NCBI GenBank assembly: GCA_041946805.1
Contig: JBHGBC010000008.1
Span: forward strand, 16,991 to 80,990
Reading direction: 5' to 3'
Length of the DNA stretch: 64,000 nt
Origin: a bacterium
GTDB lineage: Bacteria; Hinthialibacterota; Hinthialibacteria; Hinthialibacterales; Hinthialibacteraceae
In this document: one piece after another, positions 1-64,000 of the stretch
Layout: each line of letters begins with the position of its first letter
Position numbering within the stretch: position 1 is the stretch's first letter
Position numbers and translations under genes: made by a program
Notes under the pieces: model-generated
Told to the model about the DNA's origin: nothing
Databases searched by the model: none
What the model saw: the letters and a program-made list of their open reading frames with translations, nothing else

Positions 1-81
1 GGCCGGATTCCGGGATCCCTGGCGCGCTCATGGGGAAGAATCCGCGGGCCGGGGCGAATCTCGCGGAACGAGGTGCGGGTC

Positions 82-729
82 ATGCATCTGCCCGATGGAT
101 TGTTGAGCACGCCGGTATGGCTGGCCTGCGACGTGTTGGCGGGGGGGGCTTTGTATGCCGCCACCCGGAAAAGCCAGCAGCGTTTCGAGGAGAAGACTGT
201 TCCGCTGACCGGCATCATGTGCGCGTTCGTGTTCGCGGCGCAGATGATCAATTTCCCGGTGGCGGGAGGGACATCGGGGCATTTGCTGGGGGGCGTGCTG
301 ACAGCGGTGTTTCTGGGACCGTGGCTGGGCTGCCTGGTGATCTCGCTGGTGTTGATCGTGCAATGTTTTCTGTTTCAGGACGGGGGAGTGGCGGTGCTGG
401 GGGCCAATGTTCTCAACATGGCGGTGACCGGCACGGGGGTGGGGTACTTGCTGTTCGCGCTGGGCAAGAACATCTGGCCCACGCGGCAAGGCTATCTGGC
501 GTCCGTGGCCCTGGGTTCCTGGGTCTCGGTGATGGCCAGCGCCGCGGCCTGCGCGCTGGAAATCGGCTGGTCGGGGACCTATCCCATGTGGCTGACTCTC
601 AAGGCCATGCTGTCGGTGCATGCCGTGATCGGCATCGGGGAAGCGGTCATCACCACTTTCGTTGTGACCACCGTTTTGGTGCTGCGGTCCGATCTCGTCA
701 TGACGTATACCGCGGAGTTGAAATCATGA
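82..729 (+). CDS. cbiM: ECF-type Ni/Co transporter substrate-binding component (CbiM/NikM)
   Basis: N-terminal MHLPDG metal-binding motif (ATG at 82), FVFAAQMINFPV..GTSGHLLGG and FLFQDGG motifs, multiple TM helices. Confidence 0.92.
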   Translation: MHLPDGLLSTPVWLACDVLAGGALYAATRKSQQRFEEKTVPLTGIMCAFVFAAQMINFPVAGGTSGHLLGGVLTAVFLGPWLGCLVISLVLIVQCFLFQDGGVAVLGANVLNMAVTGTGVGYLLFALGKNIWPTRQGYLASVALGSWVSVMASAAACALEIGWSGTYPMWLTLKAMLSVHAVIGIGEAVITTFVVTTVLVLRSDLVMTYTAELKS

Positions 730-1049
730 AAACGCCGGAAATCTGGATCGGTTTAGGATTGGCGCTCTTCGTGGGGACCGTGTTGTCGCCGTTCGCCTCG
801 TCCTGGCCGGATGGATTGGAAAAGGTGGCGGAGCACTATGGATTCATCTCCAAGGCGGCGGAGAAACCGTTGACGCCGGAAGTGATTCCCGATTACGCAA
901 TGCCCGGGATTGAATCGGAGAGCCTGGCGACTGCCGTGGCCGGATTTTTGGGAACGCTGCTGTTGTATTTCGGCGGGTACGCCCTGGCGCGGGGACTGAG
1001 GCGCGCGCCCGGCGTGACGGAGCCGGAGAAGCCCACTCATGAAGCATGA
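726..1049 (+). CDS. PDGLE-domain membrane protein (NikN-like ECF accessory component)
   Basis: ATG at 726 overlaps the cbiM stop; FASSWPDGLEKVA and PDYAMPG motifs; two TM segments. This is the 3' part of track ORF 30..1049. Confidence 0.88.
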   Translation: MKTPEIWIGLGLALFVGTVLSPFASSWPDGLEKVAEHYGFISKAAEKPLTPEVIPDYAMPGIESESLATAVAGFLGTLLLYFGGYALARGLRRAPGVTEPEKPTHEA

Positions 1050-1815
1050 GTTCCTCGACCACCACAGCCTGGGCCATAGTTTCTTCCACCATTTGCATCC
1101 CGGCGCCAAGCTGGTGATGGTGTTGGTTTTCATCCTGTCGGTGGTGACCATCGATCCCGGGCGGGAGGCGGGCTTTATCCCCTACGCGTTGTTGCTGCTG
1201 GCAGGATTGATTTCCACGCGGGTCCCGCTCCGGCATTCGCTGTTCAAAGGCTTGAAGGTGGTTCCCTTCCTGCTGATTATCATTGTGTTCATCCCGTTTT
1301 TGAAACCGGGTGAAACCCTGTGGCAAGGGACGATCGGCTTCCTGCCCATACGGATCACGCGGGAAGGGCTGCAGTTGTTTCTGAATATCCTCATCAAGGG
1401 AAGCATCGCCATTTACAGCATGGTGTTTCTCAATCTGACCACGCCGTTCCACCGCCTTCTCAAGGGCCTGCAATCCTTTGGCGCGCCGCGGATCATCACG
1501 GACACGCTGGCGGTGGCCTACCGGTATCTTTTCGTGATCACAGACGAAAAGGAACGGATGCTCCTGGCGCGCCGGTCCCGCCTGGCCGCCCCCTCGCTGC
1601 CGCTGCAATGGAAAAGCCTTTCGCAGCTGGCGGGGGCGCTTTTTCTGCGTTCGTATGAAAGGGGGGAGCGGATGTACCAGGCCATGTGCGCCCGCGGATT
1701 CCATGGGACCATAGTGGATATGAACGAACAGGCGCTGGCCGCGCGGGACATCCTGACCGCGGCGCTGGTGTCGCTCCTGGCGGTGGCGCTTCGCGTTGGG
1801 ATGGTTTTTCAATAA
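1039..1815 (+). CDS. cbiQ: ECF transporter T component (CbiQ/NikQ)
   Basis: HPGAKL, YRYLFV, ARRSR, LFLRSYERGERMYQAMCARGF motifs; operon context. Confidence 0.92.
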   Translation: MKHEFLDHHSLGHSFFHHLHPGAKLVMVLVFILSVVTIDPGREAGFIPYALLLLAGLISTRVPLRHSLFKGLKVVPFLLIIIVFIPFLKPGETLWQGTIGFLPIRITREGLQLFLNILIKGSIAIYSMVFLNLTTPFHRLLKGLQSFGAPRIITDTLAVAYRYLFVITDEKERMLLARRSRLAAPSLPLQWKSLSQLAGALFLRSYERGERMYQAMCARGFHGTIVDMNEQALAARDILTAALVSLLAVALRVGMVFQ

Positions 1816-1861
1816 GATGAAGCCCCCGGCGGCCGGGGAATTTATGTATGATGGTGCATGC

Positions 1862-2596
1862 ATGGGCGCTCCCGCGATTCGAGTCAAGGATCTGCAATTC
1901 ACGTTTCCCGATGGAACCACCGCCCTGCAGGGTGTCTCCTTTACCGTGGAAGCCGGCGAGAGAGTGGCGGTGACCGGGCCCAACGGGGCGGGAAAATCGA
2001 CCCTGTTGACCCTGCTCAACGGCCTTCTGGGGGCGGACGGGGCCGTGGAAATCTTCGGCGTTCCGGTGATCCCCGCGAATCTGCCCGGAATCCGCCGCAA
2101 GGTGGGATTGGTCTTTCAGGATCCGGACGATCAGCTGTTTTGCCCGACCATCTTCGACGACATCGCCTTCGGGCCCCTGAACATGGGCCTCAAACCGGCG
2201 GAGGTGCGCGGCCGGGTATCACGGGCGTTGGAGCAAGTGGGATTGCCCGGTTTTGAAAAGCGCTCGGCGTTTCATCTCAGCGGCGGCGAGAAGAAACGTG
2301 TTTCGCTGGCCACCGTGCTTTCGATGGACGTGGACATCCTGGCCATGGACGAACCCAGCAGCAATCTCGATCCCCGGTCCCGCCGGTCGCTGCTTCAATG
2401 GTTGCGGGATTGTGATAAGACCCAGATCATCGCGACGCACGATCTCGATTTGGCCTACGAACTCACCGGAAGGACCTTGATTCTGCATGGGGGGAAGATC
2501 GTGGCCGACGGGCCGACCAGAAACATCCTGACCGACCAGGCGCTGCTCGAACGGCACGATTTGGAACTGCCGTTTCAATTACAGAAATCATGGTAG
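1862..2596 (+). CDS. cbiO: ECF transporter ATPase (CbiO/NikO)
   Basis: Walker A GPNGAGKST, FQDPDDQLF Q-loop, LSGGEKKR signature, MDEP Walker B; start uncertain (1796-1862). Confidence 0.93.
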   Translation: MGAPAIRVKDLQFTFPDGTTALQGVSFTVEAGERVAVTGPNGAGKSTLLTLLNGLLGADGAVEIFGVPVIPANLPGIRRKVGLVFQDPDDQLFCPTIFDDIAFGPLNMGLKPAEVRGRVSRALEQVGLPGFEKRSAFHLSGGEKKRVSLATVLSMDVDILAMDEPSSNLDPRSRRSLLQWLRDCDKTQIIATHDLDLAYELTGRTLILHGGKIVADGPTRNILTDQALLERHDLELPFQLQKSW

Positions 2597-2795
2597 CGCG
2601 GGCGGGACGCCTTCTCTCCATATTCCTGGATCCCCTCTTTCACGGGGATGACATCCTGGAACGACTTCGGGATAAAGATCAGCCCACAAGGGGAGAGGGG
2701 AATGGTCTGAATCAGGATGGTCAGGATGCGCAAGATGACCAGGATGGGGTGGGGAGGCAGATTGAACCATGGATGACGCGGTTGGAAACACGGAG
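2594..2795. repeat. Stack of several REP-like palindrome families between convergent genes
   Basis: TGGATCCCCTCTTTCACGGGGATGACATCC (2627-2656, recurs at 47708 and partly at 10640), partial CCC..GGGGAGAGGG (2683-2700), CAGGATG tandem units (2713-2746). Confidence 0.7.
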
Positions 2796-2905
2796 GGTGT
2801 GGAGAATGGATTAGGGGACAAAGAGTCCGCGCCAAGGGTTGCTGATTCCCGTGGGCCCCTGCGATCGAAACGCGATATCCTTCTTCCCATTGAGGGGTTT
2901 ATGCG

Positions 2906-3904
2906 TTACTCCTTCCTCCCCAGCGCGATGCCGGAGTTGACCGCCACGTCCTGCACGCCCTCCCATGTCAGCCCGGCGGCTTCCATCCATGACCGGATCT
3001 CCTCGCGGGTGTAGCAGTTCCCCCCTTCTGTGTTGACCAGCATGTTCACCGCGAACACCGCCGCCCAGGGCGGGGAGGTCCGGTCCGGATCCAGCAGGAA
3101 GTCCTTGACGCAAAGCCGGCCGCCCGGCGCGAGCGCCCGCGCGCATTTGGATACCAGCCGCCGGTTTACTTCGCCCGAATAACTGTGCACGAGGTTGGAG
3201 AGCAGGATGAAATCGTATTCCCCGCCCAGGTCATCTTCCAACGCGTCGGCGGGATGAAACGCAATCCGGTCCAGCAAGCCTGCTTGTTCGACATGGGTGC
3301 GCGCCACCTCCAGGGTTCTGGCGTTGTCGAGGATGGTAATCCGCAGATCCGGATTGCGCCGGCCGAATTCGATGGCGTAGAGTCCCGGCCCGCCGCCGAC
3401 ATCCAGCATGGTCCGCGCACCAGGCAAGGGGATTATCTCCGCGGTTTGCGCCGCGCTGGTCCGCGCCACGTCGGCCATGGCCCGCGCGAAATCGGCGTCA
3501 TCCTCGATCCATCCGGAGTTGGACGTCCCTTCCGGGGCGGGGCGGCCGGTCTTCACGGTGTCGTACAAATGCCCCCAGCGCTCGTAGAGATGGGCCCCGT
3601 GTTTCAAAATCGCGATCTTGGATTTGGGGCTGTCCGGAAGCAGGTATTCCAGAGCCAGATCGCTGTTGTGGTAGAATCCGTCCACCTTGCGCAGCAGACC
3701 CAGCGAGGCCAGCGCGTCGCATAAAATGGTCAGCCCCCGCCGGTCCGCGCCGAGCCGTTCGGCCAGTTCCCTGATGGTTAGGCGTCCGCGGCCGATGGCG
3801 GGAAAGACGCCCAGGCGGTTGGCGGACATCAGGATTTGGGCGGAGGCGTATCCCCGCGACATTTCGTCGAGGGGATCTGAAAAAGGATTGGGGGATTGGC
3901 GCAT
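2906..3904 (-). CDS. SAM-dependent O-methyltransferase (Methyltransf_2 with N-terminal dimerisation wHTH)
   Basis: MLDVGGGPG SAM motif, LLSNLVHSY, LAPGGRL; GGGAGGG RBS before the ATG at 3904. Confidence 0.9.
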   Translation of the reverse strand: MRQSPNPFSDPLDEMSRGYASAQILMSANRLGVFPAIGRGRLTIRELAERLGADRRGLTILCDALASLGLLRKVDGFYHNSDLALEYLLPDSPKSKIAILKHGAHLYERWGHLYDTVKTGRPAPEGTSNSGWIEDDADFARAMADVARTSAAQTAEIIPLPGARTMLDVGGGPGLYAIEFGRRNPDLRITILDNARTLEVARTHVEQAGLLDRIAFHPADALEDDLGGEYDFILLSNLVHSYSGEVNRRLVSKCARALAPGGRLCVKDFLLDPDRTSPPWAAVFAVNMLVNTEGGNCYTREEIRSWMEAAGLTWEGVQDVAVNSGIALGRKE

Positions 3905-4198
3905 GAATTTCCCTCCCGGTTGAGTTTCGTTCACTCTATCTCATTGTATTCAAAGCAGTCAGTTAAGCCAAAGAGCCATCGCTCCCGGCCGCCTGGAGGG
4001 AGTACTCGAGAGTGAGCTGCGCCGAAGCAAGGCTTTCCTCACCTTGATTTTCTCCCTCCGGCCGAGGATCAGGGTGAAGGAAGTCCTGCCAGGGCGAAAC
4101 AGGTCAGCCCGGAGCGGCGCCCTTGGAGCGTTTTGCCGGGGCTCACCTTGTCTCCGCCCAAATGATTGGATTAAGGAAGAAGGCAATCGGGGATTGTT

Positions 4199-4858
4199 CT
4201 ACAGTTTATCCAGTTCATCCAGCAGCACGGAGGCGGCTTCCTCGATCGTCACTACCCGCACTTTCTCCCCGTTTTTGAACAACATGCCTTTCTGATCGCC
4301 GAAGGCGATGCCGATATCCGCCGCCTTGGCTTCCCCCGGACCGTTCACTTCGCAGCCCATGATGGCCACGTCCAGAGGCTTGTCGATCGCGTTCAGGTGG
4401 GATTCGATCGAGCGCACCATTTCGGGGAAATCGGTGCGGCAGCGGGCGCAGGTGGGGCATGAAATGATGCGGATGCCCTTGGAGCGCAACTCCAGCGAAC
4501 GCAGCAGATCGCCGATGGCCGGCAGAGTGTATTTGTACTCGTCATCGGGAAGGATGACGCTCAGTTCCTGCCCGGTCCAGCGGTACAGGATCGGGGATAA
4601 ATACACGACCAGCCGGGGAAAAGTATTCCCGAAGCCCCGCAGGTCCAGCAGGATCTTCCGGGCGGAGATGGGCTGGTCGTTATGCAGATAGGGCATCAAG
4701 TCGTCAAACGAACTCCAGCGCAATTCGTCGATGGGTAGTGAAGCCGGTGAGGGCAGGGATTCGTAGCCATCACATAGCGTGGGAGAAATGTTGCGTTTCA
4801 ACGCTTCCACCCGCTCCGGTTGGGCGGCCACCTTTAAGTTCACGGAAAACAAGGACAT
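4199..4858 (-). CDS. IspG/GcpE C-terminal [4Fe-4S] domain protein lacking an intact TIM-barrel domain
   Basis: IISCPTCARC and VAIMGCEVNGPGEAKAADIG motifs; only 219 aa, with an N-terminus unlike the IspG barrel. Confidence 0.8.
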   Translation of the reverse strand: MSLFSVNLKVAAQPERVEALKRNISPTLCDGYESLPSPASLPIDELRWSSFDDLMPYLHNDQPISARKILLDLRGFGNTFPRLVVYLSPILYRWTGQELSVILPDDEYKYTLPAIGDLLRSLELRSKGIRIISCPTCARCRTDFPEMVRSIESHLNAIDKPLDVAIMGCEVNGPGEAKAADIGIAFGDQKGMLFKNGEKVRVVTIEEAASVLLDELDKL

Positions 4859-4922
4859 ACGTTTTATTTCCTTCTCTATGTCTTACTTATCGAGAATAAA
4901 ATCGGGAAAATCCCTCCCCGAT

Positions 4923-4987
4923 TCCTTCTTCCTCAGGGAGAGAGCCCGGGTGAGGGAATTTGTAGGGGCGGACCTTGGTGTCCGCCC
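4923..4987. repeat. Composite REP-like element (CCTCTCCC/GGGAGAG hairpin + GTAGGGGCGGACC hairpin)
   Basis: Similar composite at 9733-9799 and inverted at 18319-18387 and 25116-25183. Confidence 0.8.
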
Positions 4988-5021
4988 GGGAAACGCACTT
5001 CCCGGATTTACATAACATCGT

Positions 5022-6464
5022 TTACGCAGCGGATTCCGCTTCCGGCCGGCGGTCCCGTTGCAGCAGGTTGCGTACCCGGTGGCAAGCGGCCCGCAGGTAA
5101 TTCAACGCCACGGCGGGCGATCCCGCGTTGCGGAACGTCCGCAAAATGTAGTGTGGCCGTAAGTACATTTTCCACAAAGCTCGCCGCCGCCAGCGTTCCA
5201 GGGCGTCCGCGCCGAGGCTCTGGGTCGAAACCGCTCCCACCGCGTAACCGCCATGCCGCAGCCGTTCGCGGATAATCAGGCCGTTCCCACTCACCAGGCG
5301 GTCCAGTTCCGTCCCCGGCAGGGGAAACGCCACGTTGAAATCGAAGAAGTCCGGATCCAGTCCGGCCGCGAACTCGATCAACGCTCCGATGGATTCGTCC
5401 GTGTCCCAAGGGAAACCGAATACAAAGAAGGCATGGGACCGGACTCCGTGCTTCCGGCACAGGCGGATCGCTTCCCGCGCCTGCTTGGCCGTGGCGCTTT
5501 TTTTCATCCACTCTAGGTGCTGATCGTTCCCGCTCTCCACGCCGAAACCAATCACCCAGCAGCCGGCCCGCTTCATCCAGATCAGCCGTTCCTCGTCGAT
5601 CGAATCCACCCGGCTGTTGCAACCCCAGCGAATGGGCAGTTTGCGCTTCACGATCTCTTGGCACAGTTGCACGACCCAGCGTTTGTTGAGAGTAAAGGTA
5701 TCCGCGTGGAAGAGAAATTCGTGGATGCCGTAGCGGGCGATGCACTCCTCCAACTCGGCCACCACATTCTCTGGAGACCGGTAGCGCACGCTGGTTCCCG
5801 TGAGGGCCGGGACCGAGCAAAAGATGCATTGGTATGGGCACCCCAGCGAGGTGACCACCGTGGTCAACGGATTCCGGGTTTCGGGGCTGCGGTAGTGTTG
5901 GTTATCGATTAAATGACGGGCCGGGAACGGCAGCATGTCCAGGTCCATCAGTTTCTCTTCCCGGTGGGTACGGATCACGCGGTCCCCCTCCCGGTAGGTT
6001 ACGGCGGGGAGTTGAGACCAATCGCGCGATTCCACGAAATCCGGGAGATAGGCGTCCGATTCGCCCCGCAGGATGATATCCAACTCCTGGGATTGGAGGA
6101 TGATATCTTCATCCAGATAGAACAGCGGTTCGCCCTTGGCGGCCGTGATGGCCTGAGGGCAATGCTGCTTGATCAATTCCGCCGCCGAGAGATCGCTCTC
6201 CAACGTGGCGATGGTGGCCGTGAAAATCGCCACATCCGGCTGGATTTCGAGGAGATCCCGCTCCAGGTCACGCCTGGAGGAACGCTGGGCGGGATAATCA
6301 CGCACCCAGACCCGGTGGCCCGCCTTTTCCAACACGGCGGCGGGATACAACAACTCCATCGGCGGGAACACGACGTTGACCGTTTGGTCTTCCACCCGGT
6401 TCTGGCACCGGTTGTCCCGCCGGTAGAGTCCGGACGGTGGATTGAACAAAAAAACTTTTTTCAT
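5022..6464 (-). CDS. B12-binding-domain radical SAM protein
   Basis: CPYQCIFC (CxxxCxxC) motif, RSPENVVAE, FGVESG, N-terminal cobalamin-binding Rossmann region. Confidence 0.9.
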   Translation of the reverse strand: MKKVFLFNPPSGLYRRDNRCQNRVEDQTVNVVFPPMELLYPAAVLEKAGHRVWVRDYPAQRSSRRDLERDLLEIQPDVAIFTATIATLESDLSAAELIKQHCPQAITAAKGEPLFYLDEDIILQSQELDIILRGESDAYLPDFVESRDWSQLPAVTYREGDRVIRTHREEKLMDLDMLPFPARHLIDNQHYRSPETRNPLTTVVTSLGCPYQCIFCSVPALTGTSVRYRSPENVVAELEECIARYGIHEFLFHADTFTLNKRWVVQLCQEIVKRKLPIRWGCNSRVDSIDEERLIWMKRAGCWVIGFGVESGNDQHLEWMKKSATAKQAREAIRLCRKHGVRSHAFFVFGFPWDTDESIGALIEFAAGLDPDFFDFNVAFPLPGTELDRLVSGNGLIIRERLRHGGYAVGAVSTQSLGADALERWRRRALWKMYLRPHYILRTFRNAGSPAVALNYLRAACHRVRNLLQRDRRPEAESAA

Positions 6465-7879
6465 CCGTTTGTAGGTGAAGCCACCGCGGACTCCGCCGCC
6501 GGAACGTCCGCCGGGGGGGCGGTATCCGGGGAAAAAGCCGCGGAGGGATCCTCCGCCGCGCCTTCCGGCGGTGCGGCGGGCGGTTCCGCCGGCGCTACGG
6601 GGAGCGGGGTTACGGCATCCGGTCCGGCCGCCGCTTTTTTCGCCCGGTCCTGCTCGGTCTTCTCTATGTATTGTAGCATGCCCGCGGCCCGTTGCATGGC
6701 GTTGGGCACTTGCGAATAGTTCTGCCGGATCCGCTCGACCGTTTGCTTGGCTTGGTCGAATTTGTCATACCGGATGTACGCGTCCGCGAGTTGGAACAGG
6801 GCGACCAGCGGCCGTTCGGGGGTGGAGGGCTCCCGGATGGCTTTTTCGAGCATATCCACCGCCTCGTTGAAGTTCCCCTGCGCCTCATCCGGGGTGGTGT
6901 CCCGGACCAGCATGGCGATCGCCAGGCGCGCCTGGATGCCGTAATCCGTCTCGGAGTAATCCTTGACCAGGCGCTGGTTCTCGTGCACCAGGACATTCAC
7001 TTCCTCGGGGGTATAGGGTGCGTTCCCGTCCTTTTTGAACAAACTCTCCAGGCTTTTGATCTTCCAGACGATCAACTGCGGCTTGACCTCTTCGGTGATC
7101 GCGGGATTGGTTTGCAGCTGATCATAGATCGTCGCGGAGGAGATGAAATCGCCCGCCGAAGCCCAGGTGTGCGCCCAGTTGATCAGGGCGTTCTGCCGGT
7201 CGGTTTCCAGGCCGACGATCCCCGTCGCGCTGTTCACCACATCCATTTCCTTCTTATAGACTTCCCGCGCCTGTTCGAACTCCCCGCTGGCTTTCATGAC
7301 TTCGGCCGTGCCCGACAGCGCCATCAGCTGGTACTCGAGCGCCGCCGTGGGATCGGTCACCGCGGAACCGGCGATCTGGAGGATCTTGCCGTAATACTCT
7401 TCCGCCGTCGCCGCCTGGGTTTGCTTCGCATAAATGGAAGCCAGGTAACTATAGGCCCGCACCTGGATATGCGGATTGGTGGTGGCCCCGGCGATCTCCT
7501 GGAAATGAGTGATGGATTTATCAAAGAAACCCTCATAAAAATACGTGCTGCCGATCTCGAAATCGGACAGTACCTGGATGTTGGGATCGGTGAACTTCTG
7601 TTTCATCTCCTGGAACACCTTGCGGGCGTTGGCGAAGTCCCGCAGGTCGTAATAGCACCGGGCCAGCATTTCATAGGCCGCCGTGATGTTCTCGTCCTCG
7701 GGAAATTTCTTGATGAAATCCTCGAAATAGAGGGAAGCCCCGATGGGGTCCGATTCCTGGTACGCCCGCACGCCCCGGTTGAACACTGCGTCCGGGGTGT
7801 TGCCCCCGCAGCAGGCCAGCCAGATCGTGATGCCTAGAAACACCAACGCCGGCAGAACGGACTTGTAATCTCGTATCAT
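6461..7879 (-). CDS. TPR-repeat lipoprotein (BamD/YfiO-like N-terminus) with Pro/Ala-rich tail
   Basis: Lipobox WLAC-C, many TPR-like helices (FIKKFPE, AYEMLARCYY), low-complexity C-terminus; 4-nt overlap with the rSAM gene. Confidence 0.75.
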   Translation of the reverse strand: MIRDYKSVLPALVFLGITIWLACCGGNTPDAVFNRGVRAYQESDPIGASLYFEDFIKKFPEDENITAAYEMLARCYYDLRDFANARKVFQEMKQKFTDPNIQVLSDFEIGSTYFYEGFFDKSITHFQEIAGATTNPHIQVRAYSYLASIYAKQTQAATAEEYYGKILQIAGSAVTDPTAALEYQLMALSGTAEVMKASGEFEQAREVYKKEMDVVNSATGIVGLETDRQNALINWAHTWASAGDFISSATIYDQLQTNPAITEEVKPQLIVWKIKSLESLFKKDGNAPYTPEEVNVLVHENQRLVKDYSETDYGIQARLAIAMLVRDTTPDEAQGNFNEAVDMLEKAIREPSTPERPLVALFQLADAYIRYDKFDQAKQTVERIRQNYSQVPNAMQRAAGMLQYIEKTEQDRAKKAAAGPDAVTPLPVAPAEPPAAPPEGAAEDPSAAFSPDTAPPADVPAAESAVASPTNG

Positions 7880-8355
7880 CCTTGTGGTCCTTAAAAGGGG
7901 AGTATCAACCGGTTGGATTATGGAACCGGCCGGCCGTCACCCGTTCCCGGGGAAAGTTCTAGACACGGTTTTCCACGCCCCTCGAACCTCAGGCGCGGAC
8001 AGGGTTTCCATCGGCCTTGACTCTGTTCGTTGTCATTATCCTGGATTCTGTCTGAAACGGAAGCCGTTCGCATGAATCCGCCACGGAAGGGAATGAGGCG
8101 GTCTAACTGGGAAATTGCGAATGCGAGGGAGACTGAAGGGCTCCATCTCCGGCCCGAGGTTAATTCCGGATTTGGGGCTCGTTTCTCTTTCCAGTAGTCT
8201 ACCAAGAAAGTCATCCCTGCCGGGGATCCGTGGCTTTTCCCCTGATCTGGAAGTTCGGACAAGCTCCGCCGGGAGGAGCGGGCGGGATCTCTGGATTGCC
8301 TGATTCGCCCCGCCGTGTCATGATGTAAGCAAACAATCGACGAGGCGTTGCCGTT

Positions 8356-8625
8356 ATGTCTGGATTCCTGATCCTGGTAGCGAACCTGATTCAGCTGTAT
8401 GTGCTGATCATCTTTCTCCGGGTGCTCATTTCTTGGTTGCCGGTCAATCCGTACAATCCGATCGTTCAATTCATCAGTCAAATCACCGATCCCTTGCTGG
8501 ACGCCATGCGGCGTTCGTTCCCCTTCCTGGCGGCGGGCGGGCTGGATTTCAGCCCCATCGCCGTGATTTTTCTTCTCTACATCACCCAAAGCTACCTCCT
8601 GACCATCGCCTCCCGTTTGTCTTGA
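8356..8625 (+). CDS. yggT: YggT family membrane protein
   Basis: LISWLPVNPYNPIVQFISQITDPLL and LDFSPI motifs. Confidence 0.92.
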   Translation: MSGFLILVANLIQLYVLIIFLRVLISWLPVNPYNPIVQFISQITDPLLDAMRRSFPFLAAGGLDFSPIAVIFLLYITQSYLLTIASRLS

Positions 8626-8668
8626 ATCCCCGTTTCCCAATATTCGGCGCCCGCATCACTGTATTACT

Positions 8669-8697
8669 TTGACGAATCCCGCGGGATACCGTACAAT
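8669..8697 (+). promoter_or_regulatory. Sigma70-type promoter for the EEP gene
   Basis: TTGACG-17 nt-TACAAT, followed by an AAGGAG RBS before 8742. Confidence 0.65.
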
Positions 8698-8741
8698 CGG
8701 GTGGATTTCATTCAAAACCAGCTAAAGGAGAACTTGATCCC

Positions 8742-9638
8742 ATGAAACGGTTTGGACTTTGGCTTCTGGCCTTGGCGATGACGGCGGGGATGACGATGGG
8801 CGCGGCGGAGAAAAACGAAACGGTTCTGCGCGTCATGACGTATAACATCCGGTACAACAATCCAGGGGATGGCGTCAACGCCTGGCCCAACCGCAAGGAT
8901 CACGTGGCGGAAATGATCGGTACCAAAGCCAACGCGGACCTGGCGGGCCTGCAGGAAGCCCTGCGGGGACAAATCGACGACCTGGCCGCACGTCTGACCG
9001 GCTATGCCTGGTTCGGCGCCGGGCGCGACGACGGGAAGGACAAGGGTGAACACACGCCCATCTTTTACCGCCAGGAGCGCTTCGAATTATTGGACCACAA
9101 CAACTTCTGGCTATCTGAAACGCCCGAGGTTCCCGGCAGCAAATCCTGGGACGCGGCGATCACGCGGATAGTCACGTGGGGGAAGTTCAAGGAAAAAGCC
9201 AGTGGCATCGAGTTCTATTATTTCAACACCCATTTCGACCACATCGGCCAGCAGGCCCGGACGGAAAGCGCCAAACTGATCTGGAAGAAAATCCAGGCCA
9301 TCGCCCAGGGCGCGCCCGTCTTCCTCACCGGCGACTTCAATGTCACCGAAAAATCCGAGGCCTACCGCATCCTCACCGGCAACACGCCCGAAGCCGCCCC
9401 GGTCTCGGATCTGCGGGACGCCCGCTACCTCTCGCAATCCGGCCATCAAGGCCCCACCTCCACCTTCGTCAACGCGGATTGGACCCAAATCCGCGAGCCG
9501 GAATCGAAGATCGACTTCATTTTCGTCCGCCAGGGGATCCAAGTGCTCAGCCACAAGGTCCTGGACGATCAATATGACGGACGCTTCCCGTCCGATCATC
9601 TGCCGGTGGTGGGAGAGTTGAAATTGGTCCAACCATGA
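8742..9638 (+). CDS. Secreted endonuclease/exonuclease/phosphatase (EEP) family protein
   Basis: Signal peptide; MTYNIR, GLQEA, NTHFDH, TGDFN, IDFIF, PSDHLPV motifs. Confidence 0.92.
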   Translation: MKRFGLWLLALAMTAGMTMGAAEKNETVLRVMTYNIRYNNPGDGVNAWPNRKDHVAEMIGTKANADLAGLQEALRGQIDDLAARLTGYAWFGAGRDDGKDKGEHTPIFYRQERFELLDHNNFWLSETPEVPGSKSWDAAITRIVTWGKFKEKASGIEFYYFNTHFDHIGQQARTESAKLIWKKIQAIAQGAPVFLTGDFNVTEKSEAYRILTGNTPEAAPVSDLRDARYLSQSGHQGPTSTFVNADWTQIREPESKIDFIFVRQGIQVLSHKVLDDQYDGRFPSDHLPVVGELKLVQP

Positions 9639-9676
9639 GGCGGGAAACCGTATTCCGCTGTTGTTGGAGCCGTGGG

Positions 9677-9835
9677 GCGGGGTAGCGCGGCGTAATCCAT
9701 CACGCATTCGAGTAGTGTCCGCGGCTCCCTCATCCCCTCTCCCCCCGGGAGAGGGCCAGGGTGAGGGAAACCCGTAGGGGCGGACCTAGGTGTCCGCCCG
9801 GCGAGATGCCGGGGCGCGTTGCATTGTGCCCCTAC
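9677..9835. repeat. Cluster of REP-like palindromes between convergent genes
   Basis: GCGTAATCCATC type (9677-9702), CCCTCTCCC..GGGAGAGGG..GGGTGAGGG (9733-9767), GTAGGGGCGGACCTAGGTGTCCGCCC (9774-9799), GGGGCGC..GTGCCCCTAC. Confidence 0.8.
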
Positions 9836-9901
9836 AGAAATGGTCCTGGATCCCACAAAAACTTGTGAGTTCCCCTCCAACGGAGGATCCGGTGAAAAAA
9901 C

Positions 9902-10378
9902 TCAGGACGCGCCGCCGGGCGGTGGCGCATCGCTTTCCGCCGCCGGTTCGCTGGAGCTGCGGAAGCGGGTGAATTCGCGCCGGAATTCGCGGGCGGCTTC
10001 CTCGGTCTCGCCGAAGGTGGCGAATTCGGACAGCACGATGAATTCCGGCTGGATCTCCAGGTTGCCCACGAACAGGCCGCCCTTGTTGATTTCCAATCGC
10101 TTGCGGGCTACGAGGGAAAGACGGGCCCCGCCTTCGATCACGACGTGAAAGGCGTCGACATGGCCGTCGACAAAACCCCGTTCCACGATCTTCACGAGGT
10201 TGTTCGACCGGATGGTCCCGTTGAATACCCCGCCGATCTCGATCCCCTGTTTCAGACTGAGGTTGCCTTCCATCTCCACATCCGGGGCGATGTAGGAACG
10301 GACGGTGGATTGTCCCTCCTGGTACGCTTCCTCCGGAACCAGATCCGCATCATCCTCGGCGAAAATATAATCGGCCAT
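9902..10378 (-). CDS. Bactofilin (polymer-forming cytoskeletal protein)
   Basis: SYIAPDVEMEGNL..IEIGGVFNGTI..VDGHV..VVIEG beta-solenoid repeat pattern. Confidence 0.8.
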   Translation of the reverse strand: MADYIFAEDDADLVPEEAYQEGQSTVRSYIAPDVEMEGNLSLKQGIEIGGVFNGTIRSNNLVKIVERGFVDGHVDAFHVVIEGGARLSLVARKRLEINKGGLFVGNLEIQPEFIVLSEFATFGETEEAAREFRREFTRFRSSSEPAAESDAPPPGGAS

Positions 10379-10684
10379 GGATAGACTCCACTCGAGATAA
10401 TATGGCTATATACTCCAACCGGATGGAATCCGTGTCAAGCAAGCGTATCCGGGGGGGTACATGGAGAACCCCGGGATCATCGGCCGGCCGAACACTGCCG
10501 CTCCGTGAAATCTGTTCCTCTTGTATAATCGGAGACCGGGGAGGGTCCGGCCGGGGCGCGGAACGGTGTCCGCCTGGTAAGATGCCGGGGCACGTTGCCA
10601 CGTGCCCCGGCATGAAACGGCGCTGGATTGCCGCTGGTGCGGGGATGACATCCATGCGCGGGATGACATCCCGATGAGTCAATC

Positions 10685-12112
10685 ATGGAAATCCAAACCC
10701 AAGAATCCCTCATATTGATCGTCGATGACGAAGAGGCCGTCCATTATTCGTTCAGACGGTTCCTGACCCCCCTGACCAGCCGCGTTCTGACGGCCCGCTC
10801 GGGCGAGGAGGCGTTGTCCATCCTGGAAACGGAAATCCCGGACCTGGTGATCATGGACATCAAGATGGGGGGCATGGACGGCCTGACCACGCTGAAGGAA
10901 ATCTCCCGCCGCTCGCCGCAGATCCCCGTGATCATCATGACCGCCTACTCGACGGCCAACGCGGCCATCGAGGCCACCCGCCTGGGCGCGTTCGAATATG
11001 TGATGAAACCTTTCGATCCCCCGCACATGATGGAGGTGATTCAAACGGCGTTGTCGACGCGCCGCCTCATGCAAAAAACCGTGGTGTGGGGCGTGAACGA
11101 GGACCAATGGGGCACGGACGACGTGTTGATCGGCGCCTCGCCGGCCATGCGGGAACTGTACAAGTTCATCGGCAAGGTGGCCGACAGCGGCGCTTTGGTG
11201 CTGATCACCGGCGAGAGCGGCACGGGCAAGGAACTGGTGGCGCGGGCTATCTACAGCCACAGCCCGCGCATGAAGAACATCTTCCTGCCGGTCAATTGCG
11301 CGGCGCTGCCCGACAGCCTGCTGGAAAGCGAACTGTTCGGGCACGAGAAAGGGGCCTTCACCGGGGCGGTCGAAAAGCGCATCGGCAAGTTCGAGCAGGC
11401 CCACAAGGGCACGCTCTTTTTGGACGAAATCGGCGAGATGAGCCTGGCCACGCAGGGCAAACTGCTGCGGGTGCTGCAGGATGGAACCTTCCAGCGCGTG
11501 GGAGGCAAGGAATTCGTGCGCACCGACGCGCGCATCATCGCCGCCACCAACCGGAACCTGGCCCAGCGGGTCGCGGAGCACACGTTCCGGGAAGATTTGT
11601 ATTACCGCCTGCAGGTAATGACCATCCACCTGCCGCCCCTGCGCGAACGGCGGGATGACATCCCCCTCCTGGCGCGCTATTTCGCCGCCCGGTCGGGATA
11701 TCAGAAACTCGCGCTGTCTCCGGAGGCGGAGCAATTCCTGCTCAATCACACCTGGCCGGGCAACGTGCGCGAACTGGAAAACGCCATCCAGCGGGCGCTG
11801 ATCCTCTCCCGGGGCGCGGTCATCACCGTGGAGCATCTGCGGCCCGGCCCGGCGGTGGACATGGGCGCGGTTTCACCTCCACCCGTTAGGACGGCCCAGC
11901 CCGTCCCGGAAGAGTCTGGCCTGGGCCAGGCGCTCGATCAATTATGGGAAAAGATCCTGGCGCGGCAGGCAAAGCAGCCCCTCAAGATGTTCCAATGGCT
12001 GGAGGTGGAACTCGCCCGCCGGGCGATGGAACACACCCACGGCAACCAGGTGCAGGCCGCGAAACTGCTGGGCGTCTCCCGCAACACCCTGCGCCAGCGG
12101 CTGGGATTGTAG
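10685..12112 (+). CDS. Sigma54-dependent response regulator (NtrC/AtoC family)
   Basis: REC (IVDDE, MDIKM), AAA+ GESGTGKE, GAFTGA, LFLDEIG, WPGNVREL, C-terminal Fis HTH (GNQVQAAKLLGVSRNTL). Confidence 0.95.
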   Translation: MEIQTQESLILIVDDEEAVHYSFRRFLTPLTSRVLTARSGEEALSILETEIPDLVIMDIKMGGMDGLTTLKEISRRSPQIPVIIMTAYSTANAAIEATRLGAFEYVMKPFDPPHMMEVIQTALSTRRLMQKTVVWGVNEDQWGTDDVLIGASPAMRELYKFIGKVADSGALVLITGESGTGKELVARAIYSHSPRMKNIFLPVNCAALPDSLLESELFGHEKGAFTGAVEKRIGKFEQAHKGTLFLDEIGEMSLATQGKLLRVLQDGTFQRVGGKEFVRTDARIIAATNRNLAQRVAEHTFREDLYYRLQVMTIHLPPLRERRDDIPLLARYFAARSGYQKLALSPEAEQFLLNHTWPGNVRELENAIQRALILSRGAVITVEHLRPGPAVDMGAVSPPPVRTAQPVPEESGLGQALDQLWEKILARQAKQPLKMFQWLEVELARRAMEHTHGNQVQAAKLLGVSRNTLRQRLGL

Positions 12113-12140
12113 AGCGGAGGAGGAAACAGGACATTCAATC

Positions 12141-12497
12141 ATGGCCAATCCGTTTCGTTTTACACGTTTTCTGGAATCGGCTCAGCTGTCTCCGGGAGCG
12201 GTGATTGCGTTTATCATCCATATCCCCAACTTCATCCGGCTCCTTTCACGCCTCTTGAACGATCCCCGGGTTCCCTATCATCTGAAACTCTTTTGTTATT
12301 TCGCGATGATCTATTTCATTTTCCCCCTGGATCTCTGGAGGGATTTCCGGCTATTCGGCCTGGGGTATGCCGACGACGTTTTGCTTCTCTTCTTCGCGTT
12401 CCGCAAGTTGGTGCGCGATTCGCCGCCGGAAGTCGTGCGCGAGCATGTGGAAGCCATCAGCCAAGGCCGTCCCGCCCCGGAATACAGGAAGGATTAA
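12141..12497 (+). CDS. YkvA/DUF1232 family membrane protein
   Basis: LLNDPRVP..YFIFPLDL..D...GLGYADD motif. Confidence 0.82.
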   Translation: MANPFRFTRFLESAQLSPGAVIAFIIHIPNFIRLLSRLLNDPRVPYHLKLFCYFAMIYFIFPLDLWRDFRLFGLGYADDVLLLFFAFRKLVRDSPPEVVREHVEAISQGRPAPEYRKD

Positions 12498-12572
12498 CGG
12501 CAAGCGGGAAGGAATCGAACGGCTGGGCGGAAAGGCTGATTCGCAATGCCAGATGCGGCTATTCACTCGATT

Positions 12573-12642
12573 GCAGAAAAGGGATGAATTTCTCCTTTTC
12601 AGGGCTTCTCTCACCCTGGCCCTCTTCCAAAGGGAGAGGGAA
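12573..12642 (+). repeat. About 70-bp composite repeat (GCAGA..GGATGAATTTC.CCCTTTCAGGGCTT + CCCTCACCC hairpin)
   Basis: Similar copies at 57688-57757 and 58909-58978, inverted at 30418-30487 and 49035-49103. Confidence 0.82.
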
Positions 12643-12730
12643 TCGTTGCGCGTTCCCATCGATACTCGTGGCAAGAACACGGCACCGAGAAAGCACTGCA
12701 TTCGGATAAATGGTGGATGTCCGTTATTAC

Positions 12731-14386
12731 TCACTTCGCCGGCACGAAAATCCGCAGGCGGGCGCGGGCTTGGGGAAAGAAGCGCTCGTATTCGAGTTTG
12801 AACTCCTCCAGAAACGGGACCAACTTGCAGAATTCATGCACGCCGCCGAAAACCGCTTCGAAATTGACAACTTCCCATGGCGCGGTGGATTCGAGCAGCA
12901 CGATCTTGTTGGACTGGGTGACGTACAGTTCATGGCGCAGGATTTTGAACCGCTCCTCCATCGGCAGATTCCGCACCGATTCGCCCGGGCGGAACAGGAA
13001 GAGATGGTTCCAGTAGGTCACGGCCTTATGCCAATCCCGCTGCAGCCGGTCCAGGGATGAAATCATGTAAAAGGTCGCCGCCGGGGGGTTGGCGAGGTCG
13101 TGGGTGATGAAAAAAGCGATCCGGTCGGAGGGCTGGAAACGGTCGATCACCGCGCGGATGGGAGTTTCATACACGTTTTGCTGGTTTACCTGCGCCTGCC
13201 GGTAGAAGCGGGATTGAAATTGCGTGCAAGCCAGGACCAGGACCGCGATCACGGTTCCGTTGATGATGCCCGCGCCTTTCGGACAACGCCAATACGCCTG
13301 AGAAAACAAGGCGCGGACGGCTTCACCCGTAAGAATGAAAAACAATCCCATGGGGATGAATTGAAAACGCTCCATCTTGAACGGGTGATAGACCGCGGCC
13401 AGAAAATGGACAAGAAACACTGCCATCATGGGATTGCGGAGTGAAAGCCGTCCCGTCAACGGCCCGCCGATGAACACCAGCGCCAGGGCGGCTACCGCCA
13501 GCCAGGGAACCGCGAAATAGGCCTGGGGAATCACCTGCGGATAATAAAACAGGCTGGACAGTCCCCACGGCATGTACGCCGCCGGATTGTTCACCGCGAA
13601 ATAGATCAGGTTCTCCCACTTGCGGCTGGATTCGGGGATGAACCACAATCCCACCAACACCACCGGCACGCCGAAGAGCACCAGGTTGCTGCGTTTGAAC
13701 AGGCCGCGCAGTTCATATCCCCCCAGGGCATAGCGGTTCACCAGCAGACCGGCCACAGTCAGGAAGGCGTAGTTATATTTATAGAAAAAAATCAATGCCA
13801 GCAGCGTTCCGGGCAGAATCCAGCGGGTCCATTTCGCTTGGGGATCGGAGGGAATCGCGACCAGCGCGGCGAGCACCAAAAACAAGCCGAAGATTTCGCT
13901 CATCATGCTCACGGCGTGTTGGACAACGATGGGCGAGGTCGTGTACAGCGCCCAGGCGGTCACGGCGCCCGCCCACGCCCAGGGACTGCGCCGCCGGGTG
14001 AACCAAGCCAGGATCATCAAGGCGGTGCCCAGATGCGCGCCGAGCGACAACAAGCGGGCGGAGGCCAGCGAAGGCTGGAATAATACAAACAGAATCCCTG
14101 TGATCCACGAATGCAAATACGGCCAGACCACCTGGGCGTTGGTGTGCTTCCAAAAGTGCATCAAATCGAAATGGCGCAGGTCGTACCAGATATGCGAGGC
14201 CCAGGCGCAGCGCTCGTATTCGTCCCAGCAGGGCAATCCCCCGTGGCGTACGGAATACACGTAGAGCCAGAGGGTCAGGATTATACTCCAAAATATCAGC
14301 GCCCAGCCCAAAATCCGCCACGGCAATCCTAACCGGGGCGGTGAGAAGGCGGGATCTGGGCTGGGATGGGGATTCGAGTCATTCAT
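12731..14386 (-). CDS. GT-C fold (ArnT/PMT-like) polytopic membrane glycosyltransferase
   Basis: WDE in the first periplasmic loop, WPYLHSW, MSE, KYNYA, more than 10 TM helices, soluble C-terminal domain. Confidence 0.75.
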   Translation of the reverse strand: MNDSNPHPSPDPAFSPPRLGLPWRILGWALIFWSIILTLWLYVYSVRHGGLPCWDEYERCAWASHIWYDLRHFDLMHFWKHTNAQVVWPYLHSWITGILFVLFQPSLASARLLSLGAHLGTALMILAWFTRRRSPWAWAGAVTAWALYTTSPIVVQHAVSMMSEIFGLFLVLAALVAIPSDPQAKWTRWILPGTLLALIFFYKYNYAFLTVAGLLVNRYALGGYELRGLFKRSNLVLFGVPVVLVGLWFIPESSRKWENLIYFAVNNPAAYMPWGLSSLFYYPQVIPQAYFAVPWLAVAALALVFIGGPLTGRLSLRNPMMAVFLVHFLAAVYHPFKMERFQFIPMGLFFILTGEAVRALFSQAYWRCPKGAGIINGTVIAVLVLACTQFQSRFYRQAQVNQQNVYETPIRAVIDRFQPSDRIAFFITHDLANPPAATFYMISSLDRLQRDWHKAVTYWNHLFLFRPGESVRNLPMEERFKILRHELYVTQSNKIVLLESTAPWEVVNFEAVFGGVHEFCKLVPFLEEFKLEYERFFPQARARLRIFVPAK

Positions 14387-14465
14387 CGGGATGAAACCAG
14401 GCCTCGATATAATTTTGGTTTTACCAATCCGTGTGTGTATGAAGGGAATGACATCAAAAAAGGCA

Positions 14466-14500
14466 TTCCCTCATCCCAACCCTCTCCCAGAGGGAGAGGG
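14466..14500 (+). repeat. REP-like hairpin CCCTCATCCC..CCTCTCCCAGAGGGAGAGGG
   Basis: Member of the family seen at least 14 times in the window. Confidence 0.8.
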
Positions 14501-14566
14501 AGCAGGCTTGGATTGTCTGCCAAGGTGAATTGACATACCATCGCACTTTTTGAAATGTGTACTTAT

Positions 14567-16297
14567 TTACGGTTCGTCCTTCGTTTTCTCCTTCAGGCAG
14601 TTAATTGATAATTCCCGCAAAGTAAAGATGCGCACCCGCGTATGAGTCCAGTGGAATTCCTCTTCATAATTCAATTCACATTCTTCCAGCTGGGGCACCA
14701 GCTTCGCCATTTCCGCCACGCCCCCGTAGGCCTGTTCATACGCCGGGCCGGAGAGCGGTTCGAGACAGTCCACAATGGCGATCTGGGTGACTTTCCGGCC
14801 TTCCAGCACCCGGCGCAGCTCTTTGATCCTTTCTTCGGGGGAAAGAGATGTCACCGATTCCCGGCTCCGGAACAGAAAAACCAGGTTCCAGCGGTGCTCT
14901 CCGGTCCGGACGTCGTATTCCAACTGGTCGAACCGGGTGATGTAGTAATAAAAAATCGAAGGCGGGGGGATGGAATCGTAAGCGAGAAACAGTGCGGTCC
15001 GGCCCGACGGATCCACCCGGTCCAGGATGGCTTCCAAGGGAGTGATGAAACTGTTTTCCTGGCGGATTTGCGGCTCGTGGCAACGGTCCGCCCCGTAATC
15101 GACGGCAGGCAACAGGATCAGAAGGCATCCGGTCCAGGCTGCCGCGGTGGATTTGATCCGCATGGAAGTAAAAATCCGGGTAAGCACTTCATCCAGTACC
15201 TGGCCGGACAATACGAAGAACAATCCCACGGCGATAAATTGAAAGCGGTCCATCTTCATGGGATGGATTTCAGCGGCTAGAAAGTGGACCAAGAAGCAGG
15301 CGAACACCGGATTGGTCAGCCGCAGTTTCACCGAAACGGGAAACTCGATCAGCATCAACGTCACGCCGGCGGTGAAAAGGAACGGCAGCGCGAAATAGAC
15401 CTCGGGGATGTGTTGGGGATAATACAGCAGGCTCGCCAGGCCGAAGGGCGTATAAACCTGGGGATTGTTGAACGCGAAGTCCCAGAAGTTTTTCCATTTA
15501 TGGGCGGTGTCGGGGATGAACCACAGCGCCAGGCCAAAAATGGGAATACCGAATAAGATCAGGTTGCCGCAACTTGCCGCCTTCCGGAGTGAAAACCGCG
15601 CCCTGGCCGACCGGTGAACCAGCAAGGCCGCCCAGGTCAATCCGGCAAAGTTGTATTTGAACATGAAAAGCAACGCGAGCAGGATGCCACTGGGAATGAA
15701 CCATCCCGGCCGCTCGTCTTTCTCTCGTGGCAAACACGTGATAATAGCCAGCACCAAGAACAAGCCGGACAATTCCGTCATGATGGTGACGGAATTTTGC
15801 AGTACGATGGGTGAGGTGGTGAACAGGCCCCAGGCCGCCGCCGCGCCCGCCGGGGCGAACGGCCGCCTTTCCCGCAGGAGGAGCCACACGGTCAGGCACG
15901 CCGTCCCCCAAAACGCGAAGAGGGACACTAATGCCGCCGTGGCGAACGACGGGCGGAACAGCACGAACAAGATTCCCGTGATCCACGAATGCAAAAACGG
16001 CCAGACCGCCAGACTGTTGGTATGCAGCCAGAAATGGGCGAAATCGAGGTGGCGGATGTCGTACCAGATCCGCGCGGCCGAGGAGACACGCTCGAAGCCA
16101 TCCCATTCAGGCAAGCCGCCATACCGCGCCGAGTACCAATAGAGCCAAACGGTCAGCACCAGGGTCCACAAACCCAAAAAGCATCCCAGCACTTCATGGG
16201 AGAACGAATAGCGGCCGGTATCCGGGAAACCGCCGGGAAATTTGGATTCCATGCTATGCTGCACACCCATCTTTTCGCTAGAACCGCCTCGCGTCAC
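14567..16297 (-). CDS. GT-C fold membrane glycosyltransferase, tandem paralogue of 12731..14386
   Basis: Shared blocks GGLPEWD, WPFLHSWITGILFVLF, KYNFA, HPMKMDRFQFI. Confidence 0.75.
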   Translation of the reverse strand: MTRGGSSEKMGVQHSMESKFPGGFPDTGRYSFSHEVLGCFLGLWTLVLTVWLYWYSARYGGLPEWDGFERVSSAARIWYDIRHLDFAHFWLHTNSLAVWPFLHSWITGILFVLFRPSFATAALVSLFAFWGTACLTVWLLLRERRPFAPAGAAAAWGLFTTSPIVLQNSVTIMTELSGLFLVLAIITCLPREKDERPGWFIPSGILLALLFMFKYNFAGLTWAALLVHRSARARFSLRKAASCGNLILFGIPIFGLALWFIPDTAHKWKNFWDFAFNNPQVYTPFGLASLLYYPQHIPEVYFALPFLFTAGVTLMLIEFPVSVKLRLTNPVFACFLVHFLAAEIHPMKMDRFQFIAVGLFFVLSGQVLDEVLTRIFTSMRIKSTAAAWTGCLLILLPAVDYGADRCHEPQIRQENSFITPLEAILDRVDPSGRTALFLAYDSIPPPSIFYYYITRFDQLEYDVRTGEHRWNLVFLFRSRESVTSLSPEERIKELRRVLEGRKVTQIAIVDCLEPLSGPAYEQAYGGVAEMAKLVPQLEECELNYEEEFHWTHTRVRIFTLRELSINCLKEKTKDEP

Positions 16298-16400
16298 TGT
16301 TCGCTCCCCTGGCGGTTATGATACATTACCGTAAAAACAAATCCCAAGCCCCGGCTTTGGAGAGATAGTGATTGCCATTTTGAAAAAACCAAACCCAGGA

Positions 16401-16553
16401 ACCCAGGACTGAAGTCCTGGGCTAGTTTGAATTTCTTCGGATGCTGTAGGGAAAGAACCATGGGATGGATTCGCGCAGCGTAATCCATCCATGTAACCGG
16501 CATTTCATCCCCGAGGGGGATGCCGGTGGGGTAGCCGTAGGTTTTAACCTACG
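16401..16553. repeat. Cluster of REP-like hairpins upstream of moxR
   Basis: CCCAGGACTGAAGTCCTGGG, ATGGATTCGCGCAGCGTAATCCAT, CATCCCCGAGGGGGATG, CCGTAGGTTTTAACCTACGG inverted repeats. Confidence 0.7.
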
Positions 16554-16589
16554 GGAAAATCGGCAGGCACTTCGGTTAAGGAGTCCATC

Positions 16590-17588
<999 letters not shown>

Positions 17589-17600
17589 CGCGGGGGATTC

Positions 17601-18251
17601 ATGCCGGGGTTCTTCATTACCGTGGAAGGCATCGAGGGGGCGGGCAAAACCACCGTCGCCGAACGCCTGGAAACGTGGCTGCAAGTCCGGGGCCACGCCA
17701 CCTTCCGCGCGCGCGAACCGGGCGGCACCCCGACGGGCGAGGCGCTGCGCGGACTGATCCTCGATGCCGGGCATCCGTTGGGTGTGGAGGCGGAACTGTT
17801 GCTCATCGAGGCGGCCCGCGCCCAACTGATGGACGAGGTGGTCCTGCCCCGTCTGGAATTGGGACAGACCGTGATCCTCGACCGGCATATCGATTCGACC
17901 ACCGCCTACCAAGGCTACGGCCGTGGGCTGGATCTGGATTGGATCGCCCGGCTGAACCATTTCGCCACCCGCGGCCGCCGCCCCGACCGCACCCTCCTGC
18001 TGGACGTGGACGCCGCCGTGGGCCTGGCCCGCGCGCGCGGCAGCAAGCCGGACACCCCCTACGCGGACCGCTTCGAAACCGAGGAACTGGCCTTCATGGA
18101 GCGCGTCCGGCAAGGCTTCCTCACGCTCGCCCGCTCCGAGCCTCAACGATTCCATGTCGTGAATGCTGAAGCCGGGGTGGAGGAGGTGTGGCGGAAAGTA
18201 TGTACAGGGATTGAGAGGGAAGAAGCAAATCATCATCCCCAACGGGATTGA
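17601..18251 (+). CDS. tmk: Thymidylate kinase
   Basis: EGIEGAGKTT, REPGGT, LDRHIDSTTAYQG, PDRTLLLDV. Confidence 0.95.
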   Translation: MPGFFITVEGIEGAGKTTVAERLETWLQVRGHATFRAREPGGTPTGEALRGLILDAGHPLGVEAELLLIEAARAQLMDEVVLPRLELGQTVILDRHIDSTTAYQGYGRGLDLDWIARLNHFATRGRRPDRTLLLDVDAAVGLARARGSKPDTPYADRFETEELAFMERVRQGFLTLARSEPQRFHVVNAEAGVEEVWRKVCTGIEREEANHHPQRD

Positions 18252-18294
18252 TATTTATGGTTCATCCAAGAAGTGCGTACCGGCTGAAGTAACA

Positions 18295-18470
18295 TTGATT
18301 TCATTCGCCCCTGGATGAGGGCGGATACCAAGGTCCACCCCTCAAAAATTCCCTCACCCAGTCTCTCTCCCAGAAGGAGAGGAAATTTGGGGGGGGTGTT
18401 TTCATCAATTCCCGTGAAGAAACACGAACCAGTCATCTGAAAAAAGTACGCACTTGCCGGAAGAGCCATA
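18295..18470 (+). repeat. About 175-bp degenerate dispersed repeat (copy at 25093-25270)
   Basis: Colinear similarity: GGATGAGG.CGGA.ACC.AGGTCC.CCCC..AAAAATTCCCTCAC..CTCCCAGA.GGAGAGG.AATTTGGG..TTTTCATC..AAAAAAGTACGCACTTG..GGA.GAGCCAT. Confidence 0.85.
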
Positions 18471-18678
18471 TTCACATCTCTTTACGTGTTCAAGCCATAT
18501 CACTCGGATTGTCATCTCTTCATCTATGGCAATCGAATAGATGGCCTCAATAAAATCCATTTTGGTGAAACAAGGAATATTGGTTTCCACGGTTGCCCCT
18601 CGCGGCTTTCAACCGTTATCCCGGGAGGCTATGGTACAATAGGCTGCAATTCAATCTGAGAAATGGCATGATCGCGCT

Positions 18679-21264
18679 ATGAGAACCGTTTCCCGTCCGG
18701 CTGGCTGGTTGGCATGGTTGATATTCGTGGCGGTGTGCGCCGGAATCCTTCCGGGCGCTGGCTGGGGCGCGAGCGTGGAGAAAGCCGCCGCGTCCGAATG
18801 CGATCCCCCCTTTGTGTATTCCCCCATCCGCGTCCTGGAGGCGCGGGATACCGCCAGCCGCGCGCAATGGACCGAGTTGATGATCGACGCCGGGGCGGGC
18901 GATCCCTCCCGGCCCGAGAATCAAATCCAGGCGGCGTGCCTGAAGGCCGTGCTGTTCGGCGGGGAGGAGCGCCTGACCCGGGCCGTTCAGACCTTCACCG
19001 ATTTACTGGGTGAATGGATCGAAGCGGGCCCCGCCGGGGAGCCGTTTCCCCCCCGGGGGGTGACACAACTCGCGCAATCCCTCGACTGGCTGTCGGCCAC
19101 CCCCGAATGGCTTAAAACCGGCCTGCCGGAGCGGCAGGCGCTGCGGGACCGGTACGCGGAGCGGGTCCGCCCCATTTTTTCATCCGCCCCGGACGGCTTG
19201 GTTGAGGATGCCCGGTATCATTTTCAGGCGGCGAAGCTGTATGCGGGGTTGATCGCGGGCGCGACCGCCTGGGTGGAGGAGAGCCTGCGAGGCAACGAGA
19301 AAATCCCGGGGCTGGAGGCCGCCGCCCGCCAGGCGCTGACCAGCGAGGGTCGGCTGGCTTCGGGAACGCTGCAGCGGCATTCGGAAACCGGATGCGATTT
19401 TCTCCTGGCCGGGGCGGCCCTGAAATCGTGCTCGCCCGAGGCGTATGCCGCCCTGGAGCCGCTCCTGCAGAAAACGGTCACCGTGCTGACGGCGCTCGCC
19501 TATCCTTCCAGCCGTTTCCCGGCGGTGCTGACGCGGGAGAAAACCGGCGGGCAGGAACTGATCCGCTTTCTCGAAATCGGCTACGCGCTGTTTCCCGATC
19601 CCAATCTGCGCAACCTCCTGGTGGAGTTATACAAAACGAATCCCCGCCGGCCGGAATCCCTGCTCTTTTCCGAATCCAGCCTATTGGCGGGAGGGCCGCC
19701 GGGGGCGGTTCCCTCGATCGCGATGCCGCAAACCGGCGCGGCGGTGATTCATGATGTTTCGGACAAAATCCCCCTGTCGCTGTATCTCGACACCGGTTTG
19801 TCGGGACGGACCGGGCCGTCCGCCCTGCTTGCCATCGAATGGATGGGTCCGCCCGCGCCGCGGGTTACGCGAAATGAATCATCTACCGCCGAGTTCAACA
19901 CGGTGGTGGTTGACCGGATGTCTCAATCCGCCGCGCCCGAGAGTATGGACGCGCCACGCAACGCCTTGCTCGGGTCATGGAAATCCTTCGAGGATGGAAC
20001 CACCTACGTCAAGGCGGTGGCGGACGGCCACTACACCGAGCGCGCGGCCTATCCCGCGTCCGCGGACGGCGCGCCCGTGACGACGTATGAGCGGACGCTG
20101 TATCTCTCGTCGCCCTTCGCGGTGGACCTGTTCCGGGTCCGGGGCGGCCGGATGCACGATTGGATCTACCACGCGCCCGCGCCGCTTGAATCGCTGGCGG
20201 GTGGCGAATGGGCGGACTATAAAGCGGAAGCGGAGGATTACGCCTTCGTCCGGGACGCGGCGGGATTCATGCGGACCGCGTCGCCGCAAGGAGTGTACGG
20301 TCTCGTGTACAAGCCCGTGGGAGAGAAAAATCTCCGGGAGCGGGTGTGGTTCATCGATCCCGTGGGGACCCAATTGATCACGGGCGAGGCGGGCGGCGGC
20401 TCGTTTGTCATCGCCCGCCGGAATATGGAAGGGGACGAAGGCGATCTCTACGCCGTGTTTCATGATTGGTCCGCGGGCGAGGCCCCGGACATCAAGATTA
20501 CCCAGCTGGCTCTCGATCCGCGGCCCAACCGGCGCGATTTCCAGGCGGTGGCGTTCACGGTTCATTCGGGAAGCGAAACGCATTTATTCCTGTCGTCCAC
20601 CAATCCCGAGGTTTCATACTCGGCGAATTACCTCAACCAGCGGATCGTCTTCCAGGGCGGCTTCGGGCACATCCGCCTGCAAAACGGCTCGTTCGCCTCC
20701 ATGCGCCTCCTGGACGGAACCAACCTGCGTTACGGCGCCCATGGCCTCTCCTTCGCTACTCCGCTGACCGTGGGCGTGACGCGGCGGATTAACGAGGCGG
20801 AAAGCTGGGTGGAGCTGGACATCCCCGGCCTCTTGCCCTTCGGCCCCGCGGCGCGCAACACTTCCGTGCTGGTGCTGTCGAACGATCCCGCGCCGGTAAT
20901 GTACCAACCGCTGATTCTCGACCGCATCGACGAGGGCGAACCGCCGCAAAAGGCCCGTTTGCTCCTGTCGCCCAACCTGCTGCATCCGCTCCCCGGCCTC
21001 GGCGCGCCCGTGAAGCCCGGGGATCCGGTGATGTACGGCCCCGCGGCGGAACTCACGCGCCTGCATCCCGACGTGTACGCGCTGACGTATACCGCCCCCG
21101 CGGACGTCATGGTGGAAGGAGCCACGGACCGGACCCGCGTCTTCTTGCACAAGGCCGAAGTGCTCTATCAAATCCGGGGCGAAGCCAGCGCCGGCGCGAT
21201 TCATTTTTCCGTGAAGCCGATTGAAAGCCGGGAAGGGCGGATCGAATTCGCCCGGATCCCCTGA
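18679..21264 (+). CDS. Secreted heparinase II/III-like (PL alpha/alpha + beta-sandwich) protein, catalytic motifs degenerate
   Basis: Signal peptide; helical N-half; NTVVVD and YERTL..VDLFRVRGGRMHDWIYH blocks typical of heparinase II/III-like proteins. Confidence 0.6.
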   Translation: MRTVSRPAGWLAWLIFVAVCAGILPGAGWGASVEKAAASECDPPFVYSPIRVLEARDTASRAQWTELMIDAGAGDPSRPENQIQAACLKAVLFGGEERLTRAVQTFTDLLGEWIEAGPAGEPFPPRGVTQLAQSLDWLSATPEWLKTGLPERQALRDRYAERVRPIFSSAPDGLVEDARYHFQAAKLYAGLIAGATAWVEESLRGNEKIPGLEAAARQALTSEGRLASGTLQRHSETGCDFLLAGAALKSCSPEAYAALEPLLQKTVTVLTALAYPSSRFPAVLTREKTGGQELIRFLEIGYALFPDPNLRNLLVELYKTNPRRPESLLFSESSLLAGGPPGAVPSIAMPQTGAAVIHDVSDKIPLSLYLDTGLSGRTGPSALLAIEWMGPPAPRVTRNESSTAEFNTVVVDRMSQSAAPESMDAPRNALLGSWKSFEDGTTYVKAVADGHYTERAAYPASADGAPVTTYERTLYLSSPFAVDLFRVRGGRMHDWIYHAPAPLESLAGGEWADYKAEAEDYAFVRDAAGFMRTASPQGVYGLVYKPVGEKNLRERVWFIDPVGTQLITGEAGGGSFVIARRNMEGDEGDLYAVFHDWSAGEAPDIKITQLALDPRPNRRDFQAVAFTVHSGSETHLFLSSTNPEVSYSANYLNQRIVFQGGFGHIRLQNGSFASMRLLDGTNLRYGAHGLSFATPLTVGVTRRINEAESWVELDIPGLLPFGPAARNTSVLVLSNDPAPVMYQPLILDRIDEGEPPQKARLLLSPNLLHPLPGLGAPVKPGDPVMYGPAAELTRLHPDVYALTYTAPADVMVEGATDRTRVFLHKAEVLYQIRGEASAGAIHFSVKPIESREGRIEFARIP

Positions 21265-21348
21265 CGGCGGGAACCTTCATTCTCCCTTGATGAACGCGGG
21301 ACATCTCGGCCATACTTTGCTATCCAACATGGGAGGGAGAAGCGCGAT

Positions 21349-21660
21349 ATGCCGGTTTTGCTTTTGGTGGCGGGACTTTTCTGCGGCCCGGCGCACGGAT
21401 TTTTCTGGGATTCGGGAATAGGGCCGGCGGCTTGGGAGCCAGCCGCGGGATTCCCTTTCATGGACATGCTGTTTCCTCTACCCCTCGCCGCGCAATCCAG
21501 CCCGGCGGAAGGGCCGGACAGCTGGCCATTGGGAGGCCAGAAGAGCGATACGGGCCCCCTGATCGTCTTCGCCGCCGGCATTGCCTTGTTTTTAGTGGCC
21601 TATCTGTTTGTCCGGGCGCAGCCTTCATCCAAAAAACGCAAGAAGAAAAAATTCTTCTAG
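21349..21660 (+). CDS. Small hypothetical protein with C-terminal TM helix and basic tail
   Basis: GGGAGGGAG RBS; signal-like N-terminus; LIVFAAGIALFLVAYLFV followed by KKRKKKKFF. Confidence 0.5.
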   Translation: MPVLLLVAGLFCGPAHGFFWDSGIGPAAWEPAAGFPFMDMLFPLPLAAQSSPAEGPDSWPLGGQKSDTGPLIVFAAGIALFLVAYLFVRAQPSSKKRKKKKFF

Positions 21661-21687
21661 GGAGCGCCCAGAAGCCCAGGGGGTTGT

Positions 21688-22866
21688 TTGATGCCCGCCA
21701 TGCCGGTCAAACTCGTCTTTCCATGGGGGATTGTGCTGGCGTTCTCCCTCACGGTGGTGTTTTTTTCCCCAAGCCCCCGGACGGCGCCGCGTTTCAATGA
21801 TATCCTCCAGCGTGTCCCGACCGTCCCGGCCGCGGCTTTCGATTCTCTCCACCGCGCCGCGGACGACTCTATCCAATTTCAATGGCATGCTTTGAATCCC
21901 GCCCCCGGATCGCTGGACGCAAGCCGCATCGCGGAACTGTATTTCCAATTCGGTGAAGCGATTCTGTCCCGGCCGGACACCGGATTCCTCCCGGTGGCGC
22001 GGGATCAATTCTTGCAGGCCGCTGCTTTGTACCCCCCGCTGCGGCAAGGATGGGTGTATTTTCAAATCGGCCGCACGCTGGAGTTGATCGGCCCGCCGTT
22101 TCTGGATGATGCCCAATCGTATTATTCCCTCGTCTCGATCTACAATCCGGGACGCCTGGCTCTATTGGCCGGCTACCGCATCTCGTTGATCGGCCTCCGC
22201 ATCCACACGGAACCGCTCGATCCCAAACCGCTTTACCAGTATGTCCGGTTTTACTCGCGGGATGCCGGCAACGACCTCGCACCGTTCGCGGAAGCGACGT
22301 TCCCCGGCCGGGAGGAAGGGGAATACCTCAACGCCCTCCTCGCATTCCGGGCCGGTATGATGGAAAAGGCGGCCGCCGCGCTGGAACGGTATCTCGCCCT
22401 CCAACCCTCCGATCCCAGCGCCGGGTATTACCGGGACCGGATCACCGGCCGCGCGATGCAAGCGATGTATCCGGCGGACGGGGATTTGCTGGCCTCGTGC
22501 TACGCCCCCAAGGCCTATCGCGACGGATTTTTTTATCTGCCCCATGACGGGTACATTTTAATGGATTTGTATGTTCCCGTTCCCGATCCCCACGGGCTGG
22601 CCGTCACGCTGCGGCTGGAAAAACCCTGGTCCGGCCCCGCGCGGATTTCGGTCACGCTGAATAACGATGTCCATACGGTGTCGTTCCAACCGGAAGCAAG
22701 CCGGAACGGGCAGGATCTCGTTTTCCGTTTCGACTCGGTCCAGGAACGCAATCTCCTGCAATGCCACGTCTTCATGGAGAGGGAAGAAACCGTTTCGCCC
22801 CAACCGCCGCTGCTCCATGTGCGGTCGTTGCAAGCCGGCCTGGTTCCCCGGGAGACGGCGCGGTGA
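21688..22866 (+). CDS. Hypothetical membrane-anchored TPR-like protein
   Basis: N-terminal TM, TPR-like helices (AAAALERYLALQPSDPSAGYY), beta-rich C-terminus; 4-nt overlap with the flippase. Confidence 0.6.
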   Translation: MMPAMPVKLVFPWGIVLAFSLTVVFFSPSPRTAPRFNDILQRVPTVPAAAFDSLHRAADDSIQFQWHALNPAPGSLDASRIAELYFQFGEAILSRPDTGFLPVARDQFLQAAALYPPLRQGWVYFQIGRTLELIGPPFLDDAQSYYSLVSIYNPGRLALLAGYRISLIGLRIHTEPLDPKPLYQYVRFYSRDAGNDLAPFAEATFPGREEGEYLNALLAFRAGMMEKAAAALERYLALQPSDPSAGYYRDRITGRAMQAMYPADGDLLASCYAPKAYRDGFFYLPHDGYILMDLYVPVPDPHGLAVTLRLEKPWSGPARISVTLNNDVHTVSFQPEASRNGQDLVFRFDSVQERNLLQCHVFMEREETVSPQPPLLHVRSLQAGLVPRETAR

Positions 22867-24293
22867 GCTCCATCCTGCGGAACTCCATCTTCATGGGCTT
22901 GTTCAACCTCTTTGGACGCGCCTCGGGCTTGATCCGTTACTGGCTGCTGGTGGCCTTTTTGTCCAAGGCCGATTTCGCGCTGATCACTTATTCGTTTTAT
23001 GTGGGACGGCTGGGCCGTCATTTCATGGACGGAGGGCTGGACAATCTGATCTCCCGGGACGGCGCGCGCACGCACGGCAAGATCGCCGATTACCTCTTCC
23101 ACGGCTTGTTGCTCAAGGCCATTCTGGGGGGGTTGTTCGGCGTGGGGGTGTTCTTTTACCTGGCCTTCACCCGGGAAAAAAGTTGGAGCGAATTGGGAGT
23201 GATCTACATCTCGCTGGCGGGCTCGGCCATGCTGTCCCTGACCGGCGTGCTCCGCAGCGGCTTCACCGCCGCCGAGCGGATGGAATACGTCTTTTACACC
23301 AACCTGCCCGCCCGGATGATCTCCATATTCCTCTTGTTTCTCACCGTGTATTTCTCCCTGCCCTTGGCGGCGGCCGCGGGAGCGGTGTCCCTGGAAAACT
23401 TCATCTGGTTCTACCTGCTGGCCTCGGCCGGATTGCGTTTTTTTTCATTCCTCACGCCGGTTTCGTTTTCCACCATCAAATACATGCTCGCCGAGTCCTG
23501 GTCGCTGGCGTTGTACGGATTTTTCAATGTCTTCTATCTCAGCCTGGACGTCATGATGATCGAATACCTCATGGGCGGGGACGAGGCGGTCGCCCCCTAC
23601 ACCTACGCCAGCCTCTTGATCGAGGGCGTGACCATGATGGTCTCGGGCTACCTGATCGCCATCTACCCGGCCTTGTCGCGGTATTATCAAGCAGATGAAG
23701 CAGCGTACCGCGCCCTGTTCCGGCAATCGGTGATCGTGCTGCTCTCCATCACGGTCCCCATTTCAGTGCTGCTGGCGGGGTGGTCGTATGGCTGGATGAA
23801 TTTCATCCGGGAGACGGGCCTGGTCTCCAGCCAGGTCTTGGCGGTGCTGGCGGCCACGTTGAATCTGTCGGTGCTCAATACGCTGATTATCGTGGTCTTC
23901 ACGTCCCGCCACCGGCAGCGTTGGCTGGTGGCGTTCACCGGCGGAGCGGTGCTGATTTCGTTTTTGACGAACTGGGTCATGATCGTGTGGTACGGGCAGG
24001 TGGGCGCAGCCGCCGCGTCGTTCCTGTCGCAACTGATTCTCTTGATCGCCATGGGGTGGATCGCTTGGCGCCTGTTCGCCTTGCCCATTCCAGCCGGCAA
24101 GGCGGGTGGGATTCTGCTGGTTTCCCTCCTGGCCGGGGGCATCACCCGCCTGATCCCCGGCCTGCACCTCTTGGCCGTGCCCTTCGTTTACGGGATTTTC
24201 CTGTTGGGGCTCGCCCGCCTTCTAGGGGTGATGACGCCGGAGGAAATGTCGAACATCCTCAACACGGTGAGACGGCGTGGAATCGCAAAGTGA
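22863..24293 (+). CDS. Oligosaccharide flippase (Wzx/MOP superfamily)
   Basis: GTG start overlapping the upstream stop; SILRNSI N-terminus, D.GL...ISRDGA, LDVMMI, YGQVGAAAAS, about 14 TM helices. Confidence 0.85.
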   Translation: MSSILRNSIFMGLFNLFGRASGLIRYWLLVAFLSKADFALITYSFYVGRLGRHFMDGGLDNLISRDGARTHGKIADYLFHGLLLKAILGGLFGVGVFFYLAFTREKSWSELGVIYISLAGSAMLSLTGVLRSGFTAAERMEYVFYTNLPARMISIFLLFLTVYFSLPLAAAAGAVSLENFIWFYLLASAGLRFFSFLTPVSFSTIKYMLAESWSLALYGFFNVFYLSLDVMMIEYLMGGDEAVAPYTYASLLIEGVTMMVSGYLIAIYPALSRYYQADEAAYRALFRQSVIVLLSITVPISVLLAGWSYGWMNFIRETGLVSSQVLAVLAATLNLSVLNTLIIVVFTSRHRQRWLVAFTGGAVLISFLTNWVMIVWYGQVGAAAASFLSQLILLIAMGWIAWRLFALPIPAGKAGGILLVSLLAGGITRLIPGLHLLAVPFVYGIFLLGLARLLGVMTPEEMSNILNTVRRRGIAK

Positions 24294-25092
24294 TTAACGA
24301 AGGGCAGGGATAGAAAATCAGGAAGGCTTACGCGCGCATGCGCAGGGATGGCCACTCCGGAAGACTTCAGGTTCCAGAATCAATCCCGTCCAGAAAGGAT
24401 TTTCGTTATCGCCCGGCCATCAATCTGCCGGATATCGGAGCCGATTTCTAGCGGCTGGCAGGTCAAGGCCTGAGTCCGTTAGATCCGGATGCCATCGAAA
24501 TGCAACGTTGGAGAGGATTTTTGCATTCCCAGGGGGAAGGGAAAACTCATTTCCGCCGCCGTGAAAAAATCGGCAGGTTCTACAATAAAATCGTAAAGTA
24601 TGTAAATTTAAAAAATTTGCATATATTTTATGGCGTGTAGCTTACCAATAGAGAAGTTTTTCCCTCTTTGGCAAAATACCGGAAGCATCACACCCATATC
24701 CCGATGTATCGCCCCAGGAAGAGCTTCCCATGAACGCCAATGATATGGAAACCCGTATAGCCGAAGTCCGCGAAGGATGCGAGAGCCTGTGTGAGCCGGT
24801 CCGGCGGAATACGGAACAGCACGATTCCGGGAGCGTGGCCGGATATCGATTCGACGGGTGGGAGAGAGCCCCCCGAAATCCCCTCTCCCTCTGGGGAGGG
24901 AATCGTTGCCTGTTCACATCCCTGCTCATACCGCGAATCAAGCACGGAGAAAGTTCCGCATTCGGATCAAATATGTAAAGCTACTTTGGAAAAATCCAAC
25001 AGAATCTAAAATCTGGATCATCATAATATGAAAATCACTCCTCTGTTCATTTTTACGGTTCATTCGGGAAGTGCGTACATCATGAGGTAAAA

Positions 25093-25270
25093 TCGATTCC
25101 ATTCACTCCGGGATGAGGTCGGACACCCAGGTCCGCCCCGGCAAAAATTCCCTCACTCTATCCTTCTCCCAGAGGGAGAGGGAATTTGGGAGGTGGTTTT
25201 CATCGATCATATCGAAGAGATGCGCACCGGCGATCGGAAAAAAAGTACGCACTTGACGGATGAGCCATTT
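25093..25270 (+). repeat. Second copy of the about 175-bp degenerate repeat
   Basis: See 18295-18470. Confidence 0.85.
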
Positions 25271-25361
25271 TTACTATCCAGTTTGAAACGTTCCCAAGTC
25301 CCTTTTTCTCATCACCCTGTTTTGGGATACTGTCCCCAACATCACTCGTGGGAGGTTCACC

Positions 25362-27563
25362 ATGCGCCTGGTTTACCGAAAAGCCGTTGGGATGCTGCTG
25401 GGAGTGACCGCCTTGATATTATCCGGAGCGGGTGGGAGTCCGGCGCAACCGATCACCGTTACTGAAAAGCCCAAGACTTGGACGCTGCGTACGGATTCGT
25501 CCGTCTATCAATTGGCGGTAGCCAGCGACGGCGTGGTGATTCCCGTCTATTACGGGCCCGCCGCCGATTGGCTGGCCGCCCACGACGCGCCATTGCGAGT
25601 GAACAACAAGGTGGGCAGCGAAATCCGCGAAGTCCCCTTCCGGGGCGGATTCGTCAACCAGACTCCCGCCTTGGAAGTGGTTTTCGCCGAGCGCACCCGC
25701 GACACCGAACTGGTCTTTGTCCGGGATGAAATCGTGGAACAGGACGGCTATCCCGCATTGCGCCTGGAAATGGAAGACAAGGCTTATGGTTTGCATGTCA
25801 CGGAATGGATCCGGCTGATCCCCGAATTGGATCTGATCCAAAAGTGGCTCGAACTCCACAACGCCGGGGGGCAGCCCGTCCATGTGGAGAATGCGCAGTC
25901 GGGTTCCGTCTGGCTGCAGCCGGACGAATACGATCTCTATCACCTTAGCGGGCGCTGGGGCTGGGAGTGCATGCTGCAGAAAACCCGGCTCACCCCAGGA
26001 GTTAAAACCTTGCAGACCCGCACGTTCCGGTTTTATGAGAATCCTCCCTGGTTCGCCGTGGGCCCGGCCGGGGCGGTGAGCGAAACCGAGGGCAACGTCT
26101 GGTTCGGCGGGGTGGAGTGGACCGGTGATTTCCGGCTCGATTTCGATAAAAAAATAGCCGGGCAGTTGCAAATCGTGGGCGGGATCAACTTCTGGGACGC
26201 CGCCTGGACGCTACGCCCCGGCGAGACCTTCACCACACCCAAGATCCTGTTCGGCTTTTCGCGGGAAGGCCTGGGCGGCGTGTCGCACCGTTTGCACGAC
26301 TACGCCCGGCAGCATTTGCTGCGCCCCCGGTTCCGGCAGCAGGTCCGGCCCTTGCTCTACAACAGCTGGTACGCCACCACCTTCAACATCACCGAGGCGC
26401 AGCAACTGGCGTTGGCCGATGTGGCCAAGGATCTGGGCGTCGAACTCTTTGTGATCGATGACGGCTGGTTCAAGGGCCGCAAGGACGACCTCGCCGGGCT
26501 GGGCGACTGGGTGGTGGACCCGGAGAAATTCCCCAACGGCCTGCGGCCCATGATTGAAAAGATCCGCCGGAAAGGCATGGAGTTCGGTATCTGGGTGGAG
26601 CCGGAGATGGTCAATCCGGATAGTGATCTCTACCGCGCCCATCCTGATTGGGCGTTCCATTATCCCACCCGGATCCGGCATGAAAGCCGTAACCAGCTGA
26701 TGCTCAACCTCGCCCGCGAGGACGTGTATCAATACCTGCTCGATTCGCTCTCCACCCTGCTGCGCGAGAATCCCATCTCGTTCATCAAGTGGGACTACAA
26801 CCGCGACCTGGCCGATCCCGGCTGGCCGGACGCCGATCCGGACACCCAGCGCGAGGTGCGTATCCGCTATTTCTATAACCTGAACCGGTTGGTGCGAGAA
26901 TTGGAGAACCGTTTCCCTGATGTCTGGTTCGAATGCTGTTCGGGCGGCGGCGGGCGCATCAGCTACGGCTGGCTCAGCCAGATGGACCAGTTCTGGACCA
27001 GCGACAACACCGATCCCGCCGACCGGGTGATGATCCAATACGGCTACCTGCACGGCTTCCCCGCCTGCGCCATGGTGGGCTGGATCACCAACGAGGACTG
27101 GCACAGCGCCAGGCCCTCGTTGAAGTTCCGCTTTCATTCCTCCATGTGCGGCGTGTTGGGCATCGGCGAGGACCTCACGAAATGGAACGCGGACCAACGG
27201 CGGGAAGCCGCCGGATTGGTCCAGTTATACAAGGAGATCCGGCCGGTGGTGCAGTTCGGCGATGTCCACCGGTTGATCTCGCCTTTCGAGACCACCCGCG
27301 CGGCGCTGGAATACGTGACAAAGGATGCCTCCGAAGCGGTGGTGTTTCTCTTCAACCTGCAGGAAACCTTGCCCGGGAGCACACCCACCAGCCGCATGTA
27401 TCAGTCCGTCCGCCTCCGGGGATTGGATCCCCAGGCGGAATATGAAGTCACAGGCGATACTCGAACCTTGAAAGCCACGGGCGAGACGCTCATGAACGCG
27501 GGCATCCCCTGGATTCCCCGGGGGAACTACAGCAGCGCCTTGCTCCGGGTAAAAAAGAGGTAA
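25362..27563 (+). CDS. Secreted alpha-galactosidase, glycoside hydrolase family 36
   Basis: YNSWYA, FVIDDGWF, FGIWVEPEMVN, IKWDYNR (nucleophile), CCSGGGGR, WTSDNTD (acid/base); signal peptide. Confidence 0.93.
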   Translation: MRLVYRKAVGMLLGVTALILSGAGGSPAQPITVTEKPKTWTLRTDSSVYQLAVASDGVVIPVYYGPAADWLAAHDAPLRVNNKVGSEIREVPFRGGFVNQTPALEVVFAERTRDTELVFVRDEIVEQDGYPALRLEMEDKAYGLHVTEWIRLIPELDLIQKWLELHNAGGQPVHVENAQSGSVWLQPDEYDLYHLSGRWGWECMLQKTRLTPGVKTLQTRTFRFYENPPWFAVGPAGAVSETEGNVWFGGVEWTGDFRLDFDKKIAGQLQIVGGINFWDAAWTLRPGETFTTPKILFGFSREGLGGVSHRLHDYARQHLLRPRFRQQVRPLLYNSWYATTFNITEAQQLALADVAKDLGVELFVIDDGWFKGRKDDLAGLGDWVVDPEKFPNGLRPMIEKIRRKGMEFGIWVEPEMVNPDSDLYRAHPDWAFHYPTRIRHESRNQLMLNLAREDVYQYLLDSLSTLLRENPISFIKWDYNRDLADPGWPDADPDTQREVRIRYFYNLNRLVRELENRFPDVWFECCSGGGGRISYGWLSQMDQFWTSDNTDPADRVMIQYGYLHGFPACAMVGWITNEDWHSARPSLKFRFHSSMCGVLGIGEDLTKWNADQRREAAGLVQLYKEIRPVVQFGDVHRLISPFETTRAALEYVTKDASEAVVFLFNLQETLPGSTPTSRMYQSVRLRGLDPQAEYEVTGDTRTLKATGETLMNAGIPWIPRGNYSSALLRVKKR

Positions 27564-27650
27564 TCAGTCCGTGGGGGATGATACCCCCAACCATCCCTGC
27601 CGGGGCGGGGGAGGGAAGTGTTTTCAAGTCCATGCGGGAGGGAATTTCGC

Positions 27651-28928
27651 TTACGCCGGGGGGGCTTTGGGGGATGTCCGGCGTTTACGGGCGGCGAATT
27701 CGGGCGCTTCCTTGATGCACTCGCCCAGAATCTTCACCCCCTGCCACAAGAGGCCGCTGGTGGCGCGCACGAAGCCCGCCGGGGCCGGGCCGAGTTCCGT
27801 AAAACCGCGCTCATCGGGCGTCAGTTTCTCCCAGTTGTGGAACAGCCGCCCCCATTGGCCCTGTAGAACCTGGTGCACGCGGCGGTTGCCGAACTTGGGA
27901 TACCAATACATATCGTGATAAAGCACGCTGGCAATGTACGCCCAGGGAGCCATCCAGGTTTTCAGCGACCATTCGATGAAAGACTTGAGCCGGCCCCAGT
28001 AGATCTGGTGCTGCATCCGCGCGGCGAAGGTCAGATGCTTGAAGGGGCCTTCGAATTGCCAGTTTTCGTTGGCGGCCTCGAGGTCGCCCACGATTTCGAT
28101 CTGTTTCGGATCCCCACAGCCCAAACCCAGGTCATGCGCCAGGCGGATGAATTTGATCTGCATCGGATCGAAACCCATCAGCCGGGCGGCCACCGCGTCG
28201 ATGGCCACCGGATCGGCCGAGGCCAGGATCACGTTCTTTTCATGCGGGACCATGCAACGGGGGCCAGGGCCGTCGCCGGCGAAGGCGCCATCCATCACCG
28301 CGAACAGGCCGCGGTGGATCTTCTTCTGGATCATCAGCAGATCCACCAGGGTCTCGTGGATCACCGGGTGGGTCCAATGGCGGCGTTCATTGAGCAGGCC
28401 GCCAAAGGCGTTTTTCATTGCCCCGGTGGTGGTGGTGAAGACATGGGTTTTCACCGTGGGCAGGTGGATGATGTTTTCGCCGATGAACCGTTTGGGAATC
28501 GAAAAGCCGTTGGGGTAGACCTCGTTGAGGCACAGGAACTTTTGCGTCAGATCGCCCACCGCCTCGCGGATATCGATCCACTCCTCGCCCTCATAGAGGT
28601 GGATGTTGCGCAGGTTATGCGCCTCCAGGACGTTGATCTGCTTGTTTTCCCGCTCGCCGAAATGCGCGTCGATCACCACCGTGCGGTTGTGGCAGCCGTG
28701 GATGAGTTCCGGCCGGTACCCGTCCTGGAGCATGGCGCGGACCACGCCCTCGAGCTGCCAGGGAGTGGTGGAAGCCGCGGGATAAAAGAAATGCCAACTG
28801 ATGTTGATCTTGAGCGCGGTGTCGGCGGCCCGATCGATCACGGACTGATAACCGGCTAGATTTAACAGGTTGTGATAATCCTCGAACACCGTGCGCGGTG
28901 AGGTTTTGAGAATCGCGACTTTGGACAC
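27651..28928 (-). CDS. DUF362 family (putative Fe-S) protein
   Basis: ALKINISW, LPTVKTHVFTTTTGAMKNAFG, MDGAFAGDGPGP, ASADPVAIDAVAARLMGFDP. Confidence 0.85.
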   Translation of the reverse strand: MSKVAILKTSPRTVFEDYHNLLNLAGYQSVIDRAADTALKINISWHFFYPAASTTPWQLEGVVRAMLQDGYRPELIHGCHNRTVVIDAHFGERENKQINVLEAHNLRNIHLYEGEEWIDIREAVGDLTQKFLCLNEVYPNGFSIPKRFIGENIIHLPTVKTHVFTTTTGAMKNAFGGLLNERRHWTHPVIHETLVDLLMIQKKIHRGLFAVMDGAFAGDGPGPRCMVPHEKNVILASADPVAIDAVAARLMGFDPMQIKFIRLAHDLGLGCGDPKQIEIVGDLEAANENWQFEGPFKHLTFAARMQHQIYWGRLKSFIEWSLKTWMAPWAYIASVLYHDMYWYPKFGNRRVHQVLQGQWGRLFHNWEKLTPDERGFTELGPAPAGFVRATSGLLWQGVKILGECIKEAPEFAARKRRTSPKAPPA

Positions 28929-29294
28929 GATACGATGCTTCCTTCCTGCGTGCTGAAAACGGGACAGGGCAGGTTCGCCACGGGATGCTTCACACCTCCG
29001 CGTGAAGCCAACGGGCCCCTGCCCGGTTTGCGGGGGGCGGCAGGCAACCGAGGTTTTTCAATCCAATATCCCACCCTCGATCATCCCATCTGACGCGGAA
29101 ATCCCCCCCTCTTCCTAGAGTATAGTGAGGCGGGAGGGCAAGACAATGGGCAGGGGGAGGAAGAAGGAACACGAGATCCCTTCCCTCCACCTTTCCGGTG
29201 ACCGGAGTGCGGTCCGGCCACCGGATAAACTGGAGGGAATCACTCGTTCAGCATCCAGAACACGATGGTCCGGGAATCGTTCCCGGAGGTATTT

Positions 29295-30074
29295 TTAGTG
29301 CTGTGCTTCCCAATCCGCGGGAGTCACATTCGCCGGACCTTCCGACAGATACAAATCGAGTACGGCCCGGCCGGACAGCGCTTCGTTATAAATGCGGGCG
29401 TTGTCCAAGTAACCCTTGAACATTTCACCCTCTGCTTTTTCATTGTCTCCACCCATGAACAAGGGTTGAGGGTTATTGAGTTCCAGGGTCTGGGGTTGTG
29501 TGCTCACCACCACTCCATTCCGGTAATAGATCAGCAACGGGCCTTTTTTGACGATGACATGATGCACCCACACACCAATGGGGGGGTCCGCGTAATCCAA
29601 GTTGTCGGTGCCCAACGTGTTGGCGTGGAATTCAAATTTGGTCGGCGTGAATTTGATGAACTCGCGCGGAGAAAATTCAGCGGCATTAATGTCCTTCCGG
29701 TTTCCAAAGATAATATTGTTCCCCGCGTTTCCAGCTTCGACTTTGACCCAGATGGCCCAGGTGAAGTTGGTATCGAATTTCATCGCGGGAACGATGTCCT
29801 TGCCCACTTGCACGTACGCGCCGGCCGCGGTCCCGCCGAAACTGATCACGGAGCCCCGCGCGGGATCCTGCGCCCAGACCGAACCGCCTGCGCCCAATCC
29901 TTTCGTGGGGTTGACAATGGTTCCATCCTTGCCCTGGCCGCTGGAGTCGGCGGCCTTTTCGCCCGTACCTTCGTCAAATTTCCAAAATCCGATCAAATCG
30001 GCCTGCGCGCTCACCGAAAACACCAAGCCACCCAGAACCAATCCAATCACGATCCACGATCCGTTTCTCTTCAT
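29295..30074 (-). CDS. Secreted LamG-like jellyroll (Laminin_G_3) domain protein
   Basis: Signal peptide; LIGFWKFDEGTG..ADSSG, FTWAIWVK, WVHHV, FKGYLDNARIYNEALS; tail VTPADWEAQH. Confidence 0.85.
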   Translation of the reverse strand: MKRNGSWIVIGLVLGGLVFSVSAQADLIGFWKFDEGTGEKAADSSGQGKDGTIVNPTKGLGAGGSVWAQDPARGSVISFGGTAAGAYVQVGKDIVPAMKFDTNFTWAIWVKVEAGNAGNNIIFGNRKDINAAEFSPREFIKFTPTKFEFHANTLGTDNLDYADPPIGVWVHHVIVKKGPLLIYYRNGVVVSTQPQTLELNNPQPLFMGGDNEKAEGEMFKGYLDNARIYNEALSGRAVLDLYLSEGPANVTPADWEAQH

Positions 30075-30348
30075 TATTGTCTCCTCTACGTTGGAATAAG
30101 ATTGGATAATTGTATTGATCTAATGGTATTTCAATTGATTCTATGAAAAAAAGAGAGGTCGTCTAGGTTCCTGCCGCATTAGGAGCCTGAATGGGATAAA
30201 AAAACAGTTCATCTGAGAATTGCGGACATGAAGAAACAGCATCTTACCCAATCGCCTCAAGATGAGGGTATACACTCAGGTCCGTTCTTACTAGGTTCTG
30301 TTGAGTTTTCGTAATGAATGTTGGACTGGAATGCGTACTCGTCTTTTC

Positions 30349-30487
30349 AGCGCCAACGGCGCGGCATGAGTGTAGCCCAGGGCGTAAGCCCTGGGAAAAG
30401 GACGACAAAAGAAATTATTCCCTCTCCCTCTAGGAGAGGGTTAGGGTGAGGGAAGCCCGGAAAGGGCGAAATGTATCCTTTCTCTGC
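30349..30487. repeat. REP-like cluster (GCGCCAACGGCGC..AGCCCAGGGCGTAAGCCCTGGG + inverted 70-bp composite)
   Basis: First unit recurs inverted at 59001-59046 and 59976-60061. Confidence 0.8.
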
Positions 30488-30512
30488 AATCCAGTAAAAA
30501 GTTACAAATATT

Positions 30513-31361
30513 CTAATTGTCAGTGAGATTTTGATTCTCTGGTATGGTTTCTTGAGGTAAAACGTCCTCCATTTCCACGATGTCACCAGAGGCTTCACTT
30601 GGTAAATTATTCTTGACAGTTCGTAAGGGACGTACCGAGCCCTTTTTGACCCGGGCCAAGGACGATTTTAGTTGTTCACTTTCCATGATCTCTCGTTTAA
30701 TCACTTCCTCCGTTAAGCAAGTTTTGATTTCGGCGGTATTGATTGAAACATTGGGTGAAACACGCCGTAATTCTCTGCGGATGAGGTTCAGAATGATGTC
30801 GTTCAGAAGGATCGCGGCAATGGTATATTTGTTGGTGGCCTGTTTTTGCAGATGATAACTTTCCAGAGCCGATTTTCCGATTGCCTCCCGAGTCAATAAG
30901 AAGAGCAATTCGAGATGTGAGGCCGTCTTATGGCATAAATCCAGTAGGTTCAACTCAAAAATCAGTTCATAGTTAATTGGTTTTAAAAAAATAACTTTAT
31001 AAATTCTCCAAATGATGCCATTCGTCAGAACCACCCATTCCACGCCTTCGTTGGCCGCGTAATCGATGGCTTGGCGGAGGTGCATGTCTTTCAATTCCAA
31101 GCCGACTGCTTTTACTTCGATGAGTAAGCGCAGTTTCCCTTCTACCTGGATGGCTAAATCGACAAAGGTTCCCCGGATTGCGTGTTCGCGAGTGATTTCA
31201 TTGTATTTATCATAGCCAAACAAGTCGGCCAATACATCAGAAATAAAAGTAACTGTATCGGCTTCATTCACGTCACGATCTCGGAGGATCTGGATAATCG
31301 GCTGATATTTTTTCAGATTCTCAGCCAATCGTTCCTCGACTTTTTTGGGAATGGCTGCCAT
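30513..31361 (-). CDS. Stand-alone type I restriction enzyme HsdR N-terminal-like (PD-(D/E)xK) nuclease
   Basis: NEADT, FGYD, REH..VDLAI, LLIEVK, QAIDYA, VVLTNGIIWRIY; visibly AT-richer than its neighbours. Confidence 0.82.
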   Translation of the reverse strand: MAAIPKKVEERLAENLKKYQPIIQILRDRDVNEADTVTFISDVLADLFGYDKYNEITREHAIRGTFVDLAIQVEGKLRLLIEVKAVGLELKDMHLRQAIDYAANEGVEWVVLTNGIIWRIYKVIFLKPINYELIFELNLLDLCHKTASHLELLFLLTREAIGKSALESYHLQKQATNKYTIAAILLNDIILNLIRRELRRVSPNVSINTAEIKTCLTEEVIKREIMESEQLKSSLARVKKGSVRPLRTVKNNLPSEASGDIVEMEDVLPQETIPENQNLTDN

Positions 31362-31655
31362 GGAATTGACCTCCTTTGTTTATTCCGGTTGGGCTGCGGA
31401 TAAAACCCGAAGTGTACGCTCTATGAATGAATCTAAAATATAGTTTTATCTTTGAAAATAAATCCAATTTTAATTATTTCAAATAAAAAATGACTTGTCA
31501 ATTCATCCATTTTCTATTTTTACCGATTTATGAGAATTGTGACCACGGGAAAATCCGACCCCTGAATCCACATCACCCACCCGAGATGGGTTCCCAGGTC
31601 GAACGGTTTTAAAGAAACTACCTTATGTGCGCCGCCGCGTATCCTCGGACCCGTT

Positions 31656-32405
31656 TCAATACAAATCCCATCCCGGCACGTCCGCGGGAGGCTGGGCGAA
31701 GGTATAGACGATGCCGATGTCGTTGGTGGCGGGATCGGGATCGGGCATCCATTCCGCCGAGGTGTAATTCTCGTCCTCGGTCTCGAAAACGAGCACGAAA
31801 TCGCTATAGGCGGGATCAAAGAGGGGCGTTTCGTCCGGATTGGACAGCCCCGGCTGGCCGTCTTCCATGTTTTTATAGACCAGGTCGCGGCGGATGGCGA
31901 ATTCCACGTCCGTGACATTGCCTTCCATGGGCGCCACGTCCGCGTACGCGAAGGTGCCCCACAGATTCTCATCGCTGGCCGGATCGATGGTGCAAACCCA
32001 GTCTCCGCACCGCTGGTCGAATATCTGCCGTCCCTGGATGTTGAACTCCGAGCCGAAGTTCGCCGGCCAGCGGTGGCCGGTCGTGCTGTCCATGTCGGTG
32101 TCGAAGCCCGTGTTCAGGTACCAAAAGAAATCCCCGTAGGGTTGAGGACTGGTAAACTCGATCCGGAAATAAAAAAAGTCCTTGTCGTTGGCCAGGTAGG
32201 CCGCGGCGAAATCGTAATGCAATCCGCCGTCGCCGCTGGGATCCTGGCAGGCTGGTCCGATGCCGGTCCAGTCGCTCACATCACCGTCCACTTGAATGGT
32301 CCGGTAAACCGGCGTCGCGGTAATGATGCCATAATCGTCCTGCGCCAAACCCGGGAGGCAAGCCAATCCCAGGAACAGGATGAAAATACCCACTTTTCGC
32401 CGCAT
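31656..32405 (-). CDS. Secreted acidic protein with CBM9/DOMON-like sugar-binding fold
   Basis: GGAGG RBS before the ATG at 32405; signal peptide; IQVDGDVSDW..DPSGD, YLANDKDFFYFRI, DTDMDSTTG, VEFAI; tail DVPGWDLY. Confidence 0.7.
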   Translation of the reverse strand: MRRKVGIFILFLGLACLPGLAQDDYGIITATPVYRTIQVDGDVSDWTGIGPACQDPSGDGGLHYDFAAAYLANDKDFFYFRIEFTSPQPYGDFFWYLNTGFDTDMDSTTGHRWPANFGSEFNIQGRQIFDQRCGDWVCTIDPASDENLWGTFAYADVAPMEGNVTDVEFAIRRDLVYKNMEDGQPGLSNPDETPLFDPAYSDFVLVFETEDENYTSAEWMPDPDPATNDIGIVYTFAQPPADVPGWDLY

Positions 32406-32620
32406 GTTGCCACCTCCAGAAGGATTTCCGCCCGCAGGATTCCGCGCAGGCAGGCGATCATGATTCTCCATGATGCCCGCGGGAGTTGTCAATGGATTGT
32501 TGAATATCCGGAGTGAACATCCGGGAGGGCGAGGGGAGGTGAAAAGGCCGGGCGTGGACGCGAAGGATTCCGCGCGGCGCGCTGATCCATCCCAGGGAAC
32601 CGGCTCATAAGCAATCCCGC

Positions 32621-35206
32621 TCACGCGTCGTGGTGGATTTCGGATTCCGGTGGCGCCGCCGCCAGGTCTTCCAATCCGGCCGGCGGTTCGTGTCCGGCGA
32701 TTTCGTCCAAGAAACCGGGAGGGACCGGCTCGACCGACAAGATTTCATACCGCCCCGTGTGCATGGGCAGTTCGACATCGACGATTTCACCCATTTGTCT
32801 GCCGTAAAACGTCTGTGCGAAGGGGGCCTGGTAGGAAAGGATGTTCCGGCTGGGATCGGATTCCCACGGCCCCAGCATGATGTACTCTTCCACCTTGTCC
32901 GCGCTGGAGGGCGAAACCCGGAAACGGGCGCCGAAGCCGATCCGCCCGGTGTCCACCTCGCCGAGCTCCACCGGCTTGGCCGTGTGCAGGCTTTCCTTGA
33001 GTTCCGCCGCCTGCGCGGCGAGGAGTTTCTGTTTGTCCTTGGCCGCGTGATATTCCGCGTTTTCGCGCAAATCCCCGTGTTTGCGGGCGGTCTCGATCTC
33101 CCGGACCACCTCGGGGAGTTCCACTTCGATCAGGCGGCGCAGCAAGGCCCGTTTCCGGTCGTAGGTGGCCTTGAGGCAGAGCAGACCCTCGGGCAGGGCC
33201 GGGCCTTCCGTGGCGGCCGCGGTGAACAGGTTGGGATACCGCGCCCGGACAATCGTGGTCAAATCCGCCGCGGTCCGCTGGTCGATGCCTTCGTTGGTGA
33301 GGGCGCGGCGGTAGATGGACTGCGCCACCGTCTCGTCCGCGTTCTGAATGTGAAGTTTGAAGAGGTTGTAATGGTTCCGGCGGATCAGTTCCCGCGCGTC
33401 GCCCGCCACCTTGCGCAAGCGGGCCGCCTCGTCCTTATCCCGCCGTTTGGCCTGGCTGGTCAGGTAATCGACCAGCAGCAGCAAGCGTTCGATCACCACC
33501 GCCGGGCTGATTTTCCCCTCGCACCAGTTCGTTCCCTCACCGGTGAGGATCCGGCCCCCCAGCCAAATAAAGGTATGCGGAAAGGTCCGGAAGTTGGCCA
33601 GCGCCTGCTCCACGACCTCCAGAATGCAGGCCTGGCATCCCTCTTGCTCCAGGTCGCGGGCCAGTTCGTCACGGACCAACACGTCGGGTTCCAGCAGCAA
33701 TGCCTGAAAGAGGCCCGGCCACTCGGCGGGATGCGCTTGCTTGATTTCCCGCGCGAAGAGCGCCTGGTGCGATTTGAACCGCAAGTGCTGCATGATGGCG
33801 CTCAGCCGGGTGACATCGCGCAAGGCTTCGTCGAGGATCACCCGGTCCACGGATTCGATACCCGGGGCGTAGGCCTTCAGATCCTCGTTGGTGAACCACA
33901 ATTCCACCCGCTCCGCCCGGCTGCGCCGCGAGGGAGCCATGGCCTGGATTTTCCGGGAAAAATGCTGGACCACGTACTCATGCAGATCGCCCTTCTTGGT
34001 GGTGCGCAGGTAGGTATAGATCTGATCGACCTTGTCGTGCGGAGCCTTGGTCTCATCGAAGCGCAGCAATAATTCCTCCTCGTCACTGACTTCCTGTTCC
34101 CGCAGGACGTACTTTTTCAACGCCCCGGCGCTCACCGCGATGAACTTTTCCCGCCGCAGCGCCGAACTGGTTTCGGACCACCAGGAAGTCCATTCGCGCA
34201 CGTTGATCACCGCCGGAACCAGGTGCTCCTTGATTTCCTTGGCGGTCAGGGAGCCGCCATAACTTTTTAGCAGCAGTTTGATCAATCCGACGGGATTTTC
34301 GCGGAGCAAGGCCGTCAGTCCGCTGGGATTGATCACCCGTTGCACGCGGAAATCATCGGCGGAAAGCGGTTCGATCACCGTTTGGGCCAGTTCCACGTCC
34401 ATGGCGTGGTCGCGCTTCTTCTGAAAGTTGATGACCACCCGCCGGTCCAGCATGTTCAGATCCTTGACCAGCCCGATCCCCCAATCCGGATGCCGCACAT
34501 AGCAACCGGGCAGGAAATTCATGAACAACTCCACTTCCACCAATGCCTCGGGCAGGGGACGGTTGCCGCGGATGCCGGTGTAATCCAAGACCCGCTCCAT
34601 CGAGCTGGATTCGGGGTGCAACTGCCGCAGGGTTTCGACCAGGGGTTCCCGCAAGGAGGGATCCTTGGGTGTGTACTCGAGGATCCGCCGGAGAAGGCGG
34701 AACCGGTTGGGCCAGTCCTTGCGCTCCTCGGTGGAAGGGAGAAGCATTTGCAGCAGCACGGAGGCCCGCTGGCGCTGCTTGATGCCGTTCAGGTGATCGG
34801 CGACGCGGAAAAAGAAATTGAGGTTTTGCGGCTCCAGTTCCACCATATCCAGCCACAGTTCCTCGATTTTGTCATACTGCCTTTCGGCGGTGGCGGCTTC
34901 GAGAGCGATCTCCAGGTGCCGGACCGCCTCCTTTTCATTCCCCATCTCCATAAAATATTGCGACAACCGTTGCGCGGTCTCCACGACCCGGTCCTTGAGT
35001 TCCAACAGACGCTCCAAGGCCCTTTCGTACTCCGCGTCTTTCCGTTGGAGGCGTTCCAAGGCCTGCGCCAACGCCCGCAGGAGGATGGGCGCATCCGGCT
35101 CGAATTGGAGACGATCCCGGGCTTTTTCCGCCAGACCACACCAATTTTCGCTCTGGCGCAATTGGTTCAACTCTTCCATAAGGTGATCTAAGTCTTTCAT
35201 TTCCAT
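32621..35206 (-). CDS. greA: Long (861 aa) GreA-family transcript cleavage factor fusion
   Basis: C-terminal IETARKHGDLRENAEYHAAK and LGPWESDPSRNILSYQAP; N-terminal TPR-like helices and a VRHPDWGIGLV beta module. Confidence 0.88.
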   Translation of the reverse strand: MEMKDLDHLMEELNQLRQSENWCGLAEKARDRLQFEPDAPILLRALAQALERLQRKDAEYERALERLLELKDRVVETAQRLSQYFMEMGNEKEAVRHLEIALEAATAERQYDKIEELWLDMVELEPQNLNFFFRVADHLNGIKQRQRASVLLQMLLPSTEERKDWPNRFRLLRRILEYTPKDPSLREPLVETLRQLHPESSSMERVLDYTGIRGNRPLPEALVEVELFMNFLPGCYVRHPDWGIGLVKDLNMLDRRVVINFQKKRDHAMDVELAQTVIEPLSADDFRVQRVINPSGLTALLRENPVGLIKLLLKSYGGSLTAKEIKEHLVPAVINVREWTSWWSETSSALRREKFIAVSAGALKKYVLREQEVSDEEELLLRFDETKAPHDKVDQIYTYLRTTKKGDLHEYVVQHFSRKIQAMAPSRRSRAERVELWFTNEDLKAYAPGIESVDRVILDEALRDVTRLSAIMQHLRFKSHQALFAREIKQAHPAEWPGLFQALLLEPDVLVRDELARDLEQEGCQACILEVVEQALANFRTFPHTFIWLGGRILTGEGTNWCEGKISPAVVIERLLLLVDYLTSQAKRRDKDEAARLRKVAGDARELIRRNHYNLFKLHIQNADETVAQSIYRRALTNEGIDQRTAADLTTIVRARYPNLFTAAATEGPALPEGLLCLKATYDRKRALLRRLIEVELPEVVREIETARKHGDLRENAEYHAAKDKQKLLAAQAAELKESLHTAKPVELGEVDTGRIGFGARFRVSPSSADKVEEYIMLGPWESDPSRNILSYQAPFAQTFYGRQMGEIVDVELPMHTGRYEILSVEPVPPGFLDEIAGHEPPAGLEDLAAAPPESEIHHDA

Positions 35207-35454
35207 TGGTTTAAACCCATGGCCGGATCTCAGATGGTGAAACGGTTTTCAAACATCTTCCCGCCCCACCCAGGGATGAGGCAAAATGACATTTTAGCAG
35301 GAACCGGGCGTTCAGGCCACGGGCTTAGGCGCGGGGGTGTTTCCCTGGATTGAAACCTTGGGATGCCGGCAGACCGTTGCCCGAAGGGAGACATGTTTGA
35401 ATGATTTGGGAGATCTGGAGGTATACCGGAAGATGATTGCGCCCCGAAAAGTCT

Positions 35455-35490
35455 TTCCCTCACCCTGGCCTTCTCCCGGTGGAGAGGGAA
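35455..35490 (+). repeat. REP-like hairpin CCCTCACCCTGGCCTTCTCCCGGTGGAGAGGG
   Basis: Member of the abundant family. Confidence 0.78.
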
Positions 35491-35639
35491 ACGGATAGAA
35501 AACTAGGGCCAAGGATCTTGGATAATCCAATACAGGATCACATAGAGGCGAATGGGACATTCCTCCCGGATTGTTTCATCCCCCGATTCATGCTATAAGG
35601 CGCAATGCGGCTCAGGATGGCGGAAAGGAACATCGCATC

Positions 35640-36098
35640 GTGCCTGCCCGGCTGACTCACGACTATTTCATGCGGCTGGCCCTCAACCAGGCCCGTATCG
35701 CCGCCGCGTATGGAGACATTCCCGTGGGGGCGGTCGTAGTGCTGGATGGAGCCGTCATCGGCCGGGGACGGAACATGCGCGAATGCCGCCAGGATCCCGC
35801 CGCGCATGCCGAAATCGAGGCCCTGCGGGACGCGGCCGCTCAAATCGGCCGCTGGCGGCTGAACGCGTGTTCGCTTTATTGCACGATGGAACCGTGCGTC
35901 ATGTGCGCGGGCGCCCTCGTCCAGGCACAGGTTGGACACCTTTATTACGGCGCGTCCGATCCCAAGGCGGGCGGGGTGGAAAGCCTGTACCAGATTTTGG
36001 AAGACACCCGGCTCAATCACCAGGTGCTGGTTCATGCGGGAATCCTCCAGGAAGAATGCGAGCGGTTATTGAAAGATTTTTTTGAACGGTTACGATAA
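35640..36098 (+). CDS. tadA: tRNA adenosine(34) deaminase
   Basis: DIPVGAVVV, DPAAHAEI, TMEPCVMCAGA, YGASDPKAG; directly upstream of tRNA-Ser; start approximate. Confidence 0.93.
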   Translation: MPARLTHDYFMRLALNQARIAAAYGDIPVGAVVVLDGAVIGRGRNMRECRQDPAAHAEIEALRDAAAQIGRWRLNACSLYCTMEPCVMCAGALVQAQVGHLYYGASDPKAGGVESLYQILEDTRLNHQVLVHAGILQEECERLLKDFFERLR

Positions 36099-36142
36099 GA
36101 GTTCCCGGGCCTGCAAGGGACCGGATGACAAGAAACCTTTTC

Positions 36143-36232
36143 GGAGGGGTGGCCGAGAGGTCGAAGGCGCCCGCCTCGAAAGCGGGTATACGGGTAACCG
36201 TATCGTGGGTTCGAATCCCACCCCCTCCGCCA
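36143..36232 (+). tRNA. tRNA-Ser (anticodon CGA)
   Basis: GGAGGGG/CCCCTCC acceptor stem, CCCGC-CT-CGA-AA-GCGGG anticodon arm, long variable arm TACGG..CCGTA, GGTTCGAATCC T-loop, encoded CCA end. Confidence 0.97.
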
Positions 36233-36237
36233 GGATC

Positions 36238-37788
36238 TTAATCGCCTTCCTTGTAACCCAACACTTCGATTTCGCGGTCCAGCAGCGCGAACCGCGCCTT
36301 GGTGATGAGATTCCGGACCAGGTACAGGCTGTTCATGATGGTGATCCGGGCGCCGGGCCAGACCTTTTCCCGCACGATGACGCCGGCGATGTCCTTTTTG
36401 CCTTCCTCGGCCTGCGTACCGCTGATCCGCGCTTCCTCTTGCAATTGCTGAATCTGGGTTTGTATCTGCAGGCCGGCCCGGATGATCTTCAAGCGGATCG
36501 CTTCTTTATCTTTGTCCAGTTTTCCCTGATCCCGCAGTTGGTTCAAGCTGGTGACCGCCAGCCGCAGCCGGTTGTAATTTTCCGTCAAGGTCCCGATCTG
36601 CATCAGAATCTGGTTCCGCTTTTCCAATTCCTTTTTCAGGTTCGCGCCGACGATCAGTTCGGTTTTCACCCCCAGTTCCGAACCGATCACTCCGGCGGAA
36701 ATCCGTTTTTCCGCCTGGATCGTTCCCCCGACGATGACCGCCTTGGAGCCTTGCACGATGACCTCCCGCCCCGCCGTCACCGCCGAGTTCGTGATGGCGC
36801 CGTTCACGATGACATCGTTTCCCGCTTCTACCCGGGCGTTGCTGATGAACTTGACCACCACATCGCCCCCGGCCTTGATCACCGCCTTCTGGTTTCCCTG
36901 GATCCCCCCGTTGATGAAAATGCTCCCCCCCGCTTCCAGTTCCGCTGCTTCCACCAGCCCGTTGATATGCAGATCCTGTCCTGCTTTCACCCGGAAGTCC
37001 GGCAGAACGCCGCCGGAAATCACCACGGACTCCCGGCATTCGATATGGCCGGTTTCCAGTGAGACATCACCCTGGACCTTGTAGATGGAGGTCACCGAGA
37101 TTTTTTCCCCCTCCCGGCTGATCACGCCATCCAGGTTGGAAAAGAGCTCTTTTCCATCTTCACTGACACGGACGCCCTTGCCCGCCGGAAAGCGGGCTTC
37201 CTGGCCGGCGCCGGCAGGCAGTTCCTGGCCGTAGACGTTCATGCCCGATTCGCCCACGGTGGGGGGTATCAATCGTGCAAGTAGTTGATTTTCTTCGACT
37301 TGCAGAACGTGATGTCTTTCTTTCCAATCCACCCGGCCCTTGCGTTCTTTCAGCTCGGCCCCCTCCAGGATCGACAAATCCACTTGCCAATCCACCCGGC
37401 CGTCCAAGCCATGGCAGGGGGATTTGCCCTTGGCCACGGGGAGGGGCTGATTGAAGCATTTCTCCCGGAAAATACGCTCGAGTTGGCTTCGGTCGATGCC
37501 AAAAACGACCTTGTTCTGGTGAAGGTAGCGTTCCAGATCCTCGGGCGTGTAACGATCCGCATAGGCAGCGTCCAGCTGCAGACTGGCCGACATCTGGCTG
37601 GCGGAAACCTCCAGGCTCAGGCCATCACCCCAGTTGAACACCGGCGGCGCTTTTCCTTGGCTTCGGGCCGAGGATCCGGCCGGAGAGCGGGAAGATCCGC
37701 CGTCCTTCCGGTCCGCAGGCAGATGCACATCGTTCATCCGATTTTGGCCCTGAAAATCCCGGATTCGGGAAGATTCACGGGAGGACAC
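36238..37788 (-). CDS. DUF342 / FapA family protein
   Basis: VAKGKSPCHGLDG, VEENQLLARLIPPTVG, GDVSLETGHI, repeated beta-helix (AGGSIFINGGI), coiled coil, VWPGARI; GGGAGG RBS. Confidence 0.88.
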   Translation of the reverse strand: MSSRESSRIRDFQGQNRMNDVHLPADRKDGGSSRSPAGSSARSQGKAPPVFNWGDGLSLEVSASQMSASLQLDAAYADRYTPEDLERYLHQNKVVFGIDRSQLERIFREKCFNQPLPVAKGKSPCHGLDGRVDWQVDLSILEGAELKERKGRVDWKERHHVLQVEENQLLARLIPPTVGESGMNVYGQELPAGAGQEARFPAGKGVRVSEDGKELFSNLDGVISREGEKISVTSIYKVQGDVSLETGHIECRESVVISGGVLPDFRVKAGQDLHINGLVEAAELEAGGSIFINGGIQGNQKAVIKAGGDVVVKFISNARVEAGNDVIVNGAITNSAVTAGREVIVQGSKAVIVGGTIQAEKRISAGVIGSELGVKTELIVGANLKKELEKRNQILMQIGTLTENYNRLRLAVTSLNQLRDQGKLDKDKEAIRLKIIRAGLQIQTQIQQLQEEARISGTQAEEGKKDIAGVIVREKVWPGARITIMNSLYLVRNLITKARFALLDREIEVLGYKEGD

Positions 37789-37981
37789 AGCTTCCTCCCC
37801 CCGGATTCATGTAAATTACAATTCAATCATAGCAATTTAGTGCTTGTATAAACGCAAGGGATTGATATGATATTTATGGCTAATGGAAAGAAATCATCTT
37901 ATTATTCGATCATATCATACGATAATTCTAGTGTACATACGGGTTCGCAGAAACATCGTGTGACTCCTGGAGATCGGGTCA

Positions 37982-38773
37982 ATGAGGGTCATTTCCACGA
38001 GAATCATCCCGGGATTGCTTTGCACCGGCTTCCTTTTCGCTTCCTGCGCCTCCAAGGAAATCACTCAGTTACAGCAATCCGTTCAAAATCTGGAACGCCG
38101 GGTGTACCGGTATCAACAAGACGCCAGTCAGGAGACCGCCCAGACGACTTCGACGCTCTCGGAAGTGAACCAGACGATCAACCAATCGTTCCGGGATCTC
38201 CGCAACGCCCAGTCCAGCCTGGAGAGCCAGGCGGCCCAAACCGCCGGCCGGGTGGACCGGATGGAACGCGCGATTTCCCGGTTGGAGGAGAAAACCCGGA
38301 GCCTGGACACGTTTTCCACCGACAGTTACGCCACGCTGTCCCAGCAACTGACTCAGACTCAGGAAAGCTTGCAGAGCCAATCTCAGCAAGAATTGCGCGC
38401 CATGCAAAACGAAGTGGCCGCGCTGGCGGCTGCCGTCAAGGAGCTGCGTTCCGAACAATCCCGGACCCAGGCATCCCTGCGCGGCCTGGAAAATCAAGTT
38501 TCCTCCATGGAGGAAGAAAACCGCAAGATTTACCGCCAGATCCTGCAAGAACTGGGCGTCAAAGTCCCCGAGCCGGAAGCCACCACGTCAGGCCAGGCGG
38601 CTCCGGCCGGTCCGGTGGAGGATTCGGGGAACACGCATACGATCCAAAAAGGAGAAACGCTGTCCACCATCGCAACCAAGTACGGCGTGAGGGTTCAGGA
38701 TTTACAGACACTCAACGGGATCCAGGATCCTTCCAAGATCCGGCTGGGCCAACGCCTTAAAATCCCCAAATAG
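37982..38773 (+). CDS. Coiled-coil lipoprotein with C-terminal LysM domain
   Basis: Lipobox LFASC, long heptad-rich region, HTIQKGETLSTIATKYGV..LNGIQDPSKIRLGQRLKIP. Confidence 0.88.
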   Translation: MRVISTRIIPGLLCTGFLFASCASKEITQLQQSVQNLERRVYRYQQDASQETAQTTSTLSEVNQTINQSFRDLRNAQSSLESQAAQTAGRVDRMERAISRLEEKTRSLDTFSTDSYATLSQQLTQTQESLQSQSQQELRAMQNEVAALAAAVKELRSEQSRTQASLRGLENQVSSMEEENRKIYRQILQELGVKVPEPEATTSGQAAPAGPVEDSGNTHTIQKGETLSTIATKYGVRVQDLQTLNGIQDPSKIRLGQRLKIPK

Positions 38774-38979
38774 CCATAGCGCCGGAAATGGAGCGTCCCC
38801 CCCATCGAGGCGTTACGCGGCGCCCGGATTTTTCGTAGTAATGCATTACGGATGGTCCAAGCCAGGGAGTCCCATGGAGCCGGTGGGAAGGGGGGGACGG
38901 CATAATCTCCGTAGCGGCGGCGGATTGCCAACCAGTCATTCACGAGGGAAAGGGGCAAACGACATTGTTCAATGGTTCC

Positions 38980-39753
38980 ATGGTCTCACTGATACTCATC
39001 AATCAACGTGGAGGCGTGTTTCAACATCTCATCAATAGTTCGATTCTCGCGCTGGCCATTTACCTGGCCCTCCTGGTCCTTTCCATTCTTTCCTGGGGAA
39101 TCATGATCAAGAAGTTCGCCGATTTCCGCAAGGAACGCAAGCAATCCCGGGAATTCCGCCGCTTGTTCAACGAATTGGAAGGCAATATCGTGGCTCTGTC
39201 CCAGGAGGGCATCCTGCCCGCCAACAGCCCCGCCCGGTTGTTCGTTTCCGCCTACGAGGAATTGCGGTTGTGGGCCACGCTGGACCGCGACCAGAACCGG
39301 ATCATTGCCGAGCGGCCGGTGGTGCCCGCCCTGGAGCGGACCCTGGACCGGGCCATCGAGATGGAAAAAGACCGCTGGGAGCGGGGAACGACGTTTTTAG
39401 CCACCATCGCCAGCGTTTCGCCCCTGTTGGGGCTGTTGGGAACGGTATGGGGAGTGTTCCTCTCGTTCCAGGAGATGGGCGCGGTGGGGGCCACGAGCCT
39501 GGAGACCGTCGCGCCGGGGATTTCGGAAGCGTTGTTGACCACGGTGGGCGGGTTGCTGGTGGCCATTCCGGCCGTGTTCGCCCATAACTGGATTCTGCGC
39601 GCGGTGCGGAGCATCGAGACGCAATTGGAAACGTTCGCCAGCGAAATCATCAATCACTTTGACCGGCAAATCGTCGTGGGCGCGTTCAGCAACACGACCC
39701 GCCTCTCCGCCCCCCGGCCGGTCAGCCGGAGGAGAACCGGTGGCCCTGCGTAA
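38980..39753 (+). CDS. tolQ: TolQ (MotA/TolQ/ExbB proton channel)
   Basis: LATIASVSPLLGLLGTVWGV, VAPGISEALLTTVGGLLVAIPAV; start approximate. Confidence 0.92.
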   Translation: MVSLILINQRGGVFQHLINSSILALAIYLALLVLSILSWGIMIKKFADFRKERKQSREFRRLFNELEGNIVALSQEGILPANSPARLFVSAYEELRLWATLDRDQNRIIAERPVVPALERTLDRAIEMEKDRWERGTTFLATIASVSPLLGLLGTVWGVFLSFQEMGAVGATSLETVAPGISEALLTTVGGLLVAIPAVFAHNWILRAVRSIETQLETFASEIINHFDRQIVVGAFSNTTRLSAPRPVSRRRTGGPA

Positions 39754-40153
39754 GATTCGGTACCGTAAAGAAGCCCTGGCCGATGTGAACATGACCAACC
39801 TCATTGACATCATGATGGTGTTGCTCATCGTATTCATCCTGGTGTCCAATTTTGTCCAAACCGGCTTGAACATCCGCGTCCCCCAGGTCAGCTACGTCGA
39901 AGCCATGGGCAAGGAGCAAATCGTCGTCAGCGTGGATCCCAACGGGCGGAAGACGCTCAACGGCCAGCCGGTGAACGAAACCGACCTGCCGGCCAAGCTG
40001 ACCGAGTTGAAAAACAAATTCCCCGAGGAGGCCTTGTTCATCAACGCGGACAAGCTGACTTCCTTCGGTGACGTGGCCGAGGTGATCGCCGTTTCCGCCA
40101 AGGTCGGCTTCCAGTCGGTCAATATTCCAGCCATCTACAAGCCCCGGAGTTGA
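39740..40153 (+). CDS. tolR: TolR/ExbD
   Basis: GGAGGAG RBS + GTG; NMTNLIDIMMVLLIVFI TM with the conserved Asp, INADK. Confidence 0.9.
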   Translation: MALRKIRYRKEALADVNMTNLIDIMMVLLIVFILVSNFVQTGLNIRVPQVSYVEAMGKEQIVVSVDPNGRKTLNGQPVNETDLPAKLTELKNKFPEEALFINADKLTSFGDVAEVIAVSAKVGFQSVNIPAIYKPRS

Positions 40154-40175
40154 ATTTGCGGAGGAAGTCCGTCAC

Positions 40176-41048
40176 ATGAACGACCGGACGGCGTATATCG
40201 TCTCCACCATCCTGCACCTCGCGGTATTTCTGTACCTGACGGTCAACCTGCGCTCCCACTATCAATATAGGCCGGGCTCCTACATCTCCATGAACATCGC
40301 CCAAGCGCAATCCGCTCCGGGGCGGCTCACGACTCCACCGCCCGCCCCGAAAAAACCGGAGCCCGAACCCGAATCCGAGCCCGAGCCCCCCAAGCCGCAA
40401 AAAATTGAGAAGAAACCTCCCAAGCTCACCGAGGACACGATCAGCCAATTGCGGGAAAAATTGAGCAGCACGCCGACCAAAAAGCCCACGGTGAAGCCCA
40501 CGGACAAGAATACTCCGACCCCCCGGCCGACCCCCCGGCCGACGCCGCCTCCCAAGCGTACGCCGACGCCCCGCCCCGCGGGGGAACAGCCGACCCCCAC
40601 GCCGGACCTCCCCCGCATCCCCTTGTCGGAAATCGAGTCACAGGTCCCGGCGCCGGCGGACAATGCCGCGGCGCCGGGAGTCAGCGGCGCGCCCATCGGC
40701 TCCGGCACGGGTGAGTACATGACCCAGATTTTCGGCGATCCGAATGCCCCGCACGATTTCACCGGCTATGCCATGATACTCAACAAGCAGTTGTACCGGG
40801 CCTGGCTGCAGCCAACCATCCGGCCGCCCGAATACCGCGATTTCATCACCGTGGTTTCGTTTGCCGTCTATCAGGACGGCAGCATCAGCGATATCTTCTT
40901 GGAAGAGAGTTCCGGATGGCCGGCGCTGGATAAGTCCGTCCTGGAGGCCGTGCAACGCGCCAGCCCCCTGGAACGGCTGCCGATGACATACACCGCTTCC
41001 AGCGTGCGCGTGCTGGTGCCTTTTATCATGCCCAAGAAGACCTATTGA
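40176..41048 (+). CDS. tolA: TolA/TonB family energy transducer
   Basis: STILH TM motif, Pro/Lys/Thr-rich linker, C-terminal ESSGWPALDKSVLEAVQRASP TonB_2-like domain. Confidence 0.85.
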   Translation: MNDRTAYIVSTILHLAVFLYLTVNLRSHYQYRPGSYISMNIAQAQSAPGRLTTPPPAPKKPEPEPESEPEPPKPQKIEKKPPKLTEDTISQLREKLSSTPTKKPTVKPTDKNTPTPRPTPRPTPPPKRTPTPRPAGEQPTPTPDLPRIPLSEIESQVPAPADNAAAPGVSGAPIGSGTGEYMTQIFGDPNAPHDFTGYAMILNKQLYRAWLQPTIRPPEYRDFITVVSFAVYQDGSISDIFLEESSGWPALDKSVLEAVQRASPLERLPMTYTASSVRVLVPFIMPKKTY

Positions 41049-41109
41049 GGCGCCGGCGGCGCTCCGGGGGAAATCCCCCGTAAAATACGCCCCGGGACTG
41101 CACCGGCAA

Positions 41110-41139
41110 TTGCACCGGTTTACGGTCCCCTGCTACAAT
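41110..41139 (+). promoter_or_regulatory. Sigma70-type internal promoter upstream of tolB
   Basis: TTGCAC-18 nt-TACAAT with an extended TG. Confidence 0.5.
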
Positions 41140-41206
41140 GGAACTTGTAAATGACCGCATTCAATCAACTCGATTGCATTTCACCACGACAGAAGGTTGA
41201 GGGAAA

Positions 41207-42628
41207 ATGATGAAACGGATCCTGATATTGTGGCTGGCCGTCACTGGTGGTTTCAGCGCCCTGGCCCTGGCTCCGGCCCCCGCCCCGGCCGGGGAATCGA
41301 CCTTGTCCATCCCCCCGATCATGGGCGGGCTCGAGAAGCCCAAGATGCTGATCGTCCAACCGGCGGTCCGCGAGCCGTTCGCCGGGCAGGAACAAACCGT
41401 GCAGGAGCTCAACGAGTTGTTCCTCTTCGATCTGGGCTTTTCCGATGCGTTCCGGGTGTTCGCGGAAACCCCGCCGGCCGCCTTCCTCCAGCGGCAGGAC
41501 GTGGAACGCAACAACATCTCGTACGAGGATTGGCGGCGCCTCGATGTCAACGGGGTGATGATGGACTACATCGTGAAAAGCGAACTGGTTCCCCGCGGCC
41601 CGGGCGTCTTCGAGCTCGACCTGATGGTGTACGATCTGGTTGACGGCGTCCGGGTCATCGGCAGGGCCTACGGCGGGCCGCCCCATGAGCCCTTCGCCCG
41701 CAAGAACCTCCGCCGCGCCGGCCACAAGGCCACGGCCGAGATCATCTCCAGCCTGACCCAAGGCCAGGTGAAGCCCATCACCGAAACCCGCTTCGCGTTC
41801 GTCAATTCCAACACCGCCAAGAAAATCAAGGAAATCTTCGTGATCGACTACGACGGATGGAAAGACAGCGTCCAGCAGATCACCTTCTTCAACTCCGTGA
41901 CCAATTTCCCCGACTGGTCCCCCGACGGCAACGAACTGGCCTATATCTCCTTCAAAAACAACTGGCCGGACGTGTTCGTTCACAACTTGGCCCAGGGGAA
42001 AGTGGTTCCCGCCGCGCAGTTCAAGGGGACCAACAACACACCCCGCTGGCTGCCGGACGGGCGCAATCTCATCTTCTCCATGTCCGCGTACGGCAATCCC
42101 GAGCTGAGCATCATTCCCAAGGAAGGCACCAAACAGCCCCGGCGGCTGACCAACAACAACTGGCCGGAAGTGTCCCCCGACGTGTCGCCGGACGGGGCGC
42201 GGGTCGCCTTCGTCTCCAACCGCGTGGGGAGTCCGCAGATTTACATCATGGATATGGACGGATCCAACACGCAGCGCATTTCCTACGTCGAGCGGAAATG
42301 CGAATCCCCCTTCTGGTCGCCGGTCCCCGTGGGCGGCGAATACCGGATCGCCTTCTCGGGCTACTATGACAACCTTCAAAGCGACATCTATACCGTCCGC
42401 CCGGACGGATCGGACCTGCAGATGCTCACCGAGGGCAAATTCGAGAACCTGAATCCGACCTGGTCGCCCGACGGCCAGTACATCGCTTTTTCATCGAACC
42501 GGCTGGGGAAGCACGAGATCTTCATCATGCCCAGCGACCCCACCCGGCTGCTGCCCGACGGAAAGAAGTATTACCGCGTCACCAGCCTGGCGGGAGAGAA
42601 TGTCGCGCCGTCCTGGTCGCCGAATTAA
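41207..42628 (+). CDS. tolB: TolB beta-propeller protein
   Basis: Signal peptide, TolB N-domain, PD40 repeats PDWSPDG, PRWLPDG, SPDG..FVSNR, PTWSPDG, PSWSP. Confidence 0.93.
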   Translation: MMKRILILWLAVTGGFSALALAPAPAPAGESTLSIPPIMGGLEKPKMLIVQPAVREPFAGQEQTVQELNELFLFDLGFSDAFRVFAETPPAAFLQRQDVERNNISYEDWRRLDVNGVMMDYIVKSELVPRGPGVFELDLMVYDLVDGVRVIGRAYGGPPHEPFARKNLRRAGHKATAEIISSLTQGQVKPITETRFAFVNSNTAKKIKEIFVIDYDGWKDSVQQITFFNSVTNFPDWSPDGNELAYISFKNNWPDVFVHNLAQGKVVPAAQFKGTNNTPRWLPDGRNLIFSMSAYGNPELSIIPKEGTKQPRRLTNNNWPEVSPDVSPDGARVAFVSNRVGSPQIYIMDMDGSNTQRISYVERKCESPFWSPVPVGGEYRIAFSGYYDNLQSDIYTVRPDGSDLQMLTEGKFENLNPTWSPDGQYIAFSSNRLGKHEIFIMPSDPTRLLPDGKKYYRVTSLAGENVAPSWSPN

Positions 42629-42956
42629 CGCCAATTTAACGAAAGGACCGTTGGAATTCTTGTCATTCCGCGGTTGGGCGGGTACGATATAGGGTGTTGT
42701 CAGCATGGTCCGGCATCTTGGGATCGCGAACCGGCCGCGGAGGGAAATCCGCCGCCAAAGCCTCTTCACTCCCCGTTGGACATTGGAATGGTCTCCTTGA
42801 CGATCGCCCTGGGCTGCCCATGCGGAACACGTGTGATTCAATAGATCTACCGATTTTGTTGATTTTATGCTAAAGAAAGTCTTCTTCATCCGGGCGACAG
42901 AAAACATGATGAGCTTCATCCATCTTGTAATTTAAAAAATCGGGAGGTTCTGCTTC

Positions 42957-43532
42957 ATGTCCACGATGACACGCAACACAATCAAGGGAATCACGGTTCT
43001 GCTGGCCATGGCTTTGTTGCAGGGCGGCTGCGCGCGCACTCCGAAACAGCCCGCCGGCGCGCATGTGCGGGCGGAAAAAGGGATAGGCCAGCCGGGCACG
43101 GGAGGGGATTCAGGTTCCATCACCCGTCCGCCCATGGGCGGTTCGCCGCTGCCTCTTTCGAAGCTGCCGGACGCGGGTGAGTTCCCCGGCCTGTGCGACC
43201 GCATCCACTTCGATTACGACAAGTACGAAATCAAGTCCGAATTCACCCAGTGCCTGGATCAGATCGCCGCGTACATGAATCGCCATCCGGAATACGTGTT
43301 GCTGATCGAAGGCCACTGCGACGAGCGTGGAACCCCGGAATACAACCTGACGCTGGGTGAGAACCGCGCCCAGGCCGCCGCCCACTACCTGCTGCAACGC
43401 GGCTTGCCCGCCGAGCGCGTGGTGACCAAGTCGCTGGGTGAATCGCAACCGCTGGCCATGGGACACGACGAAAGCGCCTGGCGCCTCAACCGCCGCTGCG
43501 AATTCTTCGGCGTTCCCAGCGCCGGCCGGTAA
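42957..43532 (+). CDS. pal: Peptidoglycan-associated lipoprotein Pal (OmpA family)
   Basis: Lipobox LQGGC; IHFDYDK, IEGHCDERGTPEYNLTLGENRA, SLGE, AWRLNRR. Confidence 0.93.
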   Translation: MSTMTRNTIKGITVLLAMALLQGGCARTPKQPAGAHVRAEKGIGQPGTGGDSGSITRPPMGGSPLPLSKLPDAGEFPGLCDRIHFDYDKYEIKSEFTQCLDQIAAYMNRHPEYVLLIEGHCDERGTPEYNLTLGENRAQAAAHYLLQRGLPAERVVTKSLGESQPLAMGHDESAWRLNRRCEFFGVPSAGR

Positions 43533-44156
43533 GGATCATCTGAAATATCAAGTATGAGTCGAGCGGGCCGGGCCCCGATGCCCGGCCTGTTTTCGTGCGG
43601 GTCCCCCTCTCCTGCCTCTCCATCCACTCGCATTAATATATTTTACTTCATCAGTAATTCAATCAATTCAGCCACAATTATTTATGATATAAAAATTTTA
43701 TTGATTATATAGTGGATTGGGATATAGTAATCCTCCGAAAGGGGTACATCATCACATCGAGAAGATCGTGGGGTGACGCGCCATGAGCCAGTTCATCGGA
43801 AGGGCATTGACGGGAATGGCATTATTGATGGTGACGGGTTTTCAGGCATCGGATGCGGCGGAACCGTTGATCAAGGAGTTCGTGGACTTGATCCAGGAAT
43901 ACGGCACGGCGGAATGGGTGGATGCGTATGGGCGGCCGGTGGGATTGGAGGGGCTGGGAAAAGCTGGGTGCAACGGCTCTTAACGATGAATTGAAGGAAG
44001 ACATCCTTGCCTTCGTCTTGGATTTAAGCGACTGGCGGGAGATGAAGTGCGGATCGTGCTGGCGATAAACGTGGTTCCCGCATATTCGAAAATGGGTGCC
44101 GAGGAATCGTGGCCGCCCAACGTGATCCCGGCGCAATGGACTTCGGCGCGGATTGT

Positions 44157-44225
44157 GGGCAGCGCGGAGACATACATGGGGCAGCCCCTTTCCTCGCTCG
44201 GTTCCAAGACGATTTTCACTTTCAT
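44157..44225 (-). pseudogene. Remnant of a HicB-family antitoxin N-terminus
   Basis: MKVKIVLEPSEERGCPMYVSALP resembles the HicB pattern MKxKVVLEPSEEGGYTVYVPALPG, then similarity stops; GGGAG RBS. Confidence 0.6.
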
Positions 44226-44418
44226 GTCATACGCTCCCGCATGGGGGGATTGATTCGCGCATCGAATTCGATGCATGAAATACCGCCGCCGGCCCGCGAT
44301 CACCTCCTCCCCCCGGGATGGTTTATTGTATCATCGAATAGAGAAAACTTGTTCCGTGCGGCGGGCAATCCCGCGCGGAGGGAAGATGGAACCATACACA
44401 TGGGAGTGGATCAATCAC

Positions 44419-47400
44419 ATGAAGCGGAAAATCTTTTCAACCATTTTCATTTCCTTTTTTCTGGCAACTTGCTTGCTTGATCCCGTGGAACAGCCGGCTT
44501 GGCCGCAATCGCCGAATCCATCCCCGTTCACGGAACCAGCCGCGGTGCAATTGACTCAAAACACCGCCATCCTTCCGCTGTATGAAGTCTTCGAAATCAC
44601 GTTGGCCCAAGACCATCGTTACATGAATCCCTTTTTCGACGTGACCATCACCGTGGATTTCATCTCTCCCGGCGGGCGGAGCATTTCCATCGGCGGATTC
44701 TATTACGGCCCCGCGGATCATGCCGAGGGATCGCCGGGGACGGAGACATGGAAAGCCCGGTTCGCCCCCGCCGAGGCGGGTGAGTGGGCCTTCGCCTACC
44801 GCTTTGAGGGAAAGGGAGGGATTCACGCTACCGGTTCCGGCAAATTCACCGCGGTGAAAGGGAAAAATCCCCAACCCGGCTTCGTCCGCCGGCATCCAAC
44901 CAATCCTTTCCGCTGGATCTTCGAGAACGGTGAACCGTACCACCCCATCGGCGTGCAGGATTGTTGGGGTGATAACAATGACAACGGCTCGGTGCTGGAC
45001 CAGGCCTCCATGGAAGGCCCGTTCCGCCTGGACGCGAAGAAACCCGCTCCTATGCCGCCCGGCCCGTTATTCATCCGCGGCCCCGCCAACAATCCCCAGA
45101 ACGGCGATGTGTATTTCCGGCAATTCGCGCGCGCCGGCTTCAACCTGTACCGCTTCTCCCAGCAAAATTGCTCGTTTTCCTTGATGGACGGATGGGATCA
45201 TTATCTCGTCAAGGAAGCCCGCATGGCCGATGAACTGCTGCGCCGCGCGCGGAAATACGGCTTCCGGATTCTTTACGGCTTGTTCGGCTATCAACCCGTC
45301 TTCAACGAGAATCCCGGCGATCCGGCCGGCATGGAACAAGTGAAGCGTTTCACGAAATATAGCGTGGACCGCTGGGGCGCTTACGTGGATTTCTGGGAGT
45401 TTCTCAATGAACAGAAGGCGAGTGACCAGTGGTACGCCGCGATGGCGCCCTATCTGCGGTCCATCGATCCCTACCGCCATCCCATCACCACCAGCTGGGA
45501 ACACCCCGAGCTGCCCGGCATCGAGATCAACGCGCCGCATTGGTATCAAAACGAAAACGAATTGGAATCCGACCGGATAATCGCTGACCGGGCCCAGGAG
45601 TGGAAGCGCTTCAACAAGCCGGTGATCGTGGATGAACAGGGAAATTACATTGACACCCAACAACCCATCCCTCCCGGTGTGGGCGGCGTTTGGGACGAGC
45701 GTTCCGCCTTGCGGATGCGGATCCGCTGCTGGACGGCCTTTTTTAACGAGATCGCCTTTGTGTTTTGGAACACCAGCTACGCCCGCGACGGCCATTTCAT
45801 GAACATCTGGCTGGGGCCCAAGGAACGGGAGTATGTCCACGCCCTGCAAAGCTTCGCCGGTGCCCTCGGCGGCGATCTCCGCATGGTCCCGGTGACGGTT
45901 TCGGCTCCCGGCGCGGCGCGCGCCTACGGCCTGGCTTCCTCGGAGCGGACGGGGGTGTATTTGCATCATTTCGGCAATCACACAGAGCCGCTGAAGGGCT
46001 TGAAGATCACCATGGATATTCCCCGGGCGGCCACGGGCTATTGGTACGTTCCCGAAACCGCGGCTATTGCTGGAACCATCGCGGTGGCCACGGGCGCGAA
46101 CACAATCGATGTGCCGGAATTCATCGTGGACCTCGCGTTGCTGATCACTCCCGGCCCCGCGCCCGACATCGATGGTGACGGTGTCCCCAACGGCCGCGAT
46201 ACGGACAACGATGAAGACGGCATTGCGAACGCGGAGGACGCATTTCCCTTGGAAACCGAGGAATGGGCCGATCAGGACGCCGATTGGATCGGGGACAACC
46301 AGGACGCCGACGATAACGGTGACGGGACCGGGGATGACATAAACCGGAACGGAACGCCCGATTTCCAGGAGTTGGACTTCGACGGCGACGGGGTAGACCA
46401 GGCGAATGCGATTCCCTGGGACGCGTTTCCCTGGAATCCGGCCGAATGGCGCGATACGGACAGCGACGGAACCGGCGACAACGCCGACCTCGATGACGAC
46501 GGGGACGGTTGGAGCGACGCCGAGGAACACCGGGCGGGGACCGATCTATTAAATGTATTGAGTTTTCCCGTGAATTCAGGCGTTTCGGATCAATTAAACC
46601 TGGTTAAGACTGAACCGCCCAAGCGGTTGTATCCCCAGCCGAAGATCCCCGTGTTTTGGAAATCCACGGTGGAAGATGTGGCCGCCGCGGTGAACGCGGT
46701 CCAGCGGGGATCCGGGGAGATCATCGCCTACACTCCCGGCGGCCGCCCGGTGTACAAGGTGTCCTACGGCCAACGCGCCGATTTCCACTCGCAGGCCAAC
46801 TACAACTCGGCGGCGGGCGCGGGCGATCCCGCCTTCTATGCCCGCAAAGCCGCGGATACCCCGCCGGTGGTGTTTCTCATCGGACCGGTCCATGGTCAGG
46901 AGGTCGAAGGCGTCGCCGGCATGGTGAATCTCCTCCGTGTGGCTGAAACCGGCAAGGATTGGCGGGACAAGGCTTGGCCGGACCTGCGCGCGGCCCTGGA
47001 CCGTTGCCGGGTGGTGATCGTCCCCCTGCCCAATCCCGACGGCCGGGCGCGGTGCCCGTACGACTCGTTCATCGGCCTTTCCGGTGAGGAAATGACCCGC
47101 ATCGGGCAGGGTACCCGGAAAGACGGCACGCTTTACCGATGGCCAGGGGTGAAAGCGATCCACCCCATGCGGGGCGATGTCGGGTTCCTGGGCGCGTATT
47201 TCAACGACGCGGGGATCAACCTGATGCACGACGAGTTCTTCGCGCCCATGGCCGAAGAGACCCGGGCGCTGCTGAATATCGCCCTCGACGAAGCGCCTGA
47301 TTACATTTTGAACCTACACTCTCATGAATCCCCGCCGGCCGTTCTACCCACCAGCTATGCGCCCTTCTACACCAAGGAAACGATCGCCCGCTTCGGGGAA

Positions 47401-47691
47401 CGGCTGATGGCCCGCTACCGGAACGCCGGCCTGCCCGCCGGCGAGCCGCCGGTTCCCGCCGGGGACGGAAAGCGCTATCCTCCCCCCTCGTTCAATCTCA
47501 CCTCCGCGCTGCATCACGTGTGCGGGGGAGTCTCCATGACCTTCGAATGCTCCCATGGCGTGCGGGACGCGGGCTATCCCCAGGTCACCCATGATCAAAT
47601 CCTGGATATCCAATTGATCCTGTACGAGGAATTGCTGGCCTTCGCGCTGGAAACCCCGCGCCCGGTTCTGTCCGAAGCGAACGGGAATTGA
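44419..47691 (+). CDS. Secreted multidomain protein: DUF5060 + putative GH TIM barrel + TSP3-like Ca-binding repeats + M14 zinc carboxypeptidase
   Basis: YEVFEI..NPF..GFYYG..WKARFAP; WEFLNE and IVDEQG (clan GH-A-like acid/base and nucleophile); DxDxDG/DAFP repeats; GPVHGQEVEG, NPDG, NLHSH; start approximate. Confidence 0.8.
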   Translation: MKRKIFSTIFISFFLATCLLDPVEQPAWPQSPNPSPFTEPAAVQLTQNTAILPLYEVFEITLAQDHRYMNPFFDVTITVDFISPGGRSISIGGFYYGPADHAEGSPGTETWKARFAPAEAGEWAFAYRFEGKGGIHATGSGKFTAVKGKNPQPGFVRRHPTNPFRWIFENGEPYHPIGVQDCWGDNNDNGSVLDQASMEGPFRLDAKKPAPMPPGPLFIRGPANNPQNGDVYFRQFARAGFNLYRFSQQNCSFSLMDGWDHYLVKEARMADELLRRARKYGFRILYGLFGYQPVFNENPGDPAGMEQVKRFTKYSVDRWGAYVDFWEFLNEQKASDQWYAAMAPYLRSIDPYRHPITTSWEHPELPGIEINAPHWYQNENELESDRIIADRAQEWKRFNKPVIVDEQGNYIDTQQPIPPGVGGVWDERSALRMRIRCWTAFFNEIAFVFWNTSYARDGHFMNIWLGPKEREYVHALQSFAGALGGDLRMVPVTVSAPGAARAYGLASSERTGVYLHHFGNHTEPLKGLKITMDIPRAATGYWYVPETAAIAGTIAVATGANTIDVPEFIVDLALLITPGPAPDIDGDGVPNGRDTDNDEDGIANAEDAFPLETEEWADQDADWIGDNQDADDNGDGTGDDINRNGTPDFQELDFDGDGVDQANAIPWDAFPWNPAEWRDTDSDGTGDNADLDDDGDGWSDAEEHRAGTDLLNVLSFPVNSGVSDQLNLVKTEPPKRLYPQPKIPVFWKSTVEDVAAAVNAVQRGSGEIIAYTPGGRPVYKVSYGQRADFHSQANYNSAAGAGDPAFYARKAADTPPVVFLIGPVHGQEVEGVAGMVNLLRVAETGKDWRDKAWPDLRAALDRCRVVIVPLPNPDGRARCPYDSFIGLSGEEMTRIGQGTRKDGTLYRWPGVKAIHPMRGDVGFLGAYFNDAGINLMHDEFFAPMAEETRALLNIALDEAPDYILNLHSHESPPAVLPTSYAPFYTKETIARFGERLMARYRNAGLPAGEPPVPAGDGKRYPPPSFNLTSALHHVCGGVSMTFECSHGVRDAGYPQVTHDQILDIQLILYEELLAFALETPRPVLSEANGN

Positions 47692-47705
47692 TGTTGCCTC
47701 TGAGC

Positions 47706-47786
47706 CCTGGATCCCCGCTTTCGCGGGGATGACATCCTGGGATCGGAACATAGGATGGGTTAGCGGGTCGCGCGTAACCCATCCAT
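47706..47786. repeat. Two REP-like palindromes downstream of the fusion gene
   Basis: GGATCCCCGCTTTCGCGGGGATGACATCC and GGATGGGTTAGCG..CGCGTAACCCATCC. Confidence 0.8.
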
Positions 47787-47864
47787 ATCCGAACCGCCCT
47801 CTCAGGACTTCCCCGCCTTCTCGGATATGCGCCGGATTTTTTTTGTGTGGATGAAAAAAATCTC

Positions 47865-47921
47865 TTGACAGGGTCCTCCCTCCCGGTTATTATCATTGCA
47901 GATCAGTTTGCAATACAAACT
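47865..47921 (+). promoter_or_regulatory. Sigma70 promoter plus palindromic operator
   Basis: TTGACA-17 nt-TATTAT (47865-47893); AGTTTG-CAATA-CAAACT inverted repeat (47905-47921) ahead of an operon encoding a wHTH regulator. Confidence 0.75.
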
Positions 47922-47959
47922 TGTTTGCTTATATCGGAATCGAAACGGAGGCCCTTCCC

Positions 47960-48613
47960 ATGCCGCGCTTCTTGAATCTCGGCGACTTCGAACGCCGCGC
48001 CAACCAGGCCCTCTTCCAAGACGGCCTGACCGAAATCTTCGTGGGCTTGTTCCTGCTCCTGGCCGGCGCGCTGCTGTGTGTGCATCCCCTTCTCGTCATC
48101 CTGTCCTGGCTGGCCGCGTATGGCTTGGCGCGGCTCATCGAACCGGTCAAGCGCCGCTATATCTACCCCCGCATGGGATTCGCGGCAGTCCCCGCCGAAA
48201 AGCAAACCCGGTTCCGTGATATTGTGGGTGTGACGGCTCTCTTACTCCTGCCCTTGGTGGCGTGCATTCCGGCGTTTCGTTGGCTCCTGGGTGCGGAACC
48301 AGGCTGGAATTTCTGGTCGAACCGTTTTCTCCCCGTGTTCTTCGGCGGCTTGCTGGCCATCGGCCCTGTGTCGCTGGCCGTGAAGTTCGGCATCCGCCGC
48401 TGGTATGGATACGGCGCGGCCGCCGTACTCTCCGGCATCCTTGTGCCCTTCCTGGATCTGGAGTCCTATTTGGACATCCTAGCCATCCAGATCCTCCTGC
48501 TGGGCGCGTTATTCCTGCCCGCCGGGCTGACGCTCTTCACCCGCTTTGTTTGGACCCATCCGGCCGAGGGGCGGGATATCCCGGAAGAGGAGGCTCCCCG
48601 TGGCCGCGAGTAA
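47960..48613 (+). CDS. Hypothetical integral membrane protein
   Basis: GGAGG RBS; QDGLTEI and KRRYIYPRMG motifs, about 6 TM helices; overlaps the regulator gene. Confidence 0.75.
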   Translation: MPRFLNLGDFERRANQALFQDGLTEIFVGLFLLLAGALLCVHPLLVILSWLAAYGLARLIEPVKRRYIYPRMGFAAVPAEKQTRFRDIVGVTALLLLPLVACIPAFRWLLGAEPGWNFWSNRFLPVFFGGLLAIGPVSLAVKFGIRRWYGYGAAAVLSGILVPFLDLESYLDILAIQILLLGALFLPAGLTLFTRFVWTHPAEGRDIPEEEAPRGRE

Positions 48614-48929
48614 AAAACCGAAAGAGACCCGGCCGGAAATCACCGAAATCGACCGCATGGTCCACGAACCGGGCCGCCTGATTATTTTGGCTGTGCTGCA
48701 CGCGGTGGAAAGCGCGGACTTCCTGTTCGTGATGCGCCAGACCGGCCTGACGCGCGGCAACCTCTCCTCCCACATGAGCAAACTGGAGTCAGCGGGATAC
48801 ATCGAAGTGAAGAAGGAATTCGTAGACAAGATTCCCCGCACCCTGCTGCGCTTGACAACCAAAGGCCGCCAGGCGTTCGAAGCCTATCGCGCCCGGATCC
48901 AGGGCCTCCTGCGCCTCGAGGACGCCTGA
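48600..48929 (+). CDS. Winged-helix transcriptional regulator (MarR/ArsR-like, HTH_34 type)
   Basis: GAGGAGG RBS + GTG; DRMVHEPGRLII, GLTRGNLSSHMSKLESAGYIEVKKEF, LTTKGRQAF. Confidence 0.9.
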   Translation: MAASKKPKETRPEITEIDRMVHEPGRLIILAVLHAVESADFLFVMRQTGLTRGNLSSHMSKLESAGYIEVKKEFVDKIPRTLLRLTTKGRQAFEAYRARIQGLLRLEDA

Positions 48930-49034
48930 CCGGCGCGTCCGGGAGAAGATCCGTGGCCGTAACGGTTTACCCGAATGCGGAATGTTCTCGATTCTTTGTT
49001 CGTAGTGCGAGCATAGAAATCATCGCGAGACGAT

Positions 49035-49103
49035 TTCCTCTCCCTCTGGGAGAGGATCAGGGTGAGGGAAGCCCGGAGAGGGCGGAATTCATCTTTACTC
49101 TGC
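49035..49103 (-). repeat. Inverted copy of the 70-bp composite repeat
   Basis: CCTCTCCCTCTGGGAGAGGATCAGGGTGAGGGAAGCCCGGAGAGGGCGGAATTCATC..TCTGC. Confidence 0.8.
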
Positions 49104-49220
49104 AAACGAGTAAGCAGGTTCTCGAAGCTTTTCCGGAGAAAAGGGAAGCGGAAACCGCTGCCTGAATGAAAACTGGAACCTGGAAGGATCCCATTCCGTA
49201 TAAGTCAGTGAAGGAGGCCG

Positions 49221-50795
49221 ATGCCCATCATGAGTATCCCTGAAAGAAAACCATCCATCTCATGCCGGCCATTTACGTATCTCATCATGCTGACGTTGTG
49301 CGCCGGTATGTTTATGTTGCCACGTGGGGCGCCCGCCCAAACCGCCGTCGCCTTTCCGCCGGACACGCCCGAGAACCAGGGCCTGTCTTCCGCGGCGCTG
49401 CATGAACTGGCGGGTGAAATCCAGCAGTACCTGGACGAAGATAGCATTCTGGGGGCGGAATTCCTGGTCATCAAAAACCGCCGGACCGTGTTTCATGAAG
49501 TGTTTGGTTGGAAAGACCGGGACGATCAAACACCCATGGAGCGCAACACGCTTTTCAACATCCGGTCCATGACCAAGCCGGTCACCGGCGCGGCGGCGCA
49601 GATCCTGATCGATGAAGGCCGCCTGAGCCTCGAGGATCCCGTGTCCACGTATATCCCCGGTTTTCTCAACGGCCGTTCGGCCGAGGCGACGATCGACCAG
49701 CTACTCACTCACCGGAGCGGATTGCCCTTGTCGATTTTGACCCGGCTGGACGAATATTCCTCTCTTTATGACATGGCTAACGCCATTGGCGAGAAAGGCC
49801 CGCAGTTCAGCCCGGGAACCAAATTCTGGTACAGCGACGCGGGCAGCGAAGCCCTGGGCGCGGTGGGGGAAGTGGCCTCGGGCATGGGCTTGGAAGCCTT
49901 CGTGAATCAGCGGCTGCTCGGGCCGTTGGGGATGAGTGATTCGTTTTACCAAATGCCGGCGGACGATCCCCGGTGGGAACGCGTGGCCAGTGATTATGCG
50001 AGCAGCCAGGGCGAGTGGATACGCTTCTACAAGCCGGGGGGAAAATCCATGTATCCCTTCGCCTGGGGCTCGCAGAGCCTCTACTCCACGCCCGCGGATT
50101 ACGCCAAGTTTTTGGCTATGTGGATGGACCGGGGCCTGGCGTTGAACGGGCAACGTATCCTCTCCGCGGACGCCGTCACACGGACCCTCGCGCCCGTGTC
50201 CGCCATGACCCAATTGAACTCGAACGCGCCCATGCCCTCGGGTTTCCCCGGCCTGAATGTGTTTTACGGCCGGCTGGCGATCGTGTATATGGAGCGCGCC
50301 GCTTCCTCACCCCAAAACCCCATCGTCATCGGCCACAGCGGCTCGGACGGAACCTGGGCGTGGGCTTGGCCGGAGTTGGACCTGATCGTCCTATACTTCA
50401 CCCAGTCGCGGGGAACGATTTCGGGAATCCGGCTGGAGACCGTGATCGACCAGAAACTCATCCATCCCTCGGGTAGCGGCACGATCCCGAAAGAGCAAAA
50501 ACCGTACCTGGGAAACTACCTGGCCAACTACGGCCCCTTCCAGAATGCCGAATTCAAGGTCGTCTCCGTGAACGGCTTTCTGATGCTCGACATCCCCACC
50601 CAGATCATTTTCGAACTGCGGGAACCCGATTCGCGAGGGGTTTGGAAATTCGTCCTGGATGGCAACATGGGAATCTCCTTTGTTGAAGACAATACGGGAA
50701 CCGTCACCGGTTTGCGGTTTCAGGAGTATGGCTCCACGGCCTATATGCCCAAAATTCAAGAAACCCCGGTGGCGGATTGGATTCTGCTGGAGTAA
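49221..50795 (+). CDS. Secreted serine hydrolase (beta-lactamase/class C-like) with C-terminal extension
   Basis: SMTK (SxxK), LLTHRSG, PGTKFWYSD, GHSGSDG; signal peptide; tail TPVADWILLE. Confidence 0.9.
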   Translation: MPIMSIPERKPSISCRPFTYLIMLTLCAGMFMLPRGAPAQTAVAFPPDTPENQGLSSAALHELAGEIQQYLDEDSILGAEFLVIKNRRTVFHEVFGWKDRDDQTPMERNTLFNIRSMTKPVTGAAAQILIDEGRLSLEDPVSTYIPGFLNGRSAEATIDQLLTHRSGLPLSILTRLDEYSSLYDMANAIGEKGPQFSPGTKFWYSDAGSEALGAVGEVASGMGLEAFVNQRLLGPLGMSDSFYQMPADDPRWERVASDYASSQGEWIRFYKPGGKSMYPFAWGSQSLYSTPADYAKFLAMWMDRGLALNGQRILSADAVTRTLAPVSAMTQLNSNAPMPSGFPGLNVFYGRLAIVYMERAASSPQNPIVIGHSGSDGTWAWAWPELDLIVLYFTQSRGTISGIRLETVIDQKLIHPSGSGTIPKEQKPYLGNYLANYGPFQNAEFKVVSVNGFLMLDIPTQIIFELREPDSRGVWKFVLDGNMGISFVEDNTGTVTGLRFQEYGSTAYMPKIQETPVADWILLE

Positions 50796-50959
50796 GGGGA
50801 TGCGACCGCCGGTGGAGTGGTCCCGGTGGTTTGGGCATCATTTCTACATGACCTTAGGCATTGATTTGGATTAAGTTAAGTATAGTTCAGCAATCTAGTT
50901 TTATCATGTAAAAACTAACATTCGAGACGATAGGTTTTGAAATTGCGAGGACGACTTTT

Positions 50960-51855
50960 TGCCGGGGCGTCAGCCATACTCTCGCGAGAAACATCAGTTC
51001 CTGCGCGTTGAGGCGCAAGTTCTTCACGTGGGATTGCCGGACGTGATAGCGCTTGGTGTTGTACAGAAAGAGCCAGGGCGCGTCTTCCCCCGCAATTTGC
51101 TCCGCCTGTTGGTAGAGTTGGTTCCGTTCCTTCTCGTCCGTGGTGGCGATGGCTTGCTCGTGCAGGCGGCCGAATTCAGGATTGGCGTAGGCTGAGTGAT
51201 TCGGTCCCGCGGGGCAGAGGTCAGGACCGTCGAGCAGGGCCAGGAAATTCTCCGGCTCCGGCCCGTCCGCCACCCAGGTCATGCGGAGCAAGACCGGTTC
51301 GTAATGGTCCAGCGATTCCAGGTGCCGGCTCCAGCCGACCATCCGCAGCTGTACAATCACTCCGATTTTACTGAGTTGTTCCCGCACGGCCTCGGCCACG
51401 TTTTCGTTCAGGGTTTCCGCGCTGTTCAATTGCCAAGTGACCTCTGCCAATCCCTGCCTGTTGGGTAATCCGCCAGGACCATGAGTTCGTGGGCTTTATC
51501 CAGGTCTTACGGACACCCTTCCACCGGATCAGCGAATATTCCACATCGCGGGCGGTGACTTCGCGGCTCTTGCCATCCGGAAAACAGGGATCATCGTGAA
51601 AATCCACGCCCTTCCGGATTTTGAAAGTTTATTCCAGGCCATCCGCGGACAGGCGTACGATTCGGCGATGCCGGACCGCGGATTCAGACTGCACAGCGTG
51701 CCTTCTTCGTTTGTCCGGAACAGGCCTTCCAGATGAACACCGGAAGGAGTGATTACACCCTGGCATGTGGGATAGTCGAAACATGTCCCTGGACCGCCGC
51801 AATTGCTTAACAACGGCAGGCTTCCGAAGATCATGCAGATGACCGGATTCCGCAT
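50960..51855 (-). pseudogene. Fragmented ABC peptide/nickel substrate-binding lipoprotein (SBP family 5)
   Basis: Pieces in different frames: lipoprotein-like start LLSNC, EGLF, FHDDPCFPDGKSREVTARDVEYSL, and C-terminal WVADGPEPENFL..YANPEF..YQQAEQI; the middle is missing. Confidence 0.8.
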
Positions 51856-51953
51856 GCATCGTTTCTCGATCCAATCCGGAACCTGGCATGGATAGAGGCC
51901 CTGGCCGGGTTTAAAACAATCAATCGGCGCGTAGCAATGATCACCGTTTTGTC

Positions 51954-54260
51954 TCAGGAACCGGCATACCGGACGCCTTTGACTTCGGGTTCCGGTTCGA
52001 AGCCCGGTTCGATCTCGCCGGTGACCGACCAACCCATCTTGAGGCCCGCCACGAACCAGCCCAGGGCCACCATGCCCACGGTGAAGACGGTATCGCCGAT
52101 GATTCGCAGCCAACGCAGGAAGTCCATGATTCCGGTCTGCATGAACTCGGCGGAGCGGGCGTACCACATGCCGTGTTCGACGCTGGCCCAGGTTTGGAGC
52201 AATCCGCGGGGCAGGTCGGAGAGCAGCACCATGAGGGCCAGGCCGATGTTGATCGACCAGAAGGCGAACGACAACACGCCGGTCCGCCACACGTTGCGGG
52301 CGGCCAGTCCCTTGAGGCAGAAGAGGGTGAGGCCAATGCCCAGCATGCCGTACACGCCGAAGAGGGCGGTGTGGCCGTGCACCGGCGTGGTGTTGAGTCC
52401 TTGCATGTAATAGAGGGCGATGGGGGGATTGATGAGAAATCCGAAAAGGCCCGCACCCACCAGGTTCCAAAAAGCCACGGCGATAAAGCAGTAGATGGGC
52501 CACTTGTAGGCCTGGATCCACTGGCGCGCGCGGCTGAGTTCCAGATTCTCGTACGCCTCGAAGCCGATGAGAACGAGGGGGACGACCTCCAGGGCGCTGA
52601 AAGTGGCGCCCAAGGCCAGAATAGGTGTGGGAGTTCCCGTGAAGTAGAGATGATGGAAGGTGCCGATGATACCGCCCGCCAGGAAGACGGAGCAGGAGAA
52701 CAGCACGGCGGACGTGGCGGTGGCGACGCGCAACAGTCCCATGCGGGTAAAGAGAAAAGCGATGACCACGGTGGCGAAGACTTCGAAGAAACCTTCCACC
52801 CAAAGATGGATGACCCACCAGCGCCAGTATTCGATGATTGAGAGATGCGTCTGGCGGCCCCACATCAGCCCAGCGGTGTAGAAGAGGGCGATGGCTGCGC
52901 TGGCGATGAAGAACATCACCAGCAAATGGCGGTGTTCCCCGGGCTTTTTGAGGGCGGGCCACAGCGCGCGGCCCATGAGGCCCAGCCACAGGAACAGGCC
53001 GATGGTCAAAAAGATCTGCCAGAAGCGGCCGAGGTCCACGTATTCCAGGCCCTGGTGGCCGAACCAGTAATTGGCGGTCAGTCCCAGCCGCTGGCGGGTG
53101 CCGAGCCAGGTGCCGAAGAGAGTCCCGGCGACGATGATGACCAGGCAGACGAAGAGAAAATTGACGCCTTGCTTCTGATATTTGGGTTCATAGCCGGAGA
53201 CGGCGGGCGCCATGAAGAGGCCGGTGGCCAGCCAGGCGGTGGCGATCCAGAAAATGGCCAGTTGCACGTGCCAGGTGCGGCTGACGGCGTACGGCAAAAA
53301 TTGGGCGAGGGGGAAGCCGTAGAAGCCGGAGCCTTCAACCCCATAGTGGGCCGTGATCGCGCCCATGGTGACCTGCACCAGGATGAGGGCGATTACCACC
53401 CAGAAATATTTCAGCGTGGCGTTCATGGATGGCGTGGGCCGCAGCGCCAGCAGGGGATCGCGGTCCGGCAGCGGCGGCTCTTCCCCGGTCTTGGGTTTGC
53501 TCACGGCGTAATACCAGGCCAGGGCGCTGATGCCGGCCAGCAGCAACACGAAACTGAGCACCGACCAAACCACGATGGGGCCGGTGGGCTGATTGTCGAT
53601 CCAGTGTTCGGGAGGCCAGTTCTGCGTGTAGCTGATTTCCTGCCCGGGACGGTTGGTGGCGCAAGCCCAGGCGGTCCAGAAGAAGAAGGCGTTCATCAAC
53701 CGCTGCCGTTCGGGATCGCGCAGGACAAGCGCGGGGATGGCGTAGGCCTCGCGCAGTCCATCCAAGGCGGGATCCTCGCCGAACAAGGCGGCGTAGTGTT
53801 GCCCCACCGCCTCGATGGCCTGGGCGCGGAGATTCGACACCGTGAGAACCCGGGTTTGCGGATCGTAGGTGTTGGTCCGCAATTCGTTCTTCAGCCGGGC
53901 CTTGAGTTCAGCCTGTTTTTCCACATCCAGCGCGGCGTACGAATCGGAGTTGTAGTCTTGCTTCGCCCAAGAATTCAGCAGCCATTCGCATTCGCGGTGT
54001 AGCCAGTCGGCGGACCAGTCGGGAGCGACATAGGAGCCATGGCCCCAGATGGTTCCCAACTGGTGGCCGCCGGCCGATTGCCAGACATTCTGGCCGTCGC
54101 GGATGTCCTGGCCCGTGAACAAGGTCCGGCCGTCCGCGGTGGCCACGCGGTCCGGGATGGGAGGCGCCTCGCGGTAGATGACCCATCCATAGTATCCCAG
54201 AACCGCGAATGACAAGGCGATCACCAAAACCAGGGATGTCCAGAGTTTCCAAAAATTCAT
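51954..54260 (-). CDS. norB: Quinol-dependent nitric oxide reductase (qNor, NorZ/long NorB)
   Basis: GTIWGHGSYVAPDWSADWLH, RTWHVQLAIFW, WWVIHLWVEGFFEVF, GTFHHLYF, HGHTALFGVYG. Confidence 0.96.
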   Translation of the reverse strand: MNFWKLWTSLVLVIALSFAVLGYYGWVIYREAPPIPDRVATADGRTLFTGQDIRDGQNVWQSAGGHQLGTIWGHGSYVAPDWSADWLHRECEWLLNSWAKQDYNSDSYAALDVEKQAELKARLKNELRTNTYDPQTRVLTVSNLRAQAIEAVGQHYAALFGEDPALDGLREAYAIPALVLRDPERQRLMNAFFFWTAWACATNRPGQEISYTQNWPPEHWIDNQPTGPIVVWSVLSFVLLLAGISALAWYYAVSKPKTGEEPPLPDRDPLLALRPTPSMNATLKYFWVVIALILVQVTMGAITAHYGVEGSGFYGFPLAQFLPYAVSRTWHVQLAIFWIATAWLATGLFMAPAVSGYEPKYQKQGVNFLFVCLVIIVAGTLFGTWLGTRQRLGLTANYWFGHQGLEYVDLGRFWQIFLTIGLFLWLGLMGRALWPALKKPGEHRHLLVMFFIASAAIALFYTAGLMWGRQTHLSIIEYWRWWVIHLWVEGFFEVFATVVIAFLFTRMGLLRVATATSAVLFSCSVFLAGGIIGTFHHLYFTGTPTPILALGATFSALEVVPLVLIGFEAYENLELSRARQWIQAYKWPIYCFIAVAFWNLVGAGLFGFLINPPIALYYMQGLNTTPVHGHTALFGVYGMLGIGLTLFCLKGLAARNVWRTGVLSFAFWSINIGLALMVLLSDLPRGLLQTWASVEHGMWYARSAEFMQTGIMDFLRWLRIIGDTVFTVGMVALGWFVAGLKMGWSVTGEIEPGFEPEPEVKGVRYAGS

Positions 54261-54389
54261 CGTCCTCTCCTTCCTATGGCGTTAGCTGAAATCAGGGCTA
54301 TCAACGGAAGACAAAGCATGAATCGATCTCTCCGGACAATCCGGGAGTGATGTGATTTCTCGATAGGGCGGACGGTTCCCGTATGATGC

Positions 54390-54665
54390 AGGCGGCCGTG
54401 CGCGTGAACGGAGGAAACTGCACAGCGGCGTCGGGCCCATCCAAGATACGTTTGAACTCCGGCGTTGAGAAGTAAAAGAACGGCCCCCTGAAAAACCGCG
54501 CACAGACGAGAGTGATGCAACACGGAGGAACGGGGGAAGGCCTTATGGCGAATCACCCGAAAATCATCGGAAAATACCACTTCCAGGCCGCAACGGCGGG
54601 GGCAAGCGCCGGGATTGTTCCAAGAACTCCGGGCTTCCTGACAGACGGGGCAAGGCCGGCAAAAT
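54390..54665 (-). pseudogene. Possible remnant of a heavy-metal P1B-ATPase N-terminus
   Basis: CPVCQEARS..PGACPRRCGLEV resembles the HMBD pattern CPMHPxxxxxxPGxCPxCGMxL; LLLLNAGVQTYLGW resembles a CopA-type TM segment. Confidence 0.35.
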
Positions 54666-54805
54666 CCCTCGCCCGGCGGTGGGAACGCCGTGTCAGGCTG
54701 CGCGGCGCCGAGGCCTGAAAGACATGTCATAATCGTAGTATCACATTCCTTTATCTAATTTGAGGGAGAGTGTATCCGAGGGAATGAAAAACAACACGGC
54801 AGATC

Positions 54806-55228
54806 TTACCGGCGGATTTTCACGGGTTTGGGTTTTTCCAACAGTTGGGCGATGGTGGTCTGGCTGAGCAGGGCGAGATAGGCGTCCCGCACGGTTTTCC
54901 AGCGCTCGTGCATGGCGCAGGGATTCTGTTCGGAACAAGTCTCCCGGCCCAGGATGCAGCCATTCCAGCGGCTGACATGCTCGATCGACTCCACCACGTC
55001 GAGAAGGGTGATGGATTGCGGATCGCGGGCCAGGCGGAAGCCGCCGCCGAGCCCCTTTTGCGATTCGAGCAGGCCGTCCCGGGCGAGCAGTTGCAACAGT
55101 TTTCCCAGATAATTCTTGGGGGCCTTGATGGCCTGGGCGATGCCTGTGGCGCCGGCATAGGCGCTTTCGGGGAGTTCAGCCAGGGCGATCACGGCGCGGA
55201 TGGCGTGGATACCAGTTTTAGAGAGCAT
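54806..55228 (-). CDS. Rrf2 family transcriptional regulator (probable Fe-S/NO sensor)
   Basis: LSKTGIHAIRAV, PKNYLGKLLQ, SQKGLGGGFRLARDPQSITLLDVV, C-x6-C-x5-C-xx-H. Confidence 0.93.
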   Translation of the reverse strand: MLSKTGIHAIRAVIALAELPESAYAGATGIAQAIKAPKNYLGKLLQLLARDGLLESQKGLGGGFRLARDPQSITLLDVVESIEHVSRWNGCILGRETCSEQNPCAMHERWKTVRDAYLALLSQTTIAQLLEKPKPVKIRR

Positions 55229-55269
55229 GACGGCCTTCGGAAACGGGGAGTAATTAATAACTACATGTC

Positions 55270-55297
55270 ATTGTAGGGATATACCGGCCATCGTCAA
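55270..55297 (-). promoter_or_regulatory. Sigma70-type promoter of rrf2
   Basis: Minus strand TTGACG-16 nt-TACAAT; the -10 overlaps a CTACA-n6-TGTAG inverted repeat. Confidence 0.6.
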
Positions 55298-55509
55298 GCA
55301 TGGAGGGAACAAAGAGAGGAAGGTCTCCGGTTTTTTTGGGGTAGAACCGGAATCCGGGAACTACGATTCTCAAATAGGTTCATCCGGCAATTGAGTACAT
55401 GTTGACCGAAAACGCGTATCAATTTCGTTACTCCAAACCGAAGGATAAACAAATTCCTTCCCATGCAATCTTGGAGAGCCAACGGAGGGGATAGGCGTCT
55501 TTGCATGGC

Positions 55510-55626
55510 TTTCCTCAACCCGGCCCTCTCCCAGAGGAAGAAGGAATGTAGGGTGGATCTCTCCAACCAGTCTCATCGAAATCCGGCCACGCGTTCGGAA
55601 AAATGTACGCACGTATCGGATGATCC
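55510..55626 (+). repeat. Hairpin + AAAAATGTACGCAC..GGATGA composite element
   Basis: Same layout at 18349, 25148, 57721 and 59825. Confidence 0.7.
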
Positions 55627-55668
55627 TTTTTTTCTGAGATCCGGAGCTCTGACGAGCTGACAGGTTCA

Positions 55669-57540
55669 TCAATACAGTATCCAGTGTTTGACCGGAACGG
55701 GAATTCCCGATTCCTCGGGCCAGGCGCAGTTGCCGGGGCCGCCGTAAGCGCCCATGTCGCCGCGCATCGTTGCCAATCCAGGTGGCCGGCAAGCGTCGTT
55801 GAAGGCTGGATCGGGATTGCCTGTATCGATACACGGCGAATCGGGCAGCAGATGCAAGTCCGTGGATTCTCCGTCCCCGAGCTGCACAAAACGTGGATCG
55901 GCATCGATGTTTCCCACGCCCGGCCATCCACCCTTGATGCAACTATATGAAACAGGGGCTGTACAGGACGTTACCATCTCGGCTCCTTCATTCCACAAAA
56001 TGCAGTTGGTTACCGTCGATCTGGAGGAAAGATCACAACCAATACCTGTGTTTCCAACGATGGTGCAATTCATTAAATCAAATGGGTTTCCATCAGACGT
56101 GACGGTGGTAGAAATGGCTGAGTTTCTTTGAACTATGCAGTTATAGAGAAAATTTTTTATTGGGGAATTAATTCCCCATGCATTGCCGCTAACAACAGAC
56201 CATCCGCCTGAGTTCTCGGCAATTATGCAGTTCTTAAGAGTGTATCTTTGGCCCCAAATTCCGCTGCATGGTCCATCCTGAACCGAGTTGCCAACAATCT
56301 TGCAATTGACCAGCTGGAATACCCTACCACTCACTCCACCAATCGTCATTCCGGTATTGCCATTGATTGTGCAGTTTTGAATTAGTGGAATTACTGCGTC
56401 CGTGGTTTGACCAAAGAGTACATTAACACTTAAGCCCCCAATCCCCCCACGGTTGCCGCGGATGGTGCAATTCTCCATTCGGCCCCCACCTTCTAGAACA
56501 CAACCGCCCGTCTCACCCATTTCCAACACAACATTCCCAGTAATCGTGCAATCGGTCAGCGTTGATTCACCATAGCAAGACACACCCGCCGCGGCATTGT
56601 ACCAACACCCATCCGTTTTTTGCGTATTGTCAGCCACGATGCAATCGGTCATGGTGACATTGCGGCCAAGCACCCCGCCCCCACAATTTCCGTAATTTTG
56701 GGTGATTTCGCAGTGACTAAATGCTAAATGAGTATCACTCCATGGCGAATTATACACACCGCCTCCCTCGCCGGCGGCATTTCCACTGATTGCGCAGTCG
56801 ATGAAAATCGCGGATGAATAATCGCCGCAGCGTACCCCTCCGCCTTCGCCACCATGATAACTCTGATCTTTGCACATGTTGTCGTTGATGGATGAATGGG
56901 TAAATGCCGCTGAAGTCCAGCCCGCGCAGTACACCCCACCGCCATTGTAATCGGATACATTTCTGGAGATAGCGCAATGATCAAATAGGATGGAAGATCC
57001 TTCCGCGCCGTACACCCCGCCGCCGTCATATCCCATGTTCCCGCTGATTGTGCAATTTGCGAGTAGTATGGAAGAATCCTTAGGGCAAAACACTCCCCCG
57101 CCATTACCGCTCGGAGATCCACCCGTCACGGTAAATCCGTCCAATACCCCGTGATGGGCGGCCTGGACGGCTGTGGCGTTCAGTCCCGTGGCATCGATGA
57201 TCGTTTCATTCGCCGCCCAATCTCGTTCCTCCCGGTATGCCTCATTGCCCGAGAAACCTCCATACATGGGAATCAGGTCTTTCATTTCGATGGCCTCTTT
57301 GTATCGTCCCGAAGCCACCCAGATTTCATCGGTATCGACTATCTTGCCTTGATACTCTCGTGTCACCGCTTGGGCGATCCCCGCGGTCAGGCTGGTGCAG
57401 GCGTTCGCCCAGTTCGATCCACTCCCGTCACCTGTAGCGATAGACGAAACATAAATGACATTACCGGTGGCAGACGGAGTGATGCACAAGATGCACAATA
57501 ATAGAAACAGATTTGAGTATAGGATGTCTTGCTTGATCAT
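55669..57540 (-). CDS. Secreted Cys-rich right-handed parallel beta-helix protein (pectin lyase/Pmp-like)
   Basis: Signal peptide; GDGSGSNWANA, DEIWVASGRY, MYGGFSGNE; repeated GGGVYC / NCTISGN; IDADPRFV..LLPDSPCIDTG..DMGAYG; tail PVKHWILY; AT-richer. Confidence 0.85.
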   Translation of the reverse strand: MIKQDILYSNLFLLLCILCITPSATGNVIYVSSIATGDGSGSNWANACTSLTAGIAQAVTREYQGKIVDTDEIWVASGRYKEAIEMKDLIPMYGGFSGNEAYREERDWAANETIIDATGLNATAVQAAHHGVLDGFTVTGGSPSGNGGGVFCPKDSSILLANCTISGNMGYDGGGVYGAEGSSILFDHCAISRNVSDYNGGGVYCAGWTSAAFTHSSINDNMCKDQSYHGGEGGGVRCGDYSSAIFIDCAISGNAAGEGGGVYNSPWSDTHLAFSHCEITQNYGNCGGGVLGRNVTMTDCIVADNTQKTDGCWYNAAAGVSCYGESTLTDCTITGNVVLEMGETGGCVLEGGGRMENCTIRGNRGGIGGLSVNVLFGQTTDAVIPLIQNCTINGNTGMTIGGVSGRVFQLVNCKIVGNSVQDGPCSGIWGQRYTLKNCIIAENSGGWSVVSGNAWGINSPIKNFLYNCIVQRNSAISTTVTSDGNPFDLMNCTIVGNTGIGCDLSSRSTVTNCILWNEGAEMVTSCTAPVSYSCIKGGWPGVGNIDADPRFVQLGDGESTDLHLLPDSPCIDTGNPDPAFNDACRPPGLATMRGDMGAYGGPGNCAWPEESGIPVPVKHWILY

Positions 57541-57687
57541 CTTCGTTACGTCCTCTCTTGGATTATGAAGGGCAATCAACGCAGACGGCAGAAATTGGAT
57601 AAGTCCAAATCAAACAATCAATAGGTATTTATGGTGGTATCTGTTTACCCGTCTTCTGAAAAAAAGTACGTAACTTTTTACTCAACT

Positions 57688-57837
57688 GCAGAGACAGGAT
57701 GCATTTCACCCTTTCAGGGCTTCCCTCACCCTAATCCTCTCCCAGAGGGAGAGGGGATTTCGGGTCGCTCTCTCCAATCCGTCTAATCAATGTCCGGTCA
57801 GGCTCCAGAAAAAATGTACACACTTATTGGATGAACC
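57688..57837 (+). repeat. Full composite element (CCCTTTCAGGGC unit + hairpin + GTAC motif)
   Basis: Contains both the 70-bp unit and the downstream AAAAATGTACACACTTATTGGATGAACC motif. Confidence 0.8.
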
Positions 57838-57868
57838 TATTTTCCAATTGAACCAATTCGCTTCTCCC

Positions 57869-58864
57869 TCAGTTAAACAACTCCCAACCCGTAACCGAGG
57901 AAGTCAACAGCGTGAGTTCCACCTCCGTGAATGTACACGTGGAATAGAATCCCGGAGAGCCGGAATTACCGATCAGACCGGCGTAAACGGGATCCTTGAA
58001 CGGGATATCGATCTGGTGATGAAGCGCCCAGGCTTGGGTGCTTATGTCAAAGTAATACATACTCAGAGAATTTCCGCGCCGTTCGATGCGAAACCTCCCA
58101 TCGCATACACTCGCATTAATGGGAGAGGTGAATTTACCGCCCTCGCCGGTTCCCAGGTCCCATCCGGAGTAACCACCGCCGTGATTGGTTACAATAACGG
58201 TATAGGAGGCCGTGTTTGTCGATTGTCCGGCTTCTTCTTGTAGTGCATCAGCCACATGCAGGGCAGCAGGATTCTGCTCAGACCGGTTTTCACCGACAAC
58301 TTTCGCCTTCAGCGTGAAGTCACCGCTTACCTGCTTGTAAATAAAATGATAGTATCCCACCGCGTGGATCCGGTACTCTCCGGTTTGGGGATCATAGGCA
58401 GCCTCGTTGGGATACTCCAGAACTTCCATGATATCCCGGTGATCGTCGAAGAGGCCCAGCGGTTCCGGTTTGGCCAAAGTCTGGGATGCCATCCCGCCGA
58501 TCGGAGTGGACCCGAGCATTCCGGAATACACCACCGCACCGTTCGCGTCCACGGGCGGAGTAATATGGTATTGAAAGATTTGGGATCCATCGAAGGCGGT
58601 AAAATCCCACGTGATGACGCCATTTGCAAATGTCATCCCGGCCTTGGGATTGATCGCCTCGGTTTTCCATCCCACCGGTGGAGTTTCGGCCACGGTGATC
58701 GGTCCCGCGTCTCCGGTGACTTCGATGGTTACCAGCTGCTTTTGGTCCGGCCAATACACATTATAGGGCAAGGTCCGTACCGCGGTGACTTGAGCCGAGA
58801 CATCGAGGACAACTCCAAGTTCCATGAGCAACGCCAATAGAGAGAGAATGAGTGACCGCTGCAT
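57869..58864 (-). CDS. Secreted beta-rich hypothetical protein (Ig-like + ConA/beta-xylosidase-C-like domain)
   Basis: Signal peptide; VAETPPVGW..GVITW; FIYKQVSGDFTLKAKV, FRIERRGN, PVYAGL; tail SSVTGWELFN. Confidence 0.72.
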   Translation of the reverse strand: MQRSLILSLLALLMELGVVLDVSAQVTAVRTLPYNVYWPDQKQLVTIEVTGDAGPITVAETPPVGWKTEAINPKAGMTFANGVITWDFTAFDGSQIFQYHITPPVDANGAVVYSGMLGSTPIGGMASQTLAKPEPLGLFDDHRDIMEVLEYPNEAAYDPQTGEYRIHAVGYYHFIYKQVSGDFTLKAKVVGENRSEQNPAALHVADALQEEAGQSTNTASYTVIVTNHGGGYSGWDLGTGEGGKFTSPINASVCDGRFRIERRGNSLSMYYFDISTQAWALHHQIDIPFKDPVYAGLIGNSGSPGFYSTCTFTEVELTLLTSSVTGWELFN

Positions 58865-58908
58865 TTTTGATACCCCCTGATTGTCAAATTGCCACTATTT
58901 ACTCGATC

Positions 58909-59046
58909 GCGGAGAAAGGATGAATTTCGCCCTTTCAGGGCTTCCCTCACCCTAGCCCTCTCCCGGAGGGAGAGGGAATTCAATGCCATGGCGGTAACCA
59001 TCCCGGGGTCAAAGCTCTGGGCCAGATTAAACGCGCCGTTGGCGCT
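58909..59046. repeat. 70-bp composite repeat followed by an inverted GCGCCAACGGCGCG unit
   Basis: GGATGAATTTCGCCCTTTCAGGGCTTCCCTCACCCTAGCCCTCTCCCGGAGGGAGAGGG. Confidence 0.82.
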
Positions 59047-59213
59047 CCAAAGATGTCCTGCAAACCACTAAATAATTACCCGAATTCTTTTCATAAATCT
59101 GGCTAACACCGATTCCTGTTATGAATTTGTAATTGGCACTTTCTGATTTTATTGTTATTGATATGATCGGTTCACCTTTTTTCTTAAATCTTGAATATCC
59201 TCCAAACTGATAT

Positions 59214-59624
59214 TTACAAATCTTGAATACCTTTACCAATGAAGGATTCGTTATTCAGGACTTTCTCAACCGCTATGGCCAATTCCTCATGGATGTGTTT
59301 TTTGATCAAATACCCGGACGCGCCGGCGGCCAGGGATTCCTCCACAAAGGAGTGCTTGGCGAGCACCGTCACCATGATGACTTTCATCTTAGGAGATTCG
59401 CGCAGGATACGGCGCATGGCTTCGATTCCACTCAGCCCGGGCATGGCAATATCCATGAAGATCAGATCGAATGTATGTTTCTTGGCCAGCTGCACGGCAC
59501 TCTCCCCGTCCCCGGCTTCCAGAATCCGGGAAGCCAGCGGCAGTTTTTCGATCATCGAACGAAAAAGGGCGCGAAACATGGCATGGTCATCCACAATAAG
59601 GATATTTGGGCTTTCCATCGTCAT
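59214..59624 (-). CDS. Stand-alone NarL-type receiver domain (no HTH)
   Basis: ILIVDDH, FMDIAMPGLSG, VT, AGASGYLIK; stops right after the REC domain. Confidence 0.85.
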   Translation of the reverse strand: MTMESPNILIVDDHAMFRALFRSMIEKLPLASRILEAGDGESAVQLAKKHTFDLIFMDIAMPGLSGIEAMRRILRESPKMKVIMVTVLAKHSFVEESLAAGASGYLIKKHIHEELAIAVEKVLNNESFIGKGIQDL

Positions 59625-59715
59625 TGATCCAATCCAATCGCAGAGACTGTTCTCCGCTCACGCCTATATCGTAGGGAGGGCGGGAGGAGATACAACTCGG
59701 GGAATCACCGGATTT

Positions 59716-59756
59716 AACCTGTGGAAAGTACGGGATTCAAACCTGTGGAAAGTACG
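59716..59756. repeat. Perfect 17-bp direct repeat, 24-bp period
   Basis: AACCTGTGGAAAGTACG at 59716-59732 and 59740-59756. Confidence 0.85.
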
Positions 59757-59824
59757 AGGCGGGAATGCGGAAATCGGGGATTATTCTGGAAATAACGGCA
59801 GGACACGAAAATCAGCCATTAAGA

Positions 59825-60121
59825 TACCTTCACCCTGGCCTTCTTCCAGAGGAAGAGGGGAATAGGGGATGGATCTCCCCGGCCAGCCCGATTGATGAGC
59901 GGCCCGGCCAGGTTGATAAAAAGTACACACGTGCCGGATGAACCTTTTGGGGGCGATGATTTACCCTTCTAAATATATGCCGCCACTTCAGGGCTTGGTT
60001 TTTTTGTTCCTTGTTCCCAGGGTTTTCGCCCCGGGTCATGCTCATGCCGCGCCTTCAGCGCGAAAAACACTGCATTTCAGATCCGCCATGATGGATTACG
60101 CGCTGCGCGCTTATCCATCTA
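59825..60121. repeat. Stack of REP-like elements upstream of the enolase-family gene
   Basis: Hairpin + GTAC motif (59825-59944), inverted CCCAGGG/GCGCC unit (59976-60061), GATGGATTACGCG..ATCCATC (60090-60119). Confidence 0.75.
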
Positions 60122-60217
60122 CATTTACTTCTCATAAAGAGTAGGATATACCGGTTACACGAATCAGACGGCCGGGAATCCTGCCAGCCCAGGCCGCCAG
60201 AAGGGGAGGGTGAAACC

Positions 60218-61339
60218 GTGAAAATCGAACACATCGAGGCGTATCCCGTCTATTATCCGACGCGGGGGCGGTTCAAGTTCCTGGAGACTCCGGGCGGGGC
60301 GCGGACCGGCCGCGCGGCGGTGCTGGTGAAGATCACGGCGGACGACGGCACCGGGGGCTGGGGCGAAAGCGTCCCCATTCCCACCTGGACCTACGAAACC
60401 CTGGAATCAGTGACCACCACGATCGAACGGTACTTGAAGCCTGCGTTGCTCGGGCGGGATCCGCGTGACCTGGCGGGGATCCACAAGGCGATGGACGCGG
60501 CCATCAAGCCGGGCTACACGTCGGGGATGCCGCTGTGCAAGGCGGGGATCGACATCGCCCTGCATGACCTGTGGGGCAAGGCGCTGGGCGCGCCGCTGGC
60601 GCAGCTCTGGGGCCGGACCGGAAAGCCGGAGATCACCCTGAGCTGGACGTTGAATCCCGCCACGCTCGATCAGTTGGACCGGATGATGGAAGAAGGATGG
60701 GAGAAGGGATTCCGGAATTTCAACGTAAAGGTCGCACCCGATTTGGCGTATGACATCGAATTATGCAAGCGGGTGCGCGAGCGGATACCCAACGGCTTTT
60801 TGTGGGCGGACGCGAATGGGGGCTACGACTTGGCCACCGCGATGCGGGCCGCGCCCCGGCTGGCGGATATCGGTGTGGACGTGCTGGAAGCGCCGCTGCG
60901 GCCTAACGATATTTCCGGCTACCAGCAACTCAAGCGGCAGGGGGCGTTGCCGATTCTCATGGACGAAGGCGTGATCACCCCCCGCGATTTGATGGAGTTC
61001 ATCCGGCTGGACATGCTGGACGGCGTAGCCATGAAACCAGCGCGCTGCGGCGGATTGTGGTCCGCCCGGCGGCAGGTGGAGATTTTGGAAGACGCGGGGC
61101 TGATGTTCTTGGGCAGCGGGTTGACCGATCCCGACGTCTCGCTGGCGGCGTCGCTGGCCTTGTTCGGGGCGTATGGGCTGGCGTATCCCGCGGCGCTCAA
61201 CGGCCCGCAGTTTTTGGCGTACAGCGTGCTGGCTACGCCGTTCGAGCCGGTCCAGGGCCACCTGGCGGTCCCCGCCCGTCCCGGCCTGGGGGTGGAGGTG
61301 GACGAAGCGATGATCCAGGAAATCCAAGTCGAGATCTGA
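60218..61339 (+). CDS. Enolase-superfamily enzyme, muconate cycloisomerase/dipeptide epimerase subgroup
   Basis: GWGE, GIDIALHDLWGK, metal ligands DANG / EAP / DEG, AMKP; NVK in place of KxK. Confidence 0.9.
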   Translation: MKIEHIEAYPVYYPTRGRFKFLETPGGARTGRAAVLVKITADDGTGGWGESVPIPTWTYETLESVTTTIERYLKPALLGRDPRDLAGIHKAMDAAIKPGYTSGMPLCKAGIDIALHDLWGKALGAPLAQLWGRTGKPEITLSWTLNPATLDQLDRMMEEGWEKGFRNFNVKVAPDLAYDIELCKRVRERIPNGFLWADANGGYDLATAMRAAPRLADIGVDVLEAPLRPNDISGYQQLKRQGALPILMDEGVITPRDLMEFIRLDMLDGVAMKPARCGGLWSARRQVEILEDAGLMFLGSGLTDPDVSLAASLALFGAYGLAYPAALNGPQFLAYSVLATPFEPVQGHLAVPARPGLGVEVDEAMIQEIQVEI

Positions 61340-61478
61340 TCCTCCCCCCGGCGGATGAACATGCGAATTCACCAATATATATAGTGTCGGTTCATTTGGG
61401 ATTTCTCTTCCTCCAATTGTATACTAAAACAGTCGACTTTATTTATCCATTACCCTCATTCCAAAGGAGACGTAGGCC

Positions 61479-62162
61479 ATGAAAAAGTACCTGTACTCTT
61501 CCCTGCTGTTCGTGTTGTGTTTGGGTATCGCGCTGCCCGTGATATCGTCGGAAACCGCCGCCCCCTCGGGGAAAAGCCTTGATGAGGCTATCAAAACCGA
61601 ACTCCAGCAAGAAAAAGAACGCAAACCGCAGGCCACTTGCCCGATCAGCGGGAAACCGGTTTCCGGCAAGGACAGTACCACCTACATGGGGTATGAGATC
61701 AAGACCTGCTGCCCGAACTGCATCGGCGCGGTGAAGAAGGATCCCCTCTCCGCCATTCAGGCCCTCCGCCAAAAGGGGGAAGAGCCTGCCCTGGCCGCCA
61801 ACCTGAAGCATCAGACCGTCTGCCCCATCTCCGGCAAGCCGGTCAAGGCGGAGCAATTCGCCATTAAAAACAACGTGCTGGTCCAATTTTGCTGCCCGAA
61901 CTGCCCGGCCGCCTTCCAGAAGGATCCCAAGGGGACCGTCCAGAACATGCTGGACAAGGGCATCGCCCCCATTTTGCTGACCTTCGAGCAAAAGGAATGC
62001 CCCATTTCGCACGAACCGGTTTCCGGCAACAGCTCGGTCGTGCATGACGGGAAGGTCATTCAACTGTGCTGCGACGCCTGCAAGGCGCAGGTCCTCGAAA
62101 ATCCCGAAAAAGTGATCCAGGACCTGGCGGATCTAGGCGTCGTCCTGGCGCACGAAAAATAA
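61479..62162 (+). CDS. Secreted protein with three YHS/TRASH-like Cys-rich repeats
   Basis: Signal peptide; three copies of CPIS(G/H)xPV..CCxxC. Confidence 0.78.
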   Translation: MKKYLYSSLLFVLCLGIALPVISSETAAPSGKSLDEAIKTELQQEKERKPQATCPISGKPVSGKDSTTYMGYEIKTCCPNCIGAVKKDPLSAIQALRQKGEEPALAANLKHQTVCPISGKPVKAEQFAIKNNVLVQFCCPNCPAAFQKDPKGTVQNMLDKGIAPILLTFEQKECPISHEPVSGNSSVVHDGKVIQLCCDACKAQVLENPEKVIQDLADLGVVLAHEK

Positions 62163-62214
62163 CAATCCATAACGCTTCAAATCCGTTAACATTTCGCTTC
62201 GGCGGATCGTTTAG

Positions 62215-62250
62215 AAAAGGAGACAGGAAAAAAAACTGTCTCCTTTTTTT
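62215..62250 (+). terminator. Rho-independent terminator (possibly bidirectional)
   Basis: AAAAGGAGACAG-loop-CTGTCTCCTTTTTTT. Confidence 0.75.
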
Positions 62251-62474
62251 CTGGAAAGAGGCTTCTCTCTGGGAAAGGGACGGAACGCGTCAGGCAAGGC
62301 GGCCGAATCAATCCTTACGAAACCGGTAAGGGAATAAGAGAGGAATACTTTATTCATTTAATCATCATTTTTAATATAATTGACATATACTATATTTTTT
62401 CATACCGTCTTATAGAGATTGGTTTGTGCCATGACGCCCTCCTTGCTTGTTGGGGTGTACAGGGGAGCGCCGAA

Positions 62475-63134
62475 ATGCAACTCACGGTTTTGGTGGTATC
62501 CGGCGATCGCCGATTCCGGCGGACTCTGAAAATCCAGGCCGGCGGTGAATTCCACTGCCTCTTCACGCCATCCGCGCGGCGGGCGCGAGCCCTTCTCCGT
62601 ACTCAGGAGGTCCACATGGCCGTCATCCAGGGGGACCTGCCGGCCGCGGAGGGCCTGAAATTGGCCCGGCACATCCAGAAATACCACTCCTGGATTCCGG
62701 TTATTTTGCGGATGGATACCCTTCCCGCGGATCTCTCTGTCCAAAGCCTCGCGTTGGAGTACGGGGTGCGATGGCTTTTCACATCGTCTGTACCGGAGGA
62801 AAAGGTGCTGGAGGCCCTGCGCGCTTGCCGGAACCCGGGAGGGACGCATCCGCCGGAAGGGATCGTCCAACCGGCCGCGCCAGGCCGCTCCCGGGATCCG
62901 GCGAGGGAATCCGGACGGCTGAACCGGGAAATGCGGCTGGAGGAGATGCGTTCCCTCTTCATGGGACAGCCCCAATTCTGGACCTGCGGCAAGTTGGCCA
63001 TCCGCTACGGGGTGTCGCGGCAGCAGATCGCCCGGGACGTGGCGAAACTCCGCCGCCGCGGGATTGCCGTCCACGCCACGCAAAAAGGCTATTTTTTCGA
63101 TTCAGATAAAAAAGTGTCACCTACCGGTGGGTGA
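62475..63134 (+). CDS. Pseudo-receiver + HTH_11 (NiaR/BirA/WYL-type) wHTH regulator
   Basis: GGGGAG RBS; REC-like fold lacking the acidic pocket; LAIRYGVSRQQIARDVAKLRRRGIAVHATQKGY. Confidence 0.7.
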   Translation: MQLTVLVVSGDRRFRRTLKIQAGGEFHCLFTPSARRARALLRTQEVHMAVIQGDLPAAEGLKLARHIQKYHSWIPVILRMDTLPADLSVQSLALEYGVRWLFTSSVPEEKVLEALRACRNPGGTHPPEGIVQPAAPGRSRDPARESGRLNREMRLEEMRSLFMGQPQFWTCGKLAIRYGVSRQQIARDVAKLRRRGIAVHATQKGYFFDSDKKVSPTGG

Positions 63135-63147
63135 CAGTAGTTATAAT
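63115..63147 (+). promoter_or_regulatory. 22-bp palindrome overlapping the -35 region, followed by TATAAT
   Basis: TGTCACCTACCGGTGGGTGACA (63115-63136), TATAAT at 63142-63147. Confidence 0.65.
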
Positions 63148-63233
63148 TGGTTTGACACAAACATAAAAAGAATTAATGTGATGATAGGTTAATCCAAATT
63201 TTTTAAAGGCTATATAGTGGATGATACATAGCT

Positions 63234-64000
63234 ATGAGGTTAAAAATGAGTATTACCTGTTCTCCCAGCATGAAGAAGAGTTGGTTATTCATATATGCCA
63301 CATTTTTTATCCTCCAACTACGTTGTGAGCATACCTCCTCTTCTTTTGAGATCATCCCCCCCGCATTAGTATTAAAGGACATTGAAGCCGGATCAACCAC
63401 GGAATCTGTTTTTCAAATCCGGAATACGGGCCTGGATCCGATCCTTTCCTTGACCGCGGAAGCGGATTGCCACTGTACCATTCCTTCACCTCTTCCAGCT
63501 CAATTGAACGGAGAGGCCACGGCGGAATTTTCCATTCGTTTTACCGCGCCCAGCCAGCCCGGACCGTTTCAACATATCGTGCTGATAAAATCAGAGAATG
63601 AGCAACAAGCGGTATCCATTATCGGAAACGCAACCAAGACCATTTAAGCATTCCCTCATTATTTGACCATTTCCATCTCTACCGAAGTCAATAATTTCTG
63701 CCGGACATTTGAAATCCGCGCGCTCAACCAAAAGAAAATCGCCGCCTCCGAAGTGAAAATAACGCTCTTCGTGACCAATGGCGAAAGGGAGGAACCAGGG
63801 AAAAGCACCCCGGGCATCAATCTGGTTTTGTTCTCTCATCCAGATAACCCGAGTATTCTCCAGGGGATTTTCCAAGCCTCCAGAAATGAATTGAATCTGG
63901 AACAACCCCTGCACGGAGAAATCGCGAATCGATTACGCATGGAAGACGATACCCGCCACGAGGTGCGAATCCAGTTTCTGGTTTCCGAAAAACCGGCTGC
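63234..64000 (+). pseudogene. DUF1573 (Ig-like) protein interrupted by an in-frame TAA; runs off the window
   Basis: FQIRNTG..ADCHCT motif; after the TAA at 63645 the same frame stays open to the window end (AFPHYLTIS...). Confidence 0.7.

Follow-up and report, generated by a model that had tools for sequence, protein, structure and literature searches.

The window analysed here is a 64,000-nt stretch of DNA from a member of the Hinthialibacterota (GCA_041946805.1, contig JBHGBC010000008.1, positions 16,991–80,990 of the forward strand). It encodes five exported proteins to which the initial annotation had ascribed a shared C-terminal tail, and their translated C-termini are exactly as given there. 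A CBM9-like exported protein (31656..32405, reverse strand) ends in PPADVPGWDLY; its ORF extends to 32624, and in translation a signal-peptide-like start, MRRKVGIFILFLGL..., lies at 32405. A serine hydrolase of the β-lactamase fold (49221..50795, forward strand; PF00144, 5.3e-59) ends in ETPVADWILLE, with the tail codons TPVADWILLE at 50763..50792 of the same strand and one residue extra beyond the aromatic position. A right-handed β-helix protein with a weak choice-of-anchor Q match (55669..57540, reverse strand) ends in GIPVPVKHWILY; its probable start is the Met at 57540, which gives a 623-aa protein, as long as the database copy P0008. A β-rich exported protein of no clear family (57869..58864, reverse strand), whose sole profile match is a sub-threshold one to C1q, ends in TSSVTGWELFN. 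Translation and a position matrix place the tail codons of these three reverse-strand genes at 31659..31688 (PADVPGWDLY), 55672..55698 (VPVKHWILY) and 57872..57901 (SSVTGWELFN). The fifth gene encodes a LamG (Laminin_G_3) exported protein (29295..30074, reverse strand) that ends in ANVTPADWEAQH.

The core-matrix scores of the CBM9-like (19.3), serine hydrolase (16.7), β-helix (21.5) and β-rich (17.6) tails span 16.7–21.5, and only 0.027% of internal Trp sites score 15 or more. The LamG protein scores 2.4, and a score of 5 is already reached by 0.84% of internal Trp sites; by this criterion its end is a look-alike, and four of the five proposed members stand.

A short motif at the C-terminus of exported proteins

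The tail is found well beyond the window. Our own ORF caller yielded 24467 ORFs of ≥80 aa, from which 4373 genes were called. Trp, which makes up 1.75% of residues overall, is found four residues before the end in 4.3% of called genes and five before it in 2.6%, and no such peak occurs in the non-gene ORFs of the same genome. The expression V..W.L[YFL] used in the initial annotation matches 46 of 13,119 terminal and 19 of 1,749,885 internal positions, a 323-fold terminal excess, and 2 of 20,094 non-gene ORFs. An iterated position matrix identifies 139 ORFs with the tail, including 131 called genes, or ~3% of the proteome. At a core-matrix score of ≥10 there are 133 terminal and 47 internal hits among 30,233 scored Trp sites, a comparison with some circularity, since termini served to train the matrix. 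The Trp tail is strictly C-terminal.

Its consensus is [T/V/A]-x-[V/I]-x-[D/E]-W-x-[L/V/I]-[Y/F/H](x)-COOH, with conserved positions at −3, −1, 0, +2 and +3 around the Trp and information content limited to ~10 residues. The Trp is invariant in the 139 tails by construction of the set; position −1 is acidic in 88, position +2 is L/V/I in 117 and position +3 is Y/F/H in 106. Three residues follow the Trp in 108 tails, four in 30 and five in 1, so that 31 of the 139 have one or two residues beyond the aromatic position, and there is no hydrophobic stretch. The Pro/Thr/Ser linker proposed to precede the tail is borne out in part: positions −9 to −4 are P/G/A/T-rich, but the 20 residues upstream of position −9 show only mild T and N enrichment.

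The proteins that carry this motif are exported and largely unrelated to one another. Signal-peptide-like N-termini are present in 113 of 121 complete tail genes (93%) against 1673 of 4123 other genes (Fisher 6e-34), by heuristics of our own (as are the gene calls) whose lenient rule passes 41% of those other genes too; under a stricter rule the counts are 76/121 and 938/4123. The tail thus marks a subset of exported proteins, and does so only at the C-terminus, as had been proposed from the window, and the genome-wide survey of C-termini that the initial annotation called for supports the motif. When the 139 proteins are clustered by blastp without their last 12 residues, they form 76 groups, of which 63 are singletons and the largest has 42 members. 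Pfam searches of 85 tail proteins returned CotH (8), LTD (7), Laminin_G_3 (6) and CBM9 (5), along with S8 and S15 peptidases and one cytochrome c, and left 42 without a family; in the last 300 aa of 137 tail proteins CBM9 (13, with CBM9_1 commonest) and Laminin_G_3 (8) lead. Such modules are typical of surface and secreted proteins. The C-terminal 200 aa of one tail protein were modelled with AlphaFold2 and 13 orthologues (mean pLDDT 82.3): the folded domain ends at residue 188, and the 12 residues after it lack secondary structure (pLDDT ~50); in this one modelled protein the tail is predicted to be flexible and unstructured.

The composition of the tail bears on the idea that it acts as an interfacial membrane or BAM-type signal, in which a Trp/Tyr-rich end tethers the protein to the outer membrane or is recognised as a β-signal is. 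Aromatic residues prefer membrane interfaces, and most tails finish on an aromatic residue with the Trp close by. The BAM β-signal is a terminal aromatic residue with alternating hydrophobic residues that ends a β-barrel. Set against that consensus, the hydrophobic residues of the Trp tail (W, x, L, Y) do not alternate, position −1 is usually acidic, the aromatic residue is not the last one in the 31 extended tails, and the cargo comprises soluble folds, not barrels; moreover, stable anchoring would need more than four or five hydrophobic residues. We reject identity with the β-signal and consider a membrane-directed role of either kind very unlikely.

Conservation within the phylum and relation to catalogued signals

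A strict DNA pattern for the tail was found in 34 of the 35 genomes examined from the phylum (Ca. Hinthialibacterota/OLB16); a reversed-pattern control gave 0–1 hits per genome. In 101 genomes of Planctomycetota the strict pattern gave 3 hits in 2 genomes, as many as its reversed control there, and in 10 other genomes outside the phylum it gave 0 hits. The tail is thus conserved phylum-wide, and the lineage specificity put forward from the window is upheld in the genomes covered. Among 24 loci with orthologues of the serine hydrolase, 2 have the tail, both of this phylum; at 19 loci from other phyla the protein has a different end, and at 3 the reading stops short of it. Among 120 homologues of the β-helix C-terminus, 11 have the Trp tail, 6 a hydrophobic helix with a basic end and at least one a T9SS CTD (PF18962), and among the remainder some are dockerin-like at the end and some stop directly after the common DMGAYGGPGN motif. 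As judged from these ends, the Trp tail takes the slot of other sorting modules, and orthologues in other phyla lack it or have different C-terminal modules there.

These observations argue against the notion that the tail has no common function and is a product of chance or composition, or what is left of a mobile C-terminal exon shared by its carriers. The sole point in its favour is that the motif is short. The 323-fold terminal enrichment, the 2 matches among 20,094 non-gene ORFs, the near-empty reversed control, the spread of carriers over 76 unrelated groups and the retention of the tail, with a drifting sequence, in orthologues read to the end all stand against it, and we regard it as extremely improbable.

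The proposal that the tail fits no catalogued sorting signal also holds for the models searched. NCBIfam searches of the window's five proteins at E up to 10 returned no sorting-signal model, and searches of the last 300 aa of 137 tail proteins with NCBIfam (E up to 0.1) and Pfam returned no recurrent one; the top NCBIfam families there are TafC (6), ScyE (3) and choice_anch_Q (3). The tripartite signals read by dedicated peptidases (LPXTG/sortase, PEP-CTERM/exosortase, GlyGly-CTERM/rhombosortase and MYXO-CTERM/myxosortase) likewise place a short C-terminal signature on dozens to hundreds of unrelated exported proteins per lineage, and they occupy the same slot after ‘choice-of-anchor’ domains. 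The Trp tail is not one of them, having neither transmembrane helix nor basic cluster and ending 3–5 residues past the Trp. In the whole genome (completeness 96.8%), neither TIGR02595, whose control likewise matched nowhere, nor Exosortase_EpsH gave any match. The T9SS CTD (type A, TIGR04183/PF18962) resembles the tail in marking many secreted or surface enzymes and lectins, but it is a folded domain of 70–100 aa, whereas the Trp tail has 9–10 conserved residues and is unstructured in the model. Identity with it is ruled out; PF18962 is not among the recurrent families listed for the 137 proteins, and a genome search for it gave 0 matches with an uninformative control. The WxL domain of Gram-positive surface proteins is C-terminal, well over 100 aa long and has two WxL motifs; the conserved stretch here is only ~10 aa and the family is not among the recurrent Pfam families listed for the 137 proteins, so this candidate was also rejected. 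We found no published description of the Trp tail in the literature searched, and it is new to the databases and literature covered here.

Genomic coupling to an expanded pseudopilin family

No candidate reader of the tail is encoded within the window, in agreement with the initial annotation, to which no cognate machinery was evident there. Elsewhere in the genome there is a candidate reader, a family of GspG-like pseudopilins, together with type II secretion clusters. The genome has 147 prepilin-like genes, 93 of which have one of two near-identical N-terminal 24-mers, and we put the GspG-like family at ~110–147 members. Two T2SS-type clusters with GspK and 8 secretin matches are also present. 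The expansion is phylum-wide, with 28–205 pattern hits per genome against 0–2 in 6 outgroups.

An unbiased test of gene families within 2 genes of tail genes placed these pseudopilins at the top: 27–31 of 99–113 members adjoin tail genes, where 9.1% would be expected (p about 1e-8). The runners-up were a 483-aa Tat-like family (5/8) and response regulators (7/18), and no membrane or peptidase family was enriched. A pseudopilin gene is directly adjacent to 22 of 131 tail genes and 252 of 4242 others (odds ratio 3.2, p 1.5e-5); when only signal-peptide-like genes are compared, one lies within 3 genes of 23/75 tail genes and 135/883 others (p 0.0017). The two genes share a strand in 19 of the 22 adjacent pairs, and in 13 of these 19 the pseudopilin is downstream. 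Tails below the threshold are also enriched beside pseudopilin genes (5/217 versus 18/3879, p 0.006). Tail genes are thus genomically coupled to the pseudopilin family in this genome.

Two of these pairs were followed into other genomes. The orthologous pseudopilin lies directly downstream of a 490-aa tail protein (C244) in 8 of the 13 loci whose orthologue was read to a complete, tail-bearing end, across three families, and it is retained beside all 7 full-length orthologues of a 750-aa tail protein (C112). The flanking genes were not retained (5/12 and 0/12 for the first, 1/6 and 1/6 for the second). The Trp tail itself is kept in 13/13 fully read orthologues of the 490-aa protein and 14/14 homologues of the 750-aa protein, although the sequence of the tail drifts. 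Both pairs tested are therefore conserved two-gene units across genera.

The association is not significant in two relatives, where a pseudopilin lies within 600 nt of 3/27 tail genes (~5% expected, binomial p 0.15) and pseudopilin density in the intervals searched is 4 observed to about 4.3 expected. Counts of strict tails and pseudopilins per genome do not rise and fall together; one genome (G023) has 1 tail and 165 pseudopilin hits and another (G028) has 0 and 28. The shared neighbourhood may also reflect co-regulation of surface genes instead of binding.

A putative pseudopilin-docking signal

Our tentative reading, plausible but short of probable, is that the tail is a post-Sec sorting signal that docks its cargo as an added β-strand onto GspG-like pseudopilins of a T2SS/type IV filament machine; by that route the cargo would reach or cross the outer membrane. 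The tail would be read in trans, after Sec export, by a pseudopilin. For paired genes this would be the cognate one; features conserved throughout the family may also let any member act as reader. Binding would be by strand complementation, by analogy with PilC/PilY1 tails. The loaded pseudopilin would join a pseudopilus built by one of the two GspE-F-G-H-I-J-K-L-M clusters and would pass one of the secretins. Cast more specifically, the tail would be a linear, transferable C-terminal export signal for such a machine, with the cargo strand-complemented onto a pseudopilin, often a dedicated and neighbour-encoded one, and pushed through the secretin. We hold this version to be possible but doubtful; if true, it would explain both substrate recognition and the retention of dozens to about two hundred GspG-like pseudopilin genes.

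A sorting signal could instead be read by something other than a pilin, in the manner of a miniature T9SS CTD: an outer-membrane translocon, a shuttle or a sortase-like peptidase, the last perhaps removing the tail and releasing or attaching the cargo at the surface. The tail is phylum-wide and is located where homologues have a T9SS CTD or a hydrophobic helix with a basic end, and 109 of the 131 tail genes have no adjacent pseudopilin gene, a count that also weighs against the docking reading. In addition, no exosortase was found in the genome, and another system must therefore serve its many surface proteins. We nonetheless consider a non-pilin reader somewhat unlikely: no machine presented itself as a candidate, neither a membrane nor a peptidase family emerged from the neighbour test, and the conserved units of tail gene and pseudopilin would be left unexplained.

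Strand addition is also the way in which PDZ domains bind C-terminal hydrophobic peptides, and the tail could be a ligand of a periplasmic PDZ domain (of HtrA/DegP, Ctp/Prc, an RseP-like protease or a GspC-like protein) with a role in maturation, quality control or regulated degradation, not targeting. The genome encodes about 12 PDZ proteins, one with three PDZ domains, and the tail is flexible and mostly aromatic at its end. A carboxylate-anchored pocket, however, should not tolerate the 31 of 139 tails that extend past the aromatic position, and the five conserved positions around the Trp are unlike the P0/P-2 pattern. No PDZ gene occurs in the T2SS clusters or among the enriched neighbours, and a degron on 3% of the proteome, found phylum-wide on enzymes and lectins, is hard to rationalise. 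We judge this explanation improbable.

To our knowledge, substrate recognition by the T2SS is poorly defined and no simple linear signal is known for it. Here a nine-residue tag on ~3% of the proteome, conserved over a candidate phylum, is genetically coupled to a hugely expanded pseudopilin family; this yields a concrete and testable model of a tag and a cognate pseudopilin, and offers a function for the unexplained pseudopilin expansions of the lineage. The tag may act as a minimal export tag. Whatever reads it, it predicts the exported or surface proteome of the uncultivated Hinthialibacterota and is usable in annotation pipelines; members of the phylum have been described as degraders of complex organic matter (PMC9324843).

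Docking of a C-terminal tail onto a pilin has precedents. According to two reports (PMC12918778; PMC13711793), PilC/PilY1 adhesins attach to the PilK/PilX minor pilins by β-strand complementation. The docking element is their C-terminal ~10 residues, in which a conserved Trp is followed first by charged and then by hydrophobic residues, and MshQ is predicted to dock likewise. As described there, the PilC/PilY1 tail shares with the Trp tail its length of ~10 residues at the extreme C-terminus, its projection from a folded domain and a conserved Trp with a conserved hydrophobic residue within the next 2–3 residues. Its reader has the pilin fold and belongs to a type IV filament machine, as we predict for the reader of the Trp tail, and PilC/PilY1 genes lie next to pilin genes, as do 22 of 131 Trp-tail genes. 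The two differ in that the Trp tail occurs on ~139 proteins in 76 unrelated groups, not on a single PilY1 propeller, and follows W-x-[LVI]-[YFH] with an acidic residue before the Trp instead of W-R-E-hydrophobic; the pilins beside Trp-tail genes are GspG-like paralogues, whereas the published precedent concerns PilVWX/GspK/PilX-type minor pilins, a difference that weighs against the docking reading. Searches of the genome for PilY1 (PF05567) gave no match, as did their control, and PilX_N gave none.

A second precedent comes from the type IVb pili, for which one report (PMC10120004) describes export of TcpF by way of a short disordered signal bound by the minor pilin TcpB. The TcpF/CofJ signals, read by TcpB/CofB, are likewise short disordered linear peptides on Sec-exported proteins, and there a pilin at the filament tip binds the signal and drives passage through the secretin; for the Trp tail pilin binding is only predicted. 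Those signals are N-terminal, serve one exoprotein per system and are cleaved on secretion (PMC10120004), whereas the Trp tail is C-terminal and has many carriers. In the T2SS, according to the PilC/PilY1 reports, GspK itself provides the complementing strand (PMC12918778; PMC13711793). From their sequences, both GspK homologues in this genome seem to carry their own last strand, which also counts against the docking reading. The GspK of one cluster (C16) ends in GIRVWKVTR, an I-x-x-W-x-V string that resembles the tail.

A tryptophan-containing tag at the C-terminus of exported proteins

A short C-terminal motif centred on tryptophan, here called the Trp tail, is a real, phylum-wide and undescribed tag of exported proteins. 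The initial annotation had reported such a tail on five unrelated secreted proteins of the window, and our translations gave C-terminal ends identical to those it listed. We searched the whole genome (6.7 Mb, 315 contigs), in which a simple, purpose-made codon-usage caller retained 4373 genes from 24,467 ORFs of at least 80 aa; because this caller missed the beta-helix gene, on account of its low G+C, the motif scans were done on all ORFs. Among called genes, tryptophan is in excess exactly 4 (4.3%) and 5 residues (2.6%) before the C-terminus, compared to an overall frequency of 1.75%, and non-gene ORFs have no peak of tryptophan position near the end. An iterated position matrix anchored on this tryptophan (the core matrix) settles at 139 ORFs, whose consensus is [T/V/A]-x-[V/I]-x-[D/E]-W-x-[L/V/I]-[Y/F/H], which is preceded by P/G/A-rich positions and followed by no further residue in 108 tails, by one in 30 and by two in 1. 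As a non-circular test, the regular expression of the initial annotation was counted at terminal positions (46 of 13,119) and at internal positions (19 of 1,749,885), giving a 323-fold terminal enrichment; among 20,094 non-gene ORFs, 2 contain it.

Four of the five window proteins belong to this set, with core matrix scores of 16.7-21.5. They are the CBM9-like protein (31656), to which Pfam assigns no family; the serine hydrolase (49221), with a beta-lactamase fold in Pfam; the beta-helix protein (55669), a Pfam right-handed beta-helix; and the beta-rich protein (57869-58864), which has no Pfam family and only a sub-threshold C1q match. The fifth, the LamG protein (29295; Pfam Laminin_G_3), falls outside the set with a score of 2.4. 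For the LamG proteins we also considered an identity with TafC, a subunit of haloarchaeal Tat fimbriae, and rejected it, as the matches reflect only the common LamG-type region. Several paralogues of the beta-rich protein, each about 340 aa, are encoded on contigs C26 (637-1656 and 10010-11041) and C89 of the same genome; they share its tail and resemble it at the N-terminus (...PTAVR[ST]...). Window stretches 28001-32000 and 56001-60000, with G+C of 0.52 and 0.50 versus about 0.60, contain four of the five genes, and across the genome tail genes have a somewhat reduced G+C (median 0.587 versus 0.601, p 1e-8).

The proposals that the carriers are unrelated and are tied to signal peptides both held at genome scale. 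After removal of the tail, the set of 139 sorts into 76 blastp groups, with 63 singletons. By a lenient, purpose-made heuristic, a signal-peptide-like N-terminus is present in 113 of 121 complete tail genes versus 1673 of 4123 others, and under a stricter rule in 76 of 121 versus 938 of 4123. One core matrix match, a DNA polymerase III tau/gamma fragment at a contig start (C223:1-1392), is likely a false positive; on the same contig, a 144-aa rhodanese without a signal peptide (C223:64041-64475) also has a tail-like end.

Distribution across lineages

A strict DNA pattern (V-x-[D/E]-W-x-L-Y-stop), with the reversed pattern as control, has 17 matches in the studied genome; 19 genomes from its family have 4-23 apiece. 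Lineage specificity, as first suggested from the window, is borne out: the pattern matches 34 of 35 genomes of the phylum, which comprises a single class, and the reversed control yields 0-1 matches in any one genome. The sole genome without a match (G028) is 84% complete. Outside the phylum there were no matches in 6 unrelated small genomes or in four large genomes labelled Phycisphaerales, Gemmatimonadota, Chloroflexia and Verrucomicrobiales, and 101 Planctomycetota genomes gave 3, the same number as the reversed control. The locus of one relative, isolate SURF_12, is 100% identical over 3001 nt to a genome of the same family (G009); one study places SURF_12 in phylum OLB16, that is, Ca. Hinthialibacterota (PMC9324843), and one pseudopilin orthologue carries the database name '[Candidatus Hinthialibacter sp.]'. 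The phylum is therefore Hinthialibacterota.

The tail at the position of known sorting modules

No described sorting model fits the tail, in agreement with the initial annotation: searches of the five window proteins against NCBIfam at E up to 10 returned none, the sole result of note being that the beta-helix protein matches choice-of-anchor Q below threshold. 'Choice-of-anchor' domains, as NCBI named them, precede alternative anchors. When 137 tail proteins were scanned over their last 300 aa with NCBIfam and Pfam, no sorting family recurred; there were 3 matches to choice_anch_Q and 2 to choice_anch_J. No exosortase was found in the genome, and searches of it for PEP-CTERM and T9SS tails gave 0 matches, with controls that likewise matched nowhere. 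In the portions consulted of the literature on sorting signals, minor pilins, type II secretion and candidate phyla, we found no description of the Trp tail.

Comparison of homologues shows what stands in the tail's place elsewhere. Orthologues of the serine hydrolase were compared at 24 loci, of which only 2, both of this phylum, have the tail; 19 loci from other phyla have different ends, and the end of the other 3 was not readable. All 120 homologues compared at the C-terminus of the beta-helix protein have the ...DMGAYGGPGN... end in common. Many stop there, and in others it is followed by the Trp tail (11 of 120), by a hydrophobic helix and basic end (6 of 120), by a T9SS CTD (PF18962; at least one homologue) or by dockerin-like sequence (several). 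To judge from these comparisons, the Trp tail occupies the site at which sorting modules sit in homologues.

The tail looks like a free linear motif, because AlphaFold2 modelling of the C-terminal 200 aa of a single tail protein (13 orthologues; mean pLDDT 82.3) gives a confident beta-rich domain that extends to residue 188, and the last 12 residues lack secondary structure, with pLDDT about 50. Were the motif to form a strand, one face would present T-5, V-3, D/E-1 and Y+3 and the other W0 and L+2, a two-faced conservation that would fit burial in a groove. We consider it probable that the Trp tail is a sorting or docking signal read in trans.

Coupling of tail genes to pseudopilin genes

In an unbiased neighbour test of which families have members no more than 2 genes away from a tail gene, a GspG-like pseudopilin family ranks first (27-31 of 99-113 members, expected 9.1%, p about 1e-8). 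The second-best family, 483-aa proteins with a Tat-like N-terminus (C277:1267-2718 and 7 homologues), has 5 of its 8 members in this range (p 2.7e-4). A pseudopilin gene is directly adjacent to 22 of 131 tail genes versus 252 of 4242 others (p 1.5e-5), on the same strand in 19 of the 22 pairs, and the association persists when restricted to signal-peptide-like genes. Both pairs tested are two-gene units conserved across genera, with flanking genes that vary. The pair on C244, a 490-aa tail protein (C244:22111-23583) with its pseudopilin (C244:23643-24308), is kept in 8 of 13 loci where the orthologue is readable to a complete tail-bearing end; that on C112, with a 750-aa tail protein (C112:26545-28797; pseudopilin C112:28862-29461), is kept in all 7 full-length orthologues, and 7 shorter paralogues lack a pseudopilin neighbour.

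There is a precedent for such docking. As described in two papers, PilC/PilY1 adhesins end in a tail of about 10 residues with a conserved tryptophan, which docks on the minor pilins PilK/PilX by strand complementation, and in the T2SS the complementing strand is supplied by GspK itself (PMC12918778; PMC13711793); TcpF, too, is exported by means of a short minor-pilin-binding signal (PMC10120004). However, those PilC/PilY1 acceptors are GspK-type, whereas the pilins here are GspG-type. Also counting against docking onto pseudopilins, 109 of 131 tail genes have no pseudopilin neighbour, adjacency in the relatives G010 and G021 is non-significant (3 of 27 tail genes), and per-genome counts of tails and pseudopilins have no clear correlation. 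We put forward the pseudopilin family or the T2SS as a tentative candidate reader, possible though somewhat doubtful.

Pseudopilins and secretion machinery

The genome has 147 prepilin-like genes (for example C146:18545-19105, outside the window), about 110 of which make up the single GspG-like family, with proteins of about 200 aa. The mature N-terminal 24-mer is identical in 75 and differs by one residue in 18 more (93 of 147), and a DNA pattern for this N-terminus has 28-205 matches per genome across the phylum versus 0-2 in outgroups. Recurrent motifs in the family are TTP[VI]xY (98 of 110), DP[FW] (79 of 110) and an SNGxxSxGDI-like element (77 of 110). A profile of the family matches solved pilins over the N-terminal helix only, residues 1 to about 80; the globular part matched no solved structure by sequence.

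Two separate T2SS-type clusters lie outside the window: GspE-F-G-H-I-J-K-L-M at C33:576-9298, without its own secretin gene, and a similar one at C16:4234-18997 with a 965-aa secretin. The 8 secretin matches are distributed among 7 contigs, and some fall within Tad-like clusters. Secretin neighbourhoods gave no pattern, with only one tail gene (C268) within 13 kb of a secretin. A PDZ/GspC reader was likewise set aside, as the genome has about 12 PDZ proteins and none is in or near T2SS or secretin clusters. GspK was not taken as the acceptor, because the homologues on C16 and C33 and a 2157-aa GspK-like protein on C79 seem to end in terminal strands of their own. The C16 GspK has a long Gly/Ser/Asn-rich insert and ends in ...GIRVWKVTR. 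At C79:14130-24531, outside the window, three large prepilin-like ORFs (320, 520 and 444 aa) are followed by the 2157-aa protein, which may be a giant tip pseudopilin because its N-terminus and C-terminal strands look GspK-like.
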